DNA from: a virus | Taxonomy: Duplodnaviria; Caudoviricetes | Strand: one strand, 5' to 3' | Length of the DNA: 64,000 nucleotides | Virus record (IMG/VR): IMGVR_UViG_3300032234_001062 | Location: 1-64,000 of that record | The notes under the pieces: generated by a model | Told to the model about the DNA's origin: nothing | Seen by the model: only the letters and a program-made list of their open reading frames with translations | Databases searched by the model: none | Made by a program: the position numbers and the translations under genes | Part shown: positions 1 to 64,000 of the stretch, in pieces | Position numbering within the stretch: position 1 is the first letter of the stretch | How the letters are laid out: the number at the start of each line of letters is the position of its first letter

Positions 1-2
1 AA

Positions 3-80
3 ATTTTATTATCTAATGATTATTTAAAGTTAAATGGTTATGAAGGTTCTTTTGTCGAAAAATTTATTCTCCAAAAGTGA
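3..80 (+). CDS. 3' end of a CDS entering from the left edge (…ILLSNDYLKLNGYEGSFVEKFILQK*)
   Basis: Only frame 3 is open from the window edge to TGA at 78-80; hand translated. Confidence 0.5.
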   Translation: MLLSNDYLKLNGYEGSFVEKFILQK

Positions 81-99
81 AAAAATAAGTTAAGCGAAA

Positions 100-474
100 A
101 TGTTTAAGATTTTTTTAGATGATATAAGAATTCCATTAGATGAGAATTGGATAGTAATAAAATCTTATGTTGATTTTATTTCTTTTATTAATTCTCATCA
201 ATGGAATTTAATTCAAGAAATATCTTTAGACCATGATTTAGGTTTAGAAGATGAAACAGAAAGAAATGGTTATGATGTTGCTAAATGGTTAGTAGAATAT
301 AGTTTAGATAATTCTTGTATCCTTCCTCTCATTAAAGTTCACTCTGCAAATCCAGTTGGATCAAAAAATATAATATCATTAATTAATGGATATTTAATTT
401 CTAATAATCAAGAACCTACTTGTATTTCTCATATAGTAGAATTAAAACGCGGCATAAAATTAAATCTAGATTAA
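100..474 (+). CDS. Cyclic-phosphate-processing receiver-like (cREC/REC) domain protein
   Basis: Motifs IFLDDIR.P, ISLDHDLG, GYDVAKWL and VHSANPVG match the phage cREC receiver family. Confidence 0.8.
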   Translation: MFKIFLDDIRIPLDENWIVIKSYVDFISFINSHQWNLIQEISLDHDLGLEDETERNGYDVAKWLVEYSLDNSCILPLIKVHSANPVGSKNIISLINGYLISNNQEPTCISHIVELKRGIKLNLD

Positions 475-500
475 ACATTTTTTATTTATTATGATATAAT
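472..500 (+). promoter_or_regulatory. sigma70-like promoter for the dNMP kinase gene
   Basis: TAAACA (472-477), 17-nt spacer, TGn extended -10 and TATAAT (495-500). Confidence 0.5.
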
Positions 501-525
501 AATAAATAAACGGATTAAGGTTATT

Positions 526-1056
526 ATGAAAAAGATAGTTGCTTTTTGTGGTGTAATTGGTTCTGGAAAAGATTATGAATCTAATAAGTATGTTGAACAA
601 GGATATAAACTAATTAATTTTGCTGATGCTTTAAAGAAAATTTTATTTAAAACATTAAAAATAAAAAATATAGATCATCAAAAGTATGAATTATTTAAAG
701 ATTCTCATTGGAATTCAATAGGTATGTTTCCAAGCGTTACAGGAAGAGATTTACTGCAATTAGGAAATTATGCAAGACATATAATAGATGAAAATATTTG
801 GGTTGATGCTTGGGAAAAATCAATTCAAAATGAATCTTTAATTGTAACTAGTGATTGTCGTTATTTAAATGAAGCTAAAAGAATTATTACATTAGGTGGA
901 GAAATATTTTTTTGTAATTATAAAAGTTTAAAATATAATTCAAAAACACATTTTGAATCTGAAAAATTATCGCAGGAATTAATAAAAAAAGGTTATCAAC
1001 ACGGTGATAATCTAACTGAATATTTTATAAAAAAAACTATAGATGAGGTAATTTAA
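526..1056 (+). CDS. Deoxynucleoside monophosphate kinase (T4 gp1-like)
   Basis: P-loop GVIGSGKD, then FADALK, TGRDLLQLG, NIWVD and SDCRYLNE. Confidence 0.85.
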   Translation: MKKIVAFCGVIGSGKDYESNKYVEQGYKLINFADALKKILFKTLKIKNIDHQKYELFKDSHWNSIGMFPSVTGRDLLQLGNYARHIIDENIWVDAWEKSIQNESLIVTSDCRYLNEAKRIITLGGEIFFCNYKSLKYNSKTHFESEKLSQELIKKGYQHGDNLTEYFIKKTIDEVI

Positions 1057-1338
1057 GTGAGTAAAGAAAAGAAACAAGAAGTAATAGAAGCTAAAAAAAT
1101 AGTTTTCCATTATGATGAATTAAAGCAAGGTGATCCGAAACAGTCGAACTATAATTGGATTAGTCCTAATTATAATCCTGGCTGTTTAAAGCGTTTAAAA
1201 TCGAGTGTTAATAAATTTAAAAAGTATTCTATTCAAAAAGAATTATTTTATATGCGTGATGGAAAAAAAGTTATTATGTCAGTAGGAGATATAATAAGTT
1301 TTACTTCACAATCCCAACTCCCGTCACAATACCTATAA
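1057..1338 (+). CDS. Hypothetical protein
   Basis: GTG start abuts the kinase stop; its 3' end overlaps the convergent lipoprotein gene; no recognisable motif. Confidence 0.45.
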   Translation: MSKEKKQEVIEAKKIVFHYDELKQGDPKQSNYNWISPNYNPGCLKRLKSSVNKFKKYSIQKELFYMRDGKKVIMSVGDIISFTSQSQLPSQYL

Positions 1339-1705
1339 TAAAACCAGCGCCTATTTTAGTAGAATAGTCAATTACTATTCCTGCTAAAGTAGGATCATAC
1401 TCTTCTCTTTCAGAATCAAAACAAAGATATTTTTCTTTTTCTTCTACATCAGAAAAACAATAAGTGGTATTAAATAAAGAATATCTTTGATCTACTCTTT
1501 CAATTTTTTTCTTTTCTACAATAATTATTTTAGAATTTCTAATATCTTCTAATTGTTTAATCATTTTAGAAATACATAAAAGACGATCTTTACTTTCTAC
1601 TATTTTAGAACAACCAACATTAAAACTAGGATTATACTTAGTAATCTTTTCTGAAGTACTACAGTTACTTAATAGTAGCATTAGGATTAGAACAATAGTT
1701 TTCAT
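1301..1705 (-). CDS. Lipoprotein with C-terminal hydrophobic helix; spanin candidate (u-spanin-like or o-spanin)
   Basis: Likely start is ATG 1705 (MKTIVLILMLLLSN-C, lipobox Cys15) rather than TTG 1720; C-terminus GAGFIIGIVTGVGIVK is hydrophobic. Confidence 0.55.
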   Translation of the reverse strand: MKTIVLILMLLLSNCSTSEKITKYNPSFNVGCSKIVESKDRLLCISKMIKQLEDIRNSKIIIVEKKKIERVDQRYSLFNTTYCFSDVEEKEKYLCFDSEREEYDPTLAGIVIDYSTKIGAGFIIGIVTGVGIVK

Positions 1706-2006
1706 CTCCACACCCTTCAATTATTTCATTAAAATTATTTTCTGATTTTAAATTTTTATAAATACAAGAATGTTGTTCAGCAATACATTCTAAAAAATTC
1801 ATGTCACTGCGATAACTAGCTTTAATTACCTCTTTTTTTACACTTTCTTTATAATGAAAAGAATGACAAGTAGTAAAATATTGATTAAAAATACTATAAA
1901 AAGAAAATAAAACTAAAAATCCAATTATGATTTTAGTTTTATTTTCTTTTAGAAAATTAAAAATAGCATCTCTAATAGGAATTAGAAAATCTAAATTAAT
2001 ATTCAT
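1665..2006 (-). CDS. Single-TM membrane protein with Cys-containing C-terminal domain; i-spanin-like candidate
   Basis: TM segment KIIIGFLVLFSFYSIF; 5 Cys downstream; GGAG SD; overlaps the lipoprotein gene start by 41 nt. Confidence 0.45.
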   Translation of the reverse strand: MNINLDFLIPIRDAIFNFLKENKTKIIIGFLVLFSFYSIFNQYFTTCHSFHYKESVKKEVIKASYRSDMNFLECIAEQHSCIYKNLKSENNFNEIIEGCGDENYCSNPNATIK

Positions 2007-2125
2007 CTATAAAACTCCAATTTTTGATGTAAATCTTCTTTGAATAAAACTTTATAAGTTATATATCCAGATAAAATTAATACTCCTAATATAAATTTAA
2101 CTTTATTATTAGTTAGCATTTCCAT
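2003..2125 (-). CDS. Small single-TM peptide, 40 aa, absent from the ORF track (MEMLTNNKVKFILGVLILSGYITYKVLFKEDLHQKLEFYR)
   Basis: ATG 2125 follows GGTGA; its TGA overlaps the next gene's ATG (ATGA); it fills the gap between two membrane genes. Confidence 0.65.
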   Translation of the reverse strand: MEMLTNNKVKFILGVLILSGYITYKVLFKEDLHQKLEFYR

Positions 2126-2471
2126 TAGTATCACCAGTACTGCTTTTTATTTTATTAATTAAAATTTTAGAACCATTTTCTTTTAAATAATCAATTACAT
2201 CTCTTAAACCTAATTCGTAAAGTGATGTACTCAAAAAATATGAATTTAAAAGTGATTTAACTTCTAAATCATCATTTCCTAAATATTTAATTGCAAAATA
2301 GTATAAAACACCTAATAAAATACTATTAACAGCTGTTAAATAAACTTTTTTTACTTTTTCAATTAATTTAGAATAAATTCCTAAACCCCATAGAAAATTA
2401 TTTCCAAAAATAATTAAACATATAAAATAAATATCAAAAGTTTTTTCAAATAATCCAATTAAAAAATCCAT
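2109..2471 (-). CDS. Holin-like multi-TM membrane protein
   Basis: 120 aa with 2-3 hydrophobic segments and a charged C-terminal tail; GGAGA SD; first gene of the membrane cassette. Confidence 0.5.
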   Translation of the reverse strand: MDFLIGLFEKTFDIYFICLIIFGNNFLWGLGIYSKLIEKVKKVYLTAVNSILLGVLYYFAIKYLGNDDLEVKSLLNSYFLSTSLYELGLRDVIDYLKENGSKILINKIKSSTGDTNGNAN

Positions 2472-2491
2472 ATTATTTTTTCTCCATATCT

Positions 2492-2501
2492 TATTTTTAT
2501 G
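2492..2501 (-). promoter_or_regulatory. CATAAAAATA motif (putative late promoter)
   Basis: Lies 6 nt upstream of the GGAGA SD of 2109..2471. Confidence 0.45.
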
Positions 2502-2537
2502 TATTTTAAAAATAAAAATATCTTTTTATTATAAAAA

Positions 2538-2547
2538 CATAAAAATA
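2538..2547 (+). promoter_or_regulatory. CATAAAAATA motif (putative late promoter, leaderless)
   Basis: Lies 6 nt upstream of ATG 2554; no SD. Confidence 0.45.
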
Positions 2548-2553
2548 ATTTAT

Positions 2554-3657
2554 ATGAATTTATTCAGCTATTTTTCTTCAAAAAATTATAATGATTTTAT
2601 ACAAATAAATCAATTTTACATTTATAAACAATTATTAGATAAAAAACAAACTGAATCTTTATTAAAAAAATATGATAATTTAGATTTATTTACTTATAGT
2701 CAATTAGAATTATATGCTGATCATCGAAAAGATAAAATCATACAAACTATAAGAAATGATTTAAAATTAGATATGAATTCAGATTATGATTTTTATGTTA
2801 AAAATAGTAAAGGAAATGTAAGTGAAAAAAATAAACTTAATTTATCTGATAACGTTTTTTCAAGAGTAGATTACTCAGATAAACCAAGTTTAGTTATTTT
2901 AAAACCTAAAATAAAAAAAATTAAAAATTTTACTAATTTAAATCAATTAATAGATAAAAGTCCTAATATAGGATTATATGTTCATACTGTAAATAAAATG
3001 ATAATAGTTATCGGTTATGATAATTTATTAATGGATGATTTATATAACTTAGAAAAAGATTATATATTTCCAATTTTATTTTATGGAATAATTTCTAATG
3101 TTGATAGAATTAAAGAACCAATACCTTTTCAAGGATCATTCGTTAATTTAACCGTTGTAAGAAATGATGTTTCTGGAAGAAATATTTTATATCCTATTCT
3201 TGGATATTTTAGTAATAATAATGTTTTAATATCAGATAGAGATTCTATGTCTGATCAAGCTCAAGGCGTTTGGAATCATTTTTATTTTAAAAAAGAAATA
3301 TTTGATATAATTGATCCAATAGATGATGTTTATAAACCAATTACTCTTAATCGTTCAGAAGACGATGGTAGATTATTTACTGATGATAAAGCAATAAATA
3401 AAAATTCTGAATATAATATTAATTCAATTAAACAGTTATCAGATGAAAAACAATTAAAACTCCTTCGAGAAATTAGAAAAGAGGATCCTTATAATTGGGC
3501 ATATAAATTAAAAAGTGAATATATAACTCTTTCATCGCAAATTGTAGATGAATTAGAAAAAAGACACGAACGTTTTTTAAAAGAAAAAGATGACCCATTT
3601 GGTTTTCAAAATAAATTAATAAAATTATCTAAAAAATTATTTGATAAAAGATATTAG
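2554..3657 (+). CDS. Hypothetical protein with a possible GNAT-like acetyltransferase region; possible packaged head protein
   Basis: GRNILYPILG…LISDRDSMSDQAQGVWNHFY resembles the G..LY…L.SDR.S.S..A..VW motif of phage GNAT-like proteins. Confidence 0.4.
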   Translation: MNLFSYFSSKNYNDFIQINQFYIYKQLLDKKQTESLLKKYDNLDLFTYSQLELYADHRKDKIIQTIRNDLKLDMNSDYDFYVKNSKGNVSEKNKLNLSDNVFSRVDYSDKPSLVILKPKIKKIKNFTNLNQLIDKSPNIGLYVHTVNKMIIVIGYDNLLMDDLYNLEKDYIFPILFYGIISNVDRIKEPIPFQGSFVNLTVVRNDVSGRNILYPILGYFSNNNVLISDRDSMSDQAQGVWNHFYFKKEIFDIIDPIDDVYKPITLNRSEDDGRLFTDDKAINKNSEYNINSIKQLSDEKQLKLLREIRKEDPYNWAYKLKSEYITLSSQIVDELEKRHERFLKEKDDPFGFQNKLIKLSKKLFDKRY

Positions 3658-3783
3658 GATTTAAAATTAAAAATTTATAAATAGTATGATTATGCTATTT
3701 TTAATGCTAATCTCTTAGCCCTGGTTAGACCTTAATACTAATTTTATAATTTTATATATAGAATTAAACAGTGATAAAATAAC

Positions 3784-4227
3784 CTATTTAGTACCAATAC
3801 TTCTAACTATTTCGTCTAAACGATTATGAACTCTAACTAAACCTTCTCTAAATTCTTGATGTAATGAACTTTCAATTTTTTTAATTTCACTTTTATTACT
3901 TTCTACTTCACGATCTAAAATATTTAAAACTGTTTTAGTACTCTCTACTTCTGCAATTTTAATTCGATTTTCTTGAAGTACATTGTGGGTTTCACCAATA
4001 AAACGATCTAATTTTTCTTCTATTCTTTGAAGTTTTACATCTAATTTAGTGCTATTACTTTCAGATTGTTCTTCAATTTTATAAATTTTACGATCAATTT
4101 CTTTTCTTAATTCATCTACGTTTTCTTTTGAAACTTGATTAATAATATATTTCATTGATAGTAATATTAAAGGAACTACGCAAATATTTAAAATATTTAT
4201 AATAGTTAATACTTCTTTAAAATCCAT
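3784..4227 (-). CDS. N-terminal TM plus long coiled-coil membrane protein (holin/spanin-like)
   Basis: ILNICVVPLIILSM-type hydrophobic N-terminus followed by a charged heptad region; AAGGA SD. Confidence 0.5.
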   Translation of the reverse strand: MDFKEVLTIINILNICVVPLILLSMKYIINQVSKENVDELRKEIDRKIYKIEEQSESNSTKLDVKLQRIEEKLDRFIGETHNVLQENRIKIAEVESTKTVLNILDREVESNKSEIKKIESSLHQEFREGLVRVHNRLDEIVRSIGTK

Positions 4228-4323
4228 TTTAAATCCTTAAAGTAATTATAATATTTTTTATTTTTTAAGTAAAAAATTATCTTTTTTTTTTATTTATAAA
4301 AAATTTTAAACATGTATAAAATT

Positions 4324-5793
4324 TTAAAGAGTTAAAACAATTACACTTTTTGCAGGAGTAGAGCCATTACTGTTATATAAAATATCTCTAAAAAAAGAAT
4401 TTACACTTGGAGTATCTGAAATAGATATTCGATTAGATGTACCAGCAGAACCACTAGGTGATGGTCCGATTCCAGTTAAATCAATTACGCTAGCATTAGG
4501 AGATAAATTAGTACCGTATTGACTAAATAACCAAAGAGATCCTGTTTGAGCTTTAGGTCCATTTGATAATCCTCCATTAATTCCACCTTTCCCTGGTTTA
4601 AAAATAGTAGTAGCATCAATAGTTCCTATACAAAAGATAGTTAAATGAGTTCCTCCTGTAGAACCACCAGGAGCTCCATCTCCACCTCTACCACCAGTTT
4701 GTCCAGGTGAACCAAAAATTGTTGGATCTTGTATTCCTCCTGAATAAGACGCTCCTTGACCTCCTGCTCCACCAAAAGTAGAACCTCCTGGTGAACCTTG
4801 ACTAGGAGCAGTTATATTATTATTATTTGGAGTTCCTATACCAATATAATTAATTGTTAATGATTGAGCAGATCCACCTGATGTTCCAGATGTTCCCCAG
4901 GCTCCAGGACCACCAGAACCTCCTGTTTGAGTAGGAGAACCAACAGAAGTTCCTCCACCACCTGCTCCTCCACCTCCTCCGCCTGCTAATAAATATCCAT
5001 CTCCTCCTGGATTTCCGTTACCAGAATATCCTCCAGTAGCAAACCATTCTGTGCGTTGCCCAAAATTTGGATCATAATATATTGCTCCTCCAACTCCTCC
5101 ACCAGCTGTTCCTCGACCACCTGGACCACCACTACCACTATTAATACCATATTCGATTGGCATAGATGATGCTGATCCGCCAGTTCCATTAGTCCATCCT
5201 GGAGATCCAAGAGTTGGTGCAGCTCCAGCGTATGGAGCAGTTCCAGGAATTCCTGGAAAACCACCTAACCCTGTTCCGCCTGCTCCTCCTGGACCACCTA
5301 CACCTCCTAATCCACCATTAACACCATTAGGAGAAGTAACAGTTCCTCCACCTACGATATTTCCTCGCACTATGAGTGGAGTTCTTATAAGATTTAAAGT
5401 ACAACCTGTAGGTATTGTTAAATTTCCTTGAATTTCTAATATTGACCAATCATTAGAATTACCACCTCTTACAGTTATTACTGTATTAGTTCCAGTAATA
5501 GTAAAATTATTAACAATTCCTCTTTTTCCATTTAAATTAAATGTTGTATTAGTTCCAATAGAAATACTATTAAGAGCTTCACTAGGTTTCAAATCATAAG
5601 TAAAATTATTTATTTTTATTTTTAATTCTTCAGTGCTTTTATTGAACCAAATATTAGTAGTATTTTCTTGTTGCGGAGGAACACTAGATATCGCTAATTG
5701 TTGATTAAATTTTACTGCTTTATTGATATTTATACCAGTAGGTGTATTATCTATGTTTTCTATTTGAGAAAAATCAATTGAAGTAAGAGCCAT
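4324..5793 (-). CDS. Glycine-rich (polyglycine-II-like) putative tail adhesin, paralog 1
   Basis: GGxGGxGG runs separated by aromatic loops; conserved core SMPIEYGINSGSGGPGGRGTAGGG shared with 6965..8437 and 8452..9963. Confidence 0.65.
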   Translation of the reverse strand: MALTSIDFSQIENIDNTPTGININKAVKFNQQLAISSVPPQQENTTNIWFNKSTEELKIKINNFTYDLKPSEALNSISIGTNTTFNLNGKRGIVNNFTITGTNTVITVRGGNSNDWSILEIQGNLTIPTGCTLNLIRTPLIVRGNIVGGGTVTSPNGVNGGLGGVGGPGGAGGTGLGGFPGIPGTAPYAGAAPTLGSPGWTNGTGGSASSMPIEYGINSGSGGPGGRGTAGGGVGGAIYYDPNFGQRTEWFATGGYSGNGNPGGDGYLLAGGGGGGAGGGGTSVGSPTQTGGSGGPGAWGTSGTSGGSAQSLTINYIGIGTPNNNNITAPSQGSPGGSTFGGAGGQGASYSGGIQDPTIFGSPGQTGGRGGDGAPGGSTGGTHLTIFCIGTIDATTIFKPGKGGINGGLSNGPKAQTGSLWLFSQYGTNLSPNASVIDLTGIGPSPSGSAGTSNRISISDTPSVNSFFRDILYNSNGSTPAKSVIVLTL

Positions 5794-5797
5794 AATT

Positions 5798-5807
5798 TAT
5801 TTTTATG
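5798..5807 (-). promoter_or_regulatory. CATAAAAATA motif (putative late promoter, leaderless)
   Basis: Lies 4 nt upstream of ATG 5793; no SD. Confidence 0.4.
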
Positions 5808-5830
5808 TATATATATAAAAAAATTTTTTT

Positions 5831-6448
5831 TTAATAACTCCAGATAACAGCACTATATTTTATTCCTTCAGTTATTTGTTTTGCTTCATGAGGATGAGTA
5901 TAACCAGATGGAAAAACGAGTACATCTCCTATTGAAGGAGAAATAGTAACATCTTGTCTTGGAAAATATGTTTCTCCACCTTTAAAATTATCATTTAAAT
6001 AAAATATAAAAGAAACAGATCTTTTAACTTCTAAATTAAAACCACCATCCACATGTTCTTTATAATAATTATTTCCTTCATATTTTAAAATCTGAAATCC
6101 TTCATCTCCATTATATCTGAAATGAGTAGTAACTTCATTATTATAAGTATATTTATAAATTTTCATTAATTGTTCTATGCATGTTTTAAAAGCATATCCA
6201 AGAATTGAGTGAGCTTTAAACAATTCAGAATGAACTCCAAAAATTTGTGTTAAATAAATTATTTGTGTTTTACGATAATCTTCTACATTTCCAAATGTTT
6301 TTGCATCTTCCCATTTACAACGTTTTTCAATTGTATCAATTATGAATTCACAATCGTTTTTATTAATAACATTTTTAAAAATTATTATATCTTTATTATT
6401 TTTATGTTTATACTTAATTGGTGATTCTAATTCATAATAATTATCCAT
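5831..6448 (-). CDS. 2OG-Fe(II) oxygenase, prolyl 4-hydroxylase-like
   Basis: QILKY…YKEHVD (HxD), RSVSFIFYLND..KGGETYFP, HPHEA (distal His), GIKYSAVIW (2OG-binding Lys). Confidence 0.88.
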   Translation of the reverse strand: MDNYYELESPIKYKHKNNKDIIIFKNVINKNDCEFIIDTIEKRCKWEDAKTFGNVEDYRKTQIIYLTQIFGVHSELFKAHSILGYAFKTCIEQLMKIYKYTYNNEVTTHFRYNGDEGFQILKYEGNNYYKEHVDGGFNLEVKRSVSFIFYLNDNFKGGETYFPRQDVTISPSIGDVLVFPSGYTHPHEAKQITEGIKYSAVIWSY

Positions 6449-6455
6449 GATTAAC

Positions 6456-6968
6456 CTACTTATTATCTTTTAAATTATTATATAATAGTAAATATATGTT
6501 TTTAGCTTCTTTTAAAGAAAATTCTATATATTGTTTATCCTCATTATTTTTAATACATTTTAATTTTATTTTTTCAAAATTTAAAATAATTTGACTCATA
6601 ATATTTATTTGATCTTCTAATTTAAAATCAAATATATAAGTATCTTCATTTAAATTTAAAAATAAAAAAGAATCATTTTTTACAGGTATAGATAAATTAT
6701 TATCTTGTTCTGGATTTTCTTTATAATAATTTTCTAAACTTTCTATTGCTCTTTTTCTATCATCTTGTTTTTTTAATGATTCATTTAATGATATTTGTCC
6801 AGTATTAAAATCTAATAAAGGAAATTTAACTTCATCATCAGTTAAAACATATAATCCAAGATATTTTTTATAAGGTTCTTCATAAATACCTTGAATAAAT
6901 TTTAAATCTTCATTTCCATCTTCTTTTATTGTTAAATATACATTATAAGGTTTTTTAATTTCTTTCAT
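6456..6968 (-). CDS. Putative tail-fibre assembly/chaperone-like protein
   Basis: Coupled (ATGA) to the upstream Gly-rich gene; …LEDQINIMSQI… weakly recalls DUF4376-type fibre chaperones. Confidence 0.35.
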   Translation of the reverse strand: MKEIKKPYNVYLTIKEDGNEDLKFIQGIYEEPYKKYLGLYVLTDDEVKFPLLDFNTGQISLNESLKKQDDRKRAIESLENYYKENPEQDNNLSIPVKNDSFLFLNLNEDTYIFDFKLEDQINIMSQIILNFEKIKLKCIKNNEDKQYIEFSLKEAKNIYLLLYNNLKDNK

Positions 6969-8437
6969 GGATAAGTTATTGCTACTTTTACTTTTGCTGG
7001 TGTAACACCACTTGCTTCATATAATATTCCAGTAAAAAAATTAGAAACTTCAGTAGAATTACTGATTGCATATCTATTAGAAACACCATTAGGTCCAGTA
7101 GGAGTACCACTAGCACCAGTTAAATCAATTCCAGATATAGTTTCAGATCCTGTAGGAGTAAATAACCAAAGAGATCCGGTTTGAGCTCTAGGAAGAGAGG
7201 TGCTTCCTCCTGTTAATCCGCCTTTACCAGTTCTAATGTTTATAGAAGTAGATATTGGTCCACCTGAGTAAATAGAAAGATGTGCTCCTCCTGTTCCTCC
7301 ACCTGCTCCACCATTTCCGCCAGCACCACCTGGTGAACCATTAGTAGGTAAATCATCGCTTGTAGGTGCATACCAAGTATTATATCTACCACCATTACCA
7401 CCTGCTCCGCCACTAGTTCCAGAAGTACCTGACATAGAAGATGTAGGGGTACCTATACCAGTATAAGGAGTAGATAAGACACCAACAGGTCCACCATTAG
7501 TTCCAGAAATCCCTGTAGCAGCAGGACCACCAGGTGGTATACTAAGTGGAGTAGAACCAGAACCGGGTGTTCCAGGACCACCTGCTCCTCCACCTCCACC
7601 ACTTATCATTATAAGATAATAACTAGATTCTGGTCTTTCATTATAACCACCACCACCTGGATTTCCATTACCAGATGATCCACCAGAAGTTGCTGTAGAA
7701 TTATAAGAAGAATATCTATGTCCACCACCACCTCCACCGGCTGTTCCTCGACCACCTGGACCACCGCTACCACTAGAAATGCCATATTCGACTGGCATAG
7801 ATATAGCTGATCCACCATTTTGATTTGGCCAAGTTGAAGGTGAATTAGTTCCTGGTTGACCAGTACCAGTTCCTGGAGTTACATTATTACTCATGTAATA
7901 TCCATTATAGCCACCAGTTCCACCTGAACCACCTACACCAGCAGCTCCACCATTGGTCCCATCAGGAGAAGTAATAGTACCATTACCAATTATAGATCCT
8001 CTCACTATTAGTGGTACTCTCGTTAATCTTAAAGTGGTTCCACTAGCGATGTTTAAATTACCTAATATTTCTAAATTAGACCATTGTGCTCCACCAATAG
8101 CACTAGACCTAATTTCTAAAACTGTTCCACTACCTGATATAGTTAAATTATTAATTACTCCAGTACTTCCATTAAGAGAAATAACACTAGAAGTAGAAAC
8201 AGATATGTTATTATAATCTATTTGAGGAGATAAATCATAAATTACTGAATTAACTTTTATTTTTAAATTATTAGATATTGAATCTACCCAAATTGTTCCA
8301 TTAGATTCATTAACTGTAGGTGTTTTAGTTGGTAAAATAACTTCTTGATTTAATATTGTTGTTTTATTAATATTTATAGTGTTACTAGTTTCACTAGCGT
8401 TTTCAATTTCATTAAAATTTAATTTTGTAAGAGCCAT
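6965..8437 (-). CDS. Glycine-rich putative tail adhesin, paralog 2
   Basis: Same architecture as 4324..5793; MALTKLNF N-terminus; SMPVEYGISSGSGGPGGRGTAGGG core; LPRAQTGSLWLF C-terminal block. Confidence 0.65.
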   Translation of the reverse strand: MALTKLNFNEIENASETSNTININKTTILNQEVILPTKTPTVNESNGTIWVDSISNNLKIKVNSVIYDLSPQIDYNNISVSTSSVISLNGSTGVINNLTISGSGTVLEIRSSAIGGAQWSNLEILGNLNIASGTTLRLTRVPLIVRGSIIGNGTITSPDGTNGGAAGVGGSGGTGGYNGYYMSNNVTPGTGTGQPGTNSPSTWPNQNGGSAISMPVEYGISSGSGGPGGRGTAGGGGGGHRYSSYNSTATSGGSSGNGNPGGGGYNERPESSYYLIMISGGGGGAGGPGTPGSGSTPLSIPPGGPAATGISGTNGGPVGVLSTPYTGIGTPTSSMSGTSGTSGGAGGNGGRYNTWYAPTSDDLPTNGSPGGAGGNGGAGGGTGGAHLSIYSGGPISTSINIRTGKGGLTGGSTSLPRAQTGSLWLFTPTGSETISGIDLTGASGTPTGPNGVSNRYAISNSTEVSNFFTGILYEASGVTPAKVKVAITYP

Positions 8438-8451
8438 AATTAATTACCTTT

Positions 8452-9963
8452 TTAAGAAGTTAAGTATATTTTTGTTTTTGCTGGTGTAATTCCATTTGGT
8501 TCAAATAAAATTTGAGTAAAAAAATCACTAGTTCCAGATGCATTAGATGTAAGAATTCTAGTTAACATTCCTGATGTACCAGATGGATTTCCTGAACCAC
8601 CTGTTAAATCTATATCAACTGGACTAGTATTATTAATTGTAAATAACCAAGCTGATCCAGTTTGAGCTCTAGGAAGAGAAGTGGTTCCACCTGTTAGTCC
8701 ACCTTTACCTGGCCTAATTTTTATAGAAGATGATATTGTTCCAGCAGCATAAATAGAAAGATGAGCTCCACCAGTTCCACCTCCTGCTCCACCATTACCA
8801 CCACTTCCACCAGGTGATCCAGGTAATCCATTAGAATATCCTGCAGAATATCCTTCACCGTATTCTATTCCATCATAATAAAGATAATTTCCCCAATAAT
8901 CTAATCCTACTACTTTACCAGTACCACCTGCTCCACCAGAAGTACCAGCACTACCTAATGAATTAGTACTAGGAGTACCTATACCAGTGTAAGGAGTAGA
9001 TAAAGTTCCAGCAGATCCACCATTAGTACCAGAAATTCCTGTAGATGCTGAACCGCCTGACCTATTTGGTATCAACCCGCTTCCTAATGTATATGTAGCA
9101 TTTTGTCCAACACCACCTGCTCCTCCTCCACCAGCACCATAAGCATACATAGGAAATGTAGAATGTGGACCATTATAACTATAACCACTCCCTCCAACAT
9201 TTCCATTTCCACTACTACCTCCTGGAAAACTAGGTCCAAAATATTGACCATTATCCATTGAAATATTACTAGAAGATCCTCCACCTCCACCAGCTGTTCC
9301 TCTACCTCCTGGACCACCACTACCACTAGAAACACCATATTCGACTGGCATAGATATAGCTGATCCACCAGCACCATTAGGCCAAGTAGAAGGAGAAGCA
9401 GTACCTGCAGGAGTAGGAGTAAAAAGAAGTCCGCCACTTCCCCCTGTTCCTCCTGGACCACCTACACCAGCAGCTCCACCATTGGTTCCATCAGGAGAAA
9501 TAATTGTGCCACTACCTAAAATATTTCCTCTTACTATGAGAGGAGTTCTGATAAGATTAACTATACAACCAGATGCAATAGTAAGATTTCCTTGAACCTC
9601 TAAAATTGACCATTGAGCAGTTCCAAAAGAGTTTGATCTAACATTAAGGACAGTATTTGTTCCAGACACAACTAGATCATTAACTATTCCAGTATTTCCA
9701 CCTAGAGAAATAGTATTAGGAGAAGAAAAAACAATACTATTTAAATCTGTTTTAAAAGAATTAGTATAATTTACTAAGTTTATTTTAGATTTAAAAGATG
9801 CTGTAGTAGGATCTACCCAAATTGCGCCATCTAAATCTTCTGACGGAGTTATTATAGGTATAGATATTTGTTCTTTAAAATTTATATTAGTATTTATTTT
9901 TATTTCATTAGCAGTTTCAGTTACATTTTGAATTTCACCAAAATTTAATTTTGTTAATCCCAT
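8452..9963 (-). CDS. Glycine-rich putative tail adhesin, paralog 3
   Basis: Same architecture; DNA 9294-9369 is 71/76 identical to 7741-7816. Confidence 0.65.
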   Translation of the reverse strand: MGLTKLNFGEIQNVTETANEIKINTNINFKEQISIPIITPSEDLDGAIWVDPTTASFKSKINLVNYTNSFKTDLNSIVFSSPNTISLGGNTGIVNDLVVSGTNTVLNVRSNSFGTAQWSILEVQGNLTIASGCIVNLIRTPLIVRGNILGSGTIISPDGTNGGAAGVGGPGGTGGSGGLLFTPTPAGTASPSTWPNGAGGSAISMPVEYGVSSGSGGPGGRGTAGGGGGSSSNISMDNGQYFGPSFPGGSSGNGNVGGSGYSYNGPHSTFPMYAYGAGGGGAGGVGQNATYTLGSGLIPNRSGGSASTGISGTNGGSAGTLSTPYTGIGTPSTNSLGSAGTSGGAGGTGKVVGLDYWGNYLYYDGIEYGEGYSAGYSNGLPGSPGGSGGNGGAGGGTGGAHLSIYAAGTISSSIKIRPGKGGLTGGTTSLPRAQTGSAWLFTINNTSPVDIDLTGGSGNPSGTSGMLTRILTSNASGTSDFFTQILFEPNGITPAKTKIYLTS

Positions 9964-9990
9964 ATAATTATTTTATTATCCTATTTAAAA

Positions 9991-10245
9991 TTATTGATCA
10001 TAATTTGAATTTAAATTATAATTATCATCACTATAAATATATTTAAAATTTTGATAATCATCTGGTAAAGATTCTACTTCTAATATTCTATAATTATTAT
10101 CATTAGTGTTTCTAATATAATAAAATCCATATGTATCTTCATTAACTATTACTTTAATCAAATTTTCATTATTATAATTTTCATTATAAATATCAATTCC
10201 TGTAGAAATAACTAAATTATTTTTATCTATTACTATTTTTTTCAT
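9991..10245 (-). CDS. Small tail-fibre-associated protein (DUF2977/XkdW-like)
   Basis: VESLPDDYQNFKYIY…NLNSNY pattern typical of small fibre-associated proteins; coupled to the upstream fibre gene. Confidence 0.45.
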   Translation of the reverse strand: MKKIVIDKNNLVISTGIDIYNENYNNENLIKVIVNEDTYGFYYIRNTNDNNYRILEVESLPDDYQNFKYIYSDDNYNLNSNYDQ

Positions 10246-12494
10246 GTTCTTATCACTACTCCATAGGTTTGATTTGTTTGAGAAGGTATATCTGATAGTA
10301 TGTATCTATAGTTATATGTTTTTGAACCTAATTCTAAAATTGAAAAACCAGAAACACTATAGGTTGTACCTAATATTTCTATGGTACTAAAAAAATTAGT
10401 TTGACTAATACTATCAGGTCCTTGTATAACAATATCTAAAAAATTTCCAACTTCTAGCCATTCCATTCCATTCAATGGAGTATATCCAGGAGGAGATGCT
10501 CCATTTATGTTTTTTGTAAAATTTATTGAAATAAATCTATAAGTTTTATCATTAATTATTATATTACTAGGAGTTATTGAACTTGAATTAAGAGTGGTCT
10601 TATAAGTATTTACATCTATATATAATGTTACTTCGTATGGAAATAATTGAATTACTCCAAATTCAGTCCATAATTCAAATCTGTAACGAGTTTCTTTTCT
10701 AAACCATGTATAACTTTTAGTTGACGAATTACTAACAAAACTTGTTTGAATTCTTCTAAGAGCTAAAATTGTTGATGTTATTATTTTTGAAGTATCGTTA
10801 GGATTATCCACAAATACTTCAAATGAATATGTTCCACCAGTTTTTATTTTTTGAGGATTAATATTAAATATTCCATTAGAACTATTAAATTCAAAAACAT
10901 CTGGTTCGAAATTTGAATTTAATAATCTAAATTCATAAGGTCCTGTAGAATCTACTTTTGGTTCAAAAGTGGTTATATTATTTGGATCATCAATAATAAA
11001 ACTATATTTTTCAGAAAAATCTCCAGAACCTTTAATATAATAATAAAATGAATCAATAGTTATTTTACCAACAGTAAAAGATATTGTTATTTCTGTTTTA
11101 AAACTTTCACCAGTTGATTGATTAAAAACTGTAATTACTCTACTGATTTTTTCTATACTAGAATATTTACCATAAATTACTCCATTAGTTGGATTAAGAT
11201 TAATTCCAGAAGGAAAAGGAATATCTATTGTATAAATATTATGAATATTAACATTAATTATAGGACTAATTCCAAAATCAGCATTAATAACAAAAGATAT
11301 TTCACTTTCATTTTCTTTTAAGTATGAAAATTCAGTTATTATTGTTTTATTAAAATAACGATCTAATGAAATTTGAAGAGAATTAATTCCGAGAGGTCTA
11401 GTATTAAATATATTACTTGTTCCAGCAGTCGCACTAGAACATCCAATAAAATTATTATGTTTTTTATTCCAAATAATTCCTGACATTGTTTTATTATTAA
11501 AACTGCTAGTTAAAGATCTTAGTGTCCAATTTTTACCATCGCTTGATGTTATAAATATAGGTGAACTAGAACCAGATGCTACTGCAATAAACATCTCTAA
11601 TTCTGGACTCCATGATACTGAGGTCAATGCAAGAGTATTAATTGAAGCAGAAATACCATCGTTAATCCAATTTTGTCCATCACTACTGTATATTAATCTA
11701 TGAGAACCAGAGTTAGCAACTAATATAAATAAATTTAATTTTGGAGAATATGTTGAATCTTGCCAAGCATTATTAGCTTTAACTAAAGTATCATTTCTAG
11801 CACTACCCCAAGTGTTCCCATCATTATTAGAATATATAATTCTTGAAGAAGTTATTCCAGTTATACTATTAGCTGCTACGATAAAAGTTCCATTTCCATA
11901 AGTAATAGTTTTCCATGTAGGACTCAAATTAAAAACTGAACTTGGAGCAGTATCTAATCTCCAGTTTATTCCATCTCTAGAGATAATTATTCTTTTTAAA
12001 TCCAATAGTTGGCTGATTCTTGTACTCGATACAGCAATAAATAAACCACCTTCATATACAATATCTTCCCAATTAAGAGCTGGAAATCCATTTGTTATAT
12101 TACCAGGTTCAATCTGAGTTCTAAATCCAGTTGTAATCCAATCTCCAGCAGCAATTGGATTTTTTTTGTTTGAATACATTGCAAAATTATTTCCTACTAC
12201 AACAAATCTTGCTAATTCTTTACTGTATGCAATACTTCTCATTGATGTTGAACCTACAGATATTGAACTCCAAGAATTTCCACCATTACTAGAATAATTT
12301 ATAATTGCTGCAATTGAAGAGATGACAAAAATTAATCCATCTTCATTAATTGCTAATGTACTCCAACTTGTACTAGAGGGAGTTGATATTGATGAATTCC
12401 AACTATCAGAATAAAATCCAGTAAATGTTTTTATATGATTATCATATAAATTTTTTTTAATATTTATTAGATTTTGATTTAATTTTATTGACAT
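10242..12494 (-). CDS. Putative tail fibre/RBP: BNR (Asp-box)/WSPEL-type beta-propeller plus Ig-like domains plus tip domain
   Basis: SRDGINW, SNNDGNTW, SSDGQNW, VSWSPELEMFIAV repeats; PFPSGINLNPTNGVIYG (He_PIG-like). Confidence 0.65.
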   Translation of the reverse strand: MSIKLNQNLINIKKNLYDNHIKTFTGFYSDSWNSSISTPSSTSWSTLAINEDGLIFVISSIAAIINYSSNGGNSWSSISVGSTSMRSIAYSKELARFVVVGNNFAMYSNKKNPIAAGDWITTGFRTQIEPGNITNGFPALNWEDIVYEGGLFIAVSSTRISQLLDLKRIIISRDGINWRLDTAPSSVFNLSPTWKTITYGNGTFIVAANSITGITSSRIIYSNNDGNTWGSARNDTLVKANNAWQDSTYSPKLNLFILVANSGSHRLIYSSDGQNWINDGISASINTLALTSVSWSPELEMFIAVASGSSSPIFITSSDGKNWTLRSLTSSFNNKTMSGIIWNKKHNNFIGCSSATAGTSNIFNTRPLGINSLQISLDRYFNKTIITEFSYLKENESEISFVINADFGISPIINVNIHNIYTIDIPFPSGINLNPTNGVIYGKYSSIEKISRVITVFNQSTGESFKTEITISFTVGKITIDSFYYYIKGSGDFSEKYSFIIDDPNNITTFEPKVDSTGPYEFRLLNSNFEPDVFEFNSSNGIFNINPQKIKTGGTYSFEVFVDNPNDTSKIITSTILALRRIQTSFVSNSSTKSYTWFRKETRYRFELWTEFGVIQLFPYEVTLYIDVNTYKTTLNSSSITPSNIIINDKTYRFISINFTKNINGASPPGYTPLNGMEWLEVGNFLDIVIQGPDSISQTNFFSTIEILGTTYSVSGFSILELGSKTYNYRYILSDIPSQTNQTYGVVIRT

Positions 12495-12500
12495 ATAATA

Positions 12501-12508
12501 TATTTTTA
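12501..12508 (-). promoter_or_regulatory. TAAAAATA motif 6 nt upstream of SD-less ATG 12494
   Basis: TAAAAATA-TATTAT-ATG. Confidence 0.35.
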
Positions 12509-12524
12509 ATTCTTAAGCTTTTTT

Positions 12525-15500
12525 TTATTCAATAAAAATATTGATTTTTTTTGAAGCGTATTCTCCAATATAATAATAATTTGAAATCTGATTTGAAATC
12601 GTAGTGTTTCCTCCAGCAGCAACTAGGAGTCCTAATTCTGGATTAAAATCAATAGAAAATAAAGTAGTTGAAACATCATAAGCAGTCCAACTTATTGCAT
12701 CTTCACTAATAATTACCTTAGCATTATTGTTATCTAAGACTATAAAACAATTTAACTGTGAAACCCATATTATTTTTGAACCATTAAATGTAACATTAGA
12801 TATTGTCCAATTAATTCCATTTGAACTTTTTATAATTTTATTATCAGCAACACTTATAGCAACAAAAAGATTTAATTCTGGACTCCAAGTAATACTACGC
12901 CAAGCACTACTGCTTACATATAATGAATCACTAAAATTCCAATCAATTCCATTATAACTATACATTATGAGATTATCAAATCTTCTTGCTGCAATAACAA
13001 ACATATTTAATTCTGAACTCCAAATAATTGAACTCCAAAAATTTGAAGTACCAGTAGAAACTGGTTTTGTACCAGCCAACCAATTTTTTCCATCATAACT
13101 AATTATAGTATTATTACCAACACCTATAATAATAAAAATTCCTAGTTCTGGACTCCAAGCAATAGAGTCGAAATAATTTAATTGAATATTAGAAGCAACA
13201 TTTGCTTTTTTCCAATTAATACCATCTGAACTATATATAAAAAATGGCTTATCATAATTTTGATTTTCAACTGTCCAACCTGAAATTCTTCCTATAGCGA
13301 TAAAAATTCCTAATTCTGGACTCCAAGTAGCACAATTAAATCCATATGATGTATTTTGAGGATCATTCGGATTAAATTCATCTATAAACTCAAGTGATTG
13401 AGCATAATTCCAATTAACTCCATCTATACTATTAATTATTTTAAAGTTTGGATTAGATGAATTAATAGAAGTAGTTTGAGTACCACTAAAAGCAACAAAA
13501 ATATTTAATTCTCTACTATAAACTAAATTACCTATATTTCCCCAAAATGATGTAGTAGGATTATTTCTAGTAATCCAATTATTTGCATAATTATTATAAG
13601 GTTCTTGTAAATTATCTGGTATGTATTTTAATATCCATCCATAATCAGAAATTGATTGTATTCCTGATTGAAATGGTCCAGGAAAATTCCATGTCCATTT
13701 TGTATATTTTTTATTATTAATTTCATAGTTAGAATAATTAGAGTAATTATATCCTCTTCCTGTTCCAGAATTATAAGTTGAATTATTAACAATAAATTTA
13801 GTTGAATCACTTTGAAGTCCAATTTTTATTGATTTTAAAATTATTTCTGGAAAGAAATATCCTCCAGAAATTATAAAAGAAAATGAAGGTCCACTAGTAG
13901 ACCATTCATAATAAATTGATTCAATAACATATGATCCGAACGAATTATTAATTATCGAACCTATAGATGAATTAATAAAACCTTCTTTTTTAATGTTATT
14001 AATATTATTATATCCAGTATTTATGCTTGAATTAGAATATATATTTCTTATTCTAAAAGTTGTAGAGGTAGAACCAGAAGTATTTCTAGCGGTTATAGTA
14101 TAAGTTATATCATTAGAATATGGTAATGTAGTTCCAGAAATATTTCCATTAATTTCATTAATAGATAAATAATTTAGTGGTAATTGAGGTGAAATAGAAT
14201 AATCTATTGAATATCCATTAGTAAGAACTGGAGTAGATGAAATACTACTTCCTACAAAAGGAGTTATGGTTGAAGGAGTATAATTTAATGCTGATGGGGC
14301 TGATATGTTTAATGAATTAATTCCTGTAATATAAAAAATATTATCTTTTATAGGAAAATAATTTATTAAATCATCTACAAGCCAAATAAATTGAGTGTTT
14401 CCATTAACATCTAATTGTTTTGTAGCATTAGAAAAAGAAAAAGTATATGAATTTAGAGTTAAAGATTGTAAAATATTTAAAGTATAATTTCCTACTACAG
14501 TAAAAATTAATTCTTTTTTATAATATAAAATTTCATTTTCTTTATAAAAAATTCTTCTTGTTGCTAATGTTAAAATGTTATTAAAAACCATTTTAGCATT
14601 ATTATCGTAAAAATAATTTTTTTCTATTTTTCCACCAATAATATTTGGATTGTTATAAAAATAAGAAACATATCCTAACCATTCACCTTCTGTTGATATA
14701 TCTCCTCTTAAATCTCCACCTTGAATAACTGTATTTAAAACTCTTACTGTTAAATTTATAATTTTTTGAACAGAATTTAATGAATTTTGAACTGTAATTC
14801 TATATGCTACATTAGGTTGAACAGTGGTTGGTATTCCACTTATAAATCCATTTAATGTATTGAAGTTTATTCCATAAGGAAAAGAATTAGAATTACTTAC
14901 ACCAATTATTGAATAACTAAAAGTATAATCAGTTCCTTGATTAATTATTGGATATAAATTTATTTCATCTATTAAATCAATGATAATATTATCATTAGAA
15001 TATTCTAAATTTGAAATTGATTCCATAGTATTTGAAATGTAAATACTTACATTTGAAAAAATTACTTGACTACCAGATGTTGCTAAAATTTTATATGTTT
15101 TATTACTTTGAGCAACTGTAGGGGTTCCATTAATTTCTCCAGTAAAAGAATTTAATGTAATTCCTGTAGGTAAAGATTCATCGCAAGAAAAAATAAAATT
15201 ATTTAATTCACTTAATATTGGAAAAGTATTAAAAAAGCTTCCAATTGATGTTCTTATTGAAGAGTTATAATAATTAAAAGTCAATAAATTTGAATTTTCT
15301 ATTAAATCATAATAATATCTTTTTTCTAGAAAATGATTTTTTCCAGAAATTCTAGAAACCAAAATTCTAGTATTTGTTGTACCATTACTAGATAAAATTA
15401 CAAAACTTCCATACTTTCTATTCCAAATTCCAGTTGTCCATGTATTTGCATTTAATAAATTTCTTGCTGTCCAAATATTAGAATCTGTTGAAGATAAAGA

Positions 15501-16430
15501 ATGACCAGTAAATGCCAAAGTTGTTCCTGTACCTGTACTTGCAATTAATGCTATTAATTCTAATTCTTGACTCCAAATTATTGATTGAAAATTATTAGTT
15601 CCATTAAAAGCAACAGTAGTCCAAGTAATTCCATCTAATGAACTAATTATTTTTCCATTATTTCCAGCTGCAATAAATGATTTTAATTTAGATGACCATA
15701 TAACAGTATTAAGTCTGAAATTTATTGTAACTAGATCAGATGTAATATTAGATGATAAGAACCAAGAACTAGAAAAACTTGGATTAAAATTAGAATATGC
15801 TATTCTTCCTGATCCGTCATTAGAAACAATTACGAATCTTCTTAATTCTGGACTATATGCTATTGAATCCCATGAAACATTATTGAATATAGATGAATTT
15901 ATACTTATCCAAATAACTCCATTTAAACTTATCATTACACGATTCGTACCACTACTAGCAACAGCAACAAAATATCCGTTTCCATAAGTTATTGCTTCCC
16001 AATTATTATTTTCTATCCCCGAAGTCGCAAATGAAAAATCAGTTGTTAATGTAGGTACTGCTTGATTAGTTCCACTAGAATATAAAACTCTCATTGATGT
16101 TGTACTACCAGACGCAGTTACTCCGACAAATCTTCCTGCCCCAAAAGTTATACCTTTCCAGTTATTAGTACCACTTGTTAATGTAATATTTGTCCATGTT
16201 TCTCCACCATTACTTGAATATACTAATGCATTTGTTCCAGTTGTTGCAGCAGTATTACTAACAGCTAACATATGACCATCACTTTCATTAATAGCAATAC
16301 TAGTCCAAGGAGAATCAGCAGCTGCTTTTGTTCCTAAAGTATCAAAATAAAAACCACTATATGTTTTAACATCATTATTATAAGTTGATTCTTGATTAGT
16401 TGGTAATGTTTGATTTAATTTAATTGGCAT
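12525..16430 (-). CDS. Putative tail fibre/RBP: two WSPEL/BNR propellers, three He_PIG-like Ig domains, two tip-like domains
   Basis: About 11 W/YSxEL-type repeats (WSPELGIFIAI etc.); LPTGITLNSFTGEINGTPT, FPYGINFNTLNGFISGIPT, LPLNYLSINEINGNISGTT. Confidence 0.7.
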   Translation of the reverse strand: MPIKLNQTLPTNQESTYNNDVKTYSGFYFDTLGTKAAADSPWTSIAINESDGHMLAVSNTAATTGTNALVYSSNGGETWTNITLTSGTNNWKGITFGAGRFVGVTASGSTTSMRVLYSSGTNQAVPTLTTDFSFATSGIENNNWEAITYGNGYFVAVASSGTNRVMISLNGVIWISINSSIFNNVSWDSIAYSPELRRFVIVSNDGSGRIAYSNFNPSFSSSWFLSSNITSDLVTINFRLNTVIWSSKLKSFIAAGNNGKIISSLDGITWTTVAFNGTNNFQSIIWSQELELIALIASTGTGTTLAFTGHSLSSTDSNIWTARNLLNANTWTTGIWNRKYGSFVILSSNGTTNTRILVSRISGKNHFLEKRYYYDLIENSNLLTFNYYNSSIRTSIGSFFNTFPILSELNNFIFSCDESLPTGITLNSFTGEINGTPTVAQSNKTYKILATSGSQVIFSNVSIYISNTMESISNLEYSNDNIIIDLIDEINLYPIINQGTDYTFSYSIIGVSNSNSFPYGINFNTLNGFISGIPTTVQPNVAYRITVQNSLNSVQKIINLTVRVLNTVIQGGDLRGDISTEGEWLGYVSYFYNNPNIIGGKIEKNYFYDNNAKMVFNNILTLATRRIFYKENEILYYKKELIFTVVGNYTLNILQSLTLNSYTFSFSNATKQLDVNGNTQFIWLVDDLINYFPIKDNIFYITGINSLNISAPSALNYTPSTITPFVGSSISSTPVLTNGYSIDYSISPQLPLNYLSINEINGNISGTTLPYSNDITYTITARNTSGSTSTTFRIRNIYSNSSINTGYNNINNIKKEGFINSSIGSIINNSFGSYVIESIYYEWSTSGPSFSFIISGGYFFPEIILKSIKIGLQSDSTKFIVNNSTYNSGTGRGYNYSNYSNYEINNKKYTKWTWNFPGPFQSGIQSISDYGWILKYIPDNLQEPYNNYANNWITRNNPTTSFWGNIGNLVYSRELNIFVAFSGTQTTSINSSNPNFKIINSIDGVNWNYAQSLEFIDEFNPNDPQNTSYGFNCATWSPELGIFIAIGRISGWTVENQNYDKPFFIYSSDGINWKKANVASNIQLNYFDSIAWSPELGIFIIIGVGNNTIISYDGKNWLAGTKPVSTGTSNFWSSIIWSSELNMFVIAARRFDNLIMYSYNGIDWNFSDSLYVSSSAWRSITWSPELNLFVAISVADNKIIKSSNGINWTISNVTFNGSKIIWVSQLNCFIVLDNNNAKVIISEDAISWTAYDVSTTLFSIDFNPELGLLVAAGGNTTISNQISNYYYIGEYASKKINIFIE

Positions 16431-16439
16431 TTTTTAAAC

Positions 16440-18572
16440 TCACGTATTATTAATAATAATTTCGGTTAATTCATTTTGAAAAAAATTAGGATTAAAAGAT
16501 TGATTAAATTTATAAATTGTAGAATCTGTAGAAGAATCATAAAAAACTTCTGCTGTACTTTTTAAAAATATATTTCCTCTAAAAATTAATTTAGTCCAAT
16601 TAATAACTGGATTACCAGTTTTTAAATCTCCTTTTATTTCTAAAATTAGAAAATTTTCATAAGTAGTATTTGTTGATTTTCTTATTCTATAATATGTTAT
16701 AATACTTTTAATTAAATTAGGAAGAAAATTGTTATTACGATCAAAAAAGAAATTTTTAGATAATAATCCTTTATTTTTACCATAAAATTTATTACAATAA
16801 GAATTTTTAGAAATGTAACCTAAACTATAATCAAATAATTCTTCTTTTCTACCTTCTATAATTGCACTAGAATCTATAATTTCAATTTGTTCAGCTCTTA
16901 ATTTAAAATTTAAAACATTAGATGTAATTTTTATTTTAAATGTTTTATTTTTACCGATTAATGTATTACTAGCAGTTATTGTATATTCAGTTTCAGCAAA
17001 ATTTGTTGATAAAGAACCACTTATAATTCCAGAATCAACATCTAATAATAAACCAGTGGGAGCTGATGGAGAAATAGAATAACTTATATTTGTACCAGAA
17101 TCATAAGAAGGAACTAAAAAAATATTATTATCACTCCTATCTTTAATTAAAGACGTTTCAGAATAATTAAAATTAGTTATTTCAATTTCACTATTAGCAA
17201 CAAGAATTTGTAGATCAGAGTATATTTTTCGATTATCAACTTCTGATATAGCATATATCCTATAAGTTGTTAATTCTTGAGCAACTGTAGGTGTTCCAAT
17301 TATTTCTCCTGAATTTTTATCTAAAGTTAAACCTTTTGGAAAAAGATTATTTATAGCATCCTCTATTTCATCATTAAAAATTGAAAAATTAAATCTTCTT
17401 GATTCATTTATAATTGGATATATTTTATTTGATTTACCTACTGTAGTATATAATTTAGGAATAGTATAATTAAAATTATATAGAAAATCATTTATAGGTG
17501 CTAAATAATTATTTCTTTCTAATAAAGTATTATCACCTAATGCTCTAGTTAATATAATTCTATTAGTTCCACCATTTGCTAATGAAATAAAAGTTCCAAA
17601 AAATCTATTCCAAATTATAGTGCTAAAAGTAGCATCTAACGAAGAAGTTTCTCTAAAAATCCAATTAGTGCCATCAATAGATGTAATTACTTTTTTAGTT
17701 CCTAAAGTAGTTGAATTAGAAATTGCAACAAAGATTTCTAATTCTTGTGACCATGTAACTGATGTTAAAGTTAAAAGTATTGTTAAAGTTGATAAAATCC
17801 AAGTTATTCCATTACTAGATGTAGCTGTTACTCCACTATTACCTACCATTACAAATATATTTAATTTAGAACTCCAAATTACTGAATTCCATGTTCCACT
17901 AGGTAACGTAGTAGTTGCCCATGATTGACCATTATAATTTGAATATGCTCCACCAGAATTTGTAATTGCAACAAATCTTTTTAATTTTTCACTATAAGTA
18001 ATTGCTTTAAATGCTAATGAATCAGCACTATTAAAATATGACCATGTACTTCCATTCTTACTAGTCATTACACGATTAGTACCACTACTAGCAGCAGCAA
18101 CAAAATATCCATTTCCGTAAGTTATTACTTCCCAATTATTATTGTTAGTATTATTAATATATGAAAAATCATTTGTTGTAATTGGTTTTATTTTATTAGA
18201 AAAAAATATTTTAGATACGTTAGTTGTAGTTCCACTAGATGATATTCCAACAAAAATATCATTACCAAAAGCAACTCCTTTCCAGGCTGAATTAGAATTA
18301 CTTGATGGAGTTGTACTATTATTAAAATTTATCCAAATTAATCCACCATTATCTGAGTAAGCAAAATTATTTGCTACAGTATTTGTATTATTATTACTAA
18401 CAGCTATCATATGTCCAGTGGATTCATTTACTGCTATACTACTCCATGGTACAGCTGCAGATGCTGATCCAGTTATCCAATCATTAACATAAATGCCATT
18501 ATATGTTTCCATATAATTATCATATAATTGTTGTAATTCAACAATGAATTTTTTATTTAGCGTTATTGGCAT
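16440..18572 (-). CDS. Putative tail fibre/RBP: WSPEL/BNR propeller plus two He_PIG-like Ig domains plus tip domain
   Basis: Propeller paralogous to 12525..16430 (18064-18143 vs 15931-16010: 74/80 nt identical); FPKGLTLDKNSGEIIGTPT, APTGLLLDVDSGIISG. Confidence 0.7.
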   Translation of the reverse strand: MPITLNKKFIVELQQLYDNYMETYNGIYVNDWITGSASAAVPWSSIAVNESTGHMIAVSNNNTNTVANNFAYSDNGGLIWINFNNSTTPSSNSNSAWKGVAFGNDIFVGISSSGTTTNVSKIFFSNKIKPITTNDFSYINNTNNNNWEVITYGNGYFVAAASSGTNRVMTSKNGSTWSYFNSADSLAFKAITYSEKLKRFVAITNSGGAYSNYNGQSWATTTLPSGTWNSVIWSSKLNIFVMVGNSGVTATSSNGITWILSTLTILLTLTSVTWSQELEIFVAISNSTTLGTKKVITSIDGTNWIFRETSSLDATFSTIIWNRFFGTFISLANGGTNRIILTRALGDNTLLERNNYLAPINDFLYNFNYTIPKLYTTVGKSNKIYPIINESRRFNFSIFNDEIEDAINNLFPKGLTLDKNSGEIIGTPTVAQELTTYRIYAISEVDNRKIYSDLQILVANSEIEITNFNYSETSLIKDRSDNNIFLVPSYDSGTNISYSISPSAPTGLLLDVDSGIISGSLSTNFAETEYTITASNTLIGKNKTFKIKITSNVLNFKLRAEQIEIIDSSAIIEGRKEELFDYSLGYISKNSYCNKFYGKNKGLLSKNFFFDRNNNFLPNLIKSIITYYRIRKSTNTTYENFLILEIKGDLKTGNPVINWTKLIFRGNIFLKSTAEVFYDSSTDSTIYKFNQSFNPNFFQNELTEIIINNT

Positions 18573-18602
18573 ATATAATATATTTAATATTTAATATGTT
18601 TT

Positions 18603-19520
18603 TTAATTATATTTTTCTATAGCATATAAAACTTTTTCTGGAGATGGGAATTTAACTTCTTGATTACTTTCACCAAAAGGTCTACAATATGCCATTGTAT
18701 CTTCATTTTTTTCTACTAAATTATGATGTATAGAATATCCAAAATGTTCTGGTTTAGTATCTCCCCAAATAACGATTGCTGATTTAACACCAGCAGACAT
18801 ATGTTGAAGAGAAGAATCTATGCAAATAATATAATCAGCATATTGTGATAACCAATAATAGTTTTTATAGTGAACCGCTGGTTGCATTGTTGCAACCATT
18901 TTACCTATTTCATAAGGAATTGGTTCATTCATTAATCCATATCTAATAATTGTATGTTCTGGAAAACGATCTTTAATTTTTTTAATGAGTTGAACATAAT
19001 AATCAAATGGATAATGTCTCTTAGATCCTTCATTAAAAAATGAAAACTCTTGCGCTCCATTTTGTTCAAAATTATGAGGACTTTGACCACCATTTAATTG
19101 AATTAAAATAAATTTATTATTAGTTGATTCTTTAATTTCATTAACGACTTTATCTACATTAAATTTTTCATTTTCACTCATAAAAATTTCTGGTTTTAAA
19201 TTCATACCATTTTTAATCTCAACTTCACATAATTCTCCCCAAATTTCTAGAAGATGTTTTTCTTTTTTTATAAAAGATTGAACATCGTATGGATCAGTCA
19301 TAACTATTTTAGTTGAATCTTTAAGAATTATGTTCTTATAAAAATTTTTATCCATTATAGGGTTTATTTTAGTAATGTAAGGATTACCTAAATAAAGATC
19401 AGCATAAGGAGTAGTAATATAAATATTCTGATATTTTTCTTTTATTAAAGGAAGTAAGGATGTAAAAGATATATGTTTTCCAACACCACCATTAAGTTGT
19501 ATAATAATATTGTTTTCCAT
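18603..19520 (-). CDS. GT-B glycosyltransferase, GT9 (heptosyltransferase)-like
   Basis: N-terminal IQLNGGVGKHISFTSLL…LYLGNPYI; C-terminal ADYIICIDSSLQHMSAG…IVIWGDTKPEHFGY. Confidence 0.78.
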   Translation of the reverse strand: MENNIIIQLNGGVGKHISFTSLLPLIKEKYQNIYITTPYADLYLGNPYITKINPIMDKNFYKNIILKDSTKIVMTDPYDVQSFIKKEKHLLEIWGELCEVEIKNGMNLKPEIFMSENEKFNVDKVVNEIKESTNNKFILIQLNGGQSPHNFEQNGAQEFSFFNEGSKRHYPFDYYVQLIKKIKDRFPEHTIIRYGLMNEPIPYEIGKMVATMQPAVHYKNYYWLSQYADYIICIDSSLQHMSAGVKSAIVIWGDTKPEHFGYSIHHNLVEKNEDTMAYCRPFGESNQEVKFPSPEKVLYAIEKYN

Positions 19521-19576
19521 AATATTATTTTATAAAAAAATAGTGTGATTTAAATAATTATATAAAAATTAAAATT

Positions 19577-21949
19577 TTATTCAATTATTAAAGGAGTTGT
19601 TGCTGGTACTCCAGTTCCAATAAAATTTCCTAAATCAAATGGAGGTGTTCCACCATTACTACTCCAATTAGAGTATGTAGAACCATCAGTTGAATAAACT
19701 AATGAACTCCTTAAGTAAGTAACTCCATTCCAAATTATTCGTTTAAAACTAGCATTGTCATTATTACTTGCTGAATAAGATATGGTCATTCCTATACCAT
19801 AAAAAGTTGCTCCATAACTATCAACAGAAGCAATAACTGCTTTAACGATTCCGTTTCTAAAAGTAGAAGAAGCTAAACTACCACCAGAAGAAGTAGCAGA
19901 ATCATCAAAACCGACAAATCCGTAACCTTCACCATCTATGTCACCACCAAGAGTCATAATTGTATTAAGTATGACTATTCTAATCCTTATTGTTGTTGAT
20001 GTACTACCAATGTTATTTGTTGCTGTTACTGTATAATTTACATCACTAGTTGTTGAAGGAGTAGTTCCACTTATTACACCAGTTGATGTATTAAAATTTA
20101 AACCTGATGGTAAAGTAGAAGAAATTGAATATGTTAAAGTTCCAGTTCCAACATTTAATAAAGTTGGTGTATAATTTACTGTTGAAGAAATTCTTGGAGT
20201 TACATAATCAGATGAATAAAACAATCCTGATGGAGGTGATAAATTTTCTGCGGTTGGCCATGATACTGCTGATGTAATTACATAAGTATTATATGGATAT
20301 ATACAATTAAAAGTATTATTAGATGATATTTGTGTTGGTTGAAGTTTATTTATAATTGTTCCATCTCCTAAATAACCAAAATTATTAAGACCCCATCCAT
20401 ATATTTTATAATTATCTCTTATTCCTAAAGCATAACATCCACAACTCTGAGTTGTTATACATGTATATTTATAATCACAACATACTAATGATGGAGTATT
20501 TTGATTGGTAGTATTACCATTTCCTAATATTCCACAGCAATTACAACCCCAACCAACTAATCTAGAATCAGATTTTCTTATTGCTAAAACTGTAGATGGT
20601 GATGTTAAAAAAGTTATCCTTGAATTACTATTACTTGTAATATCTATATATTCTCCACCACAAACTTTAACTGGAATACAAGAGTGTGTACCTGACGAAC
20701 TTATTCCTAATTGTCCTACCGTATTATCTCCCCAAGAATATAAAGACCCATCTGATAATAATCCAAAACCATTACAGTTAGATATTATAAGTTTACAAAA
20801 ATTATATCCACCAGAAATTAAAGTTGGTGAACAGCTACCAGTTAATTGACCATTTCCTAATTTTCCACAAGTATTACTACCCCAACTATAAAATTTATTA
20901 TCAGAAGTTACAGCATAAGAACTAAAATTTATACTTAAAGCATCAGTAAATAAGCAAGTTGAGCAGACAAGTGATGGAGTATATATATATTGACTAGCAG
21001 AACAATTTCCTATTGTTCCTAATCCATTAGTTCCCCAAGCATATAATCTGTTATTACTATCAATAATATAATTAACTATATTTGCATTAAAAATATTAAG
21101 GTTTGGAATAAATTTACAAACATTTAACGCTGTTATTAAACAAGGAGTTGCTCTAACGCCAGTTCCACCATCTCCTAATAATCCAAATCCAGACACAGAT
21201 GAATTATCTCCCCATCCATATAATTGTCCAGTAGTTGTTAAAGCCCAAGCAACATCTCCACCTATCCAAGCACATCTAAAATTTAATGATGGACATATAC
21301 TTATTGGAACACAAGAAGAAGTCGTCGTCCCATTCCCTAAAAGACGAGTTCCATTATATCCCCATCCATACAATTTATTAGTTGTAGTTATACCTAAATT
21401 AGTTGCATTAAGAGTTCCCCCAATAGTGACGAAAGAATATAAAAAATTACAACACACAGCAACAGGAATACACTTATTTATTAAAGATGTATTTCCAGAT
21501 TCATTATTTCCTAATTGACCATAATCATTAGAACCCCAAGAAAATAAAGTATTATTATTTGTTATTCCAATAACATGAGAGGAGGCTCCATTATTATTTA
21601 TAATACATTTAAAAAAATTTCCACCACAAACTAGCGATGGTAGACATGAAAAAGAAGTTTGACTATTTGTACCTAATTGATTTTTAACATTTCCCCAAGC
21701 TAAGTTCTTATCAGTTATAGACTTACTTCTTTTTGCTAATACAAAGTTTTCATTATTTAATCTTATATTTAAATCACTAGATTGTTCATGTGTATTATTA
21801 GATAATAAACCTATATATCTATCTCTATTATTATACCTAATATTTATTCTATTCGTTTGAGATATTCCCGGACCATTTAATTCACTAACATCATCATAAT
21901 ATTGGATTTCAGAGCAATTTATACTATTTTTTCTATAATTAAGTGGCAT
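19577..21949 (-). CDS. Putative RBP: Cys-rich RCC1/BLIP-II-type beta-propeller plus He_PIG-like Ig plus tip domain
   Basis: 8 clear and 1 degenerate WGxNxxGxLG repeats; LPSGLNFNTSTGVISGTTP; 30 Cys counted. Confidence 0.8.
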   Translation of the reverse strand: MPLNYRKNSINCSEIQYYDDVSELNGPGISQTNRINIRYNNRDRYIGLLSNNTHEQSSDLNIRLNNENFVLAKRSKSITDKNLAWGNVKNQLGTNSQTSFSCLPSLVCGGNFFKCIINNNGASSHVIGITNNNTLFSWGSNDYGQLGNNESGNTSLINKCIPVAVCCNFLYSFVTIGGTLNATNLGITTTNKLYGWGYNGTRLLGNGTTTSSCVPISICPSLNFRCAWIGGDVAWALTTTGQLYGWGDNSSVSGFGLLGDGGTGVRATPCLITALNVCKFIPNLNIFNANIVNYIIDSNNRLYAWGTNGLGTIGNCSASQYIYTPSLVCSTCLFTDALSINFSSYAVTSDNKFYSWGSNTCGKLGNGQLTGSCSPTLISGGYNFCKLIISNCNGFGLLSDGSLYSWGDNTVGQLGISSSGTHSCIPVKVCGGEYIDITSNSNSRITFLTSPSTVLAIRKSDSRLVGWGCNCCGILGNGNTTNQNTPSLVCCDYKYTCITTQSCGCYALGIRDNYKIYGWGLNNFGYLGDGTIINKLQPTQISSNNTFNCIYPYNTYVITSAVSWPTAENLSPPSGLFYSSDYVTPRISSTVNYTPTLLNVGTGTLTYSISSTLPSGLNFNTSTGVISGTTPSTTSDVNYTVTATNNIGSTSTTIRIRIVILNTIMTLGGDIDGEGYGFVGFDDSATSSGGSLASSTFRNGIVKAVIASVDSYGATFYGIGMTISYSASNNDNASFKRIIWNGVTYLRSSLVYSTDGSTYSNWSSNGGTPPFDLGNFIGTGVPATTPLIIE

Positions 21950-21950
21950 T

Positions 21951-22220
21951 TTATGTTAACCATATTGATCCATTGTTCATGTTAGTACCAGAACTTAATG
22001 GTATCGAAATAGTATTTGTAAATCTTACATTGCCATTAAAAGTATTAACATTATTAAATGTTCCTGAACTATTAAAAGTACTTGTTCCATTAGATACATT
22101 ATTATTATTAAAAATAACAGAATTATTAAAAGTTGATTGTTCATTAAAAATTATTTCTTTTAATACAGAATAATTTCCACTTGAGTTTAAATTTATTCCT
22201 CTAGATATTGATATTGGCAT
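21951..22220 (-). CDS. Short fibre-shaft-like protein
   Basis: xxTFNN/xxIFNN hexamer repeats ending ISIP…NGSIWLT. Confidence 0.45.
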   Translation of the reverse strand: MPISISRGINLNSSGNYSVLKEIIFNEQSTFNNSVIFNNNNVSNGTSTFNSSGTFNNVNTFNGNVRFTNTISIPLSSGTNMNNGSIWLT

Positions 22221-23405
22221 TTATATTTCCTTATATATCCTTAGATTAACAGTATTTAGAGTTTTATTTTGAAAATAAACTAAATTATCTAATTTTAAAT
22301 AAACATTTAATTTATTATTTGAGTTTTGCATTATAGTAACATCATCACTATTCGTATCAACTCTAACTAATGGTTCATTTAAACCATTATTTTTTAAAGA
22401 TATAGTTCCGCTTATTGTTGGATTACTGATGTCAAAAAAACGATATTGAGCAGAATCTTGAGTAAGAAATAATGATAATAAAGATATTTCACTATTAATT
22501 GTTAAAGAGTATTCTTTTCGAGTAGAATATAGATCATAACCAGTAAAAACATATTGTTTGAGATATTGAATTGTAACTTTAGAATTTAAAGGTGGAAAAC
22601 CAGAAAAAGTAACTACATTATTATTAAGAGTAAAAGCATCTCCAGGTATTTGAAAAAGACCATTAATAAAAACAGTAGTAGTATCTATAGATGTTGGTAT
22701 TTGTGCTAATGTATATATATTTTGAGATCCAGTACCAGTAAAAGTTTCTCTTATAATACTTTGATTTGTTTGAATTTTATCATCAGAAAACATTAAATTA
22801 ATAAAAGCTTTAGTTCTTGAGACTGCTGTGAATAATTTAATGCTAGTTGTAAAATTAACTATTTTGCCACTATTATTAGATGAAAGATAATAATTTTGTC
22901 CAGGAACTAATCCACTATAAGATTCACTATAATCTTTAAGTGAATTCCAATTACTTAATGATAAATTTAATTCTCCTACTTTAATTGCTGTATAACTATT
23001 AGGAGTAGCACTTTGTTTTTTACTGATTATATATTGAGCAAAACTTTCACCTAAATTTCCATTACCTAATTCGTAATCATAAAAATTAACAGTTCCAGAT
23101 GCTACAGAAGAAGTGTTAATTGATGGTACTGATATATTTAATCCACTTGATGAAATAGTAGACATATAATTATTAGATGGAACATTAATATCTGAAAAAT
23201 TAAAATATAGATTTCTTGTTGTTAATCCAGATATTCCAGAAGCTGATATAATCGTTGCTGTTTTATTACCTGAGGTTCCAGCTAAGGTATAATTACCAAA
23301 ACCAATCTGTTTATAATAAATTGGTGATCCTATTGCAAAATCTTGAGAAGAAATAAATCTTATCGTTGATCCTGAATTATTAGTATTAACAAATTTTAAA
23401 GCCAA
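22221..23405 (-). CDS. Tail/fibre-associated structural protein
   Basis: TTG start; FTGTGSQNIYTL…VFINGLFQIPGDAFTL…TFSGFPP repeat type common in large-phage tail proteins; shared C-terminal module. Confidence 0.5.
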   Translation of the reverse strand: MALKFVNTNNSGSTIRFISSQDFAIGSPIYYKQIGFGNYTLAGTSGNKTATIISASGISGLTTRNLYFNFSDINVPSNNYMSTISSSGLNISVPSINTSSVASGTVNFYDYELGNGNLGESFAQYIISKKQSATPNSYTAIKVGELNLSLSNWNSLKDYSESYSGLVPGQNYYLSSNNSGKIVNFTTSIKLFTAVSRTKAFINLMFSDDKIQTNQSIIRETFTGTGSQNIYTLAQIPTSIDTTTVFINGLFQIPGDAFTLNNNVVTFSGFPPLNSKVTIQYLKQYVFTGYDLYSTRKEYSLTINSEISLLSLFLTQDSAQYRFFDISNPTISGTISLKNNGLNEPLVRVDTNSDDVTIMQNSNNKLNVYLKLDNLVYFQNKTLNTVNLRIYKEI

Positions 23406-23409
23406 TGTT

Positions 23410-24150
23410 TTATCCTATTAACATCCAAGTATTATCGTAAAAATATATTTCTTTATTACTAGATATATTTACAGATCCTGAGACGTTATTTATTAAAAAA
23501 TTATTAGATGTTATATTCACAGTTCCAGATGAAATTAAATTAAGTTTAATTTTATCTGAATTTTTAGCATTATTTGGAAGGGTTAAATTTATTGAATTAA
23601 TATTATTTATTAATAAATTATCATTAATTTTTAAATTTCTATTTCCATTAATTAATCTAGGTGAATCATCAAATGAAATATAAGATGAATTATCTCCTGT
23701 TCCACAATACCCAGTTGTTCCAGAACAATAAGGAAATAAAAGATTAATGCTATCAAAATTAGTATTTAATGTTATAAAATTAGAATAATAATTTATATTA
23801 TTAGAAATTATTACTCCAGATGCAAAAGTTCCATCTGGTTTATCACTGAATCTTAATGTTAATGATTTTTGTGCAAGATCAGTACAATCAAAATAATATT
23901 TTTGATTTTTTTCTAAATTAAATGTTATTTGACCATCATTTCCGAGTTTAAGATCATTAAAATAAAAATTAGTTCCACTAGCAGTAACATTTATTTTTTT
24001 ATATGAATCATATTCCCAAGTGTTTTGATTATTATTAGAAGTTAATGTTTGTCCAAATGGAATTGCATTTGGAATTTTATTTTTTAAAATATTAATTTCA
24101 TTATCTTGAGATGTATCTTTAGTGTTTAAATTAGTAAATTGGAAACTCAT
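23410..24150 (-). CDS. Tail-associated structural protein
   Basis: In the tail cluster; YYFDCTD…LRFSDKPDG and INLTLPNNA…IKL motifs recall phage tail proteins. Confidence 0.45.
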   Translation of the reverse strand: MSFQFTNLNTKDTSQDNEINILKNKIPNAIPFGQTLTSNNNQNTWEYDSYKKINVTASGTNFYFNDLKLGNDGQITFNLEKNQKYYFDCTDLAQKSLTLRFSDKPDGTFASGVIISNNINYYSNFITLNTNFDSINLLFPYCSGTTGYCGTGDNSSYISFDDSPRLINGNRNLKINDNLLINNINSINLTLPNNAKNSDKIKLNLISSGTVNITSNNFLINNVSGSVNISSNKEIYFYDNTWMLIG

Positions 24151-25454
24151 TTAATTTTTTTCCTAAATATAATTATTTTTTTAGTACTTCCTAGATTATT
24201 CTTCATTTTTAAATTGTTTCCATCCATAAAAAAACAAAGACCACCACTAGAATCAGAATCTAAAATTATATCAGAAGAAGTTTCTATTAATGCATCTACT
24301 GGTGTTGATTGATAAATATATCCACTAAAAATAGTTAGATTAGAATCATCTTGAATAAAACCATCTAATCTATATGAATAACCTTCATTTAAATTAACAG
24401 ATGATCCATTAGTTAATTCATAAACTTTTCTTTCATTAAATCTTTCATATTCATGATCGTTAAATAAAAATATAGTTGTAGTTGATAAAGCAGTAAATAA
24501 TTTTCTATTATTAGTTCCTAATAAATTTGTAAATTTTCCAGGAACTGATGAACTATCAGTTAAATAATATGTTGTTCCTTCTACAATTGGACTTCCATTA
24601 AAAGTTAATCCATCTGGAAATTCTAATAATCCAAAAAAAGCAATTTTAATTTTATTTCCAGCTGAACTTGTTATAATTCCTAACATATCTAAACTAAAAT
24701 TATTAGAATATGCTAATTTCCAATATTTATCTGTAGTATCATAATATGTAAAATCACCGACTGAAAATGGATTAGAATTTCCTGGATAATTAGATAAAGA
24801 AATAGTAACATCTAATTGATAAACTCCGCCTCCACCTCCACTTCCTGAAAAACTTAAAGTCGACCAAGCTCCAGAAGGTGTTTCATTATTTGTTATTATT
24901 AATCCTAGACTTGCAGCAGAAGCAACTGTAAAATATGATAATGAATTATTATATCTATAAACTCTAACTGGAACATTACTTCCATTAATAAATAAAAATT
25001 GTCTTCCAATCGTTAAATTTTCAGCATCTGGTAAAACTACTGATATAAAACTTCCAATAGATTCACCTTCAAAATATATTGAATTTGATGTTTCTACAGT
25101 TAAATTAGTTGTTTCAGCAGTAGAAACATCAATTTTTAAAAAATTAGCTGTATCAGCAATTTTAATAAAATTTGATGAATCATTTGAAAAAGAAGCTGAT
25201 GTAGTTAATGTATTCTTTGAATACCAAATTGAGTCATTATATAAAAATAATTCTCGATCACCAATTAATAATCCAGTACTCCATGTTCTTAATCGTAATG
25301 ACTCTCGTAATGATTCTGAACTGGCTCTTTGCCATCCAGTTCCAAAATTTCTAAAATGTAATACTCCATCAATCGAACGTAATTCAATTTTTTTCTCACC
25401 AACTCCTAAAGAAAAAATTTCAGAATTAGTTCCTAATACATCTAATAATTTCAT
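24147..25454 (-). CDS. Tail/fibre-base structural protein, paralog of 25455..26393
   Basis: N-terminus GTNSEIFSLGVG…LRSIDGVLHFRNFG mirrors the neighbouring gene; shared C-terminal module. Confidence 0.5.
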   Translation of the reverse strand: MKLLDVLGTNSEIFSLGVGEKKIELRSIDGVLHFRNFGTGWQRASSESLRESLRLRTWSTGLLIGDRELFLYNDSIWYSKNTLTTSASFSNDSSNFIKIADTANFLKIDVSTAETTNLTVETSNSIYFEGESIGSFISVVLPDAENLTIGRQFLFINGSNVPVRVYRYNNSLSYFTVASAASLGLIITNNETPSGAWSTLSFSGSGGGGGVYQLDVTISLSNYPGNSNPFSVGDFTYYDTTDKYWKLAYSNNFSLDMLGIITSSAGNKIKIAFFGLLEFPDGLTFNGSPIVEGTTYYLTDSSSVPGKFTNLLGTNNRKLFTALSTTTIFLFNDHEYERFNERKVYELTNGSSVNLNEGYSYRLDGFIQDDSNLTIFSGYIYQSTPVDALIETSSDIILDSDSSGGLCFFMDGNNLKMKNNLGSTKKIIIFRKKIK

Positions 25455-26393
25455 TTAACTTCCTTGCTGATATAAATTATGAAAAATAATTTCTCGATTA
25501 ATACCAGTATTATTTTTTATATATAAATCATTATTAATATTAAAAAAACAAAAACGCTGTGGTGAGTCTCCACTGACTATTTGATCACTAAAAGTTATAA
25601 TTTTACAAGAATTTCCACCAGTGGTCCAAAAAATATCTCCATTTAATCCAGAATCTCTTGAATCAAAAAAAGAATATTTACCTGATTTATCTATTAAAAA
25701 AATTCCACTTGCTCCAATAAATTTATATTGTTGATTATTTTGAAATGTAATTTTTCTAACATCTAATCCAAAATTAATTATATCTGTTGAAATTGAAAGA
25801 CTAGTCCAAAAATCAGCATTACTATAATCTAATAAAACAATAATTTTATTATCATTTGGATTTAATTCTGTAATTAAAAAATTATTATTGCTATAAACAC
25901 TTATTTTCTTGGGTGAATTATTTTGTAATAAGTATTGCGATCCTATTCCTATAGATGTTGGATCAGGCATTTTAACTGTAAAGCCACCAATTCCAGTTCC
26001 ATATAAATGAATAAAATTAGATGATAAAATATTTAATTCATATAAATTATTAGTATAAGCATCTACATTAATTTTAGTTAAATTATTAATATTTGAAATT
26101 CTACGATAATAATTATTACTATAAATAAAATTATTTCCAGAAGTATGATTTCCTATTACTTGAAAAAGACTTTGATTATAATAAATTAAGTCACCTACAC
26201 TATAATAATTACTAGGAGCCCAATTTATTGGTGAAAGAGTAATATCAGCATCATTAGATAATAATTCTTTAAAAGTATCACCAAAATTTCTAAAATATAA
26301 TTTTCCTTCTATTACTCTTAAATCAACCGCATTAGTTCCTTCACCTATTCTAAAAACTTCTGAAGTTGTACCACTTATATTTATACTTTTCAT
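25455..26393 (-). CDS. Tail/fibre-base structural protein with a CBM5/12-like short motif
   Basis: GTTSEVFRIGEG…LRVIEGKLYFRNFG; NWAPSNYYSVGDLIYYNQSLFQVIGNHTS resembles the CBM5/12 pattern. Confidence 0.5.
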   Translation of the reverse strand: MKSINISGTTSEVFRIGEGTNAVDLRVIEGKLYFRNFGDTFKELLSNDADITLSPINWAPSNYYSVGDLIYYNQSLFQVIGNHTSGNNFIYSNNYYRRISNINNLTKINVDAYTNNLYELNILSSNFIHLYGTGIGGFTVKMPDPTSIGIGSQYLLQNNSPKKISVYSNNNFLITELNPNDNKIIVLLDYSNADFWTSLSISTDIINFGLDVRKITFQNNQQYKFIGASGIFLIDKSGKYSFFDSRDSGLNGDIFWTTGGNSCKIITFSDQIVSGDSPQRFCFFNINNDLYIKNNTGINREIIFHNLYQQGS

Positions 26394-26419
26394 AATTATA
26401 ATATTTTTTGGATTTTATT

Positions 26420-29400
26420 TTAATTTTCTTTATAAAATCTTAATTTTAAATTTTCTCCAGTTGAATTTTGAAAAGTAACATAATTAGTGGAAGGTGATAT
26501 GAAGATATTAAATTTTCCTATAGTATTAGAAATATTAGAAACGATTGAACTACTTGTATCTATTGATATGATAGGTTCACCATTAGTAACTTTAATTCCC
26601 ATAGTTATATTTAAAGTAGGATCATTTAAATTAAAGATTCGATATAAACCAGTTTCTTGAGAACCATAAATATCATATATATCAATAGAATTATTATTTA
26701 AAATATTAATATCAACTCGATTATATTGTAAAAATTTAATTTCCTCAGCTTTTAAAATATCACTCTTAATTTCATTAAATATAGGTGAATTAGAACTTGT
26801 TTGGATGTTAGTAATATAATTTCTTCCTACTATTTGAGAAGTTCCCCATGGATCACCATCAAAACCATGTTGATAATATCTTAAATTTTTATTTAAATCA
26901 ATATATAACCAAGAAAAATATCCAAATTTATTAATACTAACATTACTTCTTGTTGCTGTTTTAATATTAAATGGTAAATTATTAAAAGGAGTTCCTAATC
27001 TATGTAAATTACCATCAGGATTGAATAACATCGTATAGAATTTATTACTTATTAATTCATAACCTAAAACTGTGCTCCAACCTTCTATTAATTTAGAGGA
27101 TCCTAATAAAATCCAATTAGAATTTTCTGGTTGAGAAATAGGTAAATCAAATTGTTGATTTACAATTTGATTAGTGCTATCTACTAAATTTTTATTAATT
27201 TTTTTAGTTATTGGATCAACCCAAACATTTAAAATATTATTATCATATTCGATAGATTGTAAGTAAATGTTTTTATCTATATTTTTATTATTACCTTCAT
27301 ATCTTATTTCAGTATTTTCATACCAATCTGAATCAGGAAAAATTCTTGATCTACTTATTACAAAATTTCTTAATTTCATAAATATTTGATCTGATTTATC
27401 TTTTTGATAATAATATACAACTGTAAAAGAATCTTTAGATATTGAAACTAAGTGAGCTGATATAAACATCATTTCACTTCTAAAAATTCCATCATCATCT
27501 ATTTGAGATGAATCTAAATTAAATGAATCAATTGAATAAATAGGATAATTTTTAACTATTATACCTTTCCAATTAATTCCTCCAACTTTAATTGAATTAT
27601 TTGTATATAAACGATTACGATTTTGTTCAGCTTTTAAAACTCTTTCATATTCTATATTATCTGTGAAAGGTAAAGTTAATGTTTTAGAATATAATTTATT
27701 ATTACTAATAAATACTGAGTAAAAATCATCAACCTCTCCACTTTTTTGAACAAAGAATTTATTTCCTAAACTAGTTTCATTAAAAATTCTTTTTGGAGTA
27801 CTATCAACAATAGTATTATTTTGTTTATTAATGAACGATACGTTATGATAATTAGATCCACCAGATACATTTGTATAAAATAAAACTAATCCATCATCAT
27901 ATGATGAATTAAATATTTGCGGTTCATCTAATATTTGATTTCCTGTTCCAGATGCAGAATAATAAGTACCAGAAGAGGATGTTGCTTCATTAATTCCAGC
28001 ATTATTAATACTGAATTGTATATCAAAAAAGTGAAGTGATCCTGTAGAATTACCAATCACAAAAATTTTATTATTATCAATTTTATCTGCTGTAAAATTA
28101 ATTTTAGAATATTGACGACTAGAATTAAGATTTAATGAATATGGAGTTACAGTAAATAAATTTGTAAAATTTAAAGTTCCACTAAAATCTGATGAAAAAT
28201 TAAGAAAATTTAATCTAGTTTCATTATTTGTTGGTGATATTAAATATCCAACATTATCTTTTCTATAAAAAGCAACATCATATTCTGCGTTAACTCCACT
28301 TAATACGTTTAATGTTGGATTATAATATGTACTAGCACTATTAGTATATTTAGTTGTATCAGTGGCTCCAAAATTAGAAGATGTTTTTAAACTATTATAA
28401 TTTACACCGTGAATATGATATTTTTTATCAGAAGTATTTAATAAAATTATTCCTAAAATATTATCTGCGATGCTTATAATTTTTCCAAAATTTTTAGAAT
28501 AATTAGCAGAATTTACTATATCTAATCTTTGAGTTGATTTTTTTATAGTAAAACCATCAACTTTAAAAAATTCTAAATAAACATTACTTGAATTAGCCCA
28601 TAAAATAAAAATTAATTTTAAATTATCTTGATTCAAAAAGAATATATCTTCTATTTTTGGTGTAGTTCCAGATAAAGAAAAATCTAAGGAATTATAACTT
28701 GAATTTATTGAATGAGTTGTTTTATTTATCGTTGAAACAACCTTGATATTATAATTAGTTGATGTAGTTTGAGAAATAAATAAATAATTATTATTATCTA
28801 ATAATATGTTTTTGAAGAAATAATCAGCTGTATATGAAGATGATAATTCAAAATTAGTGTTTTGAATTATATTTTTAGTAAAACTAGGTCTAAAATTATA
28901 TACTGAATATTTATATGTATTTCCTTGCATATAAGTTGCAATTAAAGTTGATTGTCCTACTGTGTTTAAATTTATTAAACTTGCACCAGTAACTAATGAA
29001 TCTTCAAAAGAATTATATAATTCACCACCATCATTAAAAAATGCTTTTAGAATAATTTTTCCTGCTTTAATATATGAAACAATAAAAATATCTTCATTTA
29101 AAACAGACATTGAAATACTATCTATTTTTTCAGTTAATCCAGATTCTATAAATATAGGACTAGGAAGAGTTTTAGATGTATTAGAATCATTAATTGGATA
29201 TTTCCATCTCTTTGTCCAATGATCTAAAATTACTAATTTAAGACTAAATTGTTCAAAAATTTCTTTATCTAAATATAAGATAGCAATATCATTATTATCT
29301 AATTCAATTACATTAATAATATTTCCAGTAACTGTAATATTATTATTAGTAATTGTTCTATAATCTATTGTTTTAGATACAGCAGTAGAATCATCAAAAA

Positions 29401-32400
29401 ATTGTAATTTTCCTTCTTGATCAAATATTTTAATTTTAGATCCAAAAATATTAGAATATGCTACTAGGAATGAATCTTTAGAGAATTTACAAATAGATGG
29501 ATATGTTGTTAAAGTATTATCACTATCAATAATCTTTATATCAGTTTGTATTGTTCTAGGTACATTAGCTGTTGGATAATAATAGTAAGTTATTAATCCT
29601 ATTTCAGTAATTGATCTTTGAAATACTATTCCTATTCTATTAAGTCCTGTATTATTTATTTCAAATATAAATGGAGATATAATTGGTAAATCAGGAGAAA
29701 TTATAGTTTCTGAATCAGTTAATTGAACTCCATTTATATCGAATAATTTTATTTTAATGTAATAATTTTGTCCAGATGTTAATGTTAATAAAGATACATA
29801 TGCTACTGCAAAATAATTTTCATTAAATTTACAAATTCTAACTTCATTACAAGAAATAGTATCTACTATTACTTCATTAACAGTTGTAGTGCTTTGTGCT
29901 CCAATATCAGATGTTTCTTCTGATTTAATGAATTTTATTATTTTTATTTTTGGACGAGAATTATCAGGACTAATAAAAGCTGTAATTACAGAATCATTTA
30001 TATATACTGTTGATCTTTTAATAGTTGAACTGCTAAAACCAGTTAAAGGATAAGTAACATTGCTTAAACCTAAATTTTGTCCCTGTAAATTTTGAGCGTT
30101 AATAAATTCATATGGTTTATATTTAATTGTTTCTGTTTTTAAATATAATAAATTTTCTTTATATCTTGTGGAATCTAATACTAATGATTTACTTAAATAT
30201 TTTTCTGAAATTATTTTAGTTGTGCTTTTATTAGAATTTAAATCATTTAAATCTTTATCTAATAATTTAATGAATTCTCTTTGTTTTAATCTTCTTTTAA
30301 CATCTAAATTACAATTAATATTAGATAAAAATTCATAATTATTTTTTCTTAATAATCCATAAAGCATCATATTCTTTTCAAATGGTGCTGGATATAAATA
30401 ATTCCATTTACTATCTATTGAATAATCTAAATCATATAATCCATCATCAATAACCATTTTAGAATTTTCTATAGGATTTTCAAAAATTAATTTCTTTTTA
30501 TAGAAATCTGATAATGAAGAATAGAATCCATCATTAGTTGGAACAAAAGATTCATCATAAAAATTAATTCCTACAAATGGCAAAGTAGATCCACTAGCAT
30601 ATACTGTTGTAGTACCTGTAGGACTATAAATATAATTTTCACTATAATCTAAAAAAGAAAAGTCTGATATTAATTGTCCAGTAGTAAAATCCTCTGTAGA
30701 GATTGAATCTTTTTCTAATGATATATTCTCTAATAAAACATTATTTTTACCTACATAAATAGGAGTATCGTATAAGTGATTACTAAATTTTACTAAATAC
30801 TTCTCTTCATCAAAAGAGAAATTAGTAAATTCTGAATCTTTATAAACTATATTATAACTATCATTTATATCTACATCGAATGGACCAGTAAATCCAAAAT
30901 TTTCATCACTAATTAATCCATTGATTTTCCAACTTTTTTTAATTTCATTTTCTTCATTGAATTTATAATCAATATCTGAAATTTTATCTTGTAGATTTAT
31001 TTTTAATGTATCACTAACATCTACATGTTTAATTGAGAAATCTGTACTATTACCATCTATTACATCATATTTATTATATGATACAAATACTCTTCTAGGA
31101 ATTGCATCTGGATGAAATTTAAAAGCACCTATATGTACATCAACAAAAACTTCATCTTCATCTTGAGAATAATTTATTTTTTCGTCTAATGATCTAGCAA
31201 TAACTTGATATTTTGTTGGTCTAAAATGAGGAGCTTGAGAACGATCATTATATTGAGTTGAGATATCTCCAAATTCATCTTCTATTTTAAAACTATCACC
31301 TGGATATTTACCTGTAACTGTTCTATAATAAACTTCTACAAAAGACGAACTAGCATCATTATTATTTGAAATTAAAGATTCAGTAACAATATATGGAGTT
31401 CCTTGCTGTTGTGGATTAGTAATATCATTATAACCTTTTAAACTTAAAAAATACCATGTAGATGAATTTATTTTAGGTATATTATTTAAATCTGTATATT
31501 CTAATGATACTTTAGAATAAGAATTTTGATCACCAAAAGTACCATTAATTCCACTTAATACTTGACTTTTAATGTTGTCAGAAGTAATATAATTACTTGA
31601 ATTAGTTACATCTTGAATTTGATTTTTAAAAATAATAAATTGAGATGAAGTAGTGATATCTTTGTATAATCCAGTGACTTGTATGTAATTTCTTTGAACT
31701 TCTATTATTTTTCCAATCTGTAAATAACCTTGTCCAGATGATATTAGAATAAAATCTGATCCTTCATTTAAAACTGTAATTCCAAAAGAATTAAAATTAA
31801 GATTAACATTAGTTATTGTAGTTACTTTTTGATTATTTTGAATTATAGAGTTAACATTTGTAGATGTTAATGGATCACTTAATTGTGGATACGTTGATAT
31901 TTTATATGTAATACCCTCTTGACCTATTGAAGTTGGGTTATTTCTTATTCCTAAATTAAAAGAAATTAAATCAACAAAATTTAATCCAAAAACATTATTT
32001 TGAATATTAGTTAGTATAAAAGGTATATTAGTTAATTTTCCAGTATCAATATTAGCGTAGTGTGGCTGTGGAACACTAGTTTCATCATAAACTTTTAAAT
32101 ATGTATCATTATTAGTATCTTCATTATATGAATATCCTATAACTGGACTAGTTATTATACCTTGTCCATCTTCCCAATCTAATAATCTACCTTTAATATC
32201 TGTTAGATGTACAAAATCATTTGTTTTAATATAAAAATAACTATTATATTCATTTATTGGGGCTTTAATTATATTTTGAACGCCACCTGTAATTCCAGCA
32301 ATTGATGTTATATTTTTTATTGAATCTATAACTACAGAGGTTGAACTATCTGATGTTTTATAAAGTAAAACAGATAAAACACCTATTGTTTTTAAATCTA

Positions 32401-33439
32401 CATATCCACCTGCAATAACTTGATTTTTACTATTATCTCGATAAAGAGGTATTTTAATATTAATGGTATAATTAACAGAATCTAATGATAATATTTCAAA
32501 TGATCCATCGAATGTTTTATTATCTGTTTTAACTAAATTTAAAAAATCACCTATTGAAAAATCATTTGTTATTGATCTATTACTTTTTTTAACTTTAACT
32601 TGATGAGTTGTTCCACTTACATAAACAATACTTTCAATTTGATATATTACATCTAATTGAGTATTGATTGGTGGAATTGTCTGTATAACTTCAGTTCCTT
32701 TTAATATTTCCCATTGTGATTTTTGTATATTATATGAAATTAAATCTCTACGATAAACTTCATAATTACTATAATCACCAATTGTATCTATTTCTTTTCC
32801 TATTTCAAAAGTAGGAATATCCATAAATAAAACTACTGATCCAGAAGCTAATGTATAATTTGATTTTAAATTTTGTGATAATTCTACAGATGTTCCTGTA
32901 ATTCCAACTACTTGAGTTCCATCTCGAAACTCAGATCCAAATATTATAGATCCTTGACTAATATTATTTTGAATATCAATATCAGTTGAATTTAATTCAA
33001 TAATTTTTGTAGATCCACTTGCTACACTTTTAACTGTAGAATAAAAACTAGAAGGTTCTAAGAAGATGATTTCGTCGTTATATTTAATTTGTCCACTTTT
33101 GATTCCAAAAGATTTAATATAATCTCCATCGACTCTTTCATCTATTTTTACATTATAAATTTCAAAATTATCACCAACATTATAAAATGATCCATTTGAA
33201 ATTAATGAATTTATTTTTTGATATTCATCAAATAATTTTTTATCGTTATGTAATAAATCAATAAAAGTTTGATCTATTTGAGATGAATCAACATTATCAC
33301 CAAATTTTACTAATCTAATAGTTTCTTCATTATAACTAGCACCAATATCTAATGAACTAAAATTTTGGTTAGCAACAGTAGGAATATCAACAAAAGAGTT
33401 ACTTTGTAAGGAGAAATATTTTTTTCTTAGAACGCTCAT
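26420..33439 (-). CDS. Very large (2339 aa) baseplate/tail-fibre structural protein
   Basis: Beta-rich, in the tail cluster, with a propeller-like C-terminal half and the shared C-terminal module; no catalytic motif recognised. Confidence 0.55.
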   Translation of the reverse strand: MSVLRKKYFSLQSNSFVDIPTVANQNFSSLDIGASYNEETIRLVKFGDNVDSSQIDQTFIDLLHNDKKLFDEYQKINSLISNGSFYNVGDNFEIYNVKIDERVDGDYIKSFGIKSGQIKYNDEIIFLEPSSFYSTVKSVASGSTKIIELNSTDIDIQNNISQGSIIFGSEFRDGTQVVGITGTSVELSQNLKSNYTLASGSVVLFMDIPTFEIGKEIDTIGDYSNYEVYRRDLISYNIQKSQWEILKGTEVIQTIPPINTQLDVIYQIESIVYVSGTTHQVKVKKSNRSITNDFSIGDFLNLVKTDNKTFDGSFEILSLDSVNYTINIKIPLYRDNSKNQVIAGGYVDLKTIGVLSVLLYKTSDSSTSVVIDSIKNITSIAGITGGVQNIIKAPINEYNSYFYIKTNDFVHLTDIKGRLLDWEDGQGIITSPVIGYSYNEDTNNDTYLKVYDETSVPQPHYANIDTGKLTNIPFILTNIQNNVFGLNFVDLISFNLGIRNNPTSIGQEGITYKISTYPQLSDPLTSTNVNSIIQNNQKVTTITNVNLNFNSFGITVLNEGSDFILISSGQGYLQIGKIIEVQRNYIQVTGLYKDITTSSQFIIFKNQIQDVTNSSNYITSDNIKSQVLSGINGTFGDQNSYSKVSLEYTDLNNIPKINSSTWYFLSLKGYNDITNPQQQGTPYIVTESLISNNNDASSSFVEVYYRTVTGKYPGDSFKIEDEFGDISTQYNDRSQAPHFRPTKYQVIARSLDEKINYSQDEDEVFVDVHIGAFKFHPDAIPRRVFVSYNKYDVIDGNSTDFSIKHVDVSDTLKINLQDKISDIDYKFNEENEIKKSWKINGLISDENFGFTGPFDVDINDSYNIVYKDSEFTNFSFDEEKYLVKFSNHLYDTPIYVGKNNVLLENISLEKDSISTEDFTTGQLISDFSFLDYSENYIYSPTGTTTVYASGSTLPFVGINFYDESFVPTNDGFYSSLSDFYKKKLIFENPIENSKMVIDDGLYDLDYSIDSKWNYLYPAPFEKNMMLYGLLRKNNYEFLSNINCNLDVKRRLKQREFIKLLDKDLNDLNSNKSTTKIISEKYLSKSLVLDSTRYKENLLYLKTETIKYKPYEFINAQNLQGQNLGLSNVTYPLTGFSSSTIKRSTVYINDSVITAFISPDNSRPKIKIIKFIKSEETSDIGAQSTTTVNEVIVDTISCNEVRICKFNENYFAVAYVSLLTLTSGQNYYIKIKLFDINGVQLTDSETIISPDLPIISPFIFEINNTGLNRIGIVFQRSITEIGLITYYYYPTANVPRTIQTDIKIIDSDNTLTTYPSICKFSKDSFLVAYSNIFGSKIKIFDQEGKLQFFDDSTAVSKTIDYRTITNNNITVTGNIINVIELDNNDIAILYLDKEIFEQFSLKLVILDHWTKRWKYPINDSNTSKTLPSPIFIESGLTEKIDSISMSVLNEDIFIVSYIKAGKIILKAFFNDGGELYNSFEDSLVTGASLINLNTVGQSTLIATYMQGNTYKYSVYNFRPSFTKNIIQNTNFELSSSYTADYFFKNILLDNNNYLFISQTTSTNYNIKVVSTINKTTHSINSSYNSLDFSLSGTTPKIEDIFFLNQDNLKLIFILWANSSNVYLEFFKVDGFTIKKSTQRLDIVNSANYSKNFGKIISIADNILGIILLNTSDKKYHIHGVNYNSLKTSSNFGATDTTKYTNSASTYYNPTLNVLSGVNAEYDVAFYRKDNVGYLISPTNNETRLNFLNFSSDFSGTLNFTNLFTVTPYSLNLNSSRQYSKINFTADKIDNNKIFVIGNSTGSLHFFDIQFSINNAGINEATSSSGTYYSASGTGNQILDEPQIFNSSYDDGLVLFYTNVSGGSNYHNVSFINKQNNTIVDSTPKRIFNETSLGNKFFVQKSGEVDDFYSVFISNNKLYSKTLTLPFTDNIEYERVLKAEQNRNRLYTNNSIKVGGINWKGIIVKNYPIYSIDSFNLDSSQIDDDGIFRSEMMFISAHLVSISKDSFTVVYYYQKDKSDQIFMKLRNFVISRSRIFPDSDWYENTEIRYEGNNKNIDKNIYLQSIEYDNNILNVWVDPITKKINKNLVDSTNQIVNQQFDLPISQPENSNWILLGSSKLIEGWSTVLGYELISNKFYTMLFNPDGNLHRLGTPFNNLPFNIKTATRSNVSINKFGYFSWLYIDLNKNLRYYQHGFDGDPWGTSQIVGRNYITNIQTSSNSPIFNEIKSDILKAEEIKFLQYNRVDINILNNNSIDIYDIYGSQETGLYRIFNLNDPTLNITMGIKVTNGEPIISIDTSSSIVSNISNTIGKFNIFISPSTNYVTFQNSTGENLKLRFYKEN

Positions 33440-33445
33440 ATAATC

Positions 33446-33453
33446 TATTTTTA
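33446..33453 (-). promoter_or_regulatory. TAAAAATA motif 6 nt upstream of SD-less ATG 33439
   Basis: TAAAAATA-GATTAT-ATG. Confidence 0.35.
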
Positions 33454-33482
33454 ATCTTTTAGTTTATTTTATTTTTATTTTT

Positions 33483-34715
33483 TCATAAAATGCTTTTTAT
33501 TGTCCAAGAAATAAGATATGAAGAAGCAGCATTTTTTTCAAAACCTTTTGGAGTAGAATCAGATGGAAAAGGAAATCTAATTATTGAAAATAAATCATCT
33601 CTAGAATTAAAAAGAAATGCTTCTGTATAATATACATTTAATCCAGAACTACCATTACCTTCATTTTGAGCCATAGTAACACTAAAAGTGGCACTATAAT
33701 CATCTATAAAAGATGATCCTGTAGAGTTATTATAAACAGGAGATACTGTTGAATAATAATCTATTCCACTGGATAATGGAAATCTTGTTGCTGCTATACC
33801 AGTTCCAAAATTATATCCAGTTTTAGGAACTACTGAATTAACCATATTATAATATCCACTAGGAAATGTAATTCTAAAACTTGTGATATTATTTACTGCT
33901 CCTGTTCCCAATGTAAATTGAACTGCCCAATATCCTTTTGTATCTGCTCCAGTAGGATAATTATAATAAATTTTATGAGCACTTGCACTTGCATTTAAAT
34001 AACTACTTCCAGAATTAACGATTGGAACATTACCATTTGTATCTCTTGAGTAAATAGTATTAAAATTTAAAGATGCTATAACATTTCCAGTACTATTTAA
34101 AAATTCTACTAATAATTTTTTATGAGATGGAGGACGATCTGAATCAACAATAGCACTTCCAAAAATATTAGATGTAATTGCAACTGGAATAACTTTATTG
34201 ACTCCCCACGTATTGCCATATGTACTAGTAAGTATTGGTCCAGATGAAACATTGCTTGCTGAATTAGTATTAATAGGTCCAGTTGATCCAGAGGGGGCTC
34301 CTGGTGTTGCTAATGGAAATCTTCCACCTGCAGGTGAATAGGATGAAGACGAAGTTAAATTAGGTCTATAAACTGGTTCTAATAAATCATAATAATATAA
34401 TCCTAAATCTGTTCCATAAGCAAAATCATTGCTTGTATAAGGAGCATTACCAAATCTCATTCTAGAGATTTTATATTGAGTTGGATCTATTGTTCCTCTC
34501 CAACTAGATGTTCCTTGTGCTAATAATCTTATTACTGTACTTTTTGAAAGATTAGTAATTTCATTATGAAAAGAAAAAGTATCAACTTGTACACCATTTT
34601 GATATTTAATCCACTTAAATTCTCCTGCTAATCCACCAATATCTTCACTAAATTTGTCTATCGGTTCTTTACCTTTAGTAAAATTTTTATTCCATATCTT
34701 TTTAAATAAATTCAT
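33483..34715 (-). CDS. Baseplate/tail-collar fibre-attachment protein
   Basis: HNEITNLSK…ISRMRFGN at the N-terminus and YYTEAFLF…LFSIIRF…K…LISWTI at the C-terminus resemble the myophage tail-collar domain with an insertion. Confidence 0.5.
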   Translation of the reverse strand: MNLFKKIWNKNFTKGKEPIDKFSEDIGGLAGEFKWIKYQNGVQVDTFSFHNEITNLSKSTVIRLLAQGTSSWRGTIDPTQYKISRMRFGNAPYTSNDFAYGTDLGLYYYDLLEPVYRPNLTSSSSYSPAGGRFPLATPGAPSGSTGPINTNSASNVSSGPILTSTYGNTWGVNKVIPVAITSNIFGSAIVDSDRPPSHKKLLVEFLNSTGNVIASLNFNTIYSRDTNGNVPIVNSGSSYLNASASAHKIYYNYPTGADTKGYWAVQFTLGTGAVNNITSFRITFPSGYYNMVNSVVPKTGYNFGTGIAATRFPLSSGIDYYSTVSPVYNNSTGSSFIDDYSATFSVTMAQNEGNGSSGLNVYYTEAFLFNSRDDLFSIIRFPFPSDSTPKGFEKNAASSYLISWTIKSIL

Positions 34716-36524
34716 TTAAATACTCTCCACTATAAAATCTTCAACTAATAAATTTTTAAAATCATATACATTACTTTCATCGAATTTTAATAAAGTATCC
34801 CATTTATTAAAAAACGATAATTCCTCTAGGAGACCTTTAACATCTCCAATATTAAAATCAGTATCAATTATATTTGCTATTTCATCTACTAAATAATCCT
34901 TAAATTCATTTAAAATACTTACTACTAATTGGTCATCTAAAATTGACGAAACATCAAATGTATCAACAGGTATATCTTCTTGAAAAGTTTCTAATATATA
35001 TTGTATATGTGATGGACGTAAAAATTCTAAATATCTTTTAATTAAAATCTTTTTTTCTAAAGAAAAATTTTGAGGATCTTGAAAAACATTATCATTGATA
35101 CTATTATTAAAAATAATTCTAATATAATTACTTTTATTATTTTTAAAGACATTAACATCATAATTATTTGTTTTATCAATAATACCTGTTAAATCACTTT
35201 TACTTTTATATGATATGCTTCCATCAGAATTTAAAACTTTAATATAATTGCCAATCGAGTTATAATCATTACCTAGTAAATTATTATTTTTTCTAGGATC
35301 TAATCTAGGATAAGGAGGATTATCTATTAATGAACCATCAGTTGAATATGCATAAAATGTAGATAAAGATTCATCTTCTGAATTAATTTCTATTAAATTT
35401 CCATCATTATCGTACCAAAATTCTTGTAGTGTAGTAATATATCCTAAAGCGTTAAAAAATAAATCATAAGTTAATTTAGTTCCTCTAATAGAAACAAGAT
35501 CAAACATATTTGAGACTAATTCTCTAAAAGTTTCATTATTAGACCACTCATATTTAGTTCCTAATTGTGTAAAATCAATTCTTTCAAATCCAACATTTTG
35601 TGCTAACATTGAAATAAATTGACTTTTACCTTCCCTAAAATTAGAAATAATTTTTAAATCTTCATTATAAGCATATAATATATCTAACATTTCCATTAAA
35701 GTATCAAATATACTTTTAGTAAATTGATTGTTTTTAATGTTATCTGCATCTATTTGTGGGAAAAAATAATCTAAATAATTATCTTTAAAAAAACTATCAT
35801 GACATAAAAACTGTTTTGAAATATAAAATTTTTCATTATCATATTCATATATTATTTTTATTATTCCACTACCTTCTTTGAGTGACATAACATCTATTGT
35901 TTTTAATGATGAATCAAAAGAATTAGGAATAATATAAAAATTACTTGGATCTAATGAAAATACTTCTAAATTTGGATAATTAGTAATATTTACTTCACCT
36001 TCATCGCTAGTTACAGCAATAAAAGACATTTTAATTATTTGATCTTTTAGATAATTATTAAATTCATTTCTAACTATTCCTTTAACATAATTATCTTTAA
36101 ATTGAATTGTTTGAAAAATAGAATCATCAAATTCTGGAAAAATTTTAACGCTAGAATATTCATTTAGTGTTAATGATCTAATAATCATCTTATTATCTTC
36201 ATTCATATATACGAATTCATGATTTACTGGAAAAGATGAATAATAAGAATCAGATGTTCTAATTGCTTGATTAATCATTAAGGCTAAGGAATCATTTCTT
36301 TGAGTTTCAATATTGTTTTTATATATACCAGTTGTTAATTCAACAGAAAAATATTCAGATTGTAATAACATACTACCATTAGGTAAATTATTATTAGGAT
36401 TTTTAGAATCTATTTTAAAATATAAAGTTTTATTTGAATTATCAATTATAACTTCATCTAAAGATAAAATTGATGTTAAACTAACTTCAGGTTGATGATC
36501 AATTCTTAAATTTAATATTTTCAT
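34716..36524 (-). CDS. Baseplate wedge protein (T4 gp7/P2 gpI-like)
   Basis: FISMLAQNVGF, SIRGTKLTYDLFFNALGY, YLEFLRPSHI; follows the gp6-like gene. Confidence 0.6.
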   Translation of the reverse strand: MKILNLRIDHQPEVSLTSILSLDEVIIDNSNKTLYFKIDSKNPNNNLPNGSMLLQSEYFSVELTTGIYKNNIETQRNDSLALMINQAIRTSDSYYSSFPVNHEFVYMNEDNKMIIRSLTLNEYSSVKIFPEFDDSIFQTIQFKDNYVKGIVRNEFNNYLKDQIIKMSFIAVTSDEGEVNITNYPNLEVFSLDPSNFYIIPNSFDSSLKTIDVMSLKEGSGIIKIIYEYDNEKFYISKQFLCHDSFFKDNYLDYFFPQIDADNIKNNQFTKSIFDTLMEMLDILYAYNEDLKIISNFREGKSQFISMLAQNVGFERIDFTQLGTKYEWSNNETFRELVSNMFDLVSIRGTKLTYDLFFNALGYITTLQEFWYDNDGNLIEINSEDESLSTFYAYSTDGSLIDNPPYPRLDPRKNNNLLGNDYNSIGNYIKVLNSDGSISYKSKSDLTGIIDKTNNYDVNVFKNNKSNYIRIIFNNSINDNVFQDPQNFSLEKKILIKRYLEFLRPSHIQYILETFQEDIPVDTFDVSSILDDQLVVSILNEFKDYLVDEIANIIDTDFNIGDVKGLLEELSFFNKWDTLLKFDESNVYDFKNLLVEDFIVESI

Positions 36525-39406
36525 CCAATTTTTACTCGTAATTTATATGAATCACTTAAACCTGTTATCTGAGTATATGTAGTTTCAAATTCTCTGATTC
36601 TATCTATAAAAGATTGAGAGAAAATAAAATAATATTTATTTTCATCTGCATCAGTTAAATCTGATGTTGGTAATAATATTTCTATTGAATCAACAGAAGG
36701 TAATCTAATTTTATTATTTAAAAATGATTTTAAAAGTTGTAATTTAAAACCAGTTCCAATTGAAATATCTGCTATCATATTATTATAAGAAAAATTATTA
36801 TAAATAACACTTAAAGTGTCTTGAATAGCTTCTTCACGAGAATATCCTTTAGTTGGTGTAATTGCAATTTCTAATAAAAATGGATTAAATTTAACTTTCT
36901 TTAATAATGGCTCAATACCTATCATTTTTTTATCTGTATCTTTTAATTTTAATAAAAATTGATAAGCCTCACTTTCAGGGAAATAAGGATTAGGAGTTTC
37001 TGTTAATGTAATAAAATTATAAGTTTTATTTCTATAAGTAACTCTAAATTTAGTAAATGTATTATATAAATCAGTTATTCCATCTTCATCTTTTGGAAAA
37101 GAATAAGGAGATACTAAATTAGAATCATATAACTTCATTGTTATTTTTCCAAGTGTATAATCATAATTACAAGCATTAGTGTTTTGATCATCAAAAACAG
37201 ATCTATTAGTAGCTGAACCATATGTTAAAGTAGATGTACTTATTGAACTAAAAGTTAATATATCTACAGTTATTTCATTATTAATTGCTTCTATTGTTAA
37301 ATCAGAATTTTCTGTAACTAAAATTGGTAAATTATTTTCATCTACTAATGTAATAACTATTATAGGTCCAGTAGCTGAATTAGGATTTTCCCAATTTGAA
37401 ACTAAATTTGTAAATTCCTTAGAAACATTAAGGTTTTCTTTATTAAATTTAAGAGTAATTTGATGAGAATCGAAATCATAATAAGAATTTTCTAAAAAAA
37501 CTTTTCTATTTTGAGGTGAAGCATCAACTTTCTCTGGATATATTGGTAATGTAGCTAAAATAGAATCATTAGAGAAATTGAAAATTTGTACGTCTGAAAT
37601 ACTACCTGTTGATAATGATCTAATTACTAATTTTTTATCATCATTAATATAAGCAAAAGGTTTAGTAGAATCAAAACTAGAATAATATGTACTAACACTT
37701 CTAATTTTATCATTTATTTCATTTGCTAATTCTGTTGCTTTATCGTTTGAATCAACATTATATTGATTAGGATCAATAGCAACTCTAAAACAATTAACTC
37801 CATCACTTGAAGTATAATTTCCAGTACCAGATGTTTCAGAACTATCAATTAAAAAATATAGAAACTGACTACCTAAATTAATTCCTATTGAACCTATTGC
37901 ATTTTGAGATACAATTGATGCATTTGTGGATGCTAAATCAGGTAAATTAAATGATCCACTATAATTACTACCCCAAATTAAACGATCAACCTCTTTACCT
38001 CTAGAATCATATGCTGAAACATATAAACTACCATTAAGAGGTGGTTTATATGGTAAAGGAAAAGAAAAATCATTAACATTAAAGAAACTAATTAGAATAT
38101 CACTTTCTGTTCCATCGTGAATACCCTGTAAATTTAAAAAATCATTTAATTGTAATTCAAATGTTTCTTTATAAGTAATATATGTATCAGCATCTTCAGG
38201 TGTTGGAAAAACAAAATTATTAAAATTTCTAATAGGAGCAATATAATTATGATAATGTAATATTGGAACGTTTACTCCATTATATTTAGGACTTTTTACT
38301 AAATGTTTTACAGTAGATAAATTTAAAGCATTTAAAGCATCTAAATCATCAACTATTGATTTACCTCTATTAATTCGATAAGGAGCATAAAATTGAGCTA
38401 AATTTATATCTTCTCTATCAGCTCCACCACCACCTGCTAATAAATTATAAAAAGATACGCTAATATTAGTAAAATTATCAATTGGTAGTACTATGGCTTG
38501 ATTAATTCCCCTTCTAGTAATATTACTTAATATTCCTCCACCAGTTCTATAAATAATAGTTAAATTAGAAGGAGTGCTTGGAAAAGATCCTCCAAATTCA
38601 CGAGATCCAAAAATTATTTTAGCTCCACCATTAGTATCATATTTAATAATATAATGAGGAACTCCTCCCATTTCTGCAGTAAATGGTCCTTTTAAAACTG
38701 GATTAACGACAAAACTATTTGTTTCAATTAATTCAATTTCGTTAATAGTATTATATTCATAATATATTCTAATTGAATTTTCAATTATATCACTATTATT
38801 GAGATTATAAATAAACTTTTCTGTTTGATTAATTGGATTTAAAGTTATATTTTCAGTCCTAGTCACTCCACTAAAAGCATTAACTTTTACAAAATTTCCA
38901 GGTGGAATAACTATTGGTGAACGATAATCTATTTTCGTTGTTAAATTACCATTATCATCATATTCAAAATTATAAATTTCATAACTAGTTGATTCATTAT
39001 TGATTGTAGTTGCATTTAAAGAAAAACCAGCATTTAAAAAAAATTCATTAGTAAAAGATCCTCCATTAGTAGGAGCAATAGTAACCTCTACCATAGATGC
39101 TTCATTTTGTTTTAAATTCATTGAAAAATTACTAAGATAATTAATTACTGATGCTGGATCTTTAGCTTCAGTAATAAATGTTTCACGTAAAATTCTATTA
39201 GCTGTTTCAGCATTTTTAGAAAATAAGTAACTAAATACATTAATAATAAAATAAGAGAAATTATGAAATAATTCACCATCCCAAATTGAACTCCAATTAG
39301 GATCAGATTGAATCCTAGCGATTATTTCTTCAACTAAAGTATCCCTATCAAATTGAATTAAATCAGGACTCTTTATATATGATAAAGGTTTTAAATAATT
39401 AGACAT
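36521..39406 (-). CDS. gp6: Baseplate wedge protein (T4 gp6/P2 gpJ-like) with insertion
   Basis: QFDRDTLVEEII…ETFITEAKDP.SV, KIIFGSREFGG, IIYRTGGG…N, GGGADREDI; downstream of the gp25-like gene. Confidence 0.78.
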   Translation of the reverse strand: MSNYLKPLSYIKSPDLIQFDRDTLVEEIIARIQSDPNWSSIWDGELFHNFSYFIINVFSYLFSKNAETANRILRETFITEAKDPASVINYLSNFSMNLKQNEASMVEVTIAPTNGGSFTNEFFLNAGFSLNATTINNESTSYEIYNFEYDDNGNLTTKIDYRSPIVIPPGNFVKVNAFSGVTRTENITLNPINQTEKFIYNLNNSDIIENSIRIYYEYNTINEIELIETNSFVVNPVLKGPFTAEMGGVPHYIIKYDTNGGAKIIFGSREFGGSFPSTPSNLTIIYRTGGGILSNITRRGINQAIVLPIDNFTNISVSFYNLLAGGGGADREDINLAQFYAPYRINRGKSIVDDLDALNALNLSTVKHLVKSPKYNGVNVPILHYHNYIAPIRNFNNFVFPTPEDADTYITYKETFELQLNDFLNLQGIHDGTESDILISFFNVNDFSFPLPYKPPLNGSLYVSAYDSRGKEVDRLIWGSNYSGSFNLPDLASTNASIVSQNAIGSIGINLGSQFLYFLIDSSETSGTGNYTSSDGVNCFRVAIDPNQYNVDSNDKATELANEINDKIRSVSTYYSSFDSTKPFAYINDDKKLVIRSLSTGSISDVQIFNFSNDSILATLPIYPEKVDASPQNRKVFLENSYYDFDSHQITLKFNKENLNVSKEFTNLVSNWENPNSATGPIIVITLVDENNLPILVTENSDLTIEAINNEITVDILTFSSISTSTLTYGSATNRSVFDDQNTNACNYDYTLGKITMKLYDSNLVSPYSFPKDEDGITDLYNTFTKFRVTYRNKTYNFITLTETPNPYFPESEAYQFLLKLKDTDKKMIGIEPLLKKVKFNPFLLEIAITPTKGYSREEAIQDTLSVIYNNFSYNNMIADISIGTGFKLQLLKSFLNNKIRLPSVDSIEILLPTSDLTDADENKYYFIFSQSFIDRIREFETTYTQITGLSDSYKLRVKIG

Positions 39407-39409
39407 TAA

Positions 39410-39772
39410 TTAACTCTCATAAATTTTAAATATACTTATTTCTTCTAACGTATTTGTTTCAGTAACATAAATATTCATATTTATTATAATACCATTTTGT
39501 CCTGAATCAGTTCCTAATATTTCTATGGATATATCTTCAATTTCTAAATCTGGTTCATAAGTTTGAAATAAAAAAGTTATTTCATTTATTAAATCTTCTG
39601 CTGTAGTCTCATCTTCTGGTTCATGAAAAAAATCATCTATTAAACTACCATAATCAGGATAACCTAAAATATCTCCACTCTTTGTAAATAGTAATCTTTC
39701 TATTCTTGCTCCAAGATAATCTTTATCAGCCACAATAGATGATTTTTTATCGTTTAAAACTAATCCTTGCAT
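39410..39772 (-). CDS. gp25: Baseplate wedge protein gp25-like
   Basis: IERLLFTKSGDILGYPDYGS.I.DF.HEP…QTYEP; 120 aa. Confidence 0.8.
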   Translation of the reverse strand: MQGLVLNDKKSSIVADKDYLGARIERLLFTKSGDILGYPDYGSLIDDFFHEPEDETTAEDLINEITFLFQTYEPDLEIEDISIEILGTDSGQNGIIINMNIYVTETNTLEEISIFKIYES

Positions 39773-39778
39773 ATAATA

Positions 39779-39786
39779 TATTTTTA
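39779..39786 (-). promoter_or_regulatory. TAAAAATA motif 6 nt upstream of SD-less ATG 39772, in the divergent promoter region
   Basis: TAAAAATA-TATTAT-ATG; 39773-39971 is an almost pure A/T divergent intergenic region. Confidence 0.4.
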
Positions 39787-39971
39787 TTTTATTAATACCA
39801 TTTATTTTTTTATTTTATCATAAATATTTATTTTTTTTATAATTTAACATTTAATAATAAAGAAAAATTAATTATTAAATTATTTTTTACCTTAATATTA
39901 AAACATAAAATTAAAAAGATATTTTTATGTTTTTTTAGAATTTTTTCAATAAAAACAAATAAAATACTTAT

Positions 39972-42281
39972 ATGGCTGAAAAAAGTAAAAATCAAATATC
40001 TAGTGCTTTTAAAGAAATAAAGCAACGAATTGGAAAAAATGAAACTAATCCTGAAATTGTTGGATCTCCTGATTGGAAGGATTTTAAAGATGATTCTTTA
40101 ATTCCTTTAACATCTATTTTTTCTGATTTAGAATCTACTTCTATTGGTAGAGACTTATCTAAACATCTCAATAATATAATTAATACATTTGAAAGAGATG
40201 ATAGATATGAAAGATATTATTTAGCAATGAGAATGCCAGAAATTGACGGCGCTCTTGATATTTATGCTTCTGAGACAGCCACTCAGGATAGTCAAGGTAA
40301 TATAATTAATGTTTTTTGTTCTTCATCAAAAGTTCAAAAAATAATCAATGATCTTTTCGACAGAATTGGTATGGAAGATAAAGGTTTTGATATTATTAAA
40401 GGTATGTGTGCTTATGGTGATGAATTTTATGAAATAATTTATTCTAAAAATGGTAAAAGTATACATTCAATTAATATGATTCCAAGAGAATATGTTGGAA
40501 GATATGAGGAAAATGGTGTTTTAAAAAATTTCTTTATTAGAAAAAGTAAAAAAACTCGCGATAAAAGAGATTCATATTATTCTTTTGATTATGCTCAAAT
40601 GAATAAAAGCGAACACGTTGAAATTGATCCATTTAGAATTTTACATTGGAGAATTAGTAATAGTGATTTTGCTCCTTATGGTAAAAGTATTTTAGATTCA
40701 GTAATAACTCCGTTAGAGGAATTAAGATTAATGGAGCAAAGTTTACTATTAGCTAGGATTTCTAGAGCTCCTGAACGTAGAATTTATTATGTTAATGTTG
40801 GACAAGCTCAAGGTGAAAAAGGAATTGCAATGGCCCGTGAGATTGTGAAAGGCCTTAAAAGAAAATCAATTTTAGATAGAGGTAATGGAAATAAATTAGA
40901 TAATAACATTGATTTTTTTGGTGCTAGTGAAGATTTAGTAGTTCCTTTTAGAAAAGATGAAGAACGTAGTTCTATTGAAAGTCTACCACAATTAAATGAT
41001 CCAGGACAATTACAAGATTTAGAATTTATTCGAGATAGAATTTTTCCTGGTTTAGGTATTCCAAGACAGTACCTATTTGATGATACTTTCGCTAATGCTA
41101 ATACTAATCTTTCTAATAAAAACATTCAATTTGCTAAAAGAATTCGTAGGATTCAAAAATATTTCATTTATAATCTTTATAAAATAGCATATATTGAATT
41201 AAAATTAAAAAACGTTCCTAAAAAAGATTATGAAGATTTATTAATTACAATGAATAATCCAAGTAATGTTGATATTAGAGAAAAATTAGAAACTGAATCT
41301 AATAAATGGAATTTAATTTCATCTATTAAATCTATGAATAGTGAAAAAGTATTTTATAACGATTTTCAAATCTATCAAGATGTTCTTGGAATGAATTATG
41401 ACGAAATTTTAAAATTAATGATTCAAAATATTGCTCAAGAACAAGATCGTAATCCATTTGCTTTTGTTGAGGAAGATAAACGTCCAGCTGATTTCTTAAT
41501 TGTAGATCAATTAAAAACAGAAGAAGGAGAAGAAGGTGGAGGTGGAGCTGAAGATACTGGCGAAATACCTCCTGAAGCTGAAGATGCATTCTCTGATATG
41601 GAACCAACAGAAACTCCAGAAGAAGAAACTACTCCTACAGAAACAGAAGAAACTCCACCTGAAGGTGAAATAGAAGAAGAACCTGTAGAGGGTGAAGAAA
41701 CTCCAATTGAAGATCTTTCTGATCAAGGTGGAGAGGAAATAGGTGGATTATTCTCTAAATCTGATGAAACTGAAGAAGATCTTTCTGATCAAGGTGGAGA
41801 GGAAATAGGTGGATTATTCTCTGAACCTAAGAAAAAACAAAAAGATCTTTCTGATCAAGGTGGAAGAGAAATAGGTGGATTATTCTCTGAGCCTAAGAAA
41901 AAACAAAAAGATCTTTCTGATCAAGGTGGAAGAGAAATAGGTGGATTATTCTCTGAACCTAAGAAAAAACAAAAAGATCTTTCTGATCAAGGAGCAAGAG
42001 AAATCGAAAGTATTTTTAGTTCATTTAATCCAAAAGATAAAAAGAAAAAACAAATTATTTTTGAAGAAGCATTAAATCGTGCTAAAAATTTTACTAAGAA
42101 AAAATTAGGTAAAATTGATGAAGAATTAGAAGTAAATGATGTTGAAATCTTTAAAAATGAAATTAAAAATAATCCAAAATATACTGTTCCGATTTATAGT
42201 GAAGATTTTTTAAGAATAAGTGCTGAATTTACTGGCATTGAAAAAATTCAAGAAAAACAAACTTATTTTGAAGAAAAATAA
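39972..42281 (+). CDS. gp20: Portal protein (T4 gp20-like) with acidic/repeat C-terminal extension
   Basis: PEIDGALDIYASE, LRLMEQSLLLARISRAPERRIYYVNVG, SSIESLP…LGQLQDLEFI-type motifs, GLGIP, FAKRIRRIQKYF. Confidence 0.92.
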   Translation: MAEKSKNQISSAFKEIKQRIGKNETNPEIVGSPDWKDFKDDSLIPLTSIFSDLESTSIGRDLSKHLNNIINTFERDDRYERYYLAMRMPEIDGALDIYASETATQDSQGNIINVFCSSSKVQKIINDLFDRIGMEDKGFDIIKGMCAYGDEFYEIIYSKNGKSIHSINMIPREYVGRYEENGVLKNFFIRKSKKTRDKRDSYYSFDYAQMNKSEHVEIDPFRILHWRISNSDFAPYGKSILDSVITPLEELRLMEQSLLLARISRAPERRIYYVNVGQAQGEKGIAMAREIVKGLKRKSILDRGNGNKLDNNIDFFGASEDLVVPFRKDEERSSIESLPQLNDPGQLQDLEFIRDRIFPGLGIPRQYLFDDTFANANTNLSNKNIQFAKRIRRIQKYFIYNLYKIAYIELKLKNVPKKDYEDLLITMNNPSNVDIREKLETESNKWNLISSIKSMNSEKVFYNDFQIYQDVLGMNYDEILKLMIQNIAQEQDRNPFAFVEEDKRPADFLIVDQLKTEEGEEGGGGAEDTGEIPPEAEDAFSDMEPTETPEEETTPTETEETPPEGEIEEEPVEGEETPIEDLSDQGGEEIGGLFSKSDETEEDLSDQGGEEIGGLFSEPKKKQKDLSDQGGREIGGLFSEPKKKQKDLSDQGGREIGGLFSEPKKKQKDLSDQGAREIESIFSSFNPKDKKKKQIIFEEALNRAKNFTKKKLGKIDEELEVNDVEIFKNEIKNNPKYTVPIYSEDFLRISAEFTGIEKIQEKQTYFEEK
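41712..42020 (+). repeat. In-frame 66-bp (22-aa) tandem repeat, 5 copies, last degenerate
   Basis: GATCTTTCTGATCAAGG starts at 41712, 41778, 41844, 41910 and 41976; encodes DLSDQGG(E/R)EIGGLFS(EPKKKQK). Confidence 0.95.
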
Positions 42282-42299
42282 TAAAAATAATATTAAGTA

Positions 42300-42309
42300 C
42301 ATAAAAATA
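42300..42309 (+). promoter_or_regulatory. CATAAAAATA motif (putative late promoter)
   Basis: Lies 6 nt upstream of the GGAGA SD of 42329..42673. Confidence 0.45.
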
Positions 42310-42328
42310 ATATAAGGAGATTTAAAAA

Positions 42329-42673
42329 ATGAGAGATTTTTTAGAATATGTAGAAAAAAGCAAAGAGGATTCTACGAATTCGCTTGATTTTTACATGGAA
42401 GGATTTTTAAGTGATATATCTAAACTAGATGGGGTTGATCCTGAGAAAACTTTTATCATTGGTTTTTTAGCAGGTAAAGGAATAAACATTAATAATAATC
42501 GTCAACAAATTATGAATTTACTTTCTAATGAAGAAATTCTTTCACCAACTGAAGCAATTTCTGCTATTAAAGATGATAATATGACTATTAAGGATTTAAG
42601 AACCGCTCTTTCTTCTTCATTAACTTCACTTAGAACAATTTTAAAAGAAGATAAAAAAGAAGAGATGGTTTAA
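42329..42673 (+). CDS. Putative prohead core/internal head protein
   Basis: Directly after the portal; N-terminus MRDFLEYVE resembles the T4 capsid-targeting sequence MKTYQEFIAE. Confidence 0.4.
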   Translation: MRDFLEYVEKSKEDSTNSLDFYMEGFLSDISKLDGVDPEKTFIIGFLAGKGININNNRQQIMNLLSNEEILSPTEAISAIKDDNMTIKDLRTALSSSLTSLRTILKEDKKEEMV

Positions 42674-43200
42674 ATTAATTCAGAATAATAGTCTTTGACT
42701 ATTTCCTCTGGTATATGAAGGTCTGTAGGATTATTTCTTATATGTTCTATGGATCTTTTTATTTTTTGTTTTACAGCTTCAATATTATTTTTAATTTCAT
42801 TTTCCCATATATAAATGATTGGAATATTATTAATTTTAGAAATCTTTCTTTTTAGAATATCATTTCTGAGATTTTTCTTTTGTAATTTATTTAATTTATG
42901 ACGTTTTTTAATTCCTTCAAAAAAATCAAGAGAATGAAAATAATCACCATGAACTTCTAATAATAATCTCCACTGTAACTGTTCAATTCCCATCTTATAT
43001 TCATATAAACAAAAATCATAAGATTTAATTTTATTTCGATGAGATAAACGATATTCTTGATGAAAAGGAATGTTAATTGACACTAATATTTCTCTTATAC
43101 TTTTTTCTGGTCCACTTTCTCGATGGGCACCATTTTTCCATTTAAAACTTTTTAAAATTTTTTTTGTTTTTTGCTTCTTACTGATTTTTTTTCTTTTCAT
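42670..43200 (-). CDS. Vsr/DUF559-like PD-(D/E)xK endonuclease (possible free-standing homing endonuclease)
   Basis: SGPEKSIREIL…QEY…YDF…LEVHGDYFHS…NDILK…IIYIWE. Confidence 0.75.
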   Translation of the reverse strand: MKRKKISKKQKTKKILKSFKWKNGAHRESGPEKSIREILVSINIPFHQEYRLSHRNKIKSYDFCLYEYKMGIEQLQWRLLLEVHGDYFHSLDFFEGIKKRHKLNKLQKKNLRNDILKRKISKINNIPIIYIWENEIKNNIEAVKQKIKRSIEHIRNNPTDLHIPEEIVKDYYSELI

Positions 43201-43252
43201 TCAATAAAATTAAATAAAACTTTTATTATTTTTAATCGAAAAAATAATAAGT

Positions 43253-43864
43253 ATGATAAAAAATAATTTATTAAGAACAGGTGGAATTTATCGTATCATT
43301 TATACAACTTGGAAAACTCAAGAAAGACCAATTTCTTTTATTCTTTACAGTGGACCTAGTAAAATTCACGCGCTTAATATTAATGCCAAAAACATGTCAA
43401 TCCTAGATATAAGAAAATTCGTAACTTTTGTAAAAAGAATGAAAAATATTAGAGGAGTTGAAAAATATACTGGAAGAGTTTTATACTCTATCCTTAGAAA
43501 ATATTTTCCTGATATAATAAGAAAAACTTATCGTACTTATTCTACATCTAATGTTCTTGGATTTTCACTTGTAAGTACTGGTATAGTACCTCCTCAATTT
43601 TATACAGATTATGAGAGAAGTTATTATAATAAATTTATTTATAATCAAGCACAATTCGATACTCTTTTAAAAGTTTTTAATTTTGAATCTAAAACCAAAT
43701 ATACTCCGCCTTTAAAACCAACACTTTATAATCCACAACAAGAAATTAAAGTTAAGTTAGAAGATGAAAGAAAACCAATTATTGAAGATCAAAAAAGAGA
43801 ATTAATTGTTCCATCTAATCAAGGAAAAGAAAACGATTTCTTCTCAATATATGATGAGGATTAA
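43253..43864 (+). CDS. Hypothetical protein, weakly T4 gp2 (DNA end protector)-like
   Basis: GGIYRIIY…PISFI…ALNIN and …YRTYSTSNV loosely follow the gp2 pattern. Confidence 0.35.
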   Translation: MIKNNLLRTGGIYRIIYTTWKTQERPISFILYSGPSKIHALNINAKNMSILDIRKFVTFVKRMKNIRGVEKYTGRVLYSILRKYFPDIIRKTYRTYSTSNVLGFSLVSTGIVPPQFYTDYERSYYNKFIYNQAQFDTLLKVFNFESKTKYTPPLKPTLYNPQQEIKVKLEDERKPIIEDQKRELIVPSNQGKENDFFSIYDED

Positions 43865-43866
43865 AA

Positions 43867-46800
43867 ATGCCACAAATTAAAGTAATACATAATAATTTTT
43901 TATTATTGATAGGTGCAAGAAATCCAGAAGATAGAAATGAAGGTAGTACTGCTAAATCTAGTAATTGGTTATTAGATAGTGTAAATTCTTTTGTTAATAC
44001 AACAGCTGAATATATAAAAGAAAAGACTGGTAGAACCTCTGCTGATGATAAAAATACTGTTAAAAAAGAAAAATCTGATTCTACTAGCACTAAAAAAAAT
44101 GAAACGAATGCTAATAAAAGTAATGGAATTACAATTGAAACTCCTAAACGAACTGGACAAAGATTACTAAAACAGACGGTTACAAACTCAGGAAATAAAA
44201 ATGAATCAAGTTTACAACAAAATTCTGAGCAAGTAAGTGATAAAAAAACTGAAGATATTGCTCCTAAAAAACAAAATAATGAATCAGTAACTAATTCAAA
44301 AGGTTCTAGTAGTGGTAGTATTAATACAGCAGACACTACTAGTAATACGAATAATATAAATTCTGGACAAGGAGGATATTCTCCTTTACCTAGTAATTAC
44401 GGAGATAATTACACAGATAATTTTTATCTAAATAATTATAAAAGTACAGATTATGATAGTTCTAAAGGAGCTTTTTTAACTGAAAAAAATAATAATCAGT
44501 TAGAAACAGTAAAAGGAGAACCTAAAACATTTAAAATAGATCCTGATAAGCAAGAAGATATAAAAAAAATTAAAGAAGAATTGAAAAAAAAAGTACCATT
44601 ATTAAATTTAAATAATGTTAAAATATCTAATAAAAAACCTCTTTTTATAAAAAGTTATTCAGCTCATCATTTTTTAAATCCTTATATTAGATGCTATATT
44701 GTAATAAAAAATTTTAATGATGAATTTTCTTTTAGAGAGAATCTAGAAACGACTTTTTTTGATATACCATATAACATGATAGAATCTTTTAGTATTGAGT
44801 ATGCAAGTCAATCAGCAATAAATGGAAATTTTAGACTAACAGTAAGTGATACTAGTGGAGTAATAGGAAATATTTTTACTGCTATGTTATATAGTTTAGG
44901 ATATAATGCTGATCTGATAAATGGAGTTCCTAAAATTAACATAGAATTTGGTTGGAGTACAAAAGGACTTAAAAGATTACCAAAAAGAGAGAAAAATAGA
45001 ATGTTAACTAAAAACTTTTTTTCTGAGTTTTTAGTTATAGGCATAGATATGAATTATGATCAAAAATTTAAACAAGAAATAGTAATATCTGGTAGACAAG
45101 AAAAAACAAGTATTAGTGCTTTATTAGATGATCCTAATTCTAAAATTACACCTTATGCATTATTAGGACAATATCCAACTGAAGCATTAAAAATGTTAGT
45201 ATATCATAATGTTTTAAGAAATGCAAGTATAAGTAAAGTTGATAATCAAAAATTTATTGACGATGTATTTAAACCAAATAAAAATAACGCTAAAGAATTA
45301 TCTAAACAACACAATGATGCAATAAATGAATTTAAAACATGTAGTTTTAATCCAAATTTTTTTGGAAAAAAAATTAAAGAAGATCAAAAAAAATTATTAA
45401 GTGATTTTAGACCACAAATTGCTACTTTAATTCAACCAAACACTTTTTTTAATAGTTTTACATTTAATAATACAAAAAATATAGAAAAAATATTAGCAAT
45501 TAAAAGTCAAAATTTAACTAATATACAATCTCAATCATATTTTTCTCCATTTTTATTATTTTCTTTTATGTTAAATATGTATATAAATGAAGTTATAAAA
45601 GAAGAAGCTGAATTAAGTTCATATATATTAAGTTTCGTTGATTTTACAAATGTTAAATGGGGAATATCAACTCCAGGTACTACTAAAATATCACAAATAG
45701 ACACATTTGAAACGTTATGTAGTTATGAATATAATGCTTCAATTAATAGATTAAATTCTAAACAGGAATCTTTTTTAAATTCTAATAATTTTAAATTATC
45801 ACCTAAGGATACATGGGGAGAAGTATTAGAACTTTTAATAAGTAAAATTTTTATTTCTGAAACTAATCCGCCAGAAAGATTATTTATGGTTCACAATAAA
45901 TATACTAGTCAAAACATTAATTCAGATCCTACTAAAGAAAGAACTTATACCGAGTTTGATGATTTAAAGGCAAAAGGTAGATTAAATTATTCACTTAGAT
46001 CAAAAGATACTTTATTACAACATATAGATTTAGTAGTTGAATCATTAGAAAAAAATAAAGATAATTCTAAAAAAAATAATAATGATGTAATTGTAAAAAG
46101 TTTAAAAGCTGAAAAAACTAAGATTGAAGAATTTATAGCAACAAATACAGATTTTATATTTTTTGTTATAAGTCCTGGAGCTAGTTTTGTGACTGAAAAA
46201 AATTTACAAAGCTTTCTTATATTACAACAATATACCGTATTTCCAAAAATAAATAGTTCTAAAAACTTATCATATCAAAATTTCAATTCTGGTAAAAAGA
46301 GACTTAGAGATGAATCTTTTCCAGATGTAATAAGTTTTCAACCAAAAATAAATTTTTTAAATACTATTGCTGATCATATAAATCATGTTAGTGATATTGA
46401 ATTAAGTACCGGATTTCTTAAAGCAGCTGAATCCACAATATCTATAAAATTTGATAAAGAAAATGAATCTAAAAAAACATTAAAAGAACTGATTGAAGAA
46501 ATAAATAAAATTTTAAAAACTGACGCTGATTCAACATTAAAAATAACACTTAACACTGAAGGATATTATCAAATAAATGATTTTACAAGTGCAACTGTTA
46601 ATTCTGAAAATTTAAAATTGATTAATGAATATATAACTAAACATACTATATCAAAATTAACACAAAAACAAAAAAAAGATTTTAATTCTGATGATTATAA
46701 AGAAATAGTTACAAGATTCGAAAATTTAAAAAATGAAATAGAACAAAAAAGAAAAAAAATAGCATATGGATATCATTTTGATAAATTAAATACTATTTTT

Positions 46801-47148
46801 AAAAAATCTTTAAATGCTTTACCTAGCGATAATTTTTCTTCTGAATTTTATAATTATCAAGATTTATCTAATCGTTATAATTTAGAATTAGCGCAATCTG
46901 CTGGTAATTTTGATGCTGAATTAAAAATATTAGGAGAACCTGCATTTACTTTTGATTTTCTTCCAATAGGTTTTATATTAATTAAAGTTAATAATTTTGA
47001 TGGTACTTTAAATGAATTTTTATCTGGTATTTATAGAATTGTTAAAATGAAACATGAAATAGAAAAAGGTAATTTTTTTACAACTTTATCTTTACAATAT
47101 GTATTAGAATCATATCGTGGAGATAAAGGAAAAATTAAAAATGGGTAA
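43867..47148 (+). CDS. Baseplate hub protein (gp27/gpD-like) with large insertions
   Basis: IESFSIEY…FRLTVSDTSG, NIEFGW at the N-terminus; AELKILGEP…LSGIYRIVKMKHEI..GNFFTTLSL at the C-terminus; precedes the tape measure gene. Confidence 0.68.
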   Translation: MPQIKVIHNNFLLLIGARNPEDRNEGSTAKSSNWLLDSVNSFVNTTAEYIKEKTGRTSADDKNTVKKEKSDSTSTKKNETNANKSNGITIETPKRTGQRLLKQTVTNSGNKNESSLQQNSEQVSDKKTEDIAPKKQNNESVTNSKGSSSGSINTADTTSNTNNINSGQGGYSPLPSNYGDNYTDNFYLNNYKSTDYDSSKGAFLTEKNNNQLETVKGEPKTFKIDPDKQEDIKKIKEELKKKVPLLNLNNVKISNKKPLFIKSYSAHHFLNPYIRCYIVIKNFNDEFSFRENLETTFFDIPYNMIESFSIEYASQSAINGNFRLTVSDTSGVIGNIFTAMLYSLGYNADLINGVPKINIEFGWSTKGLKRLPKREKNRMLTKNFFSEFLVIGIDMNYDQKFKQEIVISGRQEKTSISALLDDPNSKITPYALLGQYPTEALKMLVYHNVLRNASISKVDNQKFIDDVFKPNKNNAKELSKQHNDAINEFKTCSFNPNFFGKKIKEDQKKLLSDFRPQIATLIQPNTFFNSFTFNNTKNIEKILAIKSQNLTNIQSQSYFSPFLLFSFMLNMYINEVIKEEAELSSYILSFVDFTNVKWGISTPGTTKISQIDTFETLCSYEYNASINRLNSKQESFLNSNNFKLSPKDTWGEVLELLISKIFISETNPPERLFMVHNKYTSQNINSDPTKERTYTEFDDLKAKGRLNYSLRSKDTLLQHIDLVVESLEKNKDNSKKNNNDVIVKSLKAEKTKIEEFIATNTDFIFFVISPGASFVTEKNLQSFLILQQYTVFPKINSSKNLSYQNFNSGKKRLRDESFPDVISFQPKINFLNTIADHINHVSDIELSTGFLKAAESTISIKFDKENESKKTLKELIEEINKILKTDADSTLKITLNTEGYYQINDFTSATVNSENLKLINEYITKHTISKLTQKQKKDFNSDDYKEIVTRFENLKNEIEQKRKKIAYGYHFDKLNTIFKKSLNALPSDNFSSEFYNYQDLSNRYNLELAQSAGNFDAELKILGEPAFTFDFLPIGFILIKVNNFDGTLNEFLSGIYRIVKMKHEIEKGNFFTTLSLQYVLESYRGDKGKIKNG

Positions 47149-47154
47149 TAATAA

Positions 47155-50100
47155 TTGGCAAAAGATCAAATAAGTTTTGAAATTAAATCTAATTTAGATA
47201 AAGTAGCTAAACAAGCAAAAAATTTATCAGATAATGTTAATATACTTTCTAATTCATTTAAAAGAAAAAACATATTATTATCACAACAAAATAAATTAGA
47301 AAATAAAAGTTCTGAATCAGTAAAACAATTAAATAAAGAATATCAAGATTTAAATTCTGGAGTTAAAGGATTTATTGATAAAGGTGCTGAACTTAGAAGA
47401 ATTTATAGAAGCACAGATAACGATATTAAAAAATCAACAAATTCTATGCGAGGCTTTTCTGAACAGATTAAAGGAACAGTCAGCAATGATTATGATAAAG
47501 AATTTGAAAAACAAATAAAAAAAATTAGAGAAATAGAAAATACTATTGCTAACTCAATTATAAAAACATTAGATAGGATTCATAATCTTGGGGTTCAATT
47601 AACTTTAGAAGCTAATCAATTAAAACCATTTGCTATGGAATTTATGAATTCATTTTCTTTTAATCCATTAAAGTTTTTTGGTGCTGGTCAAGCAATGAAA
47701 GAATCTTTTGAATTAATGAAATATTTTCAACAGATGAGACATGAATTAGCAGCATTAAGTGATTCTAGTGGTGATGCATCTAAAGCTGTAAGTTTAGTAT
47801 ATGAAGTTGCTGGAGGAAGCGCAGTTGCTAGTGGAACTGCTACAGGAATTTTAAAGACATTAGCTGATCAAGGTATTATTGTTAATTCTGAATTAAAATC
47901 AATAGGTATTTTAAGTGGTAATTTACAAGCAGCAACTGGTATCGCAGCAAGTACTTGGGCTGGTTTTACTGGAGAATTAGCTTTTAATTATGGTATTCCA
48001 ACAGAAGGATTAGAAAACATTACATCAGCTTTAATTGGTACTAATTTAAGAGGTGCTCAATTAGAAAAAGCAATGCAAAGTGTTAATAAAATTTTACAAA
48101 CAACAGGTTTTATTGCTGGTAAACCAACTACTGAATCAATTCAATCATTAACTAAAGCAGTTGGTGGATCAATGAAAGTTTTTCAATCAATGGGTATTAG
48201 CGCTGAAAAAGCTGGTGGATTTATTGAAGGTATTGTTGATCCAGAAAATTTTGAAAAAAATGCTTTCTTATTTGCTAAAATGGGTATTAATGCTTCTGAA
48301 TATGCTGATTATTTAAATGACGCTGATGGTCAACAGAAATTATTACAAAAAACAATGGAGAATTTACCTAGAGTTGCAAGTGAAATTGCTAATATTCAAA
48401 ATCCATTTGCTAGATTACAATTTGCTAAAACTATTGGTTTAGATATGCAAATCGTTAGAAACATGGCAGGTAAAACTCAAGCTGAAATTCAACAGATGAT
48501 TACTGAATACGAAGCTAAAAATAAGGCTAACGAAGCACTAGAAGAAAAGAAAAAAAGAATGGCGGCTGAGGCTGCTAAATTTGATGATATGATGATGGGT
48601 TTAAAATTAAAAGTTTTAGCACCTATTATGAAATTTTTATCTGATGGAGCACTAAGCGATTTTATTAGTATTTTACCAACTATTGCGGTTACAATTGGTC
48701 GTATTTTTGAAGCTATGGTTCCAATATTAAAAGTTCTTACTGATGGCTTTAATGAATTAGTTCCACTATTTAGTGATTTTGTAGAAAGATTTGTTGCTCC
48801 TTTTGTACAAGCATTTCCAAAAATATTAGAATTTTTACTTAATAAATTACCTTTTATGAATACAAGAGAAGGTGAAACTGGAAATGAAACTCCAGCGCAA
48901 AAATTATTTTTAATAGTAAGTAATATTTTAGGATATTTAACAAAAATTTATCTTTTAGTATTAGCATGGAAAGGATTAAATTTTTTAGGAGATTCTTTTA
49001 ATAAAATTAAAGGATTTTTTGTTCCTGGACAAAAACGAGTTATCGATGCTACAGTAGATGAACTAGCAGGAGCAATTAGAGGCACACCTATGAAAGGTGG
49101 TGGTAATTTACTTAGTATGTTAGGTTTAGGAACTAGAGTATTAGGAGGAATTGGATTAGCACTTGGTGGTGGTTATTTAACAAAAAGTATATATGAGAAA
49201 ATAAGTGGAAATGATGATACTAAAGTACCATTAGGAGAGATGCATAAAGGTGATTTAGCCTCTTCATTTGGATTTCGAGCTTCTACTTATGCTTTACCAA
49301 GTGCATTTGGTGGATTTGGTGTACAAGGACTTAAAAATATATCTGCTGAAGCAAAATTAATGCAAGAACTTGCTAGAACTGGGATGTATAGTAAAGGAGA
49401 ACTTATAAAAGGAGGAGCTGGTAGTGGCTTGAAATTTGTTCGACCATTAGCAATGGGATATGATGCTTATAGAATAGTTTCAGCTGATACTCAAGAAGAA
49501 CAATTAGGTGCTGTTGGAGCATTAAGTGGAGGATTATTAGGTGGAGTATTAGCTGGATCTTTAGCAGCGGCTCTTCCAAGTGGCGGAACATCTTTAGTTG
49601 TTGGCGGATTAATGAGTTTAGGTTTAGCACTTGGAGGTGAAGCTATTATGAGAAAATATGGTGCAAGTTTAGATCTTCAAAGAGCAGGAATTAATAAACA
49701 AATAGATGATAATTTATCTAAAATAAAAGATGGAATTGCTAATGGAATGACTAATATATTTAATGCATTTAATTTAGATAGAATGGATATTGTTGGAAAA
49801 CAAGTTAGTAATTCTATAAATATGATGTTAGATGGTATAATGATGAGATTATCGAAGAGTTTTTTTCTAAGTGGATTATATAAAGTATCAGATACAAGTG
49901 ACGTATCTTCTGGTAAAGTAAATCAAGCTAATAGATATTTTGAGGAATCATTAAAAAAAGCAAATCTAGATGTAATAATTAGTGATTTTAAAAAATTAGA
50001 AAAAGAGCAGGGAACTTTTGGGACGGCAGAGGAAAGAGTTCGAATGTTTGAAGACAGTATTATGAAAACTCTCAAGAGTGATCAAGCTGTATATCTAGCA

Positions 50101-50382
50101 TCATTAAAAAATGCTGGTTTAAGTGAAGATCAAGTTAAAAGTGCACAGTTATTATCTGAAAATATGTTAATAGGAAAACAAACTGAAATGATAACTAAAC
50201 TAAATGAATTAGTAAGACATGGTGAAAAAAACAATCAATATTCTAAAAAAAATATTGAGCAAAATCAAACAATGATTGATCAAAATAAAAAAACTAGTGA
50301 AGATATAGGACAATATATTAGTAACAGTACTAATAATTTAAAGATAAATATTAGTGGTGGATTTTCAAAAATAGCACAATAA
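47155..50382 (+). CDS. Tape measure protein
   Basis: 1075 aa, TTG start; Ala/Gly-rich helical protein with coiled coils and Gly-rich hydrophobic segments; lies between hub and gp48-like genes. Confidence 0.8.
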   Translation: MAKDQISFEIKSNLDKVAKQAKNLSDNVNILSNSFKRKNILLSQQNKLENKSSESVKQLNKEYQDLNSGVKGFIDKGAELRRIYRSTDNDIKKSTNSMRGFSEQIKGTVSNDYDKEFEKQIKKIREIENTIANSIIKTLDRIHNLGVQLTLEANQLKPFAMEFMNSFSFNPLKFFGAGQAMKESFELMKYFQQMRHELAALSDSSGDASKAVSLVYEVAGGSAVASGTATGILKTLADQGIIVNSELKSIGILSGNLQAATGIAASTWAGFTGELAFNYGIPTEGLENITSALIGTNLRGAQLEKAMQSVNKILQTTGFIAGKPTTESIQSLTKAVGGSMKVFQSMGISAEKAGGFIEGIVDPENFEKNAFLFAKMGINASEYADYLNDADGQQKLLQKTMENLPRVASEIANIQNPFARLQFAKTIGLDMQIVRNMAGKTQAEIQQMITEYEAKNKANEALEEKKKRMAAEAAKFDDMMMGLKLKVLAPIMKFLSDGALSDFISILPTIAVTIGRIFEAMVPILKVLTDGFNELVPLFSDFVERFVAPFVQAFPKILEFLLNKLPFMNTREGETGNETPAQKLFLIVSNILGYLTKIYLLVLAWKGLNFLGDSFNKIKGFFVPGQKRVIDATVDELAGAIRGTPMKGGGNLLSMLGLGTRVLGGIGLALGGGYLTKSIYEKISGNDDTKVPLGEMHKGDLASSFGFRASTYALPSAFGGFGVQGLKNISAEAKLMQELARTGMYSKGELIKGGAGSGLKFVRPLAMGYDAYRIVSADTQEEQLGAVGALSGGLLGGVLAGSLAAALPSGGTSLVVGGLMSLGLALGGEAIMRKYGASLDLQRAGINKQIDDNLSKIKDGIANGMTNIFNAFNLDRMDIVGKQVSNSINMMLDGIMMRLSKSFFLSGLYKVSDTSDVSSGKVNQANRYFEESLKKANLDVIISDFKKLEKEQGTFGTAEERVRMFEDSIMKTLKSDQAVYLASLKNAGLSEDQVKSAQLLSENMLIGKQTEMITKLNELVRHGEKNNQYSKKNIEQNQTMIDQNKKTSEDIGQYISNSTNNLKINISGGFSKIAQ

Positions 50383-50398
50383 TTAAAGGAATAATATA

Positions 50399-51136
50399 AT
50401 GGCATCAAGAAATCAAAACATGAGAATTTTTTTTAAAGGTCATCAACCAGGTAGATATCGTTATCAGCCGATGAATGCTTGGAAATTTGGTTTGATAATG
50501 CAAGACCGTAGATTGAGAGGAACAGCTTATGGATTAAGAAAAACACATATTCCTTTTCAATATTTAGGAGAAAATGCTGAATTACCAAATTTACAAAAAA
50601 CAGCTAATTATGATGAAACACAAATTTTAGGTAGATTTGAACCTTTAAAAACTTATAATAATAGTAGTGATATAAAATTTACTTTAAATTTAGTTTATTT
50701 CGCAGATGCAACTGATAGAATTTCACCTACTCCTTTTCCTGGTTCAGAAATACTTGGCCCAGTTCAAAGTCCTTGGACGATTGAGCAGATTAGTCGAATT
50801 AGTGCTAAATTAGAATCATTAGTTTATCCTCAATATGATGGTAAATATTCTCCTCCTAGATATTGTTTACTAAATATTGGAGCTATTTTTATTGATTTTC
50901 CTATAATAATAACTAGTGTTAACATTCAACACATGACTCCTTATAGTACTAGGGATTTAACTCCAATGAGAAGAACAGTGACTCTTGAGTGTTCCTCTTC
51001 TTTTCCACTTTATCAAGCAATAGGTAGTGATTCAATTTTAAATCAAGCTTTAGATAAAGATTTTACAACTGGCCTTACTAATTTTCCAAGAAAGGTTTAT
51101 GCATATCGAAAATTTAAAAGGAATACTAATTTATGA
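50399..51136 (+). CDS. Tail tube initiator/baseplate protein (gp48/gp54, CIS-tube-like)
   Basis: ANYDETQILGRFEP…YNNS…FTLNL, KLESLVYPQY…PP…LNIG…IITSVNI. Confidence 0.7.
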   Translation: MASRNQNMRIFFKGHQPGRYRYQPMNAWKFGLIMQDRRLRGTAYGLRKTHIPFQYLGENAELPNLQKTANYDETQILGRFEPLKTYNNSSDIKFTLNLVYFADATDRISPTPFPGSEILGPVQSPWTIEQISRISAKLESLVYPQYDGKYSPPRYCLLNIGAIFIDFPIIITSVNIQHMTPYSTRDLTPMRRTVTLECSSSFPLYQAIGSDSILNQALDKDFTTGLTNFPRKVYAYRKFKRNTNL

Positions 51137-51468
51137 ACAATCTTTTTGATTATGGAACAATAGTAAATGATTTAGATATTAATAGAAGAACTATCTCATA
51201 TCGTTCTATATGTTATACTCCTAAAATGCCATTACAAAAATATTTATTTAAAACAAATATTTTACAAACTGAGAAGTATCGTCCAGATAAAGTTGCTTAT
51301 CGTTTATTTGAGGATCCAACATTAAGTTGGGTATTAGATGAAATAAATAATCTTTATAGTTTTAAAGATTATTATCCAAATAGAGAAATATATTATTTAG
51401 ATAATAGAGGTTTAAATTTTATTGGCATTGATAGTGATTATGTTCCTTATGATTATGATAATTTTTAA
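51133..51468 (+). CDS. gp53: Baseplate wedge protein gp53-like (LysM-like)
   Basis: EKYRPDKVAYRLFEDPTLSWVLDEINN. Confidence 0.8.
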   Translation: MNNLFDYGTIVNDLDINRRTISYRSICYTPKMPLQKYLFKTNILQTEKYRPDKVAYRLFEDPTLSWVLDEINNLYSFKDYYPNREIYYLDNRGLNFIGIDSDYVPYDYDNF

Positions 51469-51490
51469 AAATTACTATATAATATAAAAA

Positions 51491-52864
51491 ATGGTAGATT
51501 TTCAAAGAAATTCTTTTTCAAGTAATTCATCAATAGAAATAGGATTAATATTAAAAACTAATACATCTCAAGGTGAGTTCTTATCTTATAATGTTTTTAT
51601 TGAGAATTTTCATAATGAAAAAGAATTCACGACCGGTATTCCAATTTTTTCTTTTGGATATAATTCATATACATATATTGTAGGAAGTAGGGTTGTTTGT
51701 CTAATTAAAGATGGTGATTATAATCAAGTAATTATTATTGGACAAATTTACGATAAAAACATTCAAAGAAAAGTTTTACCTCCTACTTCTGGTCAATTAC
51801 AATTATCAACTAGTTCAGGACAAAAAACTGGTTTTGCAGAATTTGGATTTAATGATAAATTTTTAATGTATGCTGGTAATTCAAATTTAAAATTTGATTC
51901 TACATCTTTTGAATTTAAAGTTAATAATGACGTTTCTCTTGGATTTAGTAATTCTGAATTTATTTTAAGATTAAATCGTGATGGAGGAGGATTTTCAATA
52001 AAAGATGATAAAACATTATTTAATAATCCTAATGGATTTTATAGTATTGCCTCTAGTGGACCTATTTATTTTCAGGGACAAAAATTTTCTTTTACTGAAG
52101 GAAACAGCGAGAAACCGCATTTTTTAATTTCAAAAGGATTACATCGACAAATAGGAGTTGAATATTTAAATATTTTTAGTACATATAAATTCAGTGGCGG
52201 TTCTAAAGTTAAAGGAGTTGATGATACAGTTGAATGGAATATGTTAACTGGTAATTATGCAATTAGATTAGGAACTGGTGATTTTAAAGTAAATTTAATG
52301 AATAGTTTAGGTGCAGAAGTATATTTTAAAATTGGAATTGGACCTTTATATTTATCTCAATTTTCTCTTACACAAAGTGCATTAGAAGTAAAAATAGGAA
52401 CTGCTCTTCCTGACTCTTTAAAATTAGGAGGAGGAACGCTAGATATTAAAGTTGGAAATTTTCCAGGATTACAAACTGAATTTTTATTAGAAGATAGTAC
52501 TGCAGAATTAAAAGTTAAAGGTATTTTTGGTGATTCTACTTTTACTCAAAAAACTATCTCAATAAAATTTGAAAATAATTCAACTTTTACAGGAGCTTCT
52601 GCTAGTCTTGAAATAGCAAGTGGTAAATTAATTCTTACTTCAGCATCTAAAGCATTAGGAGGAAGAATAACTCTAGATGGAGAAGTAACTATTACTGGTA
52701 AATTAATAGTTGATAATGAAATTTACAGTAGTAGTGATATTTTTGCTAAGGCTACTATATTAGGAGATTCAGTCTCTAAATCACCGCAAACAGTTGGTCT
52801 TTCTACTCATAAACATCCAACAGCAGTACCTGGACCAGTATCTTCTCCAACACCTGGAACTTGA
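51491..52864 (+). CDS. Baseplate central spike (gp5/gpV/VgrG-like)
   Basis: N-terminal OB-fold-like VGSRVVCLI..GD…IIIGQI, beta-helix-like middle, C-terminal HxH apex LSTHKHP; no lysozyme domain. Confidence 0.75.
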   Translation: MVDFQRNSFSSNSSIEIGLILKTNTSQGEFLSYNVFIENFHNEKEFTTGIPIFSFGYNSYTYIVGSRVVCLIKDGDYNQVIIIGQIYDKNIQRKVLPPTSGQLQLSTSSGQKTGFAEFGFNDKFLMYAGNSNLKFDSTSFEFKVNNDVSLGFSNSEFILRLNRDGGGFSIKDDKTLFNNPNGFYSIASSGPIYFQGQKFSFTEGNSEKPHFLISKGLHRQIGVEYLNIFSTYKFSGGSKVKGVDDTVEWNMLTGNYAIRLGTGDFKVNLMNSLGAEVYFKIGIGPLYLSQFSLTQSALEVKIGTALPDSLKLGGGTLDIKVGNFPGLQTEFLLEDSTAELKVKGIFGDSTFTQKTISIKFENNSTFTGASASLEIASGKLILTSASKALGGRITLDGEVTITGKLIVDNEIYSSSDIFAKATILGDSVSKSPQTVGLSTHKHPTAVPGPVSSPTPGT

Positions 52865-52865
52865 T

Positions 52866-53393
52866 ATGGCATTAAATAAAAGTATTTTAAAAAATAGTTT
52901 ATTAATAATATTTACAACTCCATCTCCAAATAAAACGATGAGTGATCATGCTGACGAATTGGCTGATGCTTATGATACTTACTGTAAACAAGCAGAAACA
53001 GCATACGCAGCAAAATTAATAACTACTGGTAAAACTTCTTTTGCCTCAACTTTTTTAAGTTTAATTAATATTCCTACTCCTATTCTTTCAAATTATGGTT
53101 CAGCGATAGAATCAGCTTGTATATCTTATTGGAATTCTTCAGCTTTTCCAATTTTAACTGGTATACCACCAACAATATCAACTCAAACTATAACAATAAC
53201 TCCTCCAACAGTAACATCAATATCTACAACAATAACTAGTGGATTAAGTCCTGGAGTTAGTGCTAGTGATGCGGCTGAAATTTTATCTAATTCTATGGAT
53301 AATGGAACAAAAACTGTAAAAACAACTCACAAAGGTCCTTCTATAACTTCGCCTTTTCCAGTATTAACAATAGGACCGACTCCTATAATATGA
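52866..53393 (+). CDS. Hypothetical structural protein following the spike
   Basis: Likely start is ATG 52866 (MALNKS), 1 nt after the spike TGA; Thr/Ser/Pro-rich. Confidence 0.5.
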   Translation: MALNKSILKNSLLIIFTTPSPNKTMSDHADELADAYDTYCKQAETAYAAKLITTGKTSFASTFLSLINIPTPILSNYGSAIESACISYWNSSAFPILTGIPPTISTQTITITPPTVTSISTTITSGLSPGVSASDAAEILSNSMDNGTKTVKTTHKGPSITSPFPVLTIGPTPII

Positions 53394-53415
53394 AATATAA
53401 TAAAGGAATAAAAAT

Positions 53416-53718
53416 ATGAAATGTTTATGTTGTGATAAAGAAGCTAAATTAAGACCTAAAATTAAAACAATATATGATAAAGATGATAATCCAATAATAA
53501 TTAAAAAAAAATCTTTTATTTATGAAAAAGATTCTTTTATAGAATATGATGATATTTTAACTGAAGATCAAGAATTGCGAGGAAAATTAGTATCAGTTAC
53601 TTTAGATCAAGAAATTTTTATTGAAAAATTTTTTTGTGAAGAGTGTTATAATTCTTTTTTAAAAAATAAAATAGATGAATTAATAGAACAATTATCTCTT
53701 TTTAGGAACAAAAAATGA
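53416..53718 (+). CDS. Hypothetical protein, possible Zn-binding
   Basis: N-terminal CLCC and C-terminal CEEC; AAGGA SD. Confidence 0.5.
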   Translation: MKCLCCDKEAKLRPKIKTIYDKDDNPIIIKKKSFIYEKDSFIEYDDILTEDQELRGKLVSVTLDQEIFIEKFFCEECYNSFLKNKIDELIEQLSLFRNKK

Positions 53719-53960
53719 GTGAATCAAAAGAAACAAACGAATCAAAAGAAGAATTGAAATTTAAAAAAATTATTGATGAAAATAATTTAATTGAACTTAA
53801 AGGTTTTTTAAACAAAATGAAAATAGTTTTAGAAAATAAATTAGAAGATAAAATAGATGAACTCACTCAATTAAAACAAGATTTACCTCATTTAATTCAT
53901 TTAAAAAGAATGAGTAAATTACAACAGGAAAAAGATAATGACTCCACAAGAAATATCTAG
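53715..53960 (+). CDS. Small coiled-coil hypothetical protein
   Basis: ATGA-coupled to the previous gene; heptad pattern. Confidence 0.5.
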   Translation: MSESKETNESKEELKFKKIIDENNLIELKGFLNKMKIVLENKLEDKIDELTQLKQDLPHLIHLKRMSKLQQEKDNDSTRNI

Positions 53961-56900
53961 AAAAACTTACTCTGAATTATCATCTAAATTTTATTTAGTT
54001 ACATCTGATTTAAGTGGTATTCTTGCTGTAAATAAAATTTGGAATTTATTATATTATAGCGTTAATATAGTTAGAGAAAATTCAGCATTATCTTTTCCAC
54101 CCGTTAATTTTTGTACTAAAATTGATGTAATAAATCAAAATACTTTAAGATTATTTCAACAATACATTTCAAATAAAATTAATGTTGGAGTTGGAGTAAA
54201 TATAAAATTCAATGATATTTTTAATTCTCAATTAATTATTAATCTTCCAACACCCGAAAAAATTGCATTATTAGTCACTATTCCTGATGATGAACAAAAT
54301 AAATTTATTTATAGACAATATATTAGTTCAATAGAAAGTGCATTAAATGATTTTTTAAATAGTGACCAAGAATTATTTTTAATTAATAATAAAAATTCAT
54401 TAGAAGCACTTTGGGGATCGTTGATAGTAGGATTAGAAACTTATAGAAAATATTTTCAACCTTTTGATATTGTAAGTACAATAATTGATTATAATAATGT
54501 ACAAAATATTTTAAGAGAAACAATAGATGAACAAAAAAATTCTGGTTTTTCACCGAATCAAGCTCTTAGCCAATCTATTACATTAGCAAGTAGAATAAAT
54601 GTTGAAAGTCCTGTTGCTTATAATAATTCTGAGTCATGGAAAACATTATTTAATAACGTTCATACATTAGTTTTAAATGCAATAATTACGAATAAAAGAA
54701 CTTTTATGATTAGAAATAGTATTTCATCTAGTCTTGATAATGTTTTAAGTTCAGAAAGAAATATTTTTACATCTAAAGAAAATAGTGCTACAAATTATTC
54801 TTTTGAAGCTTCTGAACATAGTTCAATTAATAAACAAATTAAGTTAGATAATAGTAATATATCTACTAGTAATTGGCAAAATAATTATGTAACATACTAT
54901 AATTCACGAAATGCTTTTACTAGAAGTAAAATAGCATCTATATCTACGAATAATAGTAATAAAATATTAACTTTAGATCCTTATAATGGAATATCAGAAA
55001 ACATTAAAACATTTACATTTCCAACTATTGGTCAAGGAATAATTAATGAAACTGATTTTCCAGCAACTGGAGTTAATTTAACTAGAAATAGTAATAATAG
55101 CGATGTAAATTTATTTTCTCTTACTATTACATCTGGAAGCGCAATAATTAAAACAGCTGATTTTAAATTAAAAGATAATCTTTTTGAAAATAATTATTTA
55201 AAAATAGAAACATTAAAAAATAATTTTTCTTTAAAATATATAAATTTATCAAGAATTAAAACTTTTGAAACAACTTTTCCTGCTAATGGAATTACTTTTA
55301 ATAAGGTAGATAATAATAACATTATTTTATTTAATTCTAAACTAGAATACGTTAATTCTCAAAAAAATCCAACTATTAATCAAAATTACATTTTATCATC
55401 AAATATTTTTAATACAAATTTATTTTCAAAAAGTTTTTCAATAATTAATTCAGAATTTAATAACACTGCTTTTGAAGTGCCTTTTCAATCATTTTATATC
55501 AATAAAAACAATATAGATCTTTTTACATTAAAAATAAATTATAAAAATTCTAATAATAGTTCAAATTATTTATTTAAATTAGATGACACTATTTTTAATA
55601 CTAATAGATTTTTACCTCAAAGCGTTAATTCTCCTAATTCAAAAATTTATTGGCAACCTTATTATGATGATATTAGTTTTAATAATGGAATAGGAATTTA
55701 TCAAGGTACTTCTCAAAATATATCATTAACTGTTGATCAATCTGGAGAGATGTTAATTGATAAATCTTCTACTTGTTCTGGTAATGTTGGCTTTTCTAAT
55801 ATTTTTTATTTAAAAAATAATGAAAAAAACTTAGATATTAATTTCGATTTTGATTATTATATTTCAAGTAGTGGAGATGTTTTATCTCAAGATGAAATTT
55901 CTTTTAAAATCATATCATTAGTTTCAGAAGATATTAACGATGTAGAATCAGTTTATTCTTATTCATTACCTTCTAATCAATTACAATTAGACACTCAATA
56001 TTCAGCTCATTTTACTTTTAAAGCTAAAAATTACACTAGTTATAGAATTTTAATTAATTTTAATAAAAAAGATAATAAAAATTTAAAAATTAAATTTAAA
56101 AATTTTTATGTTGGAATAACATCTTTAAATTCAACCACTTTACCTTATACTAACATAGATGATTTTTTAAATGATTATAATTTATATAATTATAATACAA
56201 TAACATCATCACAATTTTATTTAAATAAAAAAAATATAAACATTTTATCTTTTTATACTGAATTATTAAATAATAATTTAATAGAATCTATTGAATTTAT
56301 AAATGTTAACAATAACTTAAATTGGTTTAATAATAATTCTTCAATACTTAATAATACTATTAATAATCCTTTAATATCAGTTACAAAAAGTAACAATCCA
56401 AATTTAAATTTTACTATTTTAAAAAAATTAAGTAATGTCTTAGGTGGAAAAATATATGCTGATTTTTTTATTAAACCTAATCAAATTAATTTAACTTTAA
56501 ATGTTAAATTCAAATATCAAATTTTTAATAGTAGTTTTTCAACATCTGATTTAACTTTTAAAATAGTAAAAAGTTCAAATAATACATTAATAAAAAGTTT
56601 TTCAATTGATATAAATAATACTACAGTAAATAATATATATTCAGCTAGTTTTGATTTTATTCCAAATGAATCAACTAGTTATCTTTTTTTAATTCAAATA
56701 AATGATCAACAATCAGTAGATATTAATATTAAATTAAGTGAAATTTATATAGGAACTGAAGATTTTTCTGAAACAACTAGAACTTATAAAACAGTTAAAA
56801 GTTTTTTAGAAGATTATAATTTATATAATAGAAATAATAACAATTTATTTACATTAAGTAATGTAAATGATACTAAGATTGGTTTTTATTCTAATGTTTT

Positions 56901-59900
56901 TGAAAATATAAACGTTAAAAACTTTTCTTTTATAAATATAAATTCTAATTTAGAATGGTTAGTAGGACAAACATCTTTAACTAGTTTTTCTGTTAATCCA
57001 AAAATATCTTTTGATTATGATAATCAATTATTAGGTTTTAATTTTAATAAAAATAATTCTAATTTACAAAATTCTTATATTTATAATGATTTCATAATTA
57101 ATCAAAACGATACTGGAAAAACATTAAATTTTAGTTTTACTTACAATATAAAATCAAATACTTTTAAAATAGAAGATATTCAAATTGAAATATATGCATT
57201 AAATAATGGAATAGAAGCATTAACAGCAATAAAAACTTGGCAATTATTAGAAAATCTTAATAGAGATAATAATTTTTCTGGAAACTTTAGTACAACAACA
57301 ACTAGATATTATAGATTAAAAATAAAAGTTAATTCTAATTCTAGTGATTTTTTAAATATTCAATTTAAAAATTTTTATATTGGAATAACTACATTTTTAC
57401 AAAATAGCATTACATATACTAATCCTTTAAATTTAATTAATCATTTATATTTAGATTCAAATTTTATTAATAATAATTTTTTAGTTTTTTCTTTTTCTGG
57501 AAGTTCACCATATAAAATAAAATTTACATCTGAACCATTTTATTTAGGAAGTAAAATAACTTATACTTTTACTAATGTTAACAATGATTTAAAATTTTTA
57601 TTTGGAAGTTCTATTTCTAATAGTTATTCTGGTGTAGATCCTGTTACTTATATTGATAGTGGATATGAAAAAAAATATTATGATTCTTTTATTACTCTTT
57701 TAAAAAGAATTTTTTCAATTTTAAATTCATATGCTTTTGCAAGATTATTTGTTCCAGAAGCATTTAATGAAGACGAGGATTTTTTTAATACTGGAGTAAA
57801 TATTCCATTTTCAGTCAAAAGATATTTTCGAGATTTATTAGATGAAACTATTTCTAACCTTACTTTTGAAGAAATTATAAAAAAAGATCCTAGAAGTAAT
57901 TTTTTACAAAAACCTCCTGATAAAGATTTTACTAAAGAAGTGACTTGGAGACAAGGTATACCAAGTGATGTTTTTAATCTTAAAGAATTGGCTAAATTTA
58001 AAAATACTTTAAGTAAAATTAAAACACAGTTAAATAAAGTAAAATCAATATTAGAGGCTATCAAATCTTTTATATCAATATTAGATCAATTAATTGAATT
58101 AGGAGAAGATATTTTAGGAACTTTATTAGATCAAATAATAAAACAATTAACTAAAATAGTTGATAACATCGCTAGTACTGGTTTTTATTGGTTACCAGTA
58201 ATAGAATATTATGCTTTAAATTTTGTAAGTTCAAGAGAATCTAATTTAGGAGGACTTAGATTTTTTGATAAATATATTCAAGATACTATGAGATCACCAT
58301 ATCAAGAAGATGAAAGCGCAGAAATAAATAATGGTTTTTTACAAGACGTTTTTAATTTATCTGTTTCTAATTCTCAAATGGTATTAGATGATTTAAATGT
58401 AGAATTATCACAGAATAGATCAAAAATAAGTGCAGATTTAATAGAAAATAACCTTTTCTTTCTTCCTTTTAGAAGTACTACTTATGAAGAGTTTATGCAA
58501 GTTATCATTGATGGATTATCTGATCCTTATGATTTACCTGAATTAGGATTATCATTAAATATACAAAAAAAGAATCCAAAAGATCCAAATGATAAAACTA
58601 AAACAAAGCAAACTAATAGATCAGAAATAAGTATTAATAGAAGAACATTTAGACCTGGTGCTCCTAAATGGGGAGTAGGAAGTCAAAGTTCAGTAGTAGT
58701 AATTGCAATAAATCTTCCAGCATTTGAAGATTTAACAAGTGGAATTACTGGTTTTGCTCAAGGACTTTTAAATATTTTAAAGCCTATAGAAAAATTAACT
58801 AGATTTACTCTTAAAATAAACAAAGAAAAGAGTTGGAAAGAAAGAAATCAAAATTTAGAAAACGATAGAATTGCAAATAATACAAAAATTGAAAAGAATG
58901 TAAACGATTTTTTAACCAATTTTTGGAATGTTAAAGTTGATAAAAATGGTACTACTTATGAACAAAAATGGGAAAAACATAAAAAAGAATATGAAGAATT
59001 TAAAACCAATAAAATACCGAGAATTAAATATTTAAAAACTTTATTAGATGATAAATATTTTCAATCCTCTAGACCACCATATCAAACTGAATATAATAAT
59101 TTAATTGAAGTTTATAAAAATTTTCAAGATGCTCAAACAAAATTTAATGAAGATTTTAAAAAAACAAATGCAGAAGTTGAGAGATTGAATCTAGATATAA
59201 TACAACAACAATCTTATTATGAAGGTTATATTACTAAAATTATTAATTTTTTGGAAGGTTATTTATACATAAAAGAAGTAACAAAAAAATTTAATGATAG
59301 AGATGAAATTAATAGTGATGATGATGATACAATAACTGAGTTAGGTGATTTTAAAGAAAGACTTGTTACTCAATATGAAAGTTGGTGGGATAGTTTAATA
59401 GTTGATGATGCTTTAAATGAAAGAGGTGGATTTTTTTCTGGATATCGTAGTAAGTATCCTGATTTTTATGGAATTACAGTTGGTTCTGTATTTCCATTTA
59501 TTTTTTCTGCAGCAAAAGGTTTATTACAAAATTTAAAGAAATTTAATGAAAATGAAAGTACTTTTTCCTTATCAGATGAATTTGAATTATTAATTGCTCC
59601 AATAGAAGATTATATTGAAGATATAGAAGGGTTTATTTATGCTATTGATTCTATTATAGATTTTATAGATGCTCTTACTAAAATAAATATTTCATATCTA
59701 ACAATAAAAACTGGTAATGGTGTTGCTGATATTATTAATCAATTACAAAATGCAACTGGATTTCCAAATGAAGATAAACGACAAATAATTTTGGGCGGAT
59801 TATTAGGTGCTGGATATGTAGATCCAGACAGCGGTGAATTCGACTTATCTGGATATTATAATGAAGCAGCAAAAGAATTTCAAGAGGACGCTAAGGACCT

Positions 59901-59976
59901 CTTTAATGATTTGAAATTAAGTAATGAAGAAAAAGGAATTGATTTCCTTAATAAACTTTTTGGATCAGGTAGTTAA
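53938..59976 (+). CDS. Very large (2012 aa) putative virion protein: three ~210-aa beta-sandwich repeats plus long helical C-terminus
   Basis: Repeat-end motifs FKNFYVG, LSEIYIG and FKNFYIG at residues 720, 933 and 1143; amphipathic helices at the C-terminus. Confidence 0.55.
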   Translation: MTPQEISRKTYSELSSKFYLVTSDLSGILAVNKIWNLLYYSVNIVRENSALSFPPVNFCTKIDVINQNTLRLFQQYISNKINVGVGVNIKFNDIFNSQLIINLPTPEKIALLVTIPDDEQNKFIYRQYISSIESALNDFLNSDQELFLINNKNSLEALWGSLIVGLETYRKYFQPFDIVSTIIDYNNVQNILRETIDEQKNSGFSPNQALSQSITLASRINVESPVAYNNSESWKTLFNNVHTLVLNAIITNKRTFMIRNSISSSLDNVLSSERNIFTSKENSATNYSFEASEHSSINKQIKLDNSNISTSNWQNNYVTYYNSRNAFTRSKIASISTNNSNKILTLDPYNGISENIKTFTFPTIGQGIINETDFPATGVNLTRNSNNSDVNLFSLTITSGSAIIKTADFKLKDNLFENNYLKIETLKNNFSLKYINLSRIKTFETTFPANGITFNKVDNNNIILFNSKLEYVNSQKNPTINQNYILSSNIFNTNLFSKSFSIINSEFNNTAFEVPFQSFYINKNNIDLFTLKINYKNSNNSSNYLFKLDDTIFNTNRFLPQSVNSPNSKIYWQPYYDDISFNNGIGIYQGTSQNISLTVDQSGEMLIDKSSTCSGNVGFSNIFYLKNNEKNLDINFDFDYYISSSGDVLSQDEISFKIISLVSEDINDVESVYSYSLPSNQLQLDTQYSAHFTFKAKNYTSYRILINFNKKDNKNLKIKFKNFYVGITSLNSTTLPYTNIDDFLNDYNLYNYNTITSSQFYLNKKNINILSFYTELLNNNLIESIEFINVNNNLNWFNNNSSILNNTINNPLISVTKSNNPNLNFTILKKLSNVLGGKIYADFFIKPNQINLTLNVKFKYQIFNSSFSTSDLTFKIVKSSNNTLIKSFSIDINNTTVNNIYSASFDFIPNESTSYLFLIQINDQQSVDINIKLSEIYIGTEDFSETTRTYKTVKSFLEDYNLYNRNNNNLFTLSNVNDTKIGFYSNVFENINVKNFSFININSNLEWLVGQTSLTSFSVNPKISFDYDNQLLGFNFNKNNSNLQNSYIYNDFIINQNDTGKTLNFSFTYNIKSNTFKIEDIQIEIYALNNGIEALTAIKTWQLLENLNRDNNFSGNFSTTTTRYYRLKIKVNSNSSDFLNIQFKNFYIGITTFLQNSITYTNPLNLINHLYLDSNFINNNFLVFSFSGSSPYKIKFTSEPFYLGSKITYTFTNVNNDLKFLFGSSISNSYSGVDPVTYIDSGYEKKYYDSFITLLKRIFSILNSYAFARLFVPEAFNEDEDFFNTGVNIPFSVKRYFRDLLDETISNLTFEEIIKKDPRSNFLQKPPDKDFTKEVTWRQGIPSDVFNLKELAKFKNTLSKIKTQLNKVKSILEAIKSFISILDQLIELGEDILGTLLDQIIKQLTKIVDNIASTGFYWLPVIEYYALNFVSSRESNLGGLRFFDKYIQDTMRSPYQEDESAEINNGFLQDVFNLSVSNSQMVLDDLNVELSQNRSKISADLIENNLFFLPFRSTTYEEFMQVIIDGLSDPYDLPELGLSLNIQKKNPKDPNDKTKTKQTNRSEISINRRTFRPGAPKWGVGSQSSVVVIAINLPAFEDLTSGITGFAQGLLNILKPIEKLTRFTLKINKEKSWKERNQNLENDRIANNTKIEKNVNDFLTNFWNVKVDKNGTTYEQKWEKHKKEYEEFKTNKIPRIKYLKTLLDDKYFQSSRPPYQTEYNNLIEVYKNFQDAQTKFNEDFKKTNAEVERLNLDIIQQQSYYEGYITKIINFLEGYLYIKEVTKKFNDRDEINSDDDDTITELGDFKERLVTQYESWWDSLIVDDALNERGGFFSGYRSKYPDFYGITVGSVFPFIFSAAKGLLQNLKKFNENESTFSLSDEFELLIAPIEDYIEDIEGFIYAIDSIIDFIDALTKINISYLTIKTGNGVADIINQLQNATGFPNEDKRQIILGGLLGAGYVDPDSGEFDLSGYYNEAAKEFQEDAKDLFNDLKLSNEEKGIDFLNKLFGSGS

Positions 59977-60239
59977 GGATTATATTCTTCAATAGAAATT
60001 ACAGAATCGAATCTAAATGATCTCCATTGAGTTTTTCCATCTTCACATAATTCAACAACTTTAAGAATATCTGGATTATTAATGATCCCAGTTCCTTTAG
60101 GTGTTAAGTGAAAATCATCTATTAAATCTGTATTTCGAGTGAAATTCATGATTCTCTCAGTTCCATCACTTTTAATAAATTTCACTTGAAAGTTTTTACT
60201 TTTATCTTCAATAAATTCTAAAATTTGATCTTTTGTCAT
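59973..60239 (-). CDS. WYL_2/DUF2693-like SH3-fold protein
   Basis: VKFIKSDGTERIMNFT…QWRSFRFDSVISI. Confidence 0.75.
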   Translation of the reverse strand: MTKDQILEFIEDKSKNFQVKFIKSDGTERIMNFTRNTDLIDDFHLTPKGTGIINNPDILKVVELCEDGKTQWRSFRFDSVISIEEYNP

Positions 60240-60281
60240 ATTTAATTTCTCCTATTAATTTATAATATACTAAAATTAAAT

Positions 60282-60293
60282 AGATGTATAAAC
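60282..60293 (-). promoter_or_regulatory. GTTTATACATCT motif/promoter for 59973..60239
   Basis: TTTATA, 17-nt spacer, TATATT; identical 12-mer at 61650-61661. Confidence 0.4.
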
Positions 60294-61601
60294 CTAAATA
60301 TTAAATTTATCTAAGTATTTTTGAGCCTTTCTACTCTTTAAAATTTTCTTTTCTCCTAATGGAAAACGAGAGTTTAAAACTTTTGTTGCGTAATTAAAAC
60401 TAGCTGAATAACTTTTTGCGATAGTTGGTTCTAATTCTGGAATAGCTTTTTTAAGCGCAAAACAAAAATTATATGCTAATTTATAACTCTTTTTAAAAAC
60501 ATTAATAAATCTTTGATCTAATTCAATATTTCTAATTTTAAAAAATTTAATATAATCAATCAGAGTTTGAAAATGATCAACTTTTGAAGTATCATAATTG
60601 TTATAATCAAATAATTTATCTTCGTGTTCAATCCATCTTTTTTTTAAGAAATATTTACTATATTTTACAAACATTGATTGAAAATGTTGTTTTTGATTTA
60701 AAACGAATTCTTCTAATTGAGAAATTAGTTTTTGACTCATTAAATTTCTGATCGTTTGAAAAAAATCTAATTTATTCCAAATATCATATTGATCATATTT
60801 AATATTTAATATTTTTTCAATTAAAATATCTATTTTTCTATTATATGTAACTAAATATTTACCAATGAGATGTAAACAAAAAACATTACTAATATTAGTA
60901 TCAATTAATTTTTTTTCAAATTCTGACCAATAATTTTTAATTGTGTTAAAACAATATAATGTACATAATTCTAATTCATGAATTTTTATTTCATTATTTT
61001 CAACTAATCCATTTAATAATTTTTTTTCTAATTCATTAGATCTAGGTTTATTAAACATCATATAATATGAGACTAATCCATGTAAATCATTTTTTTTAAT
61101 TAAAAAATCCTCAATTTCTTTATCATCAATTTTTATTATATGAATATAATCAAATAAATAACTTTTATTTTTATCAAATAAAGTTTCATAATATTCCTTA
61201 AAATCTTTTTTGATTTTTTGATGTATTTCTAATCTTTTTTCAAGACTTTCATCTTTGTGTTTTTTTGCTAATTGAATTAAAAAAGAAACTGAGTATTTAG
61301 ATTCTGGTATGATAATTTTTTTAATATATTGAAGTGAATATTCTTCAAGATTATCTATTATTCTTTTTATTATATCATCAAAAATATAATTTAAATTTCT
61401 GGAAAGTTGATCGTCTATATTTTTAATATTAGGAAGTTCTGTAATATAATTATTATATTCTTCTATAATTTCATCTGGTTTTTTATTTTTATTGAATTTA
61501 ACATCAGAAAGTGATATATAATCAATTTCTATTTTTTTTAATTCATCTTGCATAGATTGAAATGAATTAAAATTTAAATGTAATTTTTTAATATACTTCA
61601 T
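60294..61601 (-). CDS. Helical-repeat hypothetical protein, possible internal head protein
   Basis: …ELEPTIAK…YATKVLNSRFPLGEKKI and LKKRWIEHEDKL repeats typical of large-phage proteins; MKYIKK N-terminus. Confidence 0.45.
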   Translation of the reverse strand: MKYIKKLHLNFNSFQSMQDELKKIEIDYISLSDVKFNKNKKPDEIIEEYNNYITELPNIKNIDDQLSRNLNYIFDDIIKRIIDNLEEYSLQYIKKIIIPESKYSVSFLIQLAKKHKDESLEKRLEIHQKIKKDFKEYYETLFDKNKSYLFDYIHIIKIDDKEIEDFLIKKNDLHGLVSYYMMFNKPRSNELEKKLLNGLVENNEIKIHELELCTLYCFNTIKNYWSEFEKKLIDTNISNVFCLHLIGKYLVTYNRKIDILIEKILNIKYDQYDIWNKLDFFQTIRNLMSQKLISQLEEFVLNQKQHFQSMFVKYSKYFLKKRWIEHEDKLFDYNNYDTSKVDHFQTLIDYIKFFKIRNIELDQRFINVFKKSYKLAYNFCFALKKAIPELEPTIAKSYSASFNYATKVLNSRFPLGEKKILKSRKAQKYLDKFNI

Positions 61602-61607
61602 ATAATT

Positions 61608-61617
61608 TATTTTTATG
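61608..61617 (-). promoter_or_regulatory. CATAAAAATA motif (putative late promoter, leaderless)
   Basis: Lies 6 nt upstream of ATG 61601; no SD. Confidence 0.45.
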
Positions 61618-61649
61618 AGTATCTAATTATATAATTTAAAATATTTTAT

Positions 61650-61661
61650 GTTTATACATCT
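61650..61661 (+). promoter_or_regulatory. GTTTATACATCT motif upstream of the ligase gene
   Basis: Identical to 60282-60293; followed by TATAAT and a GGAGA SD. Confidence 0.35.
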
Positions 61662-61702
61662 TTTCGATATTTAATTAATATATATAATAGGAGAAAGAAA
61701 AT

Positions 61703-63538
61703 ATGACTGAGCAAGAAATAATAGAACAATTAGTCGCTGCTAAAGATTCTTATTATAATGGCGAACCTTTTATGACTGATTCTGATTTTGACTTTTTAGA
61801 AAATAAATTAAGAATTTTAAATCCTAAAAGTAAGTATTTTAATATGGTTGGGATTTCTTCTCCACATTCCAAAAAAGTTCAACACTATTATCGAATGAGA
61901 TCTTTACAAAAAGCAAATAGTGAAAATGATTTTAGATTGTGGTATCAAAGAAATAAAATAACTCTAAATACTAATTTAACAGTAATGCATAAAATTGATG
62001 GACTTTCTGGAAGTGCTAAATATGAAAATGGTAAAATCGTTTATTTAGCAACGAGAGGAGATGGATTAGAAGGGCAAGACGTTTCGCATCTTATTCCTTA
62101 TATTAATATTCCTTCTGAAATACCAGAAAAAAGTACATTATATATAAGAGGAGAATTTGTAATTAAAAAAGACTCTCATCTTACAACTATTTATCCAAAT
62201 TCACCTCTTAGAAATTTAGCCAGTGGTATTATTAATCGTAAAGATATGTTAAATGAGGCTAAATATCTTTCTTTTATTACTTATGGTCTAGAAGGAGAAA
62301 TTTTTGAATCTGGATTTGAAACTGAAAAATTAAAGACTCTAAAAGATTTTGGATTTGATTCTTTAAATACAGTTCTTTGTAATGATTATAGTGAACTTAA
62401 AAAATATTTAGAAGATGCTATTAATTGGAGAGAAGAAGTTGAATATGAAATTGATGGAATTGTAATAATAATTAATAATATTTCTATTCAAAGATCTTTA
62501 GAAGATGATAATGAGCATCATCCACAATGGAGTATAGCATGGAAATTTCCATCTCAGGGTGCTTGGACAACTTTAAAAAATATCGAATGGAATACTTCTA
62601 GACATGGTCGTTTAGTTCCAGTAGGTATTTTTGATCCAGTCAATATTGGAGGTGCTCAAATAACTCGTGCTACACTTAATAATTATAAGCAAATAGTTGA
62701 TTTACAATTAAGTATTGGTGATTCTATATTTGTAGAAAGAGCAAACGATGTAATTCCAAAAATTACTGATTGTAAGAAAATAGTTGAATATATTCCATTA
62801 CAAAATGTTAGATGTTCTTGTGGATCTTTTTCTGATCTAAAATTAGATGGAGTACATATTTATTGTAAAAATCCTAATTGTAGTGAAAGAATAATTGAAC
62901 AAATTTTATTCTGGGTACAAAAAATTGGAATTGAGTTTTTCTCTCGTGCTACAATTAGAACTTTACATGAAAAAGGAATTTTAAATTCAATAGAAGATTT
63001 ATATAAATTAAATTATAATTCTCTTATTGGAATTCATGGTTTAGGAGATAAGAAAATTTATAATATTCTTAATGAAATTAAAAGAACATCTCATATGTCT
63101 CAATTAGATTTTTTGAGTTCACTTGGAATTCCAATGGTTGGAAAGAAAGTGTTTCAAAAATTAGGGATTTTTACAGTTAATGATTTTATAAATTGGAAAA
63201 ATTTTGAATATGTAACTGGTGAAAAAATAATTGAATGGAAAAGTGATACAGCTAATTTAGAATTATTTAATTCATTAGTAAAGTGTATTAATTTTACGGA
63301 GGAAGAAAAAATGAATTCAGCTAATAAAATTGGAGTTTGCGCAACTGGTAAAGGACCATTCACTAGAAATGAATTAATTAAAAAAATCAATGAATCTCAG
63401 AATTACTTTTGGGTTGATTCTATTAATGATTCAGTAAAAGTTCTTTTATGTGATGATCCCAATGATAATTCTAGTAAATTAATTAAAGCAAAAAAGAAAG
63501 GAATTCAATTAGTGAAATATAGTGAATTTGATTTTTAA
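61703..63538 (+). CDS. ligA: NAD-dependent DNA ligase
   Basis: HYYRMRSLQKA, active-site KIDG, ATRGDG.EG.DV, RNLASG, YEIDGIV, IAWKFP, ATLNN, ERANDVIP, Zn finger, HhH and C-terminal BRCT. Confidence 0.97.
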   Translation: MTEQEIIEQLVAAKDSYYNGEPFMTDSDFDFLENKLRILNPKSKYFNMVGISSPHSKKVQHYYRMRSLQKANSENDFRLWYQRNKITLNTNLTVMHKIDGLSGSAKYENGKIVYLATRGDGLEGQDVSHLIPYINIPSEIPEKSTLYIRGEFVIKKDSHLTTIYPNSPLRNLASGIINRKDMLNEAKYLSFITYGLEGEIFESGFETEKLKTLKDFGFDSLNTVLCNDYSELKKYLEDAINWREEVEYEIDGIVIIINNISIQRSLEDDNEHHPQWSIAWKFPSQGAWTTLKNIEWNTSRHGRLVPVGIFDPVNIGGAQITRATLNNYKQIVDLQLSIGDSIFVERANDVIPKITDCKKIVEYIPLQNVRCSCGSFSDLKLDGVHIYCKNPNCSERIIEQILFWVQKIGIEFFSRATIRTLHEKGILNSIEDLYKLNYNSLIGIHGLGDKKIYNILNEIKRTSHMSQLDFLSSLGIPMVGKKVFQKLGIFTVNDFINWKNFEYVTGEKIIEWKSDTANLELFNSLVKCINFTEEEKMNSANKIGVCATGKGPFTRNELIKKINESQNYFWVDSINDSVKVLLCDDPNDNSSKLIKAKKKGIQLVKYSEFDF

Positions 63539-63549
63539 AAAAAATCCAT

Positions 63550-63576
63550 ATAAAGGTAATTAAAAATTACCTTTAT
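63550..63576. terminator. Perfect 12-bp hairpin, likely bidirectional terminator
   Basis: ATAAAGGTAATT-AAA-AATTACCTTTAT, 11 nt after the ligA stop. Confidence 0.65.
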
Positions 63577-63859
63577 TACTTTATTAAGAAGTGTAACATG
63601 TAATTTTTTTTAGTTTTTCTATTATTCTTATTGTTTTTGCTTTTTCATCATCAGCTAATTCTATTTTAGATTCATTAATTACTTCTTCTATTATATCTGA
63701 GTGAGTTTGAAAACATTCTACCCAATTATAATATAACTCTTTTTCTTTATATATATGATTACGCTAATTTATTAAAAGAAAAATTACCTCCTCACTTAGA
63801 AGAGATAATTAAAAATGGAAATAATCCTACAATTTATTCTCAATATTTAAAAATTAAAT

Positions 63860-64000
63860 TTATAAAATAAAAGAAAATACAAAATCTTCTTCATCTACAA
63901 ATGTTGAAATTGGAAACTGATTATTTTCACCATCAATTTCAATATCATGATCGCACATGATTAATATATCTCCCCAATCTTCTTTAGAACTTCTTAAATC
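63860..64000 (-). CDS. 3' end of a CDS entering from the right edge (…DLRSSKEDWGDILIMCDHDIEIDGENNQFPISTFVDEEDFVFSFIL*)
   Basis: Open from the window edge to TAA at 63862-63860; hand translated. Confidence 0.55.
   Translation of the reverse strand, partial: DLRSSKEDWGDILIMCDHDIEIDGENNQFPISTFVDEEDFVFSFIL

Follow-up and report, generated by a model that had tools for sequence, protein, structure and literature searches.

The region from 4324 to 21949 of the analyzed window (the whole stretch of 64,000 nucleotides) is very probably a fibre cluster. We tentatively read it as the distal, host-recognizing end of a late baseplate-to-fibre operon of an approximately 290-kb phage with a T4-like core. 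Two paralogous sets of fibre-type proteins would be encoded here, the members of each set having in common an N-terminal segment of their own, which presumably serves docking. Class A would comprise three Asp-box-repeat + Ig proteins and an RCC1 + Ig protein, and class B three Gly-rich, predicted beta-solenoid proteins (G1, G2 and G3). A single-copy oxygenase and the class B genes would form a co-inherited module in the order G2, o170, oxygenase, G1, and the enzyme would most likely hydroxylate the class B fibres, or a partner for their assembly, during late synthesis, with a few conserved X-Pro-Gly turns as candidate sites. The glycosyltransferase (GT) would be an independently mobile cassette settling beside fibre genes in many phages, its acceptor being either the host LPS core or a fibre protein, the latter as in bacterial autotransporter heptosyltransferases. 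Oxygenase and GT probably do not constitute one pathway.

All genes of the fibre block are closely packed and co-oriented on the minus strand. The 17.6 kb and the seven receptor-binding-type genes of three folds reported in an earlier note on this DNA were recovered at the same positions (Table 1), together with a P4H-type 2OG/Fe(II) oxygenase gene, a GT9-like GT-B gene and two small conserved ORFs (6456-6968 and 9991-10245) missing from that note. Synteny with a complete relative indicates that the block genes are real and not chance ORFs, but the block continues beyond the limits assumed earlier: it forms the distal part of a late operon of 36 kb with 22 co-oriented genes, which starts at a gp25-like baseplate gene, runs down to 3784 and shows gaps of -4 to 96 bp. 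No intergenic terminator was found inside this late structural operon, which holds both enzyme genes. The 84-aa ORF belongs to no family, and no counterpart was seen at the same position in the complete relative. The protein encoded by the last operon gene has a hydrophobic N-terminus followed by charged helix-like sequence. The C-terminus of the fibre-like protein encoded directly upstream of the block is common to a 2339-aa neighbour and to a 526-aa gene following the GT in the relative. A T4-like portal is encoded close to the operon. The comparison drawn earlier with T4-like cyanophages does not fit, as this is a jumbo phage of about 290 kb with a T4-like portal and not a typical representative of that group.

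Table 1. Selected features of the late operon, including the fibre block
Feature	Position	Strand	Matches and remarks
gp25-like baseplate wedge gene	39410..39772	-	PF04965 E 7.3e-6, 26.1 bits vs cut-off 27.2 (sub-threshold); operon's first gene
Fibre-like protein, 394 aa, directly upstream of block	22221..23405	-	phrog_2710 1.7e-4, weak tail-fibre PHROG match; 83% identical in relative
Small conserved ORF, 89 aa	21951..22220	-	Syntenic in relative, 78% identical
RCC1 propeller + He_PIG Ig protein, 790 aa, 30 Cys	19577..21949	-	PF25390 1.9e-52; PF00415 5.5e-40; He_PIG 2.8e-9
GT9-like GT-B glycosyltransferase, 305 aa	18603..19520	-	phrog_8954 8.7e-11; PF01075 16.8 bits vs 22 (sub-threshold)
Asp-box-repeat + two He_PIG Ig protein, 710 aa	16440..18572	-	He_PIG 6e-11; class A N-terminus
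Asp-box paralogue, 1301 aa	12525..16430	-	He_PIG 3.8e-12; three He_PIG stretches; repeat regions at both ends
Asp-box-repeat + weak Ig paralogue, 750 aa	10242..12494	-	He_PIG 0.0011, 19.8 bits vs cut-off 24 (sub-threshold); 28-30% identity to paralogues
84-aa ORF	9991..10245	-	Overlaps stop of 750-aa gene
Gly-rich G3, 503 aa	8452..9963	-	Paralogy to G1/G2
Gly-rich G2, 490 aa	6965..8437	-	70.5% identical in relative; beta-solenoid model
Conserved ORF o170, 170 aa, between G2 and oxygenase	6456..6968	-	Syntenic, 58% identical in relative
P4H-type 2OG/Fe(II) oxygenase, 205 aa	5831..6448	-	PF13640 2.2e-14, 54.6 bits vs cut-off 27; phrog_61 1.5e-34
Gly-rich G1, 489 aa	4324..5793	-	69% identical in relative
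Last operon gene, 147 aa, conserved	3784..4227	-	Syntenic in relative, 82% identical

The three Asp-box proteins of class A are mutually 28-39% identical. Asp-box-like [ST]x[DN]GxxW motifs occur 3, 7 and 3 times in the 750-, 1301- and 710-aa proteins, respectively, and so do WSxELxxF motifs; the 1301-aa protein shows internal matches as well as matches to its paralogues. These motifs, the paralogy and the He_PIG matches agree with the former description as BNR/WSPEL propeller-Ig proteins, but the Pfam BNR model matched none of the three, and the propeller fold is predicted from motifs only. The RCC1 protein has the class A N-terminus; its orthologue in the relative comprises 320 aa and lacks the whole propeller.

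The class B proteins contain 21-23% Gly and share 40-54% identity. The AF2 model of G2 (pLDDT 81.4) has its best structural matches among beta-solenoid adhesins and tailspikes (top Z 8.8), and the glycosylated TibA is among the fold matches (Z 6.4). As the longest G-X-Y runs comprise 10, 6 and 6 triplets in the three proteins and the predicted fold is a beta-solenoid, a collagen-like substrate is not supported. Conservation of 85% or more is reached by only three X-Pro-Gly sites; the proteins are neither collagen-like nor Pro-rich. G3 has no counterpart in the complete 290-kb relative. Matches to the Gly-rich family at 1e-30 or better were obtained for only 7 of 1.84 billion representatives, and this partner family is specific to one narrow phage lineage. 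Consecutive paralogous genes for fibre-type proteins, with N-termini conserved within each class, are likewise found in multi-RBP phages with branched fibres, such as CBA120 with TSP1-4. In contrast to the latter, no depolymerase domains were detected in the window proteins; the sole structural hint to the TSP4 N-terminus is a non-significant Foldseek row (E 0.9).

The P4H-like character of the oxygenase is confirmed by a PF13640 match above cut-off and by the best solved relatives of its profile, all of which are prolyl or lysyl hydroxylases acting on peptidyl Pro or Lys. Matches include the P4H of B. anthracis (PDB 5hv0/3itq, E 4.5e-18), Chlamydomonas (2jig, 1.4e-10) and chlorovirus PBCV-1 (5c5t, 8.8e-10). 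As in these enzymes, the residues binding iron (HxD...H triad) and 2OG (Lys) are intact (H132/D134/H187/K197). Unlike in known P4H systems, the adjoining candidate substrates are Gly-rich predicted beta-solenoids instead of collagen-like or Pro-rich repeats.

Our data support a positional and phyletic tie between the oxygenase and the Gly-rich genes. The oxygenase is the sole PF13640 gene of the complete relative, where the order G2-o170-oxygenase-G1 is kept despite differences in G3, the GT and the RCC1 propeller. Thirteen Gly-rich contigs have a length of 5 kb or more, and 11 of them also carry an oxygenase orthologue (at least 71% identity), co-occurrence on metagenome contigs being deduced from identical contig sizes and not from inspected DNA. 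Among these size-matched contigs are those of 5.6, 7.4 and 12.5 kb and all four above 100 kb; on large contigs, by the same matching, the oxygenase was never seen without Gly-rich genes. Since all contigs with this pair belong to one narrow lineage, the linkage could reflect simple descent. The single PF13640 copy, the kept gene order and the contig sharing make a dedicated fibre hydroxylase plausible. That the enzyme acts on fibre or virion proteins at all is a suggestion just short of probable, and it constitutes a testable candidate for a fibre-modifying enzyme. The interposed o170 matched nothing in Pfam or PHROG; an atlas lead to DUF4376/tail-fibre-assembly clusters (score 0.90, TM 0.38) points to a fibre-assembly factor as one possibility.

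The nearest viral relatives of the oxygenase are tandem phrog_61 arrays of uncultured phages. They belong to the same family (27-47% identity) and lie just downstream of tail-fibre or minor-tail genes with a likely substrate gene adjoining, similar to the window. Whereas these arrays mostly contain 5-7 copies, with 11 as the maximum, the oxygenase is present in one copy, in the window as well as in the relative. Furthermore, 27 of the 61 arrays that could be evaluated have an (F/Y)PP(F/Y)-repeat ORF immediately upstream, whereas the window lacks such a protein and the partner is a lineage-specific family. For a tandem dioxygenase array of Syn9, secondary-metabolite synthesis was favoured (Iyer et al. 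2010, PMC2938197).

For the GT, PF01075 is matched below threshold, but the assignment as a GT9-like GT-B stands: the AF2 model is confident (pLDDT 89.8), and its top Foldseek matches are all GT9 enzymes (3tov 2e-9, WaaF, WaaC, and TibC with 5.7e-7). An hhalign comparison with E. coli WaaC yielded 95.7% probability (E 1e-8), the donor-side motif DSSLQH aligning with DTGLSH of WaaC. Homologues reach PF01075 and carry the JGI label ADP-heptose:LPS heptosyltransferase. Thus similar to WaaC/WaaF (GT9, PF01075) in fold and donor-side motif, the window GT differs from them by its score below the Pfam cut-off and by its N-terminal acceptor domain, which shows no alignment to WaaC and no basic character (median net charge of the family -1 vs +7 for WaaC and +5 for WaaF).

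In the complete relative, the GT orthologue is located approximately 100 kb away from the fibre cluster, and among the 14 contigs of at least 60 kb on which neither a Gly-rich nor an oxygenase gene was detected, 11 carry a GT orthologue. Consequently, the GT behaves as an independent, mobile cassette associated with fibre genes. Of the linkage of enzymes and fibres for which the earlier note had envisaged a neighbourhood survey, the part concerning oxygenase and Gly-rich genes holds, while the GT is not co-inherited; to propeller fibres neither enzyme was linked in 34 loci of other phages. The window, the relative, HTVC112P and P-SSM2 all show the GT flanked by fibre-like genes, and in 80 IMG/VR loci the large neighbours of its homologues mostly belong to tail-fibre, tailspike or virion-structural families. 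One GT neighbour is a terminase.

The bacterial autotransporter systems TibC/TibA and AAH/AIDA-I also combine a GT9-related GT-B with neighbouring beta-helical adhesin genes. With 305 aa the window GT is shorter than TibC (about 400 aa, solved chains 385-389 residues), and unlike the autotransporter heptosyltransferases it is not co-inherited with beta-solenoid genes. Genes of mycobacteriophage GTs that glycosylate virions reportedly lie close to structural genes. According to a report citing Freeman et al. 2023 (PMC12619734), such GTs glycosylate the C-termini of capsid and tail-tube subunits. In contrast to the window phage, that glycosylation is found with Gram-positive-type actinobacterial hosts and involves no hydroxylase. 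We consider it rather unlikely that the GT acts on fibre proteins.

Fibre regions tend to gather accessory genes. Both enzymes may be such accessory ('moron'/auxiliary) genes, lodged in a recombination-prone fibre region and acting on host targets, a possible though doubtful alternative. The GT would then alter the host LPS core, resulting in receptor masking or superinfection exclusion, and the oxygenase would hydroxylate a host protein (translation factor, ribosomal protein) or a small molecule. For the GT, this is consistent with WaaC and WaaF, both LPS heptosyltransferases, as best structural and profile relatives, with its change of locus and with its spread far past the Gly-rich lineage. 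Its surroundings point in the same direction: in the 'LPS gene' cluster of Prochlorococcus phage P-SSM2, the homologue is located among ADP-heptose pathway genes, and in the relative the GT ends a cluster of a GT2-like gene, an acetyltransferase, DegT and two hydroxylases of PF05118, the family including lipid A hydroxylase LpxO. Both clusters look like LPS or glycan biosynthesis. However, heptose pathway genes are missing from the complete relative, and the N-terminal domain does not show the basic charge seen in enzymes that bind lipid A/Kdo. For the oxygenase, host targets are suggested by the JGI label 'Rps23 Pro-64 3,4-dihydroxylase Tpa1-like' and by the literature, in which phage 2OG oxygenases are regarded as genes for host metabolism whose function is untested (PMC9602691). 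Against this, it is single-copy and, by size matching, accompanied by Gly-rich genes on every large contig where it was seen, and both enzyme genes reside within the tight, terminator-free late structural operon.

In the scheme suggested by the earlier note, the oxygenase would hydroxylate Pro of Gly/Pro-rich fibres and the GT would then glycosylate those residues; this would resemble collagen or plant hydroxyproline-rich glycoproteins. Both enzymes indeed share one operon in the window and probably also one 20,450-bp contig, the oxygenase is of the P4H type, the 10-triplet G-X-Y run of G1 includes FPG and IPG, and mimivirus L230 and chlorovirus P4H provide a giant-virus precedent. Nevertheless, the scheme is improbable. 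The G-X-Y run of G1 is not conserved in G2 or G3, and the GT, as described above, is far from the oxygenase in the relative and also present on many large contigs lacking it. The two enzyme families seldom occur together in the 160 other viral loci: GT-family genes were found in 0 of 80 oxygenase loci, and oxygenase-family genes in only 5 of 80 GT loci, there 5-7 genes off. Moreover, we know of no GT9 enzyme acting on hydroxyproline. A two-step pathway of hydroxylation and subsequent glycosylation is not supported.

Finally, it is improbable as well that the seven large proteins work elsewhere than in tail fibres, either on the head as fibres or decoration, or off the virion as secreted or surface-acting proteins, with the enzymes serving that role. 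None of the seven directly matches a tail-fibre PHROG, the baseplate assignment is one sub-threshold gp25 match, Ig-like domains also decorate phage heads, and one large neighbour of the oxygenase arrays matched a 'head decoration' family; yet the genes form an uninterrupted run with the gp25-like gene and fibre-like neighbours, large ORFs with the propeller domain are found among the tail genes of other phages, the Gly-rich model resembles beta-solenoid adhesins and tailspikes, and class-specific common N-termini are typical of interchangeable fibres.

The window covers the opening 64 kb of a viral contig of 77 kb, whose completeness CheckV puts at 33%. Its GC content is approximately 24%, its portal protein is T4-like (phrog_213, 7.2e-51, and likewise by tblastn), and a megablast with 20 kb of its sequence against annotated phages gave no match. 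The earlier note had described a block of seven adhesin-like genes with two embedded enzymes, and this description is borne out: twelve minus-strand ORFs, all co-oriented, lie within the block, which comprises three Gly-rich paralogues (G1 to G3), three proteins with Asp-box/WSxELxxF motifs and He_PIG domains, one RCC1 + He_PIG protein, a PF13640 oxygenase (Oxy), a GT9-like protein (GT), and two small ORFs. The block closes an operon of 22 genes that are spaced by -4 to 96 bp and begin with a gp25-like baseplate gene (26.1 bits, below the cut-off of 27.2). For the remaining large operon genes no match was obtained in Pfam or PHROG, and the same holds for the Gly-rich proteins, o170, o84, and most large neighbours. 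A promoter scan returned 134 sites compared to 134.5 expected, and every terminator-like site on the coding strand is located inside a gene.

Positions of the features discussed in the window and in related loci
Feature	Sequence	Positions (strand)	Description
Fibre block	window	4324-21949 (-)
o147	window	3784-4227 (-)	ORF
G1	window	4324-5793 (-)	Gly-rich paralogue
Oxy	window	5831-6448 (-)	P4H-type oxygenase
o170	window	6456-6968 (-)	ORF
G2	window	6965-8437 (-)	Gly-rich paralogue
G3	window	8452-9963 (-)	Gly-rich paralogue
o84	window	9991-10245 (-)	ORF
Propeller-type protein	window	10242-12494 (-)	750 aa
Propeller-type protein	window	12525-16430 (-)	1301 aa
Propeller-type protein	window	16440-18572 (-)	710 aa
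GT	window	18603-19520 (-)	GT9-like GT-B
RCC1 protein	window	19577-21949 (-)	790 aa
o89	window	21951-22220 (-)	ORF
o394	window	22221-23405 (-)	ORF
CBM_5_12-like protein	window	25455-26393 (-)	312 aa, operon member
Giant ORFs	window	26420-33439 (-), 53938-59976 (+), 43867-50382 (+)	2339, 2012, 1093, 1075 aa
NAD-dependent DNA ligase	window	61703-63538 (+)	full-length
Alternative-frame/antisense ORFs	window	4986-5264, 9084-9461 (-), 7953-8216 (+)	inside Gly-rich genes
Alternative-frame/antisense ORFs, genome frames		5078-5431, 9248-9595 (+)	inside Gly-rich genes
RCC1 orthologue	L003 (from G001)	1443-2405	320 aa
Second hydroxylase, sugar and fibre locus	L005 (G001:161500-181499)	4592-14066
Oxygenase array (example)	L107	6939-16556

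The fibre-type proteins share two kinds of N-terminus, MPIxLN...Y.D/N...G in the four propeller and RCC1 proteins and MALTKLNF.EIEN in the three Gly-rich proteins. Two such types are as expected of interchangeable fibres that would dock at two kinds of site. The 312-aa operon member shows a weak CBM_5_12 match (22.8 bits, cut-off 26.2) and is possibly another host-binding protein; if so, the fibre-type set would be larger than the seven genes of the original finding.

G1 to G3 contain 21-23% Gly and have a mutual identity of 40-54%. Their family is very narrow: when 1.84 billion representatives were searched with a profile, 7 reached 1e-30 or better, each a member or fragment, a viral scan with the Gly-rich profile found one relative only, and neither a metagenome scan with this profile nor tblastn with a Gly-rich protein against annotated phages gave a match. 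The AF2 model of G2, built from 26 sequences, is confident (pLDDT 81.4). Foldseek returned no significant match for the Gly-rich model; VIA-align returned beta-solenoid adhesins, autotransporter passengers, and tailspikes with a moderate top Z of 8.8. A gp38-type polyglycine-II chain, as in phage S16/T2, is not among the rows of either search, the rows seen being beta-solenoids, and a gp38-type fold thus receives no support. The longest perfect G-X-Y runs in G1, G2, and G3 comprise 10, 6, and 6 triplets, respectively, mostly GGX and not conserved among the paralogues, and only three X-Pro-Gly sites are conserved at 85% or more in the family. Conserved Pro sites are G-P171-G, G-P305-G/A, and R-P403-G. 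A collagen-like fibre or triple helix was rejected in view of the short G-X-Y runs and the beta-solenoid model. Pro-rich ORFs of the window contig were rejected as artefacts, being antisense frames of the Gly-rich genes in which GGN is read as NCC; the long alternative-frame and antisense ORFs inside these genes are by-products of GGN-rich coding and no genes. For the conserved o170, which lies between G2 and the oxygenase, the atlas points to clusters of DUF4376 / tail-fibre-assembly type (score 0.90, TM 0.38), and its product may be a fibre chaperone.

The RCC1 protein, with 30 Cys, matches PF25390 with 179.2 bits (cut-off 150) and PF00415 on six stretches. The three propeller-type proteins are so named from their motifs, as they contain 3, 7, and 3 [ST]x[DN]GxxW motifs and have no Pfam BNR match. 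In G001, a complete relative of the window phage, the RCC1 orthologue retains the N-terminal ~110 residues and the Ig/C-terminal part, while the Cys-rich RCC1 propeller is entirely missing. Thus, these close relatives differ by the insertion or deletion of a whole propeller, and the GT gene of this very spot is present in the window and absent in G001. Other phages carry the propeller domain at 34 loci (GC 29-63%), none of which has either enzyme within 10 kb of it.

The oxygenase matches PF13640 with 54.6 bits (cut-off 27). Across 12 homologues D134, H187, and K197 never vary, and H132 shows a conservation of 90% or more, which corresponds to the HxD...H iron triad and the basic 2OG-binding residue; triad and Lys align with the respective residues of B. 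anthracis P4H. The top solved structures for the 12-sequence profile are exclusively peptidyl Pro/Lys hydroxylases: B. anthracis P4H (4.5e-18), Chlamydomonas P4H (1.4e-10), and PBCV-1 P4H (8.8e-10), followed by P3H1, collagen P4H, and LH3. Because all top solved relatives act on Pro or Lys, the oxygenase may hydroxylate peptidyl proline.

Linkage of the two enzymes to the Gly-rich fibre genes in relatives is supported for the oxygenase and not for the GT. The 290-kb genome G001, which has terminal repeats, is syntenic over o394, o89, the propeller-less RCC1 version, three propeller + Ig genes, a G2-like gene, an o170-like gene, the oxygenase (72% identical to that of the window), a G1-like gene, and o147. 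Its fibre cluster is devoid of G3 and GT, the order G2-o170-Oxy-G1 is unbroken, and the oxygenase is the sole PF13640 gene of the genome. Beyond G001, co-occurrence on the same contig was assessed by a proxy, identical recorded bp sizes of the source contigs, all of which stem from one lineage; contigs of at least 5 kb and oxygenase orthologues of at least 71% identity were considered. By this proxy, and within this one lineage, oxygenase orthologues are present on 11 of 13 Gly-rich contigs (77,059, 398,952, 290,572, 139,354, 108,229, 20,450, 17,891, 14,948, 12,490, 7,351, and 5,620 bp), the smallest carrying two Gly-rich genes and the oxygenase, and Gly-rich genes are present on 11 of 14 oxygenase contigs. 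The two Gly-rich contigs without a listed oxygenase orthologue measure 77,629 and 6,863 bp.

The oxygenase family has 549 relatives. The best 80 of these loci (27-47% identity) mostly contain arrays of 5-7 copies, with a maximum of 11, and may represent few independent lineages, as judged from their contig sizes; many of the array-bearing IMG/VR phage contigs (L086-L165) measure ~50-70 kb. In these 80 loci the arrays follow minor-tail or tail-fibre genes; such genes make up at least 20 of the 42 non-redundant large neighbours. An ORF with (F/Y)PP(F/Y) repeats is found in 44 of the 80 loci; in 27 of the 61 arrays that could be evaluated it is the next gene upstream, and its protein ends in long repeats of this kind.

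A dedicated fibre hydroxylase is the best single explanation for the oxygenase, albeit a tentative one, because the gene behaves like a member of a module with the Gly-rich fibres, falls in a clade with characterised protein hydroxylases, and has viral relatives located next to fibre genes and evident repeat substrates. A more specific version is less probable and on balance rather doubtful: that in a phage lineage of ~290-400 kb a single-copy P4H-type enzyme co-evolves with, and hydroxylates, lineage-specific Gly-rich beta-solenoid receptor-binding proteins. If true, the beta-solenoid would constitute a P4H-type substrate class, instead of collagen or a polyproline helix, and phage 2OG oxygenases, which are very abundant and of unclear role, would gain a first defined substrate. 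In aquatic phages, 2OG/Fe(II) oxygenases are among the commonest accessory genes, with a function that has 'not been specifically investigated' (PMC9602691). Iyer et al. (2010, PMC2938197) described the dioxygenase array of Syn9 and proposed collagen-like/tail-collar proteins co-encoded in bacteria as dioxygenase substrates, and a virion preparation of a cyanophage was found to contain a homologue of prolyl 3,4-dihydroxylase (PMC12801897). The present lineage is an unusually clean test case, as its single oxygenase gene lies between members of one small fibre-type family and is found with them. If phages hydroxylate their own fibres, modified fibres would be a new variable to consider in host range, in the stability of particles, and in arms races between phage and host.

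The GT reaches 16.8 bits for PF01075, below the cut-off of 22 (17.1 bits in the genome search); several homologues of 38-82% identity carry a precomputed PF01075 match. Its model (pLDDT 89.8, pTM 0.88) gives ten best Foldseek rows that are all GT9 enzymes (V. parvula GT9, WaaF, WaaC) or the protein heptosyltransferase TibC (2e-9 to 8e-7). By hhalign, the GT aligns with E. coli WaaC across the linker and the donor-binding domain (95.7% probability, E 1e-8), and in the nucleotide-sugar-binding C-terminal motif the invariant DSSLQH falls on DTGLSH of WaaC. Residues 1-76 gave no alignment with WaaC, either by hhalign or by local alignment, and a WaaC/WaaF N-terminal alignment likewise failed to place the catalytic Asp, which is Asp13 in the N-terminal domain of WaaC. 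The N-terminal half of the GT family contains GGxGK as its invariant motif and no invariant acidic residue.

In G001, the GT orthologue (65% identical) is located ~100 kb from the fibre cluster. By the bp-size proxy, no more than 4 of the 13 Gly-rich contigs (77,059, 398,952, 290,572, and 20,450 bp) bear a GT orthologue, and such orthologues are also found on 11 more contigs of at least 60 kb, 349 and 273 kb among them, for which no Gly-rich or oxygenase gene is listed. Given both the distant location and these contigs, the GT and the Gly-rich/oxygenase module are independent of each other. The surroundings of the G001 orthologue represent a second locus with hydroxylase, sugar, and fibre genes: a GT2-like gene, a hexapeptide acyltransferase, two genes of the PF05118 Asp/Asn beta-hydroxylase family, a DegT aminotransferase, and the GT9-like orthologue, followed by two fibre-like genes, one for a 526-aa protein with a C-terminus like that of o394 and one for a 608-aa C1q-domain protein.

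A single-sequence scan of viral contigs with the GT gave no match; a profile scan yielded 534 IMG/VR relatives of its family (phrog_8954). In 62 of the best 80 of these loci, an ORF of at least 480 aa lies no more than four genes away, and tail-fibre, tailspike, and virion-structural PHROGs dominate the 44 non-redundant large neighbours. Nine adjacent or nearly adjacent large neighbours tested singly comprise five tail fibre/spike/J-like proteins, one virion-structural protein, one terminase, and two unknowns. Among cultured phages, the GT homologue of Pelagibacter phage HTVC112P directly follows a tail-fibre gene, and that of P-SSM2 lies amid tail-fibre genes, genes of the heptose pathway, and a 2OG oxygenase. 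In these diverse phages (L006-L085, HTVC112P, P-SSM2) the GT9-like family habitually adjoins tail-fibre, tailspike, or central-fibre genes, and we know of no earlier description of such an arrangement. The GT is a mobile, fibre-gene-associated cassette, and its position raises a second question, namely fibre decoration or remodelling of the LPS receptor. A fibre protein as acceptor would fit a TibC-like logic; the likeness to TibC (BAHT) is one of fold (5.7e-7), and the GT has 3 Cys. The host LPS core would fit a WaaC-like logic and the glycan-synthesis neighbours. Across the family, the N-terminal acceptor domain ranges from neutral to acidic (median net charge -1, versus +7 in WaaC and +5 in WaaF), and this non-basic character hints weakly against a lipid A-Kdo acceptor. 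Genes of the ADP-heptose pathway (GmhA-type, HldE-type) are absent from G001, so that a heptose donor, if any, would be supplied by the host. Virion glycosylation as such is established in mycobacteriophages (Freeman 2023, as cited in PMC12619734).

The two enzyme families hardly co-localise: of the 80 best oxygenase loci none contains a GT-family gene, and of the 80 best GT loci 5 contain an oxygenase, 5-7 genes off. The sequential scheme of the earlier note, in which the oxygenase hydroxylates fibre Pro and the GT then glycosylates the hydroxylated residues, is therefore improbable, given this rarity and the independence of the GT from the Gly-rich/oxygenase module.

Outside the fibre block, the giant ORFs have no Pfam match at all; the C-terminal ~100 aa of the 2339-aa protein are similar to the C-terminus of o394. 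The DNA ligase near the end of the window was assigned by phrog_3869 (2.6e-137).
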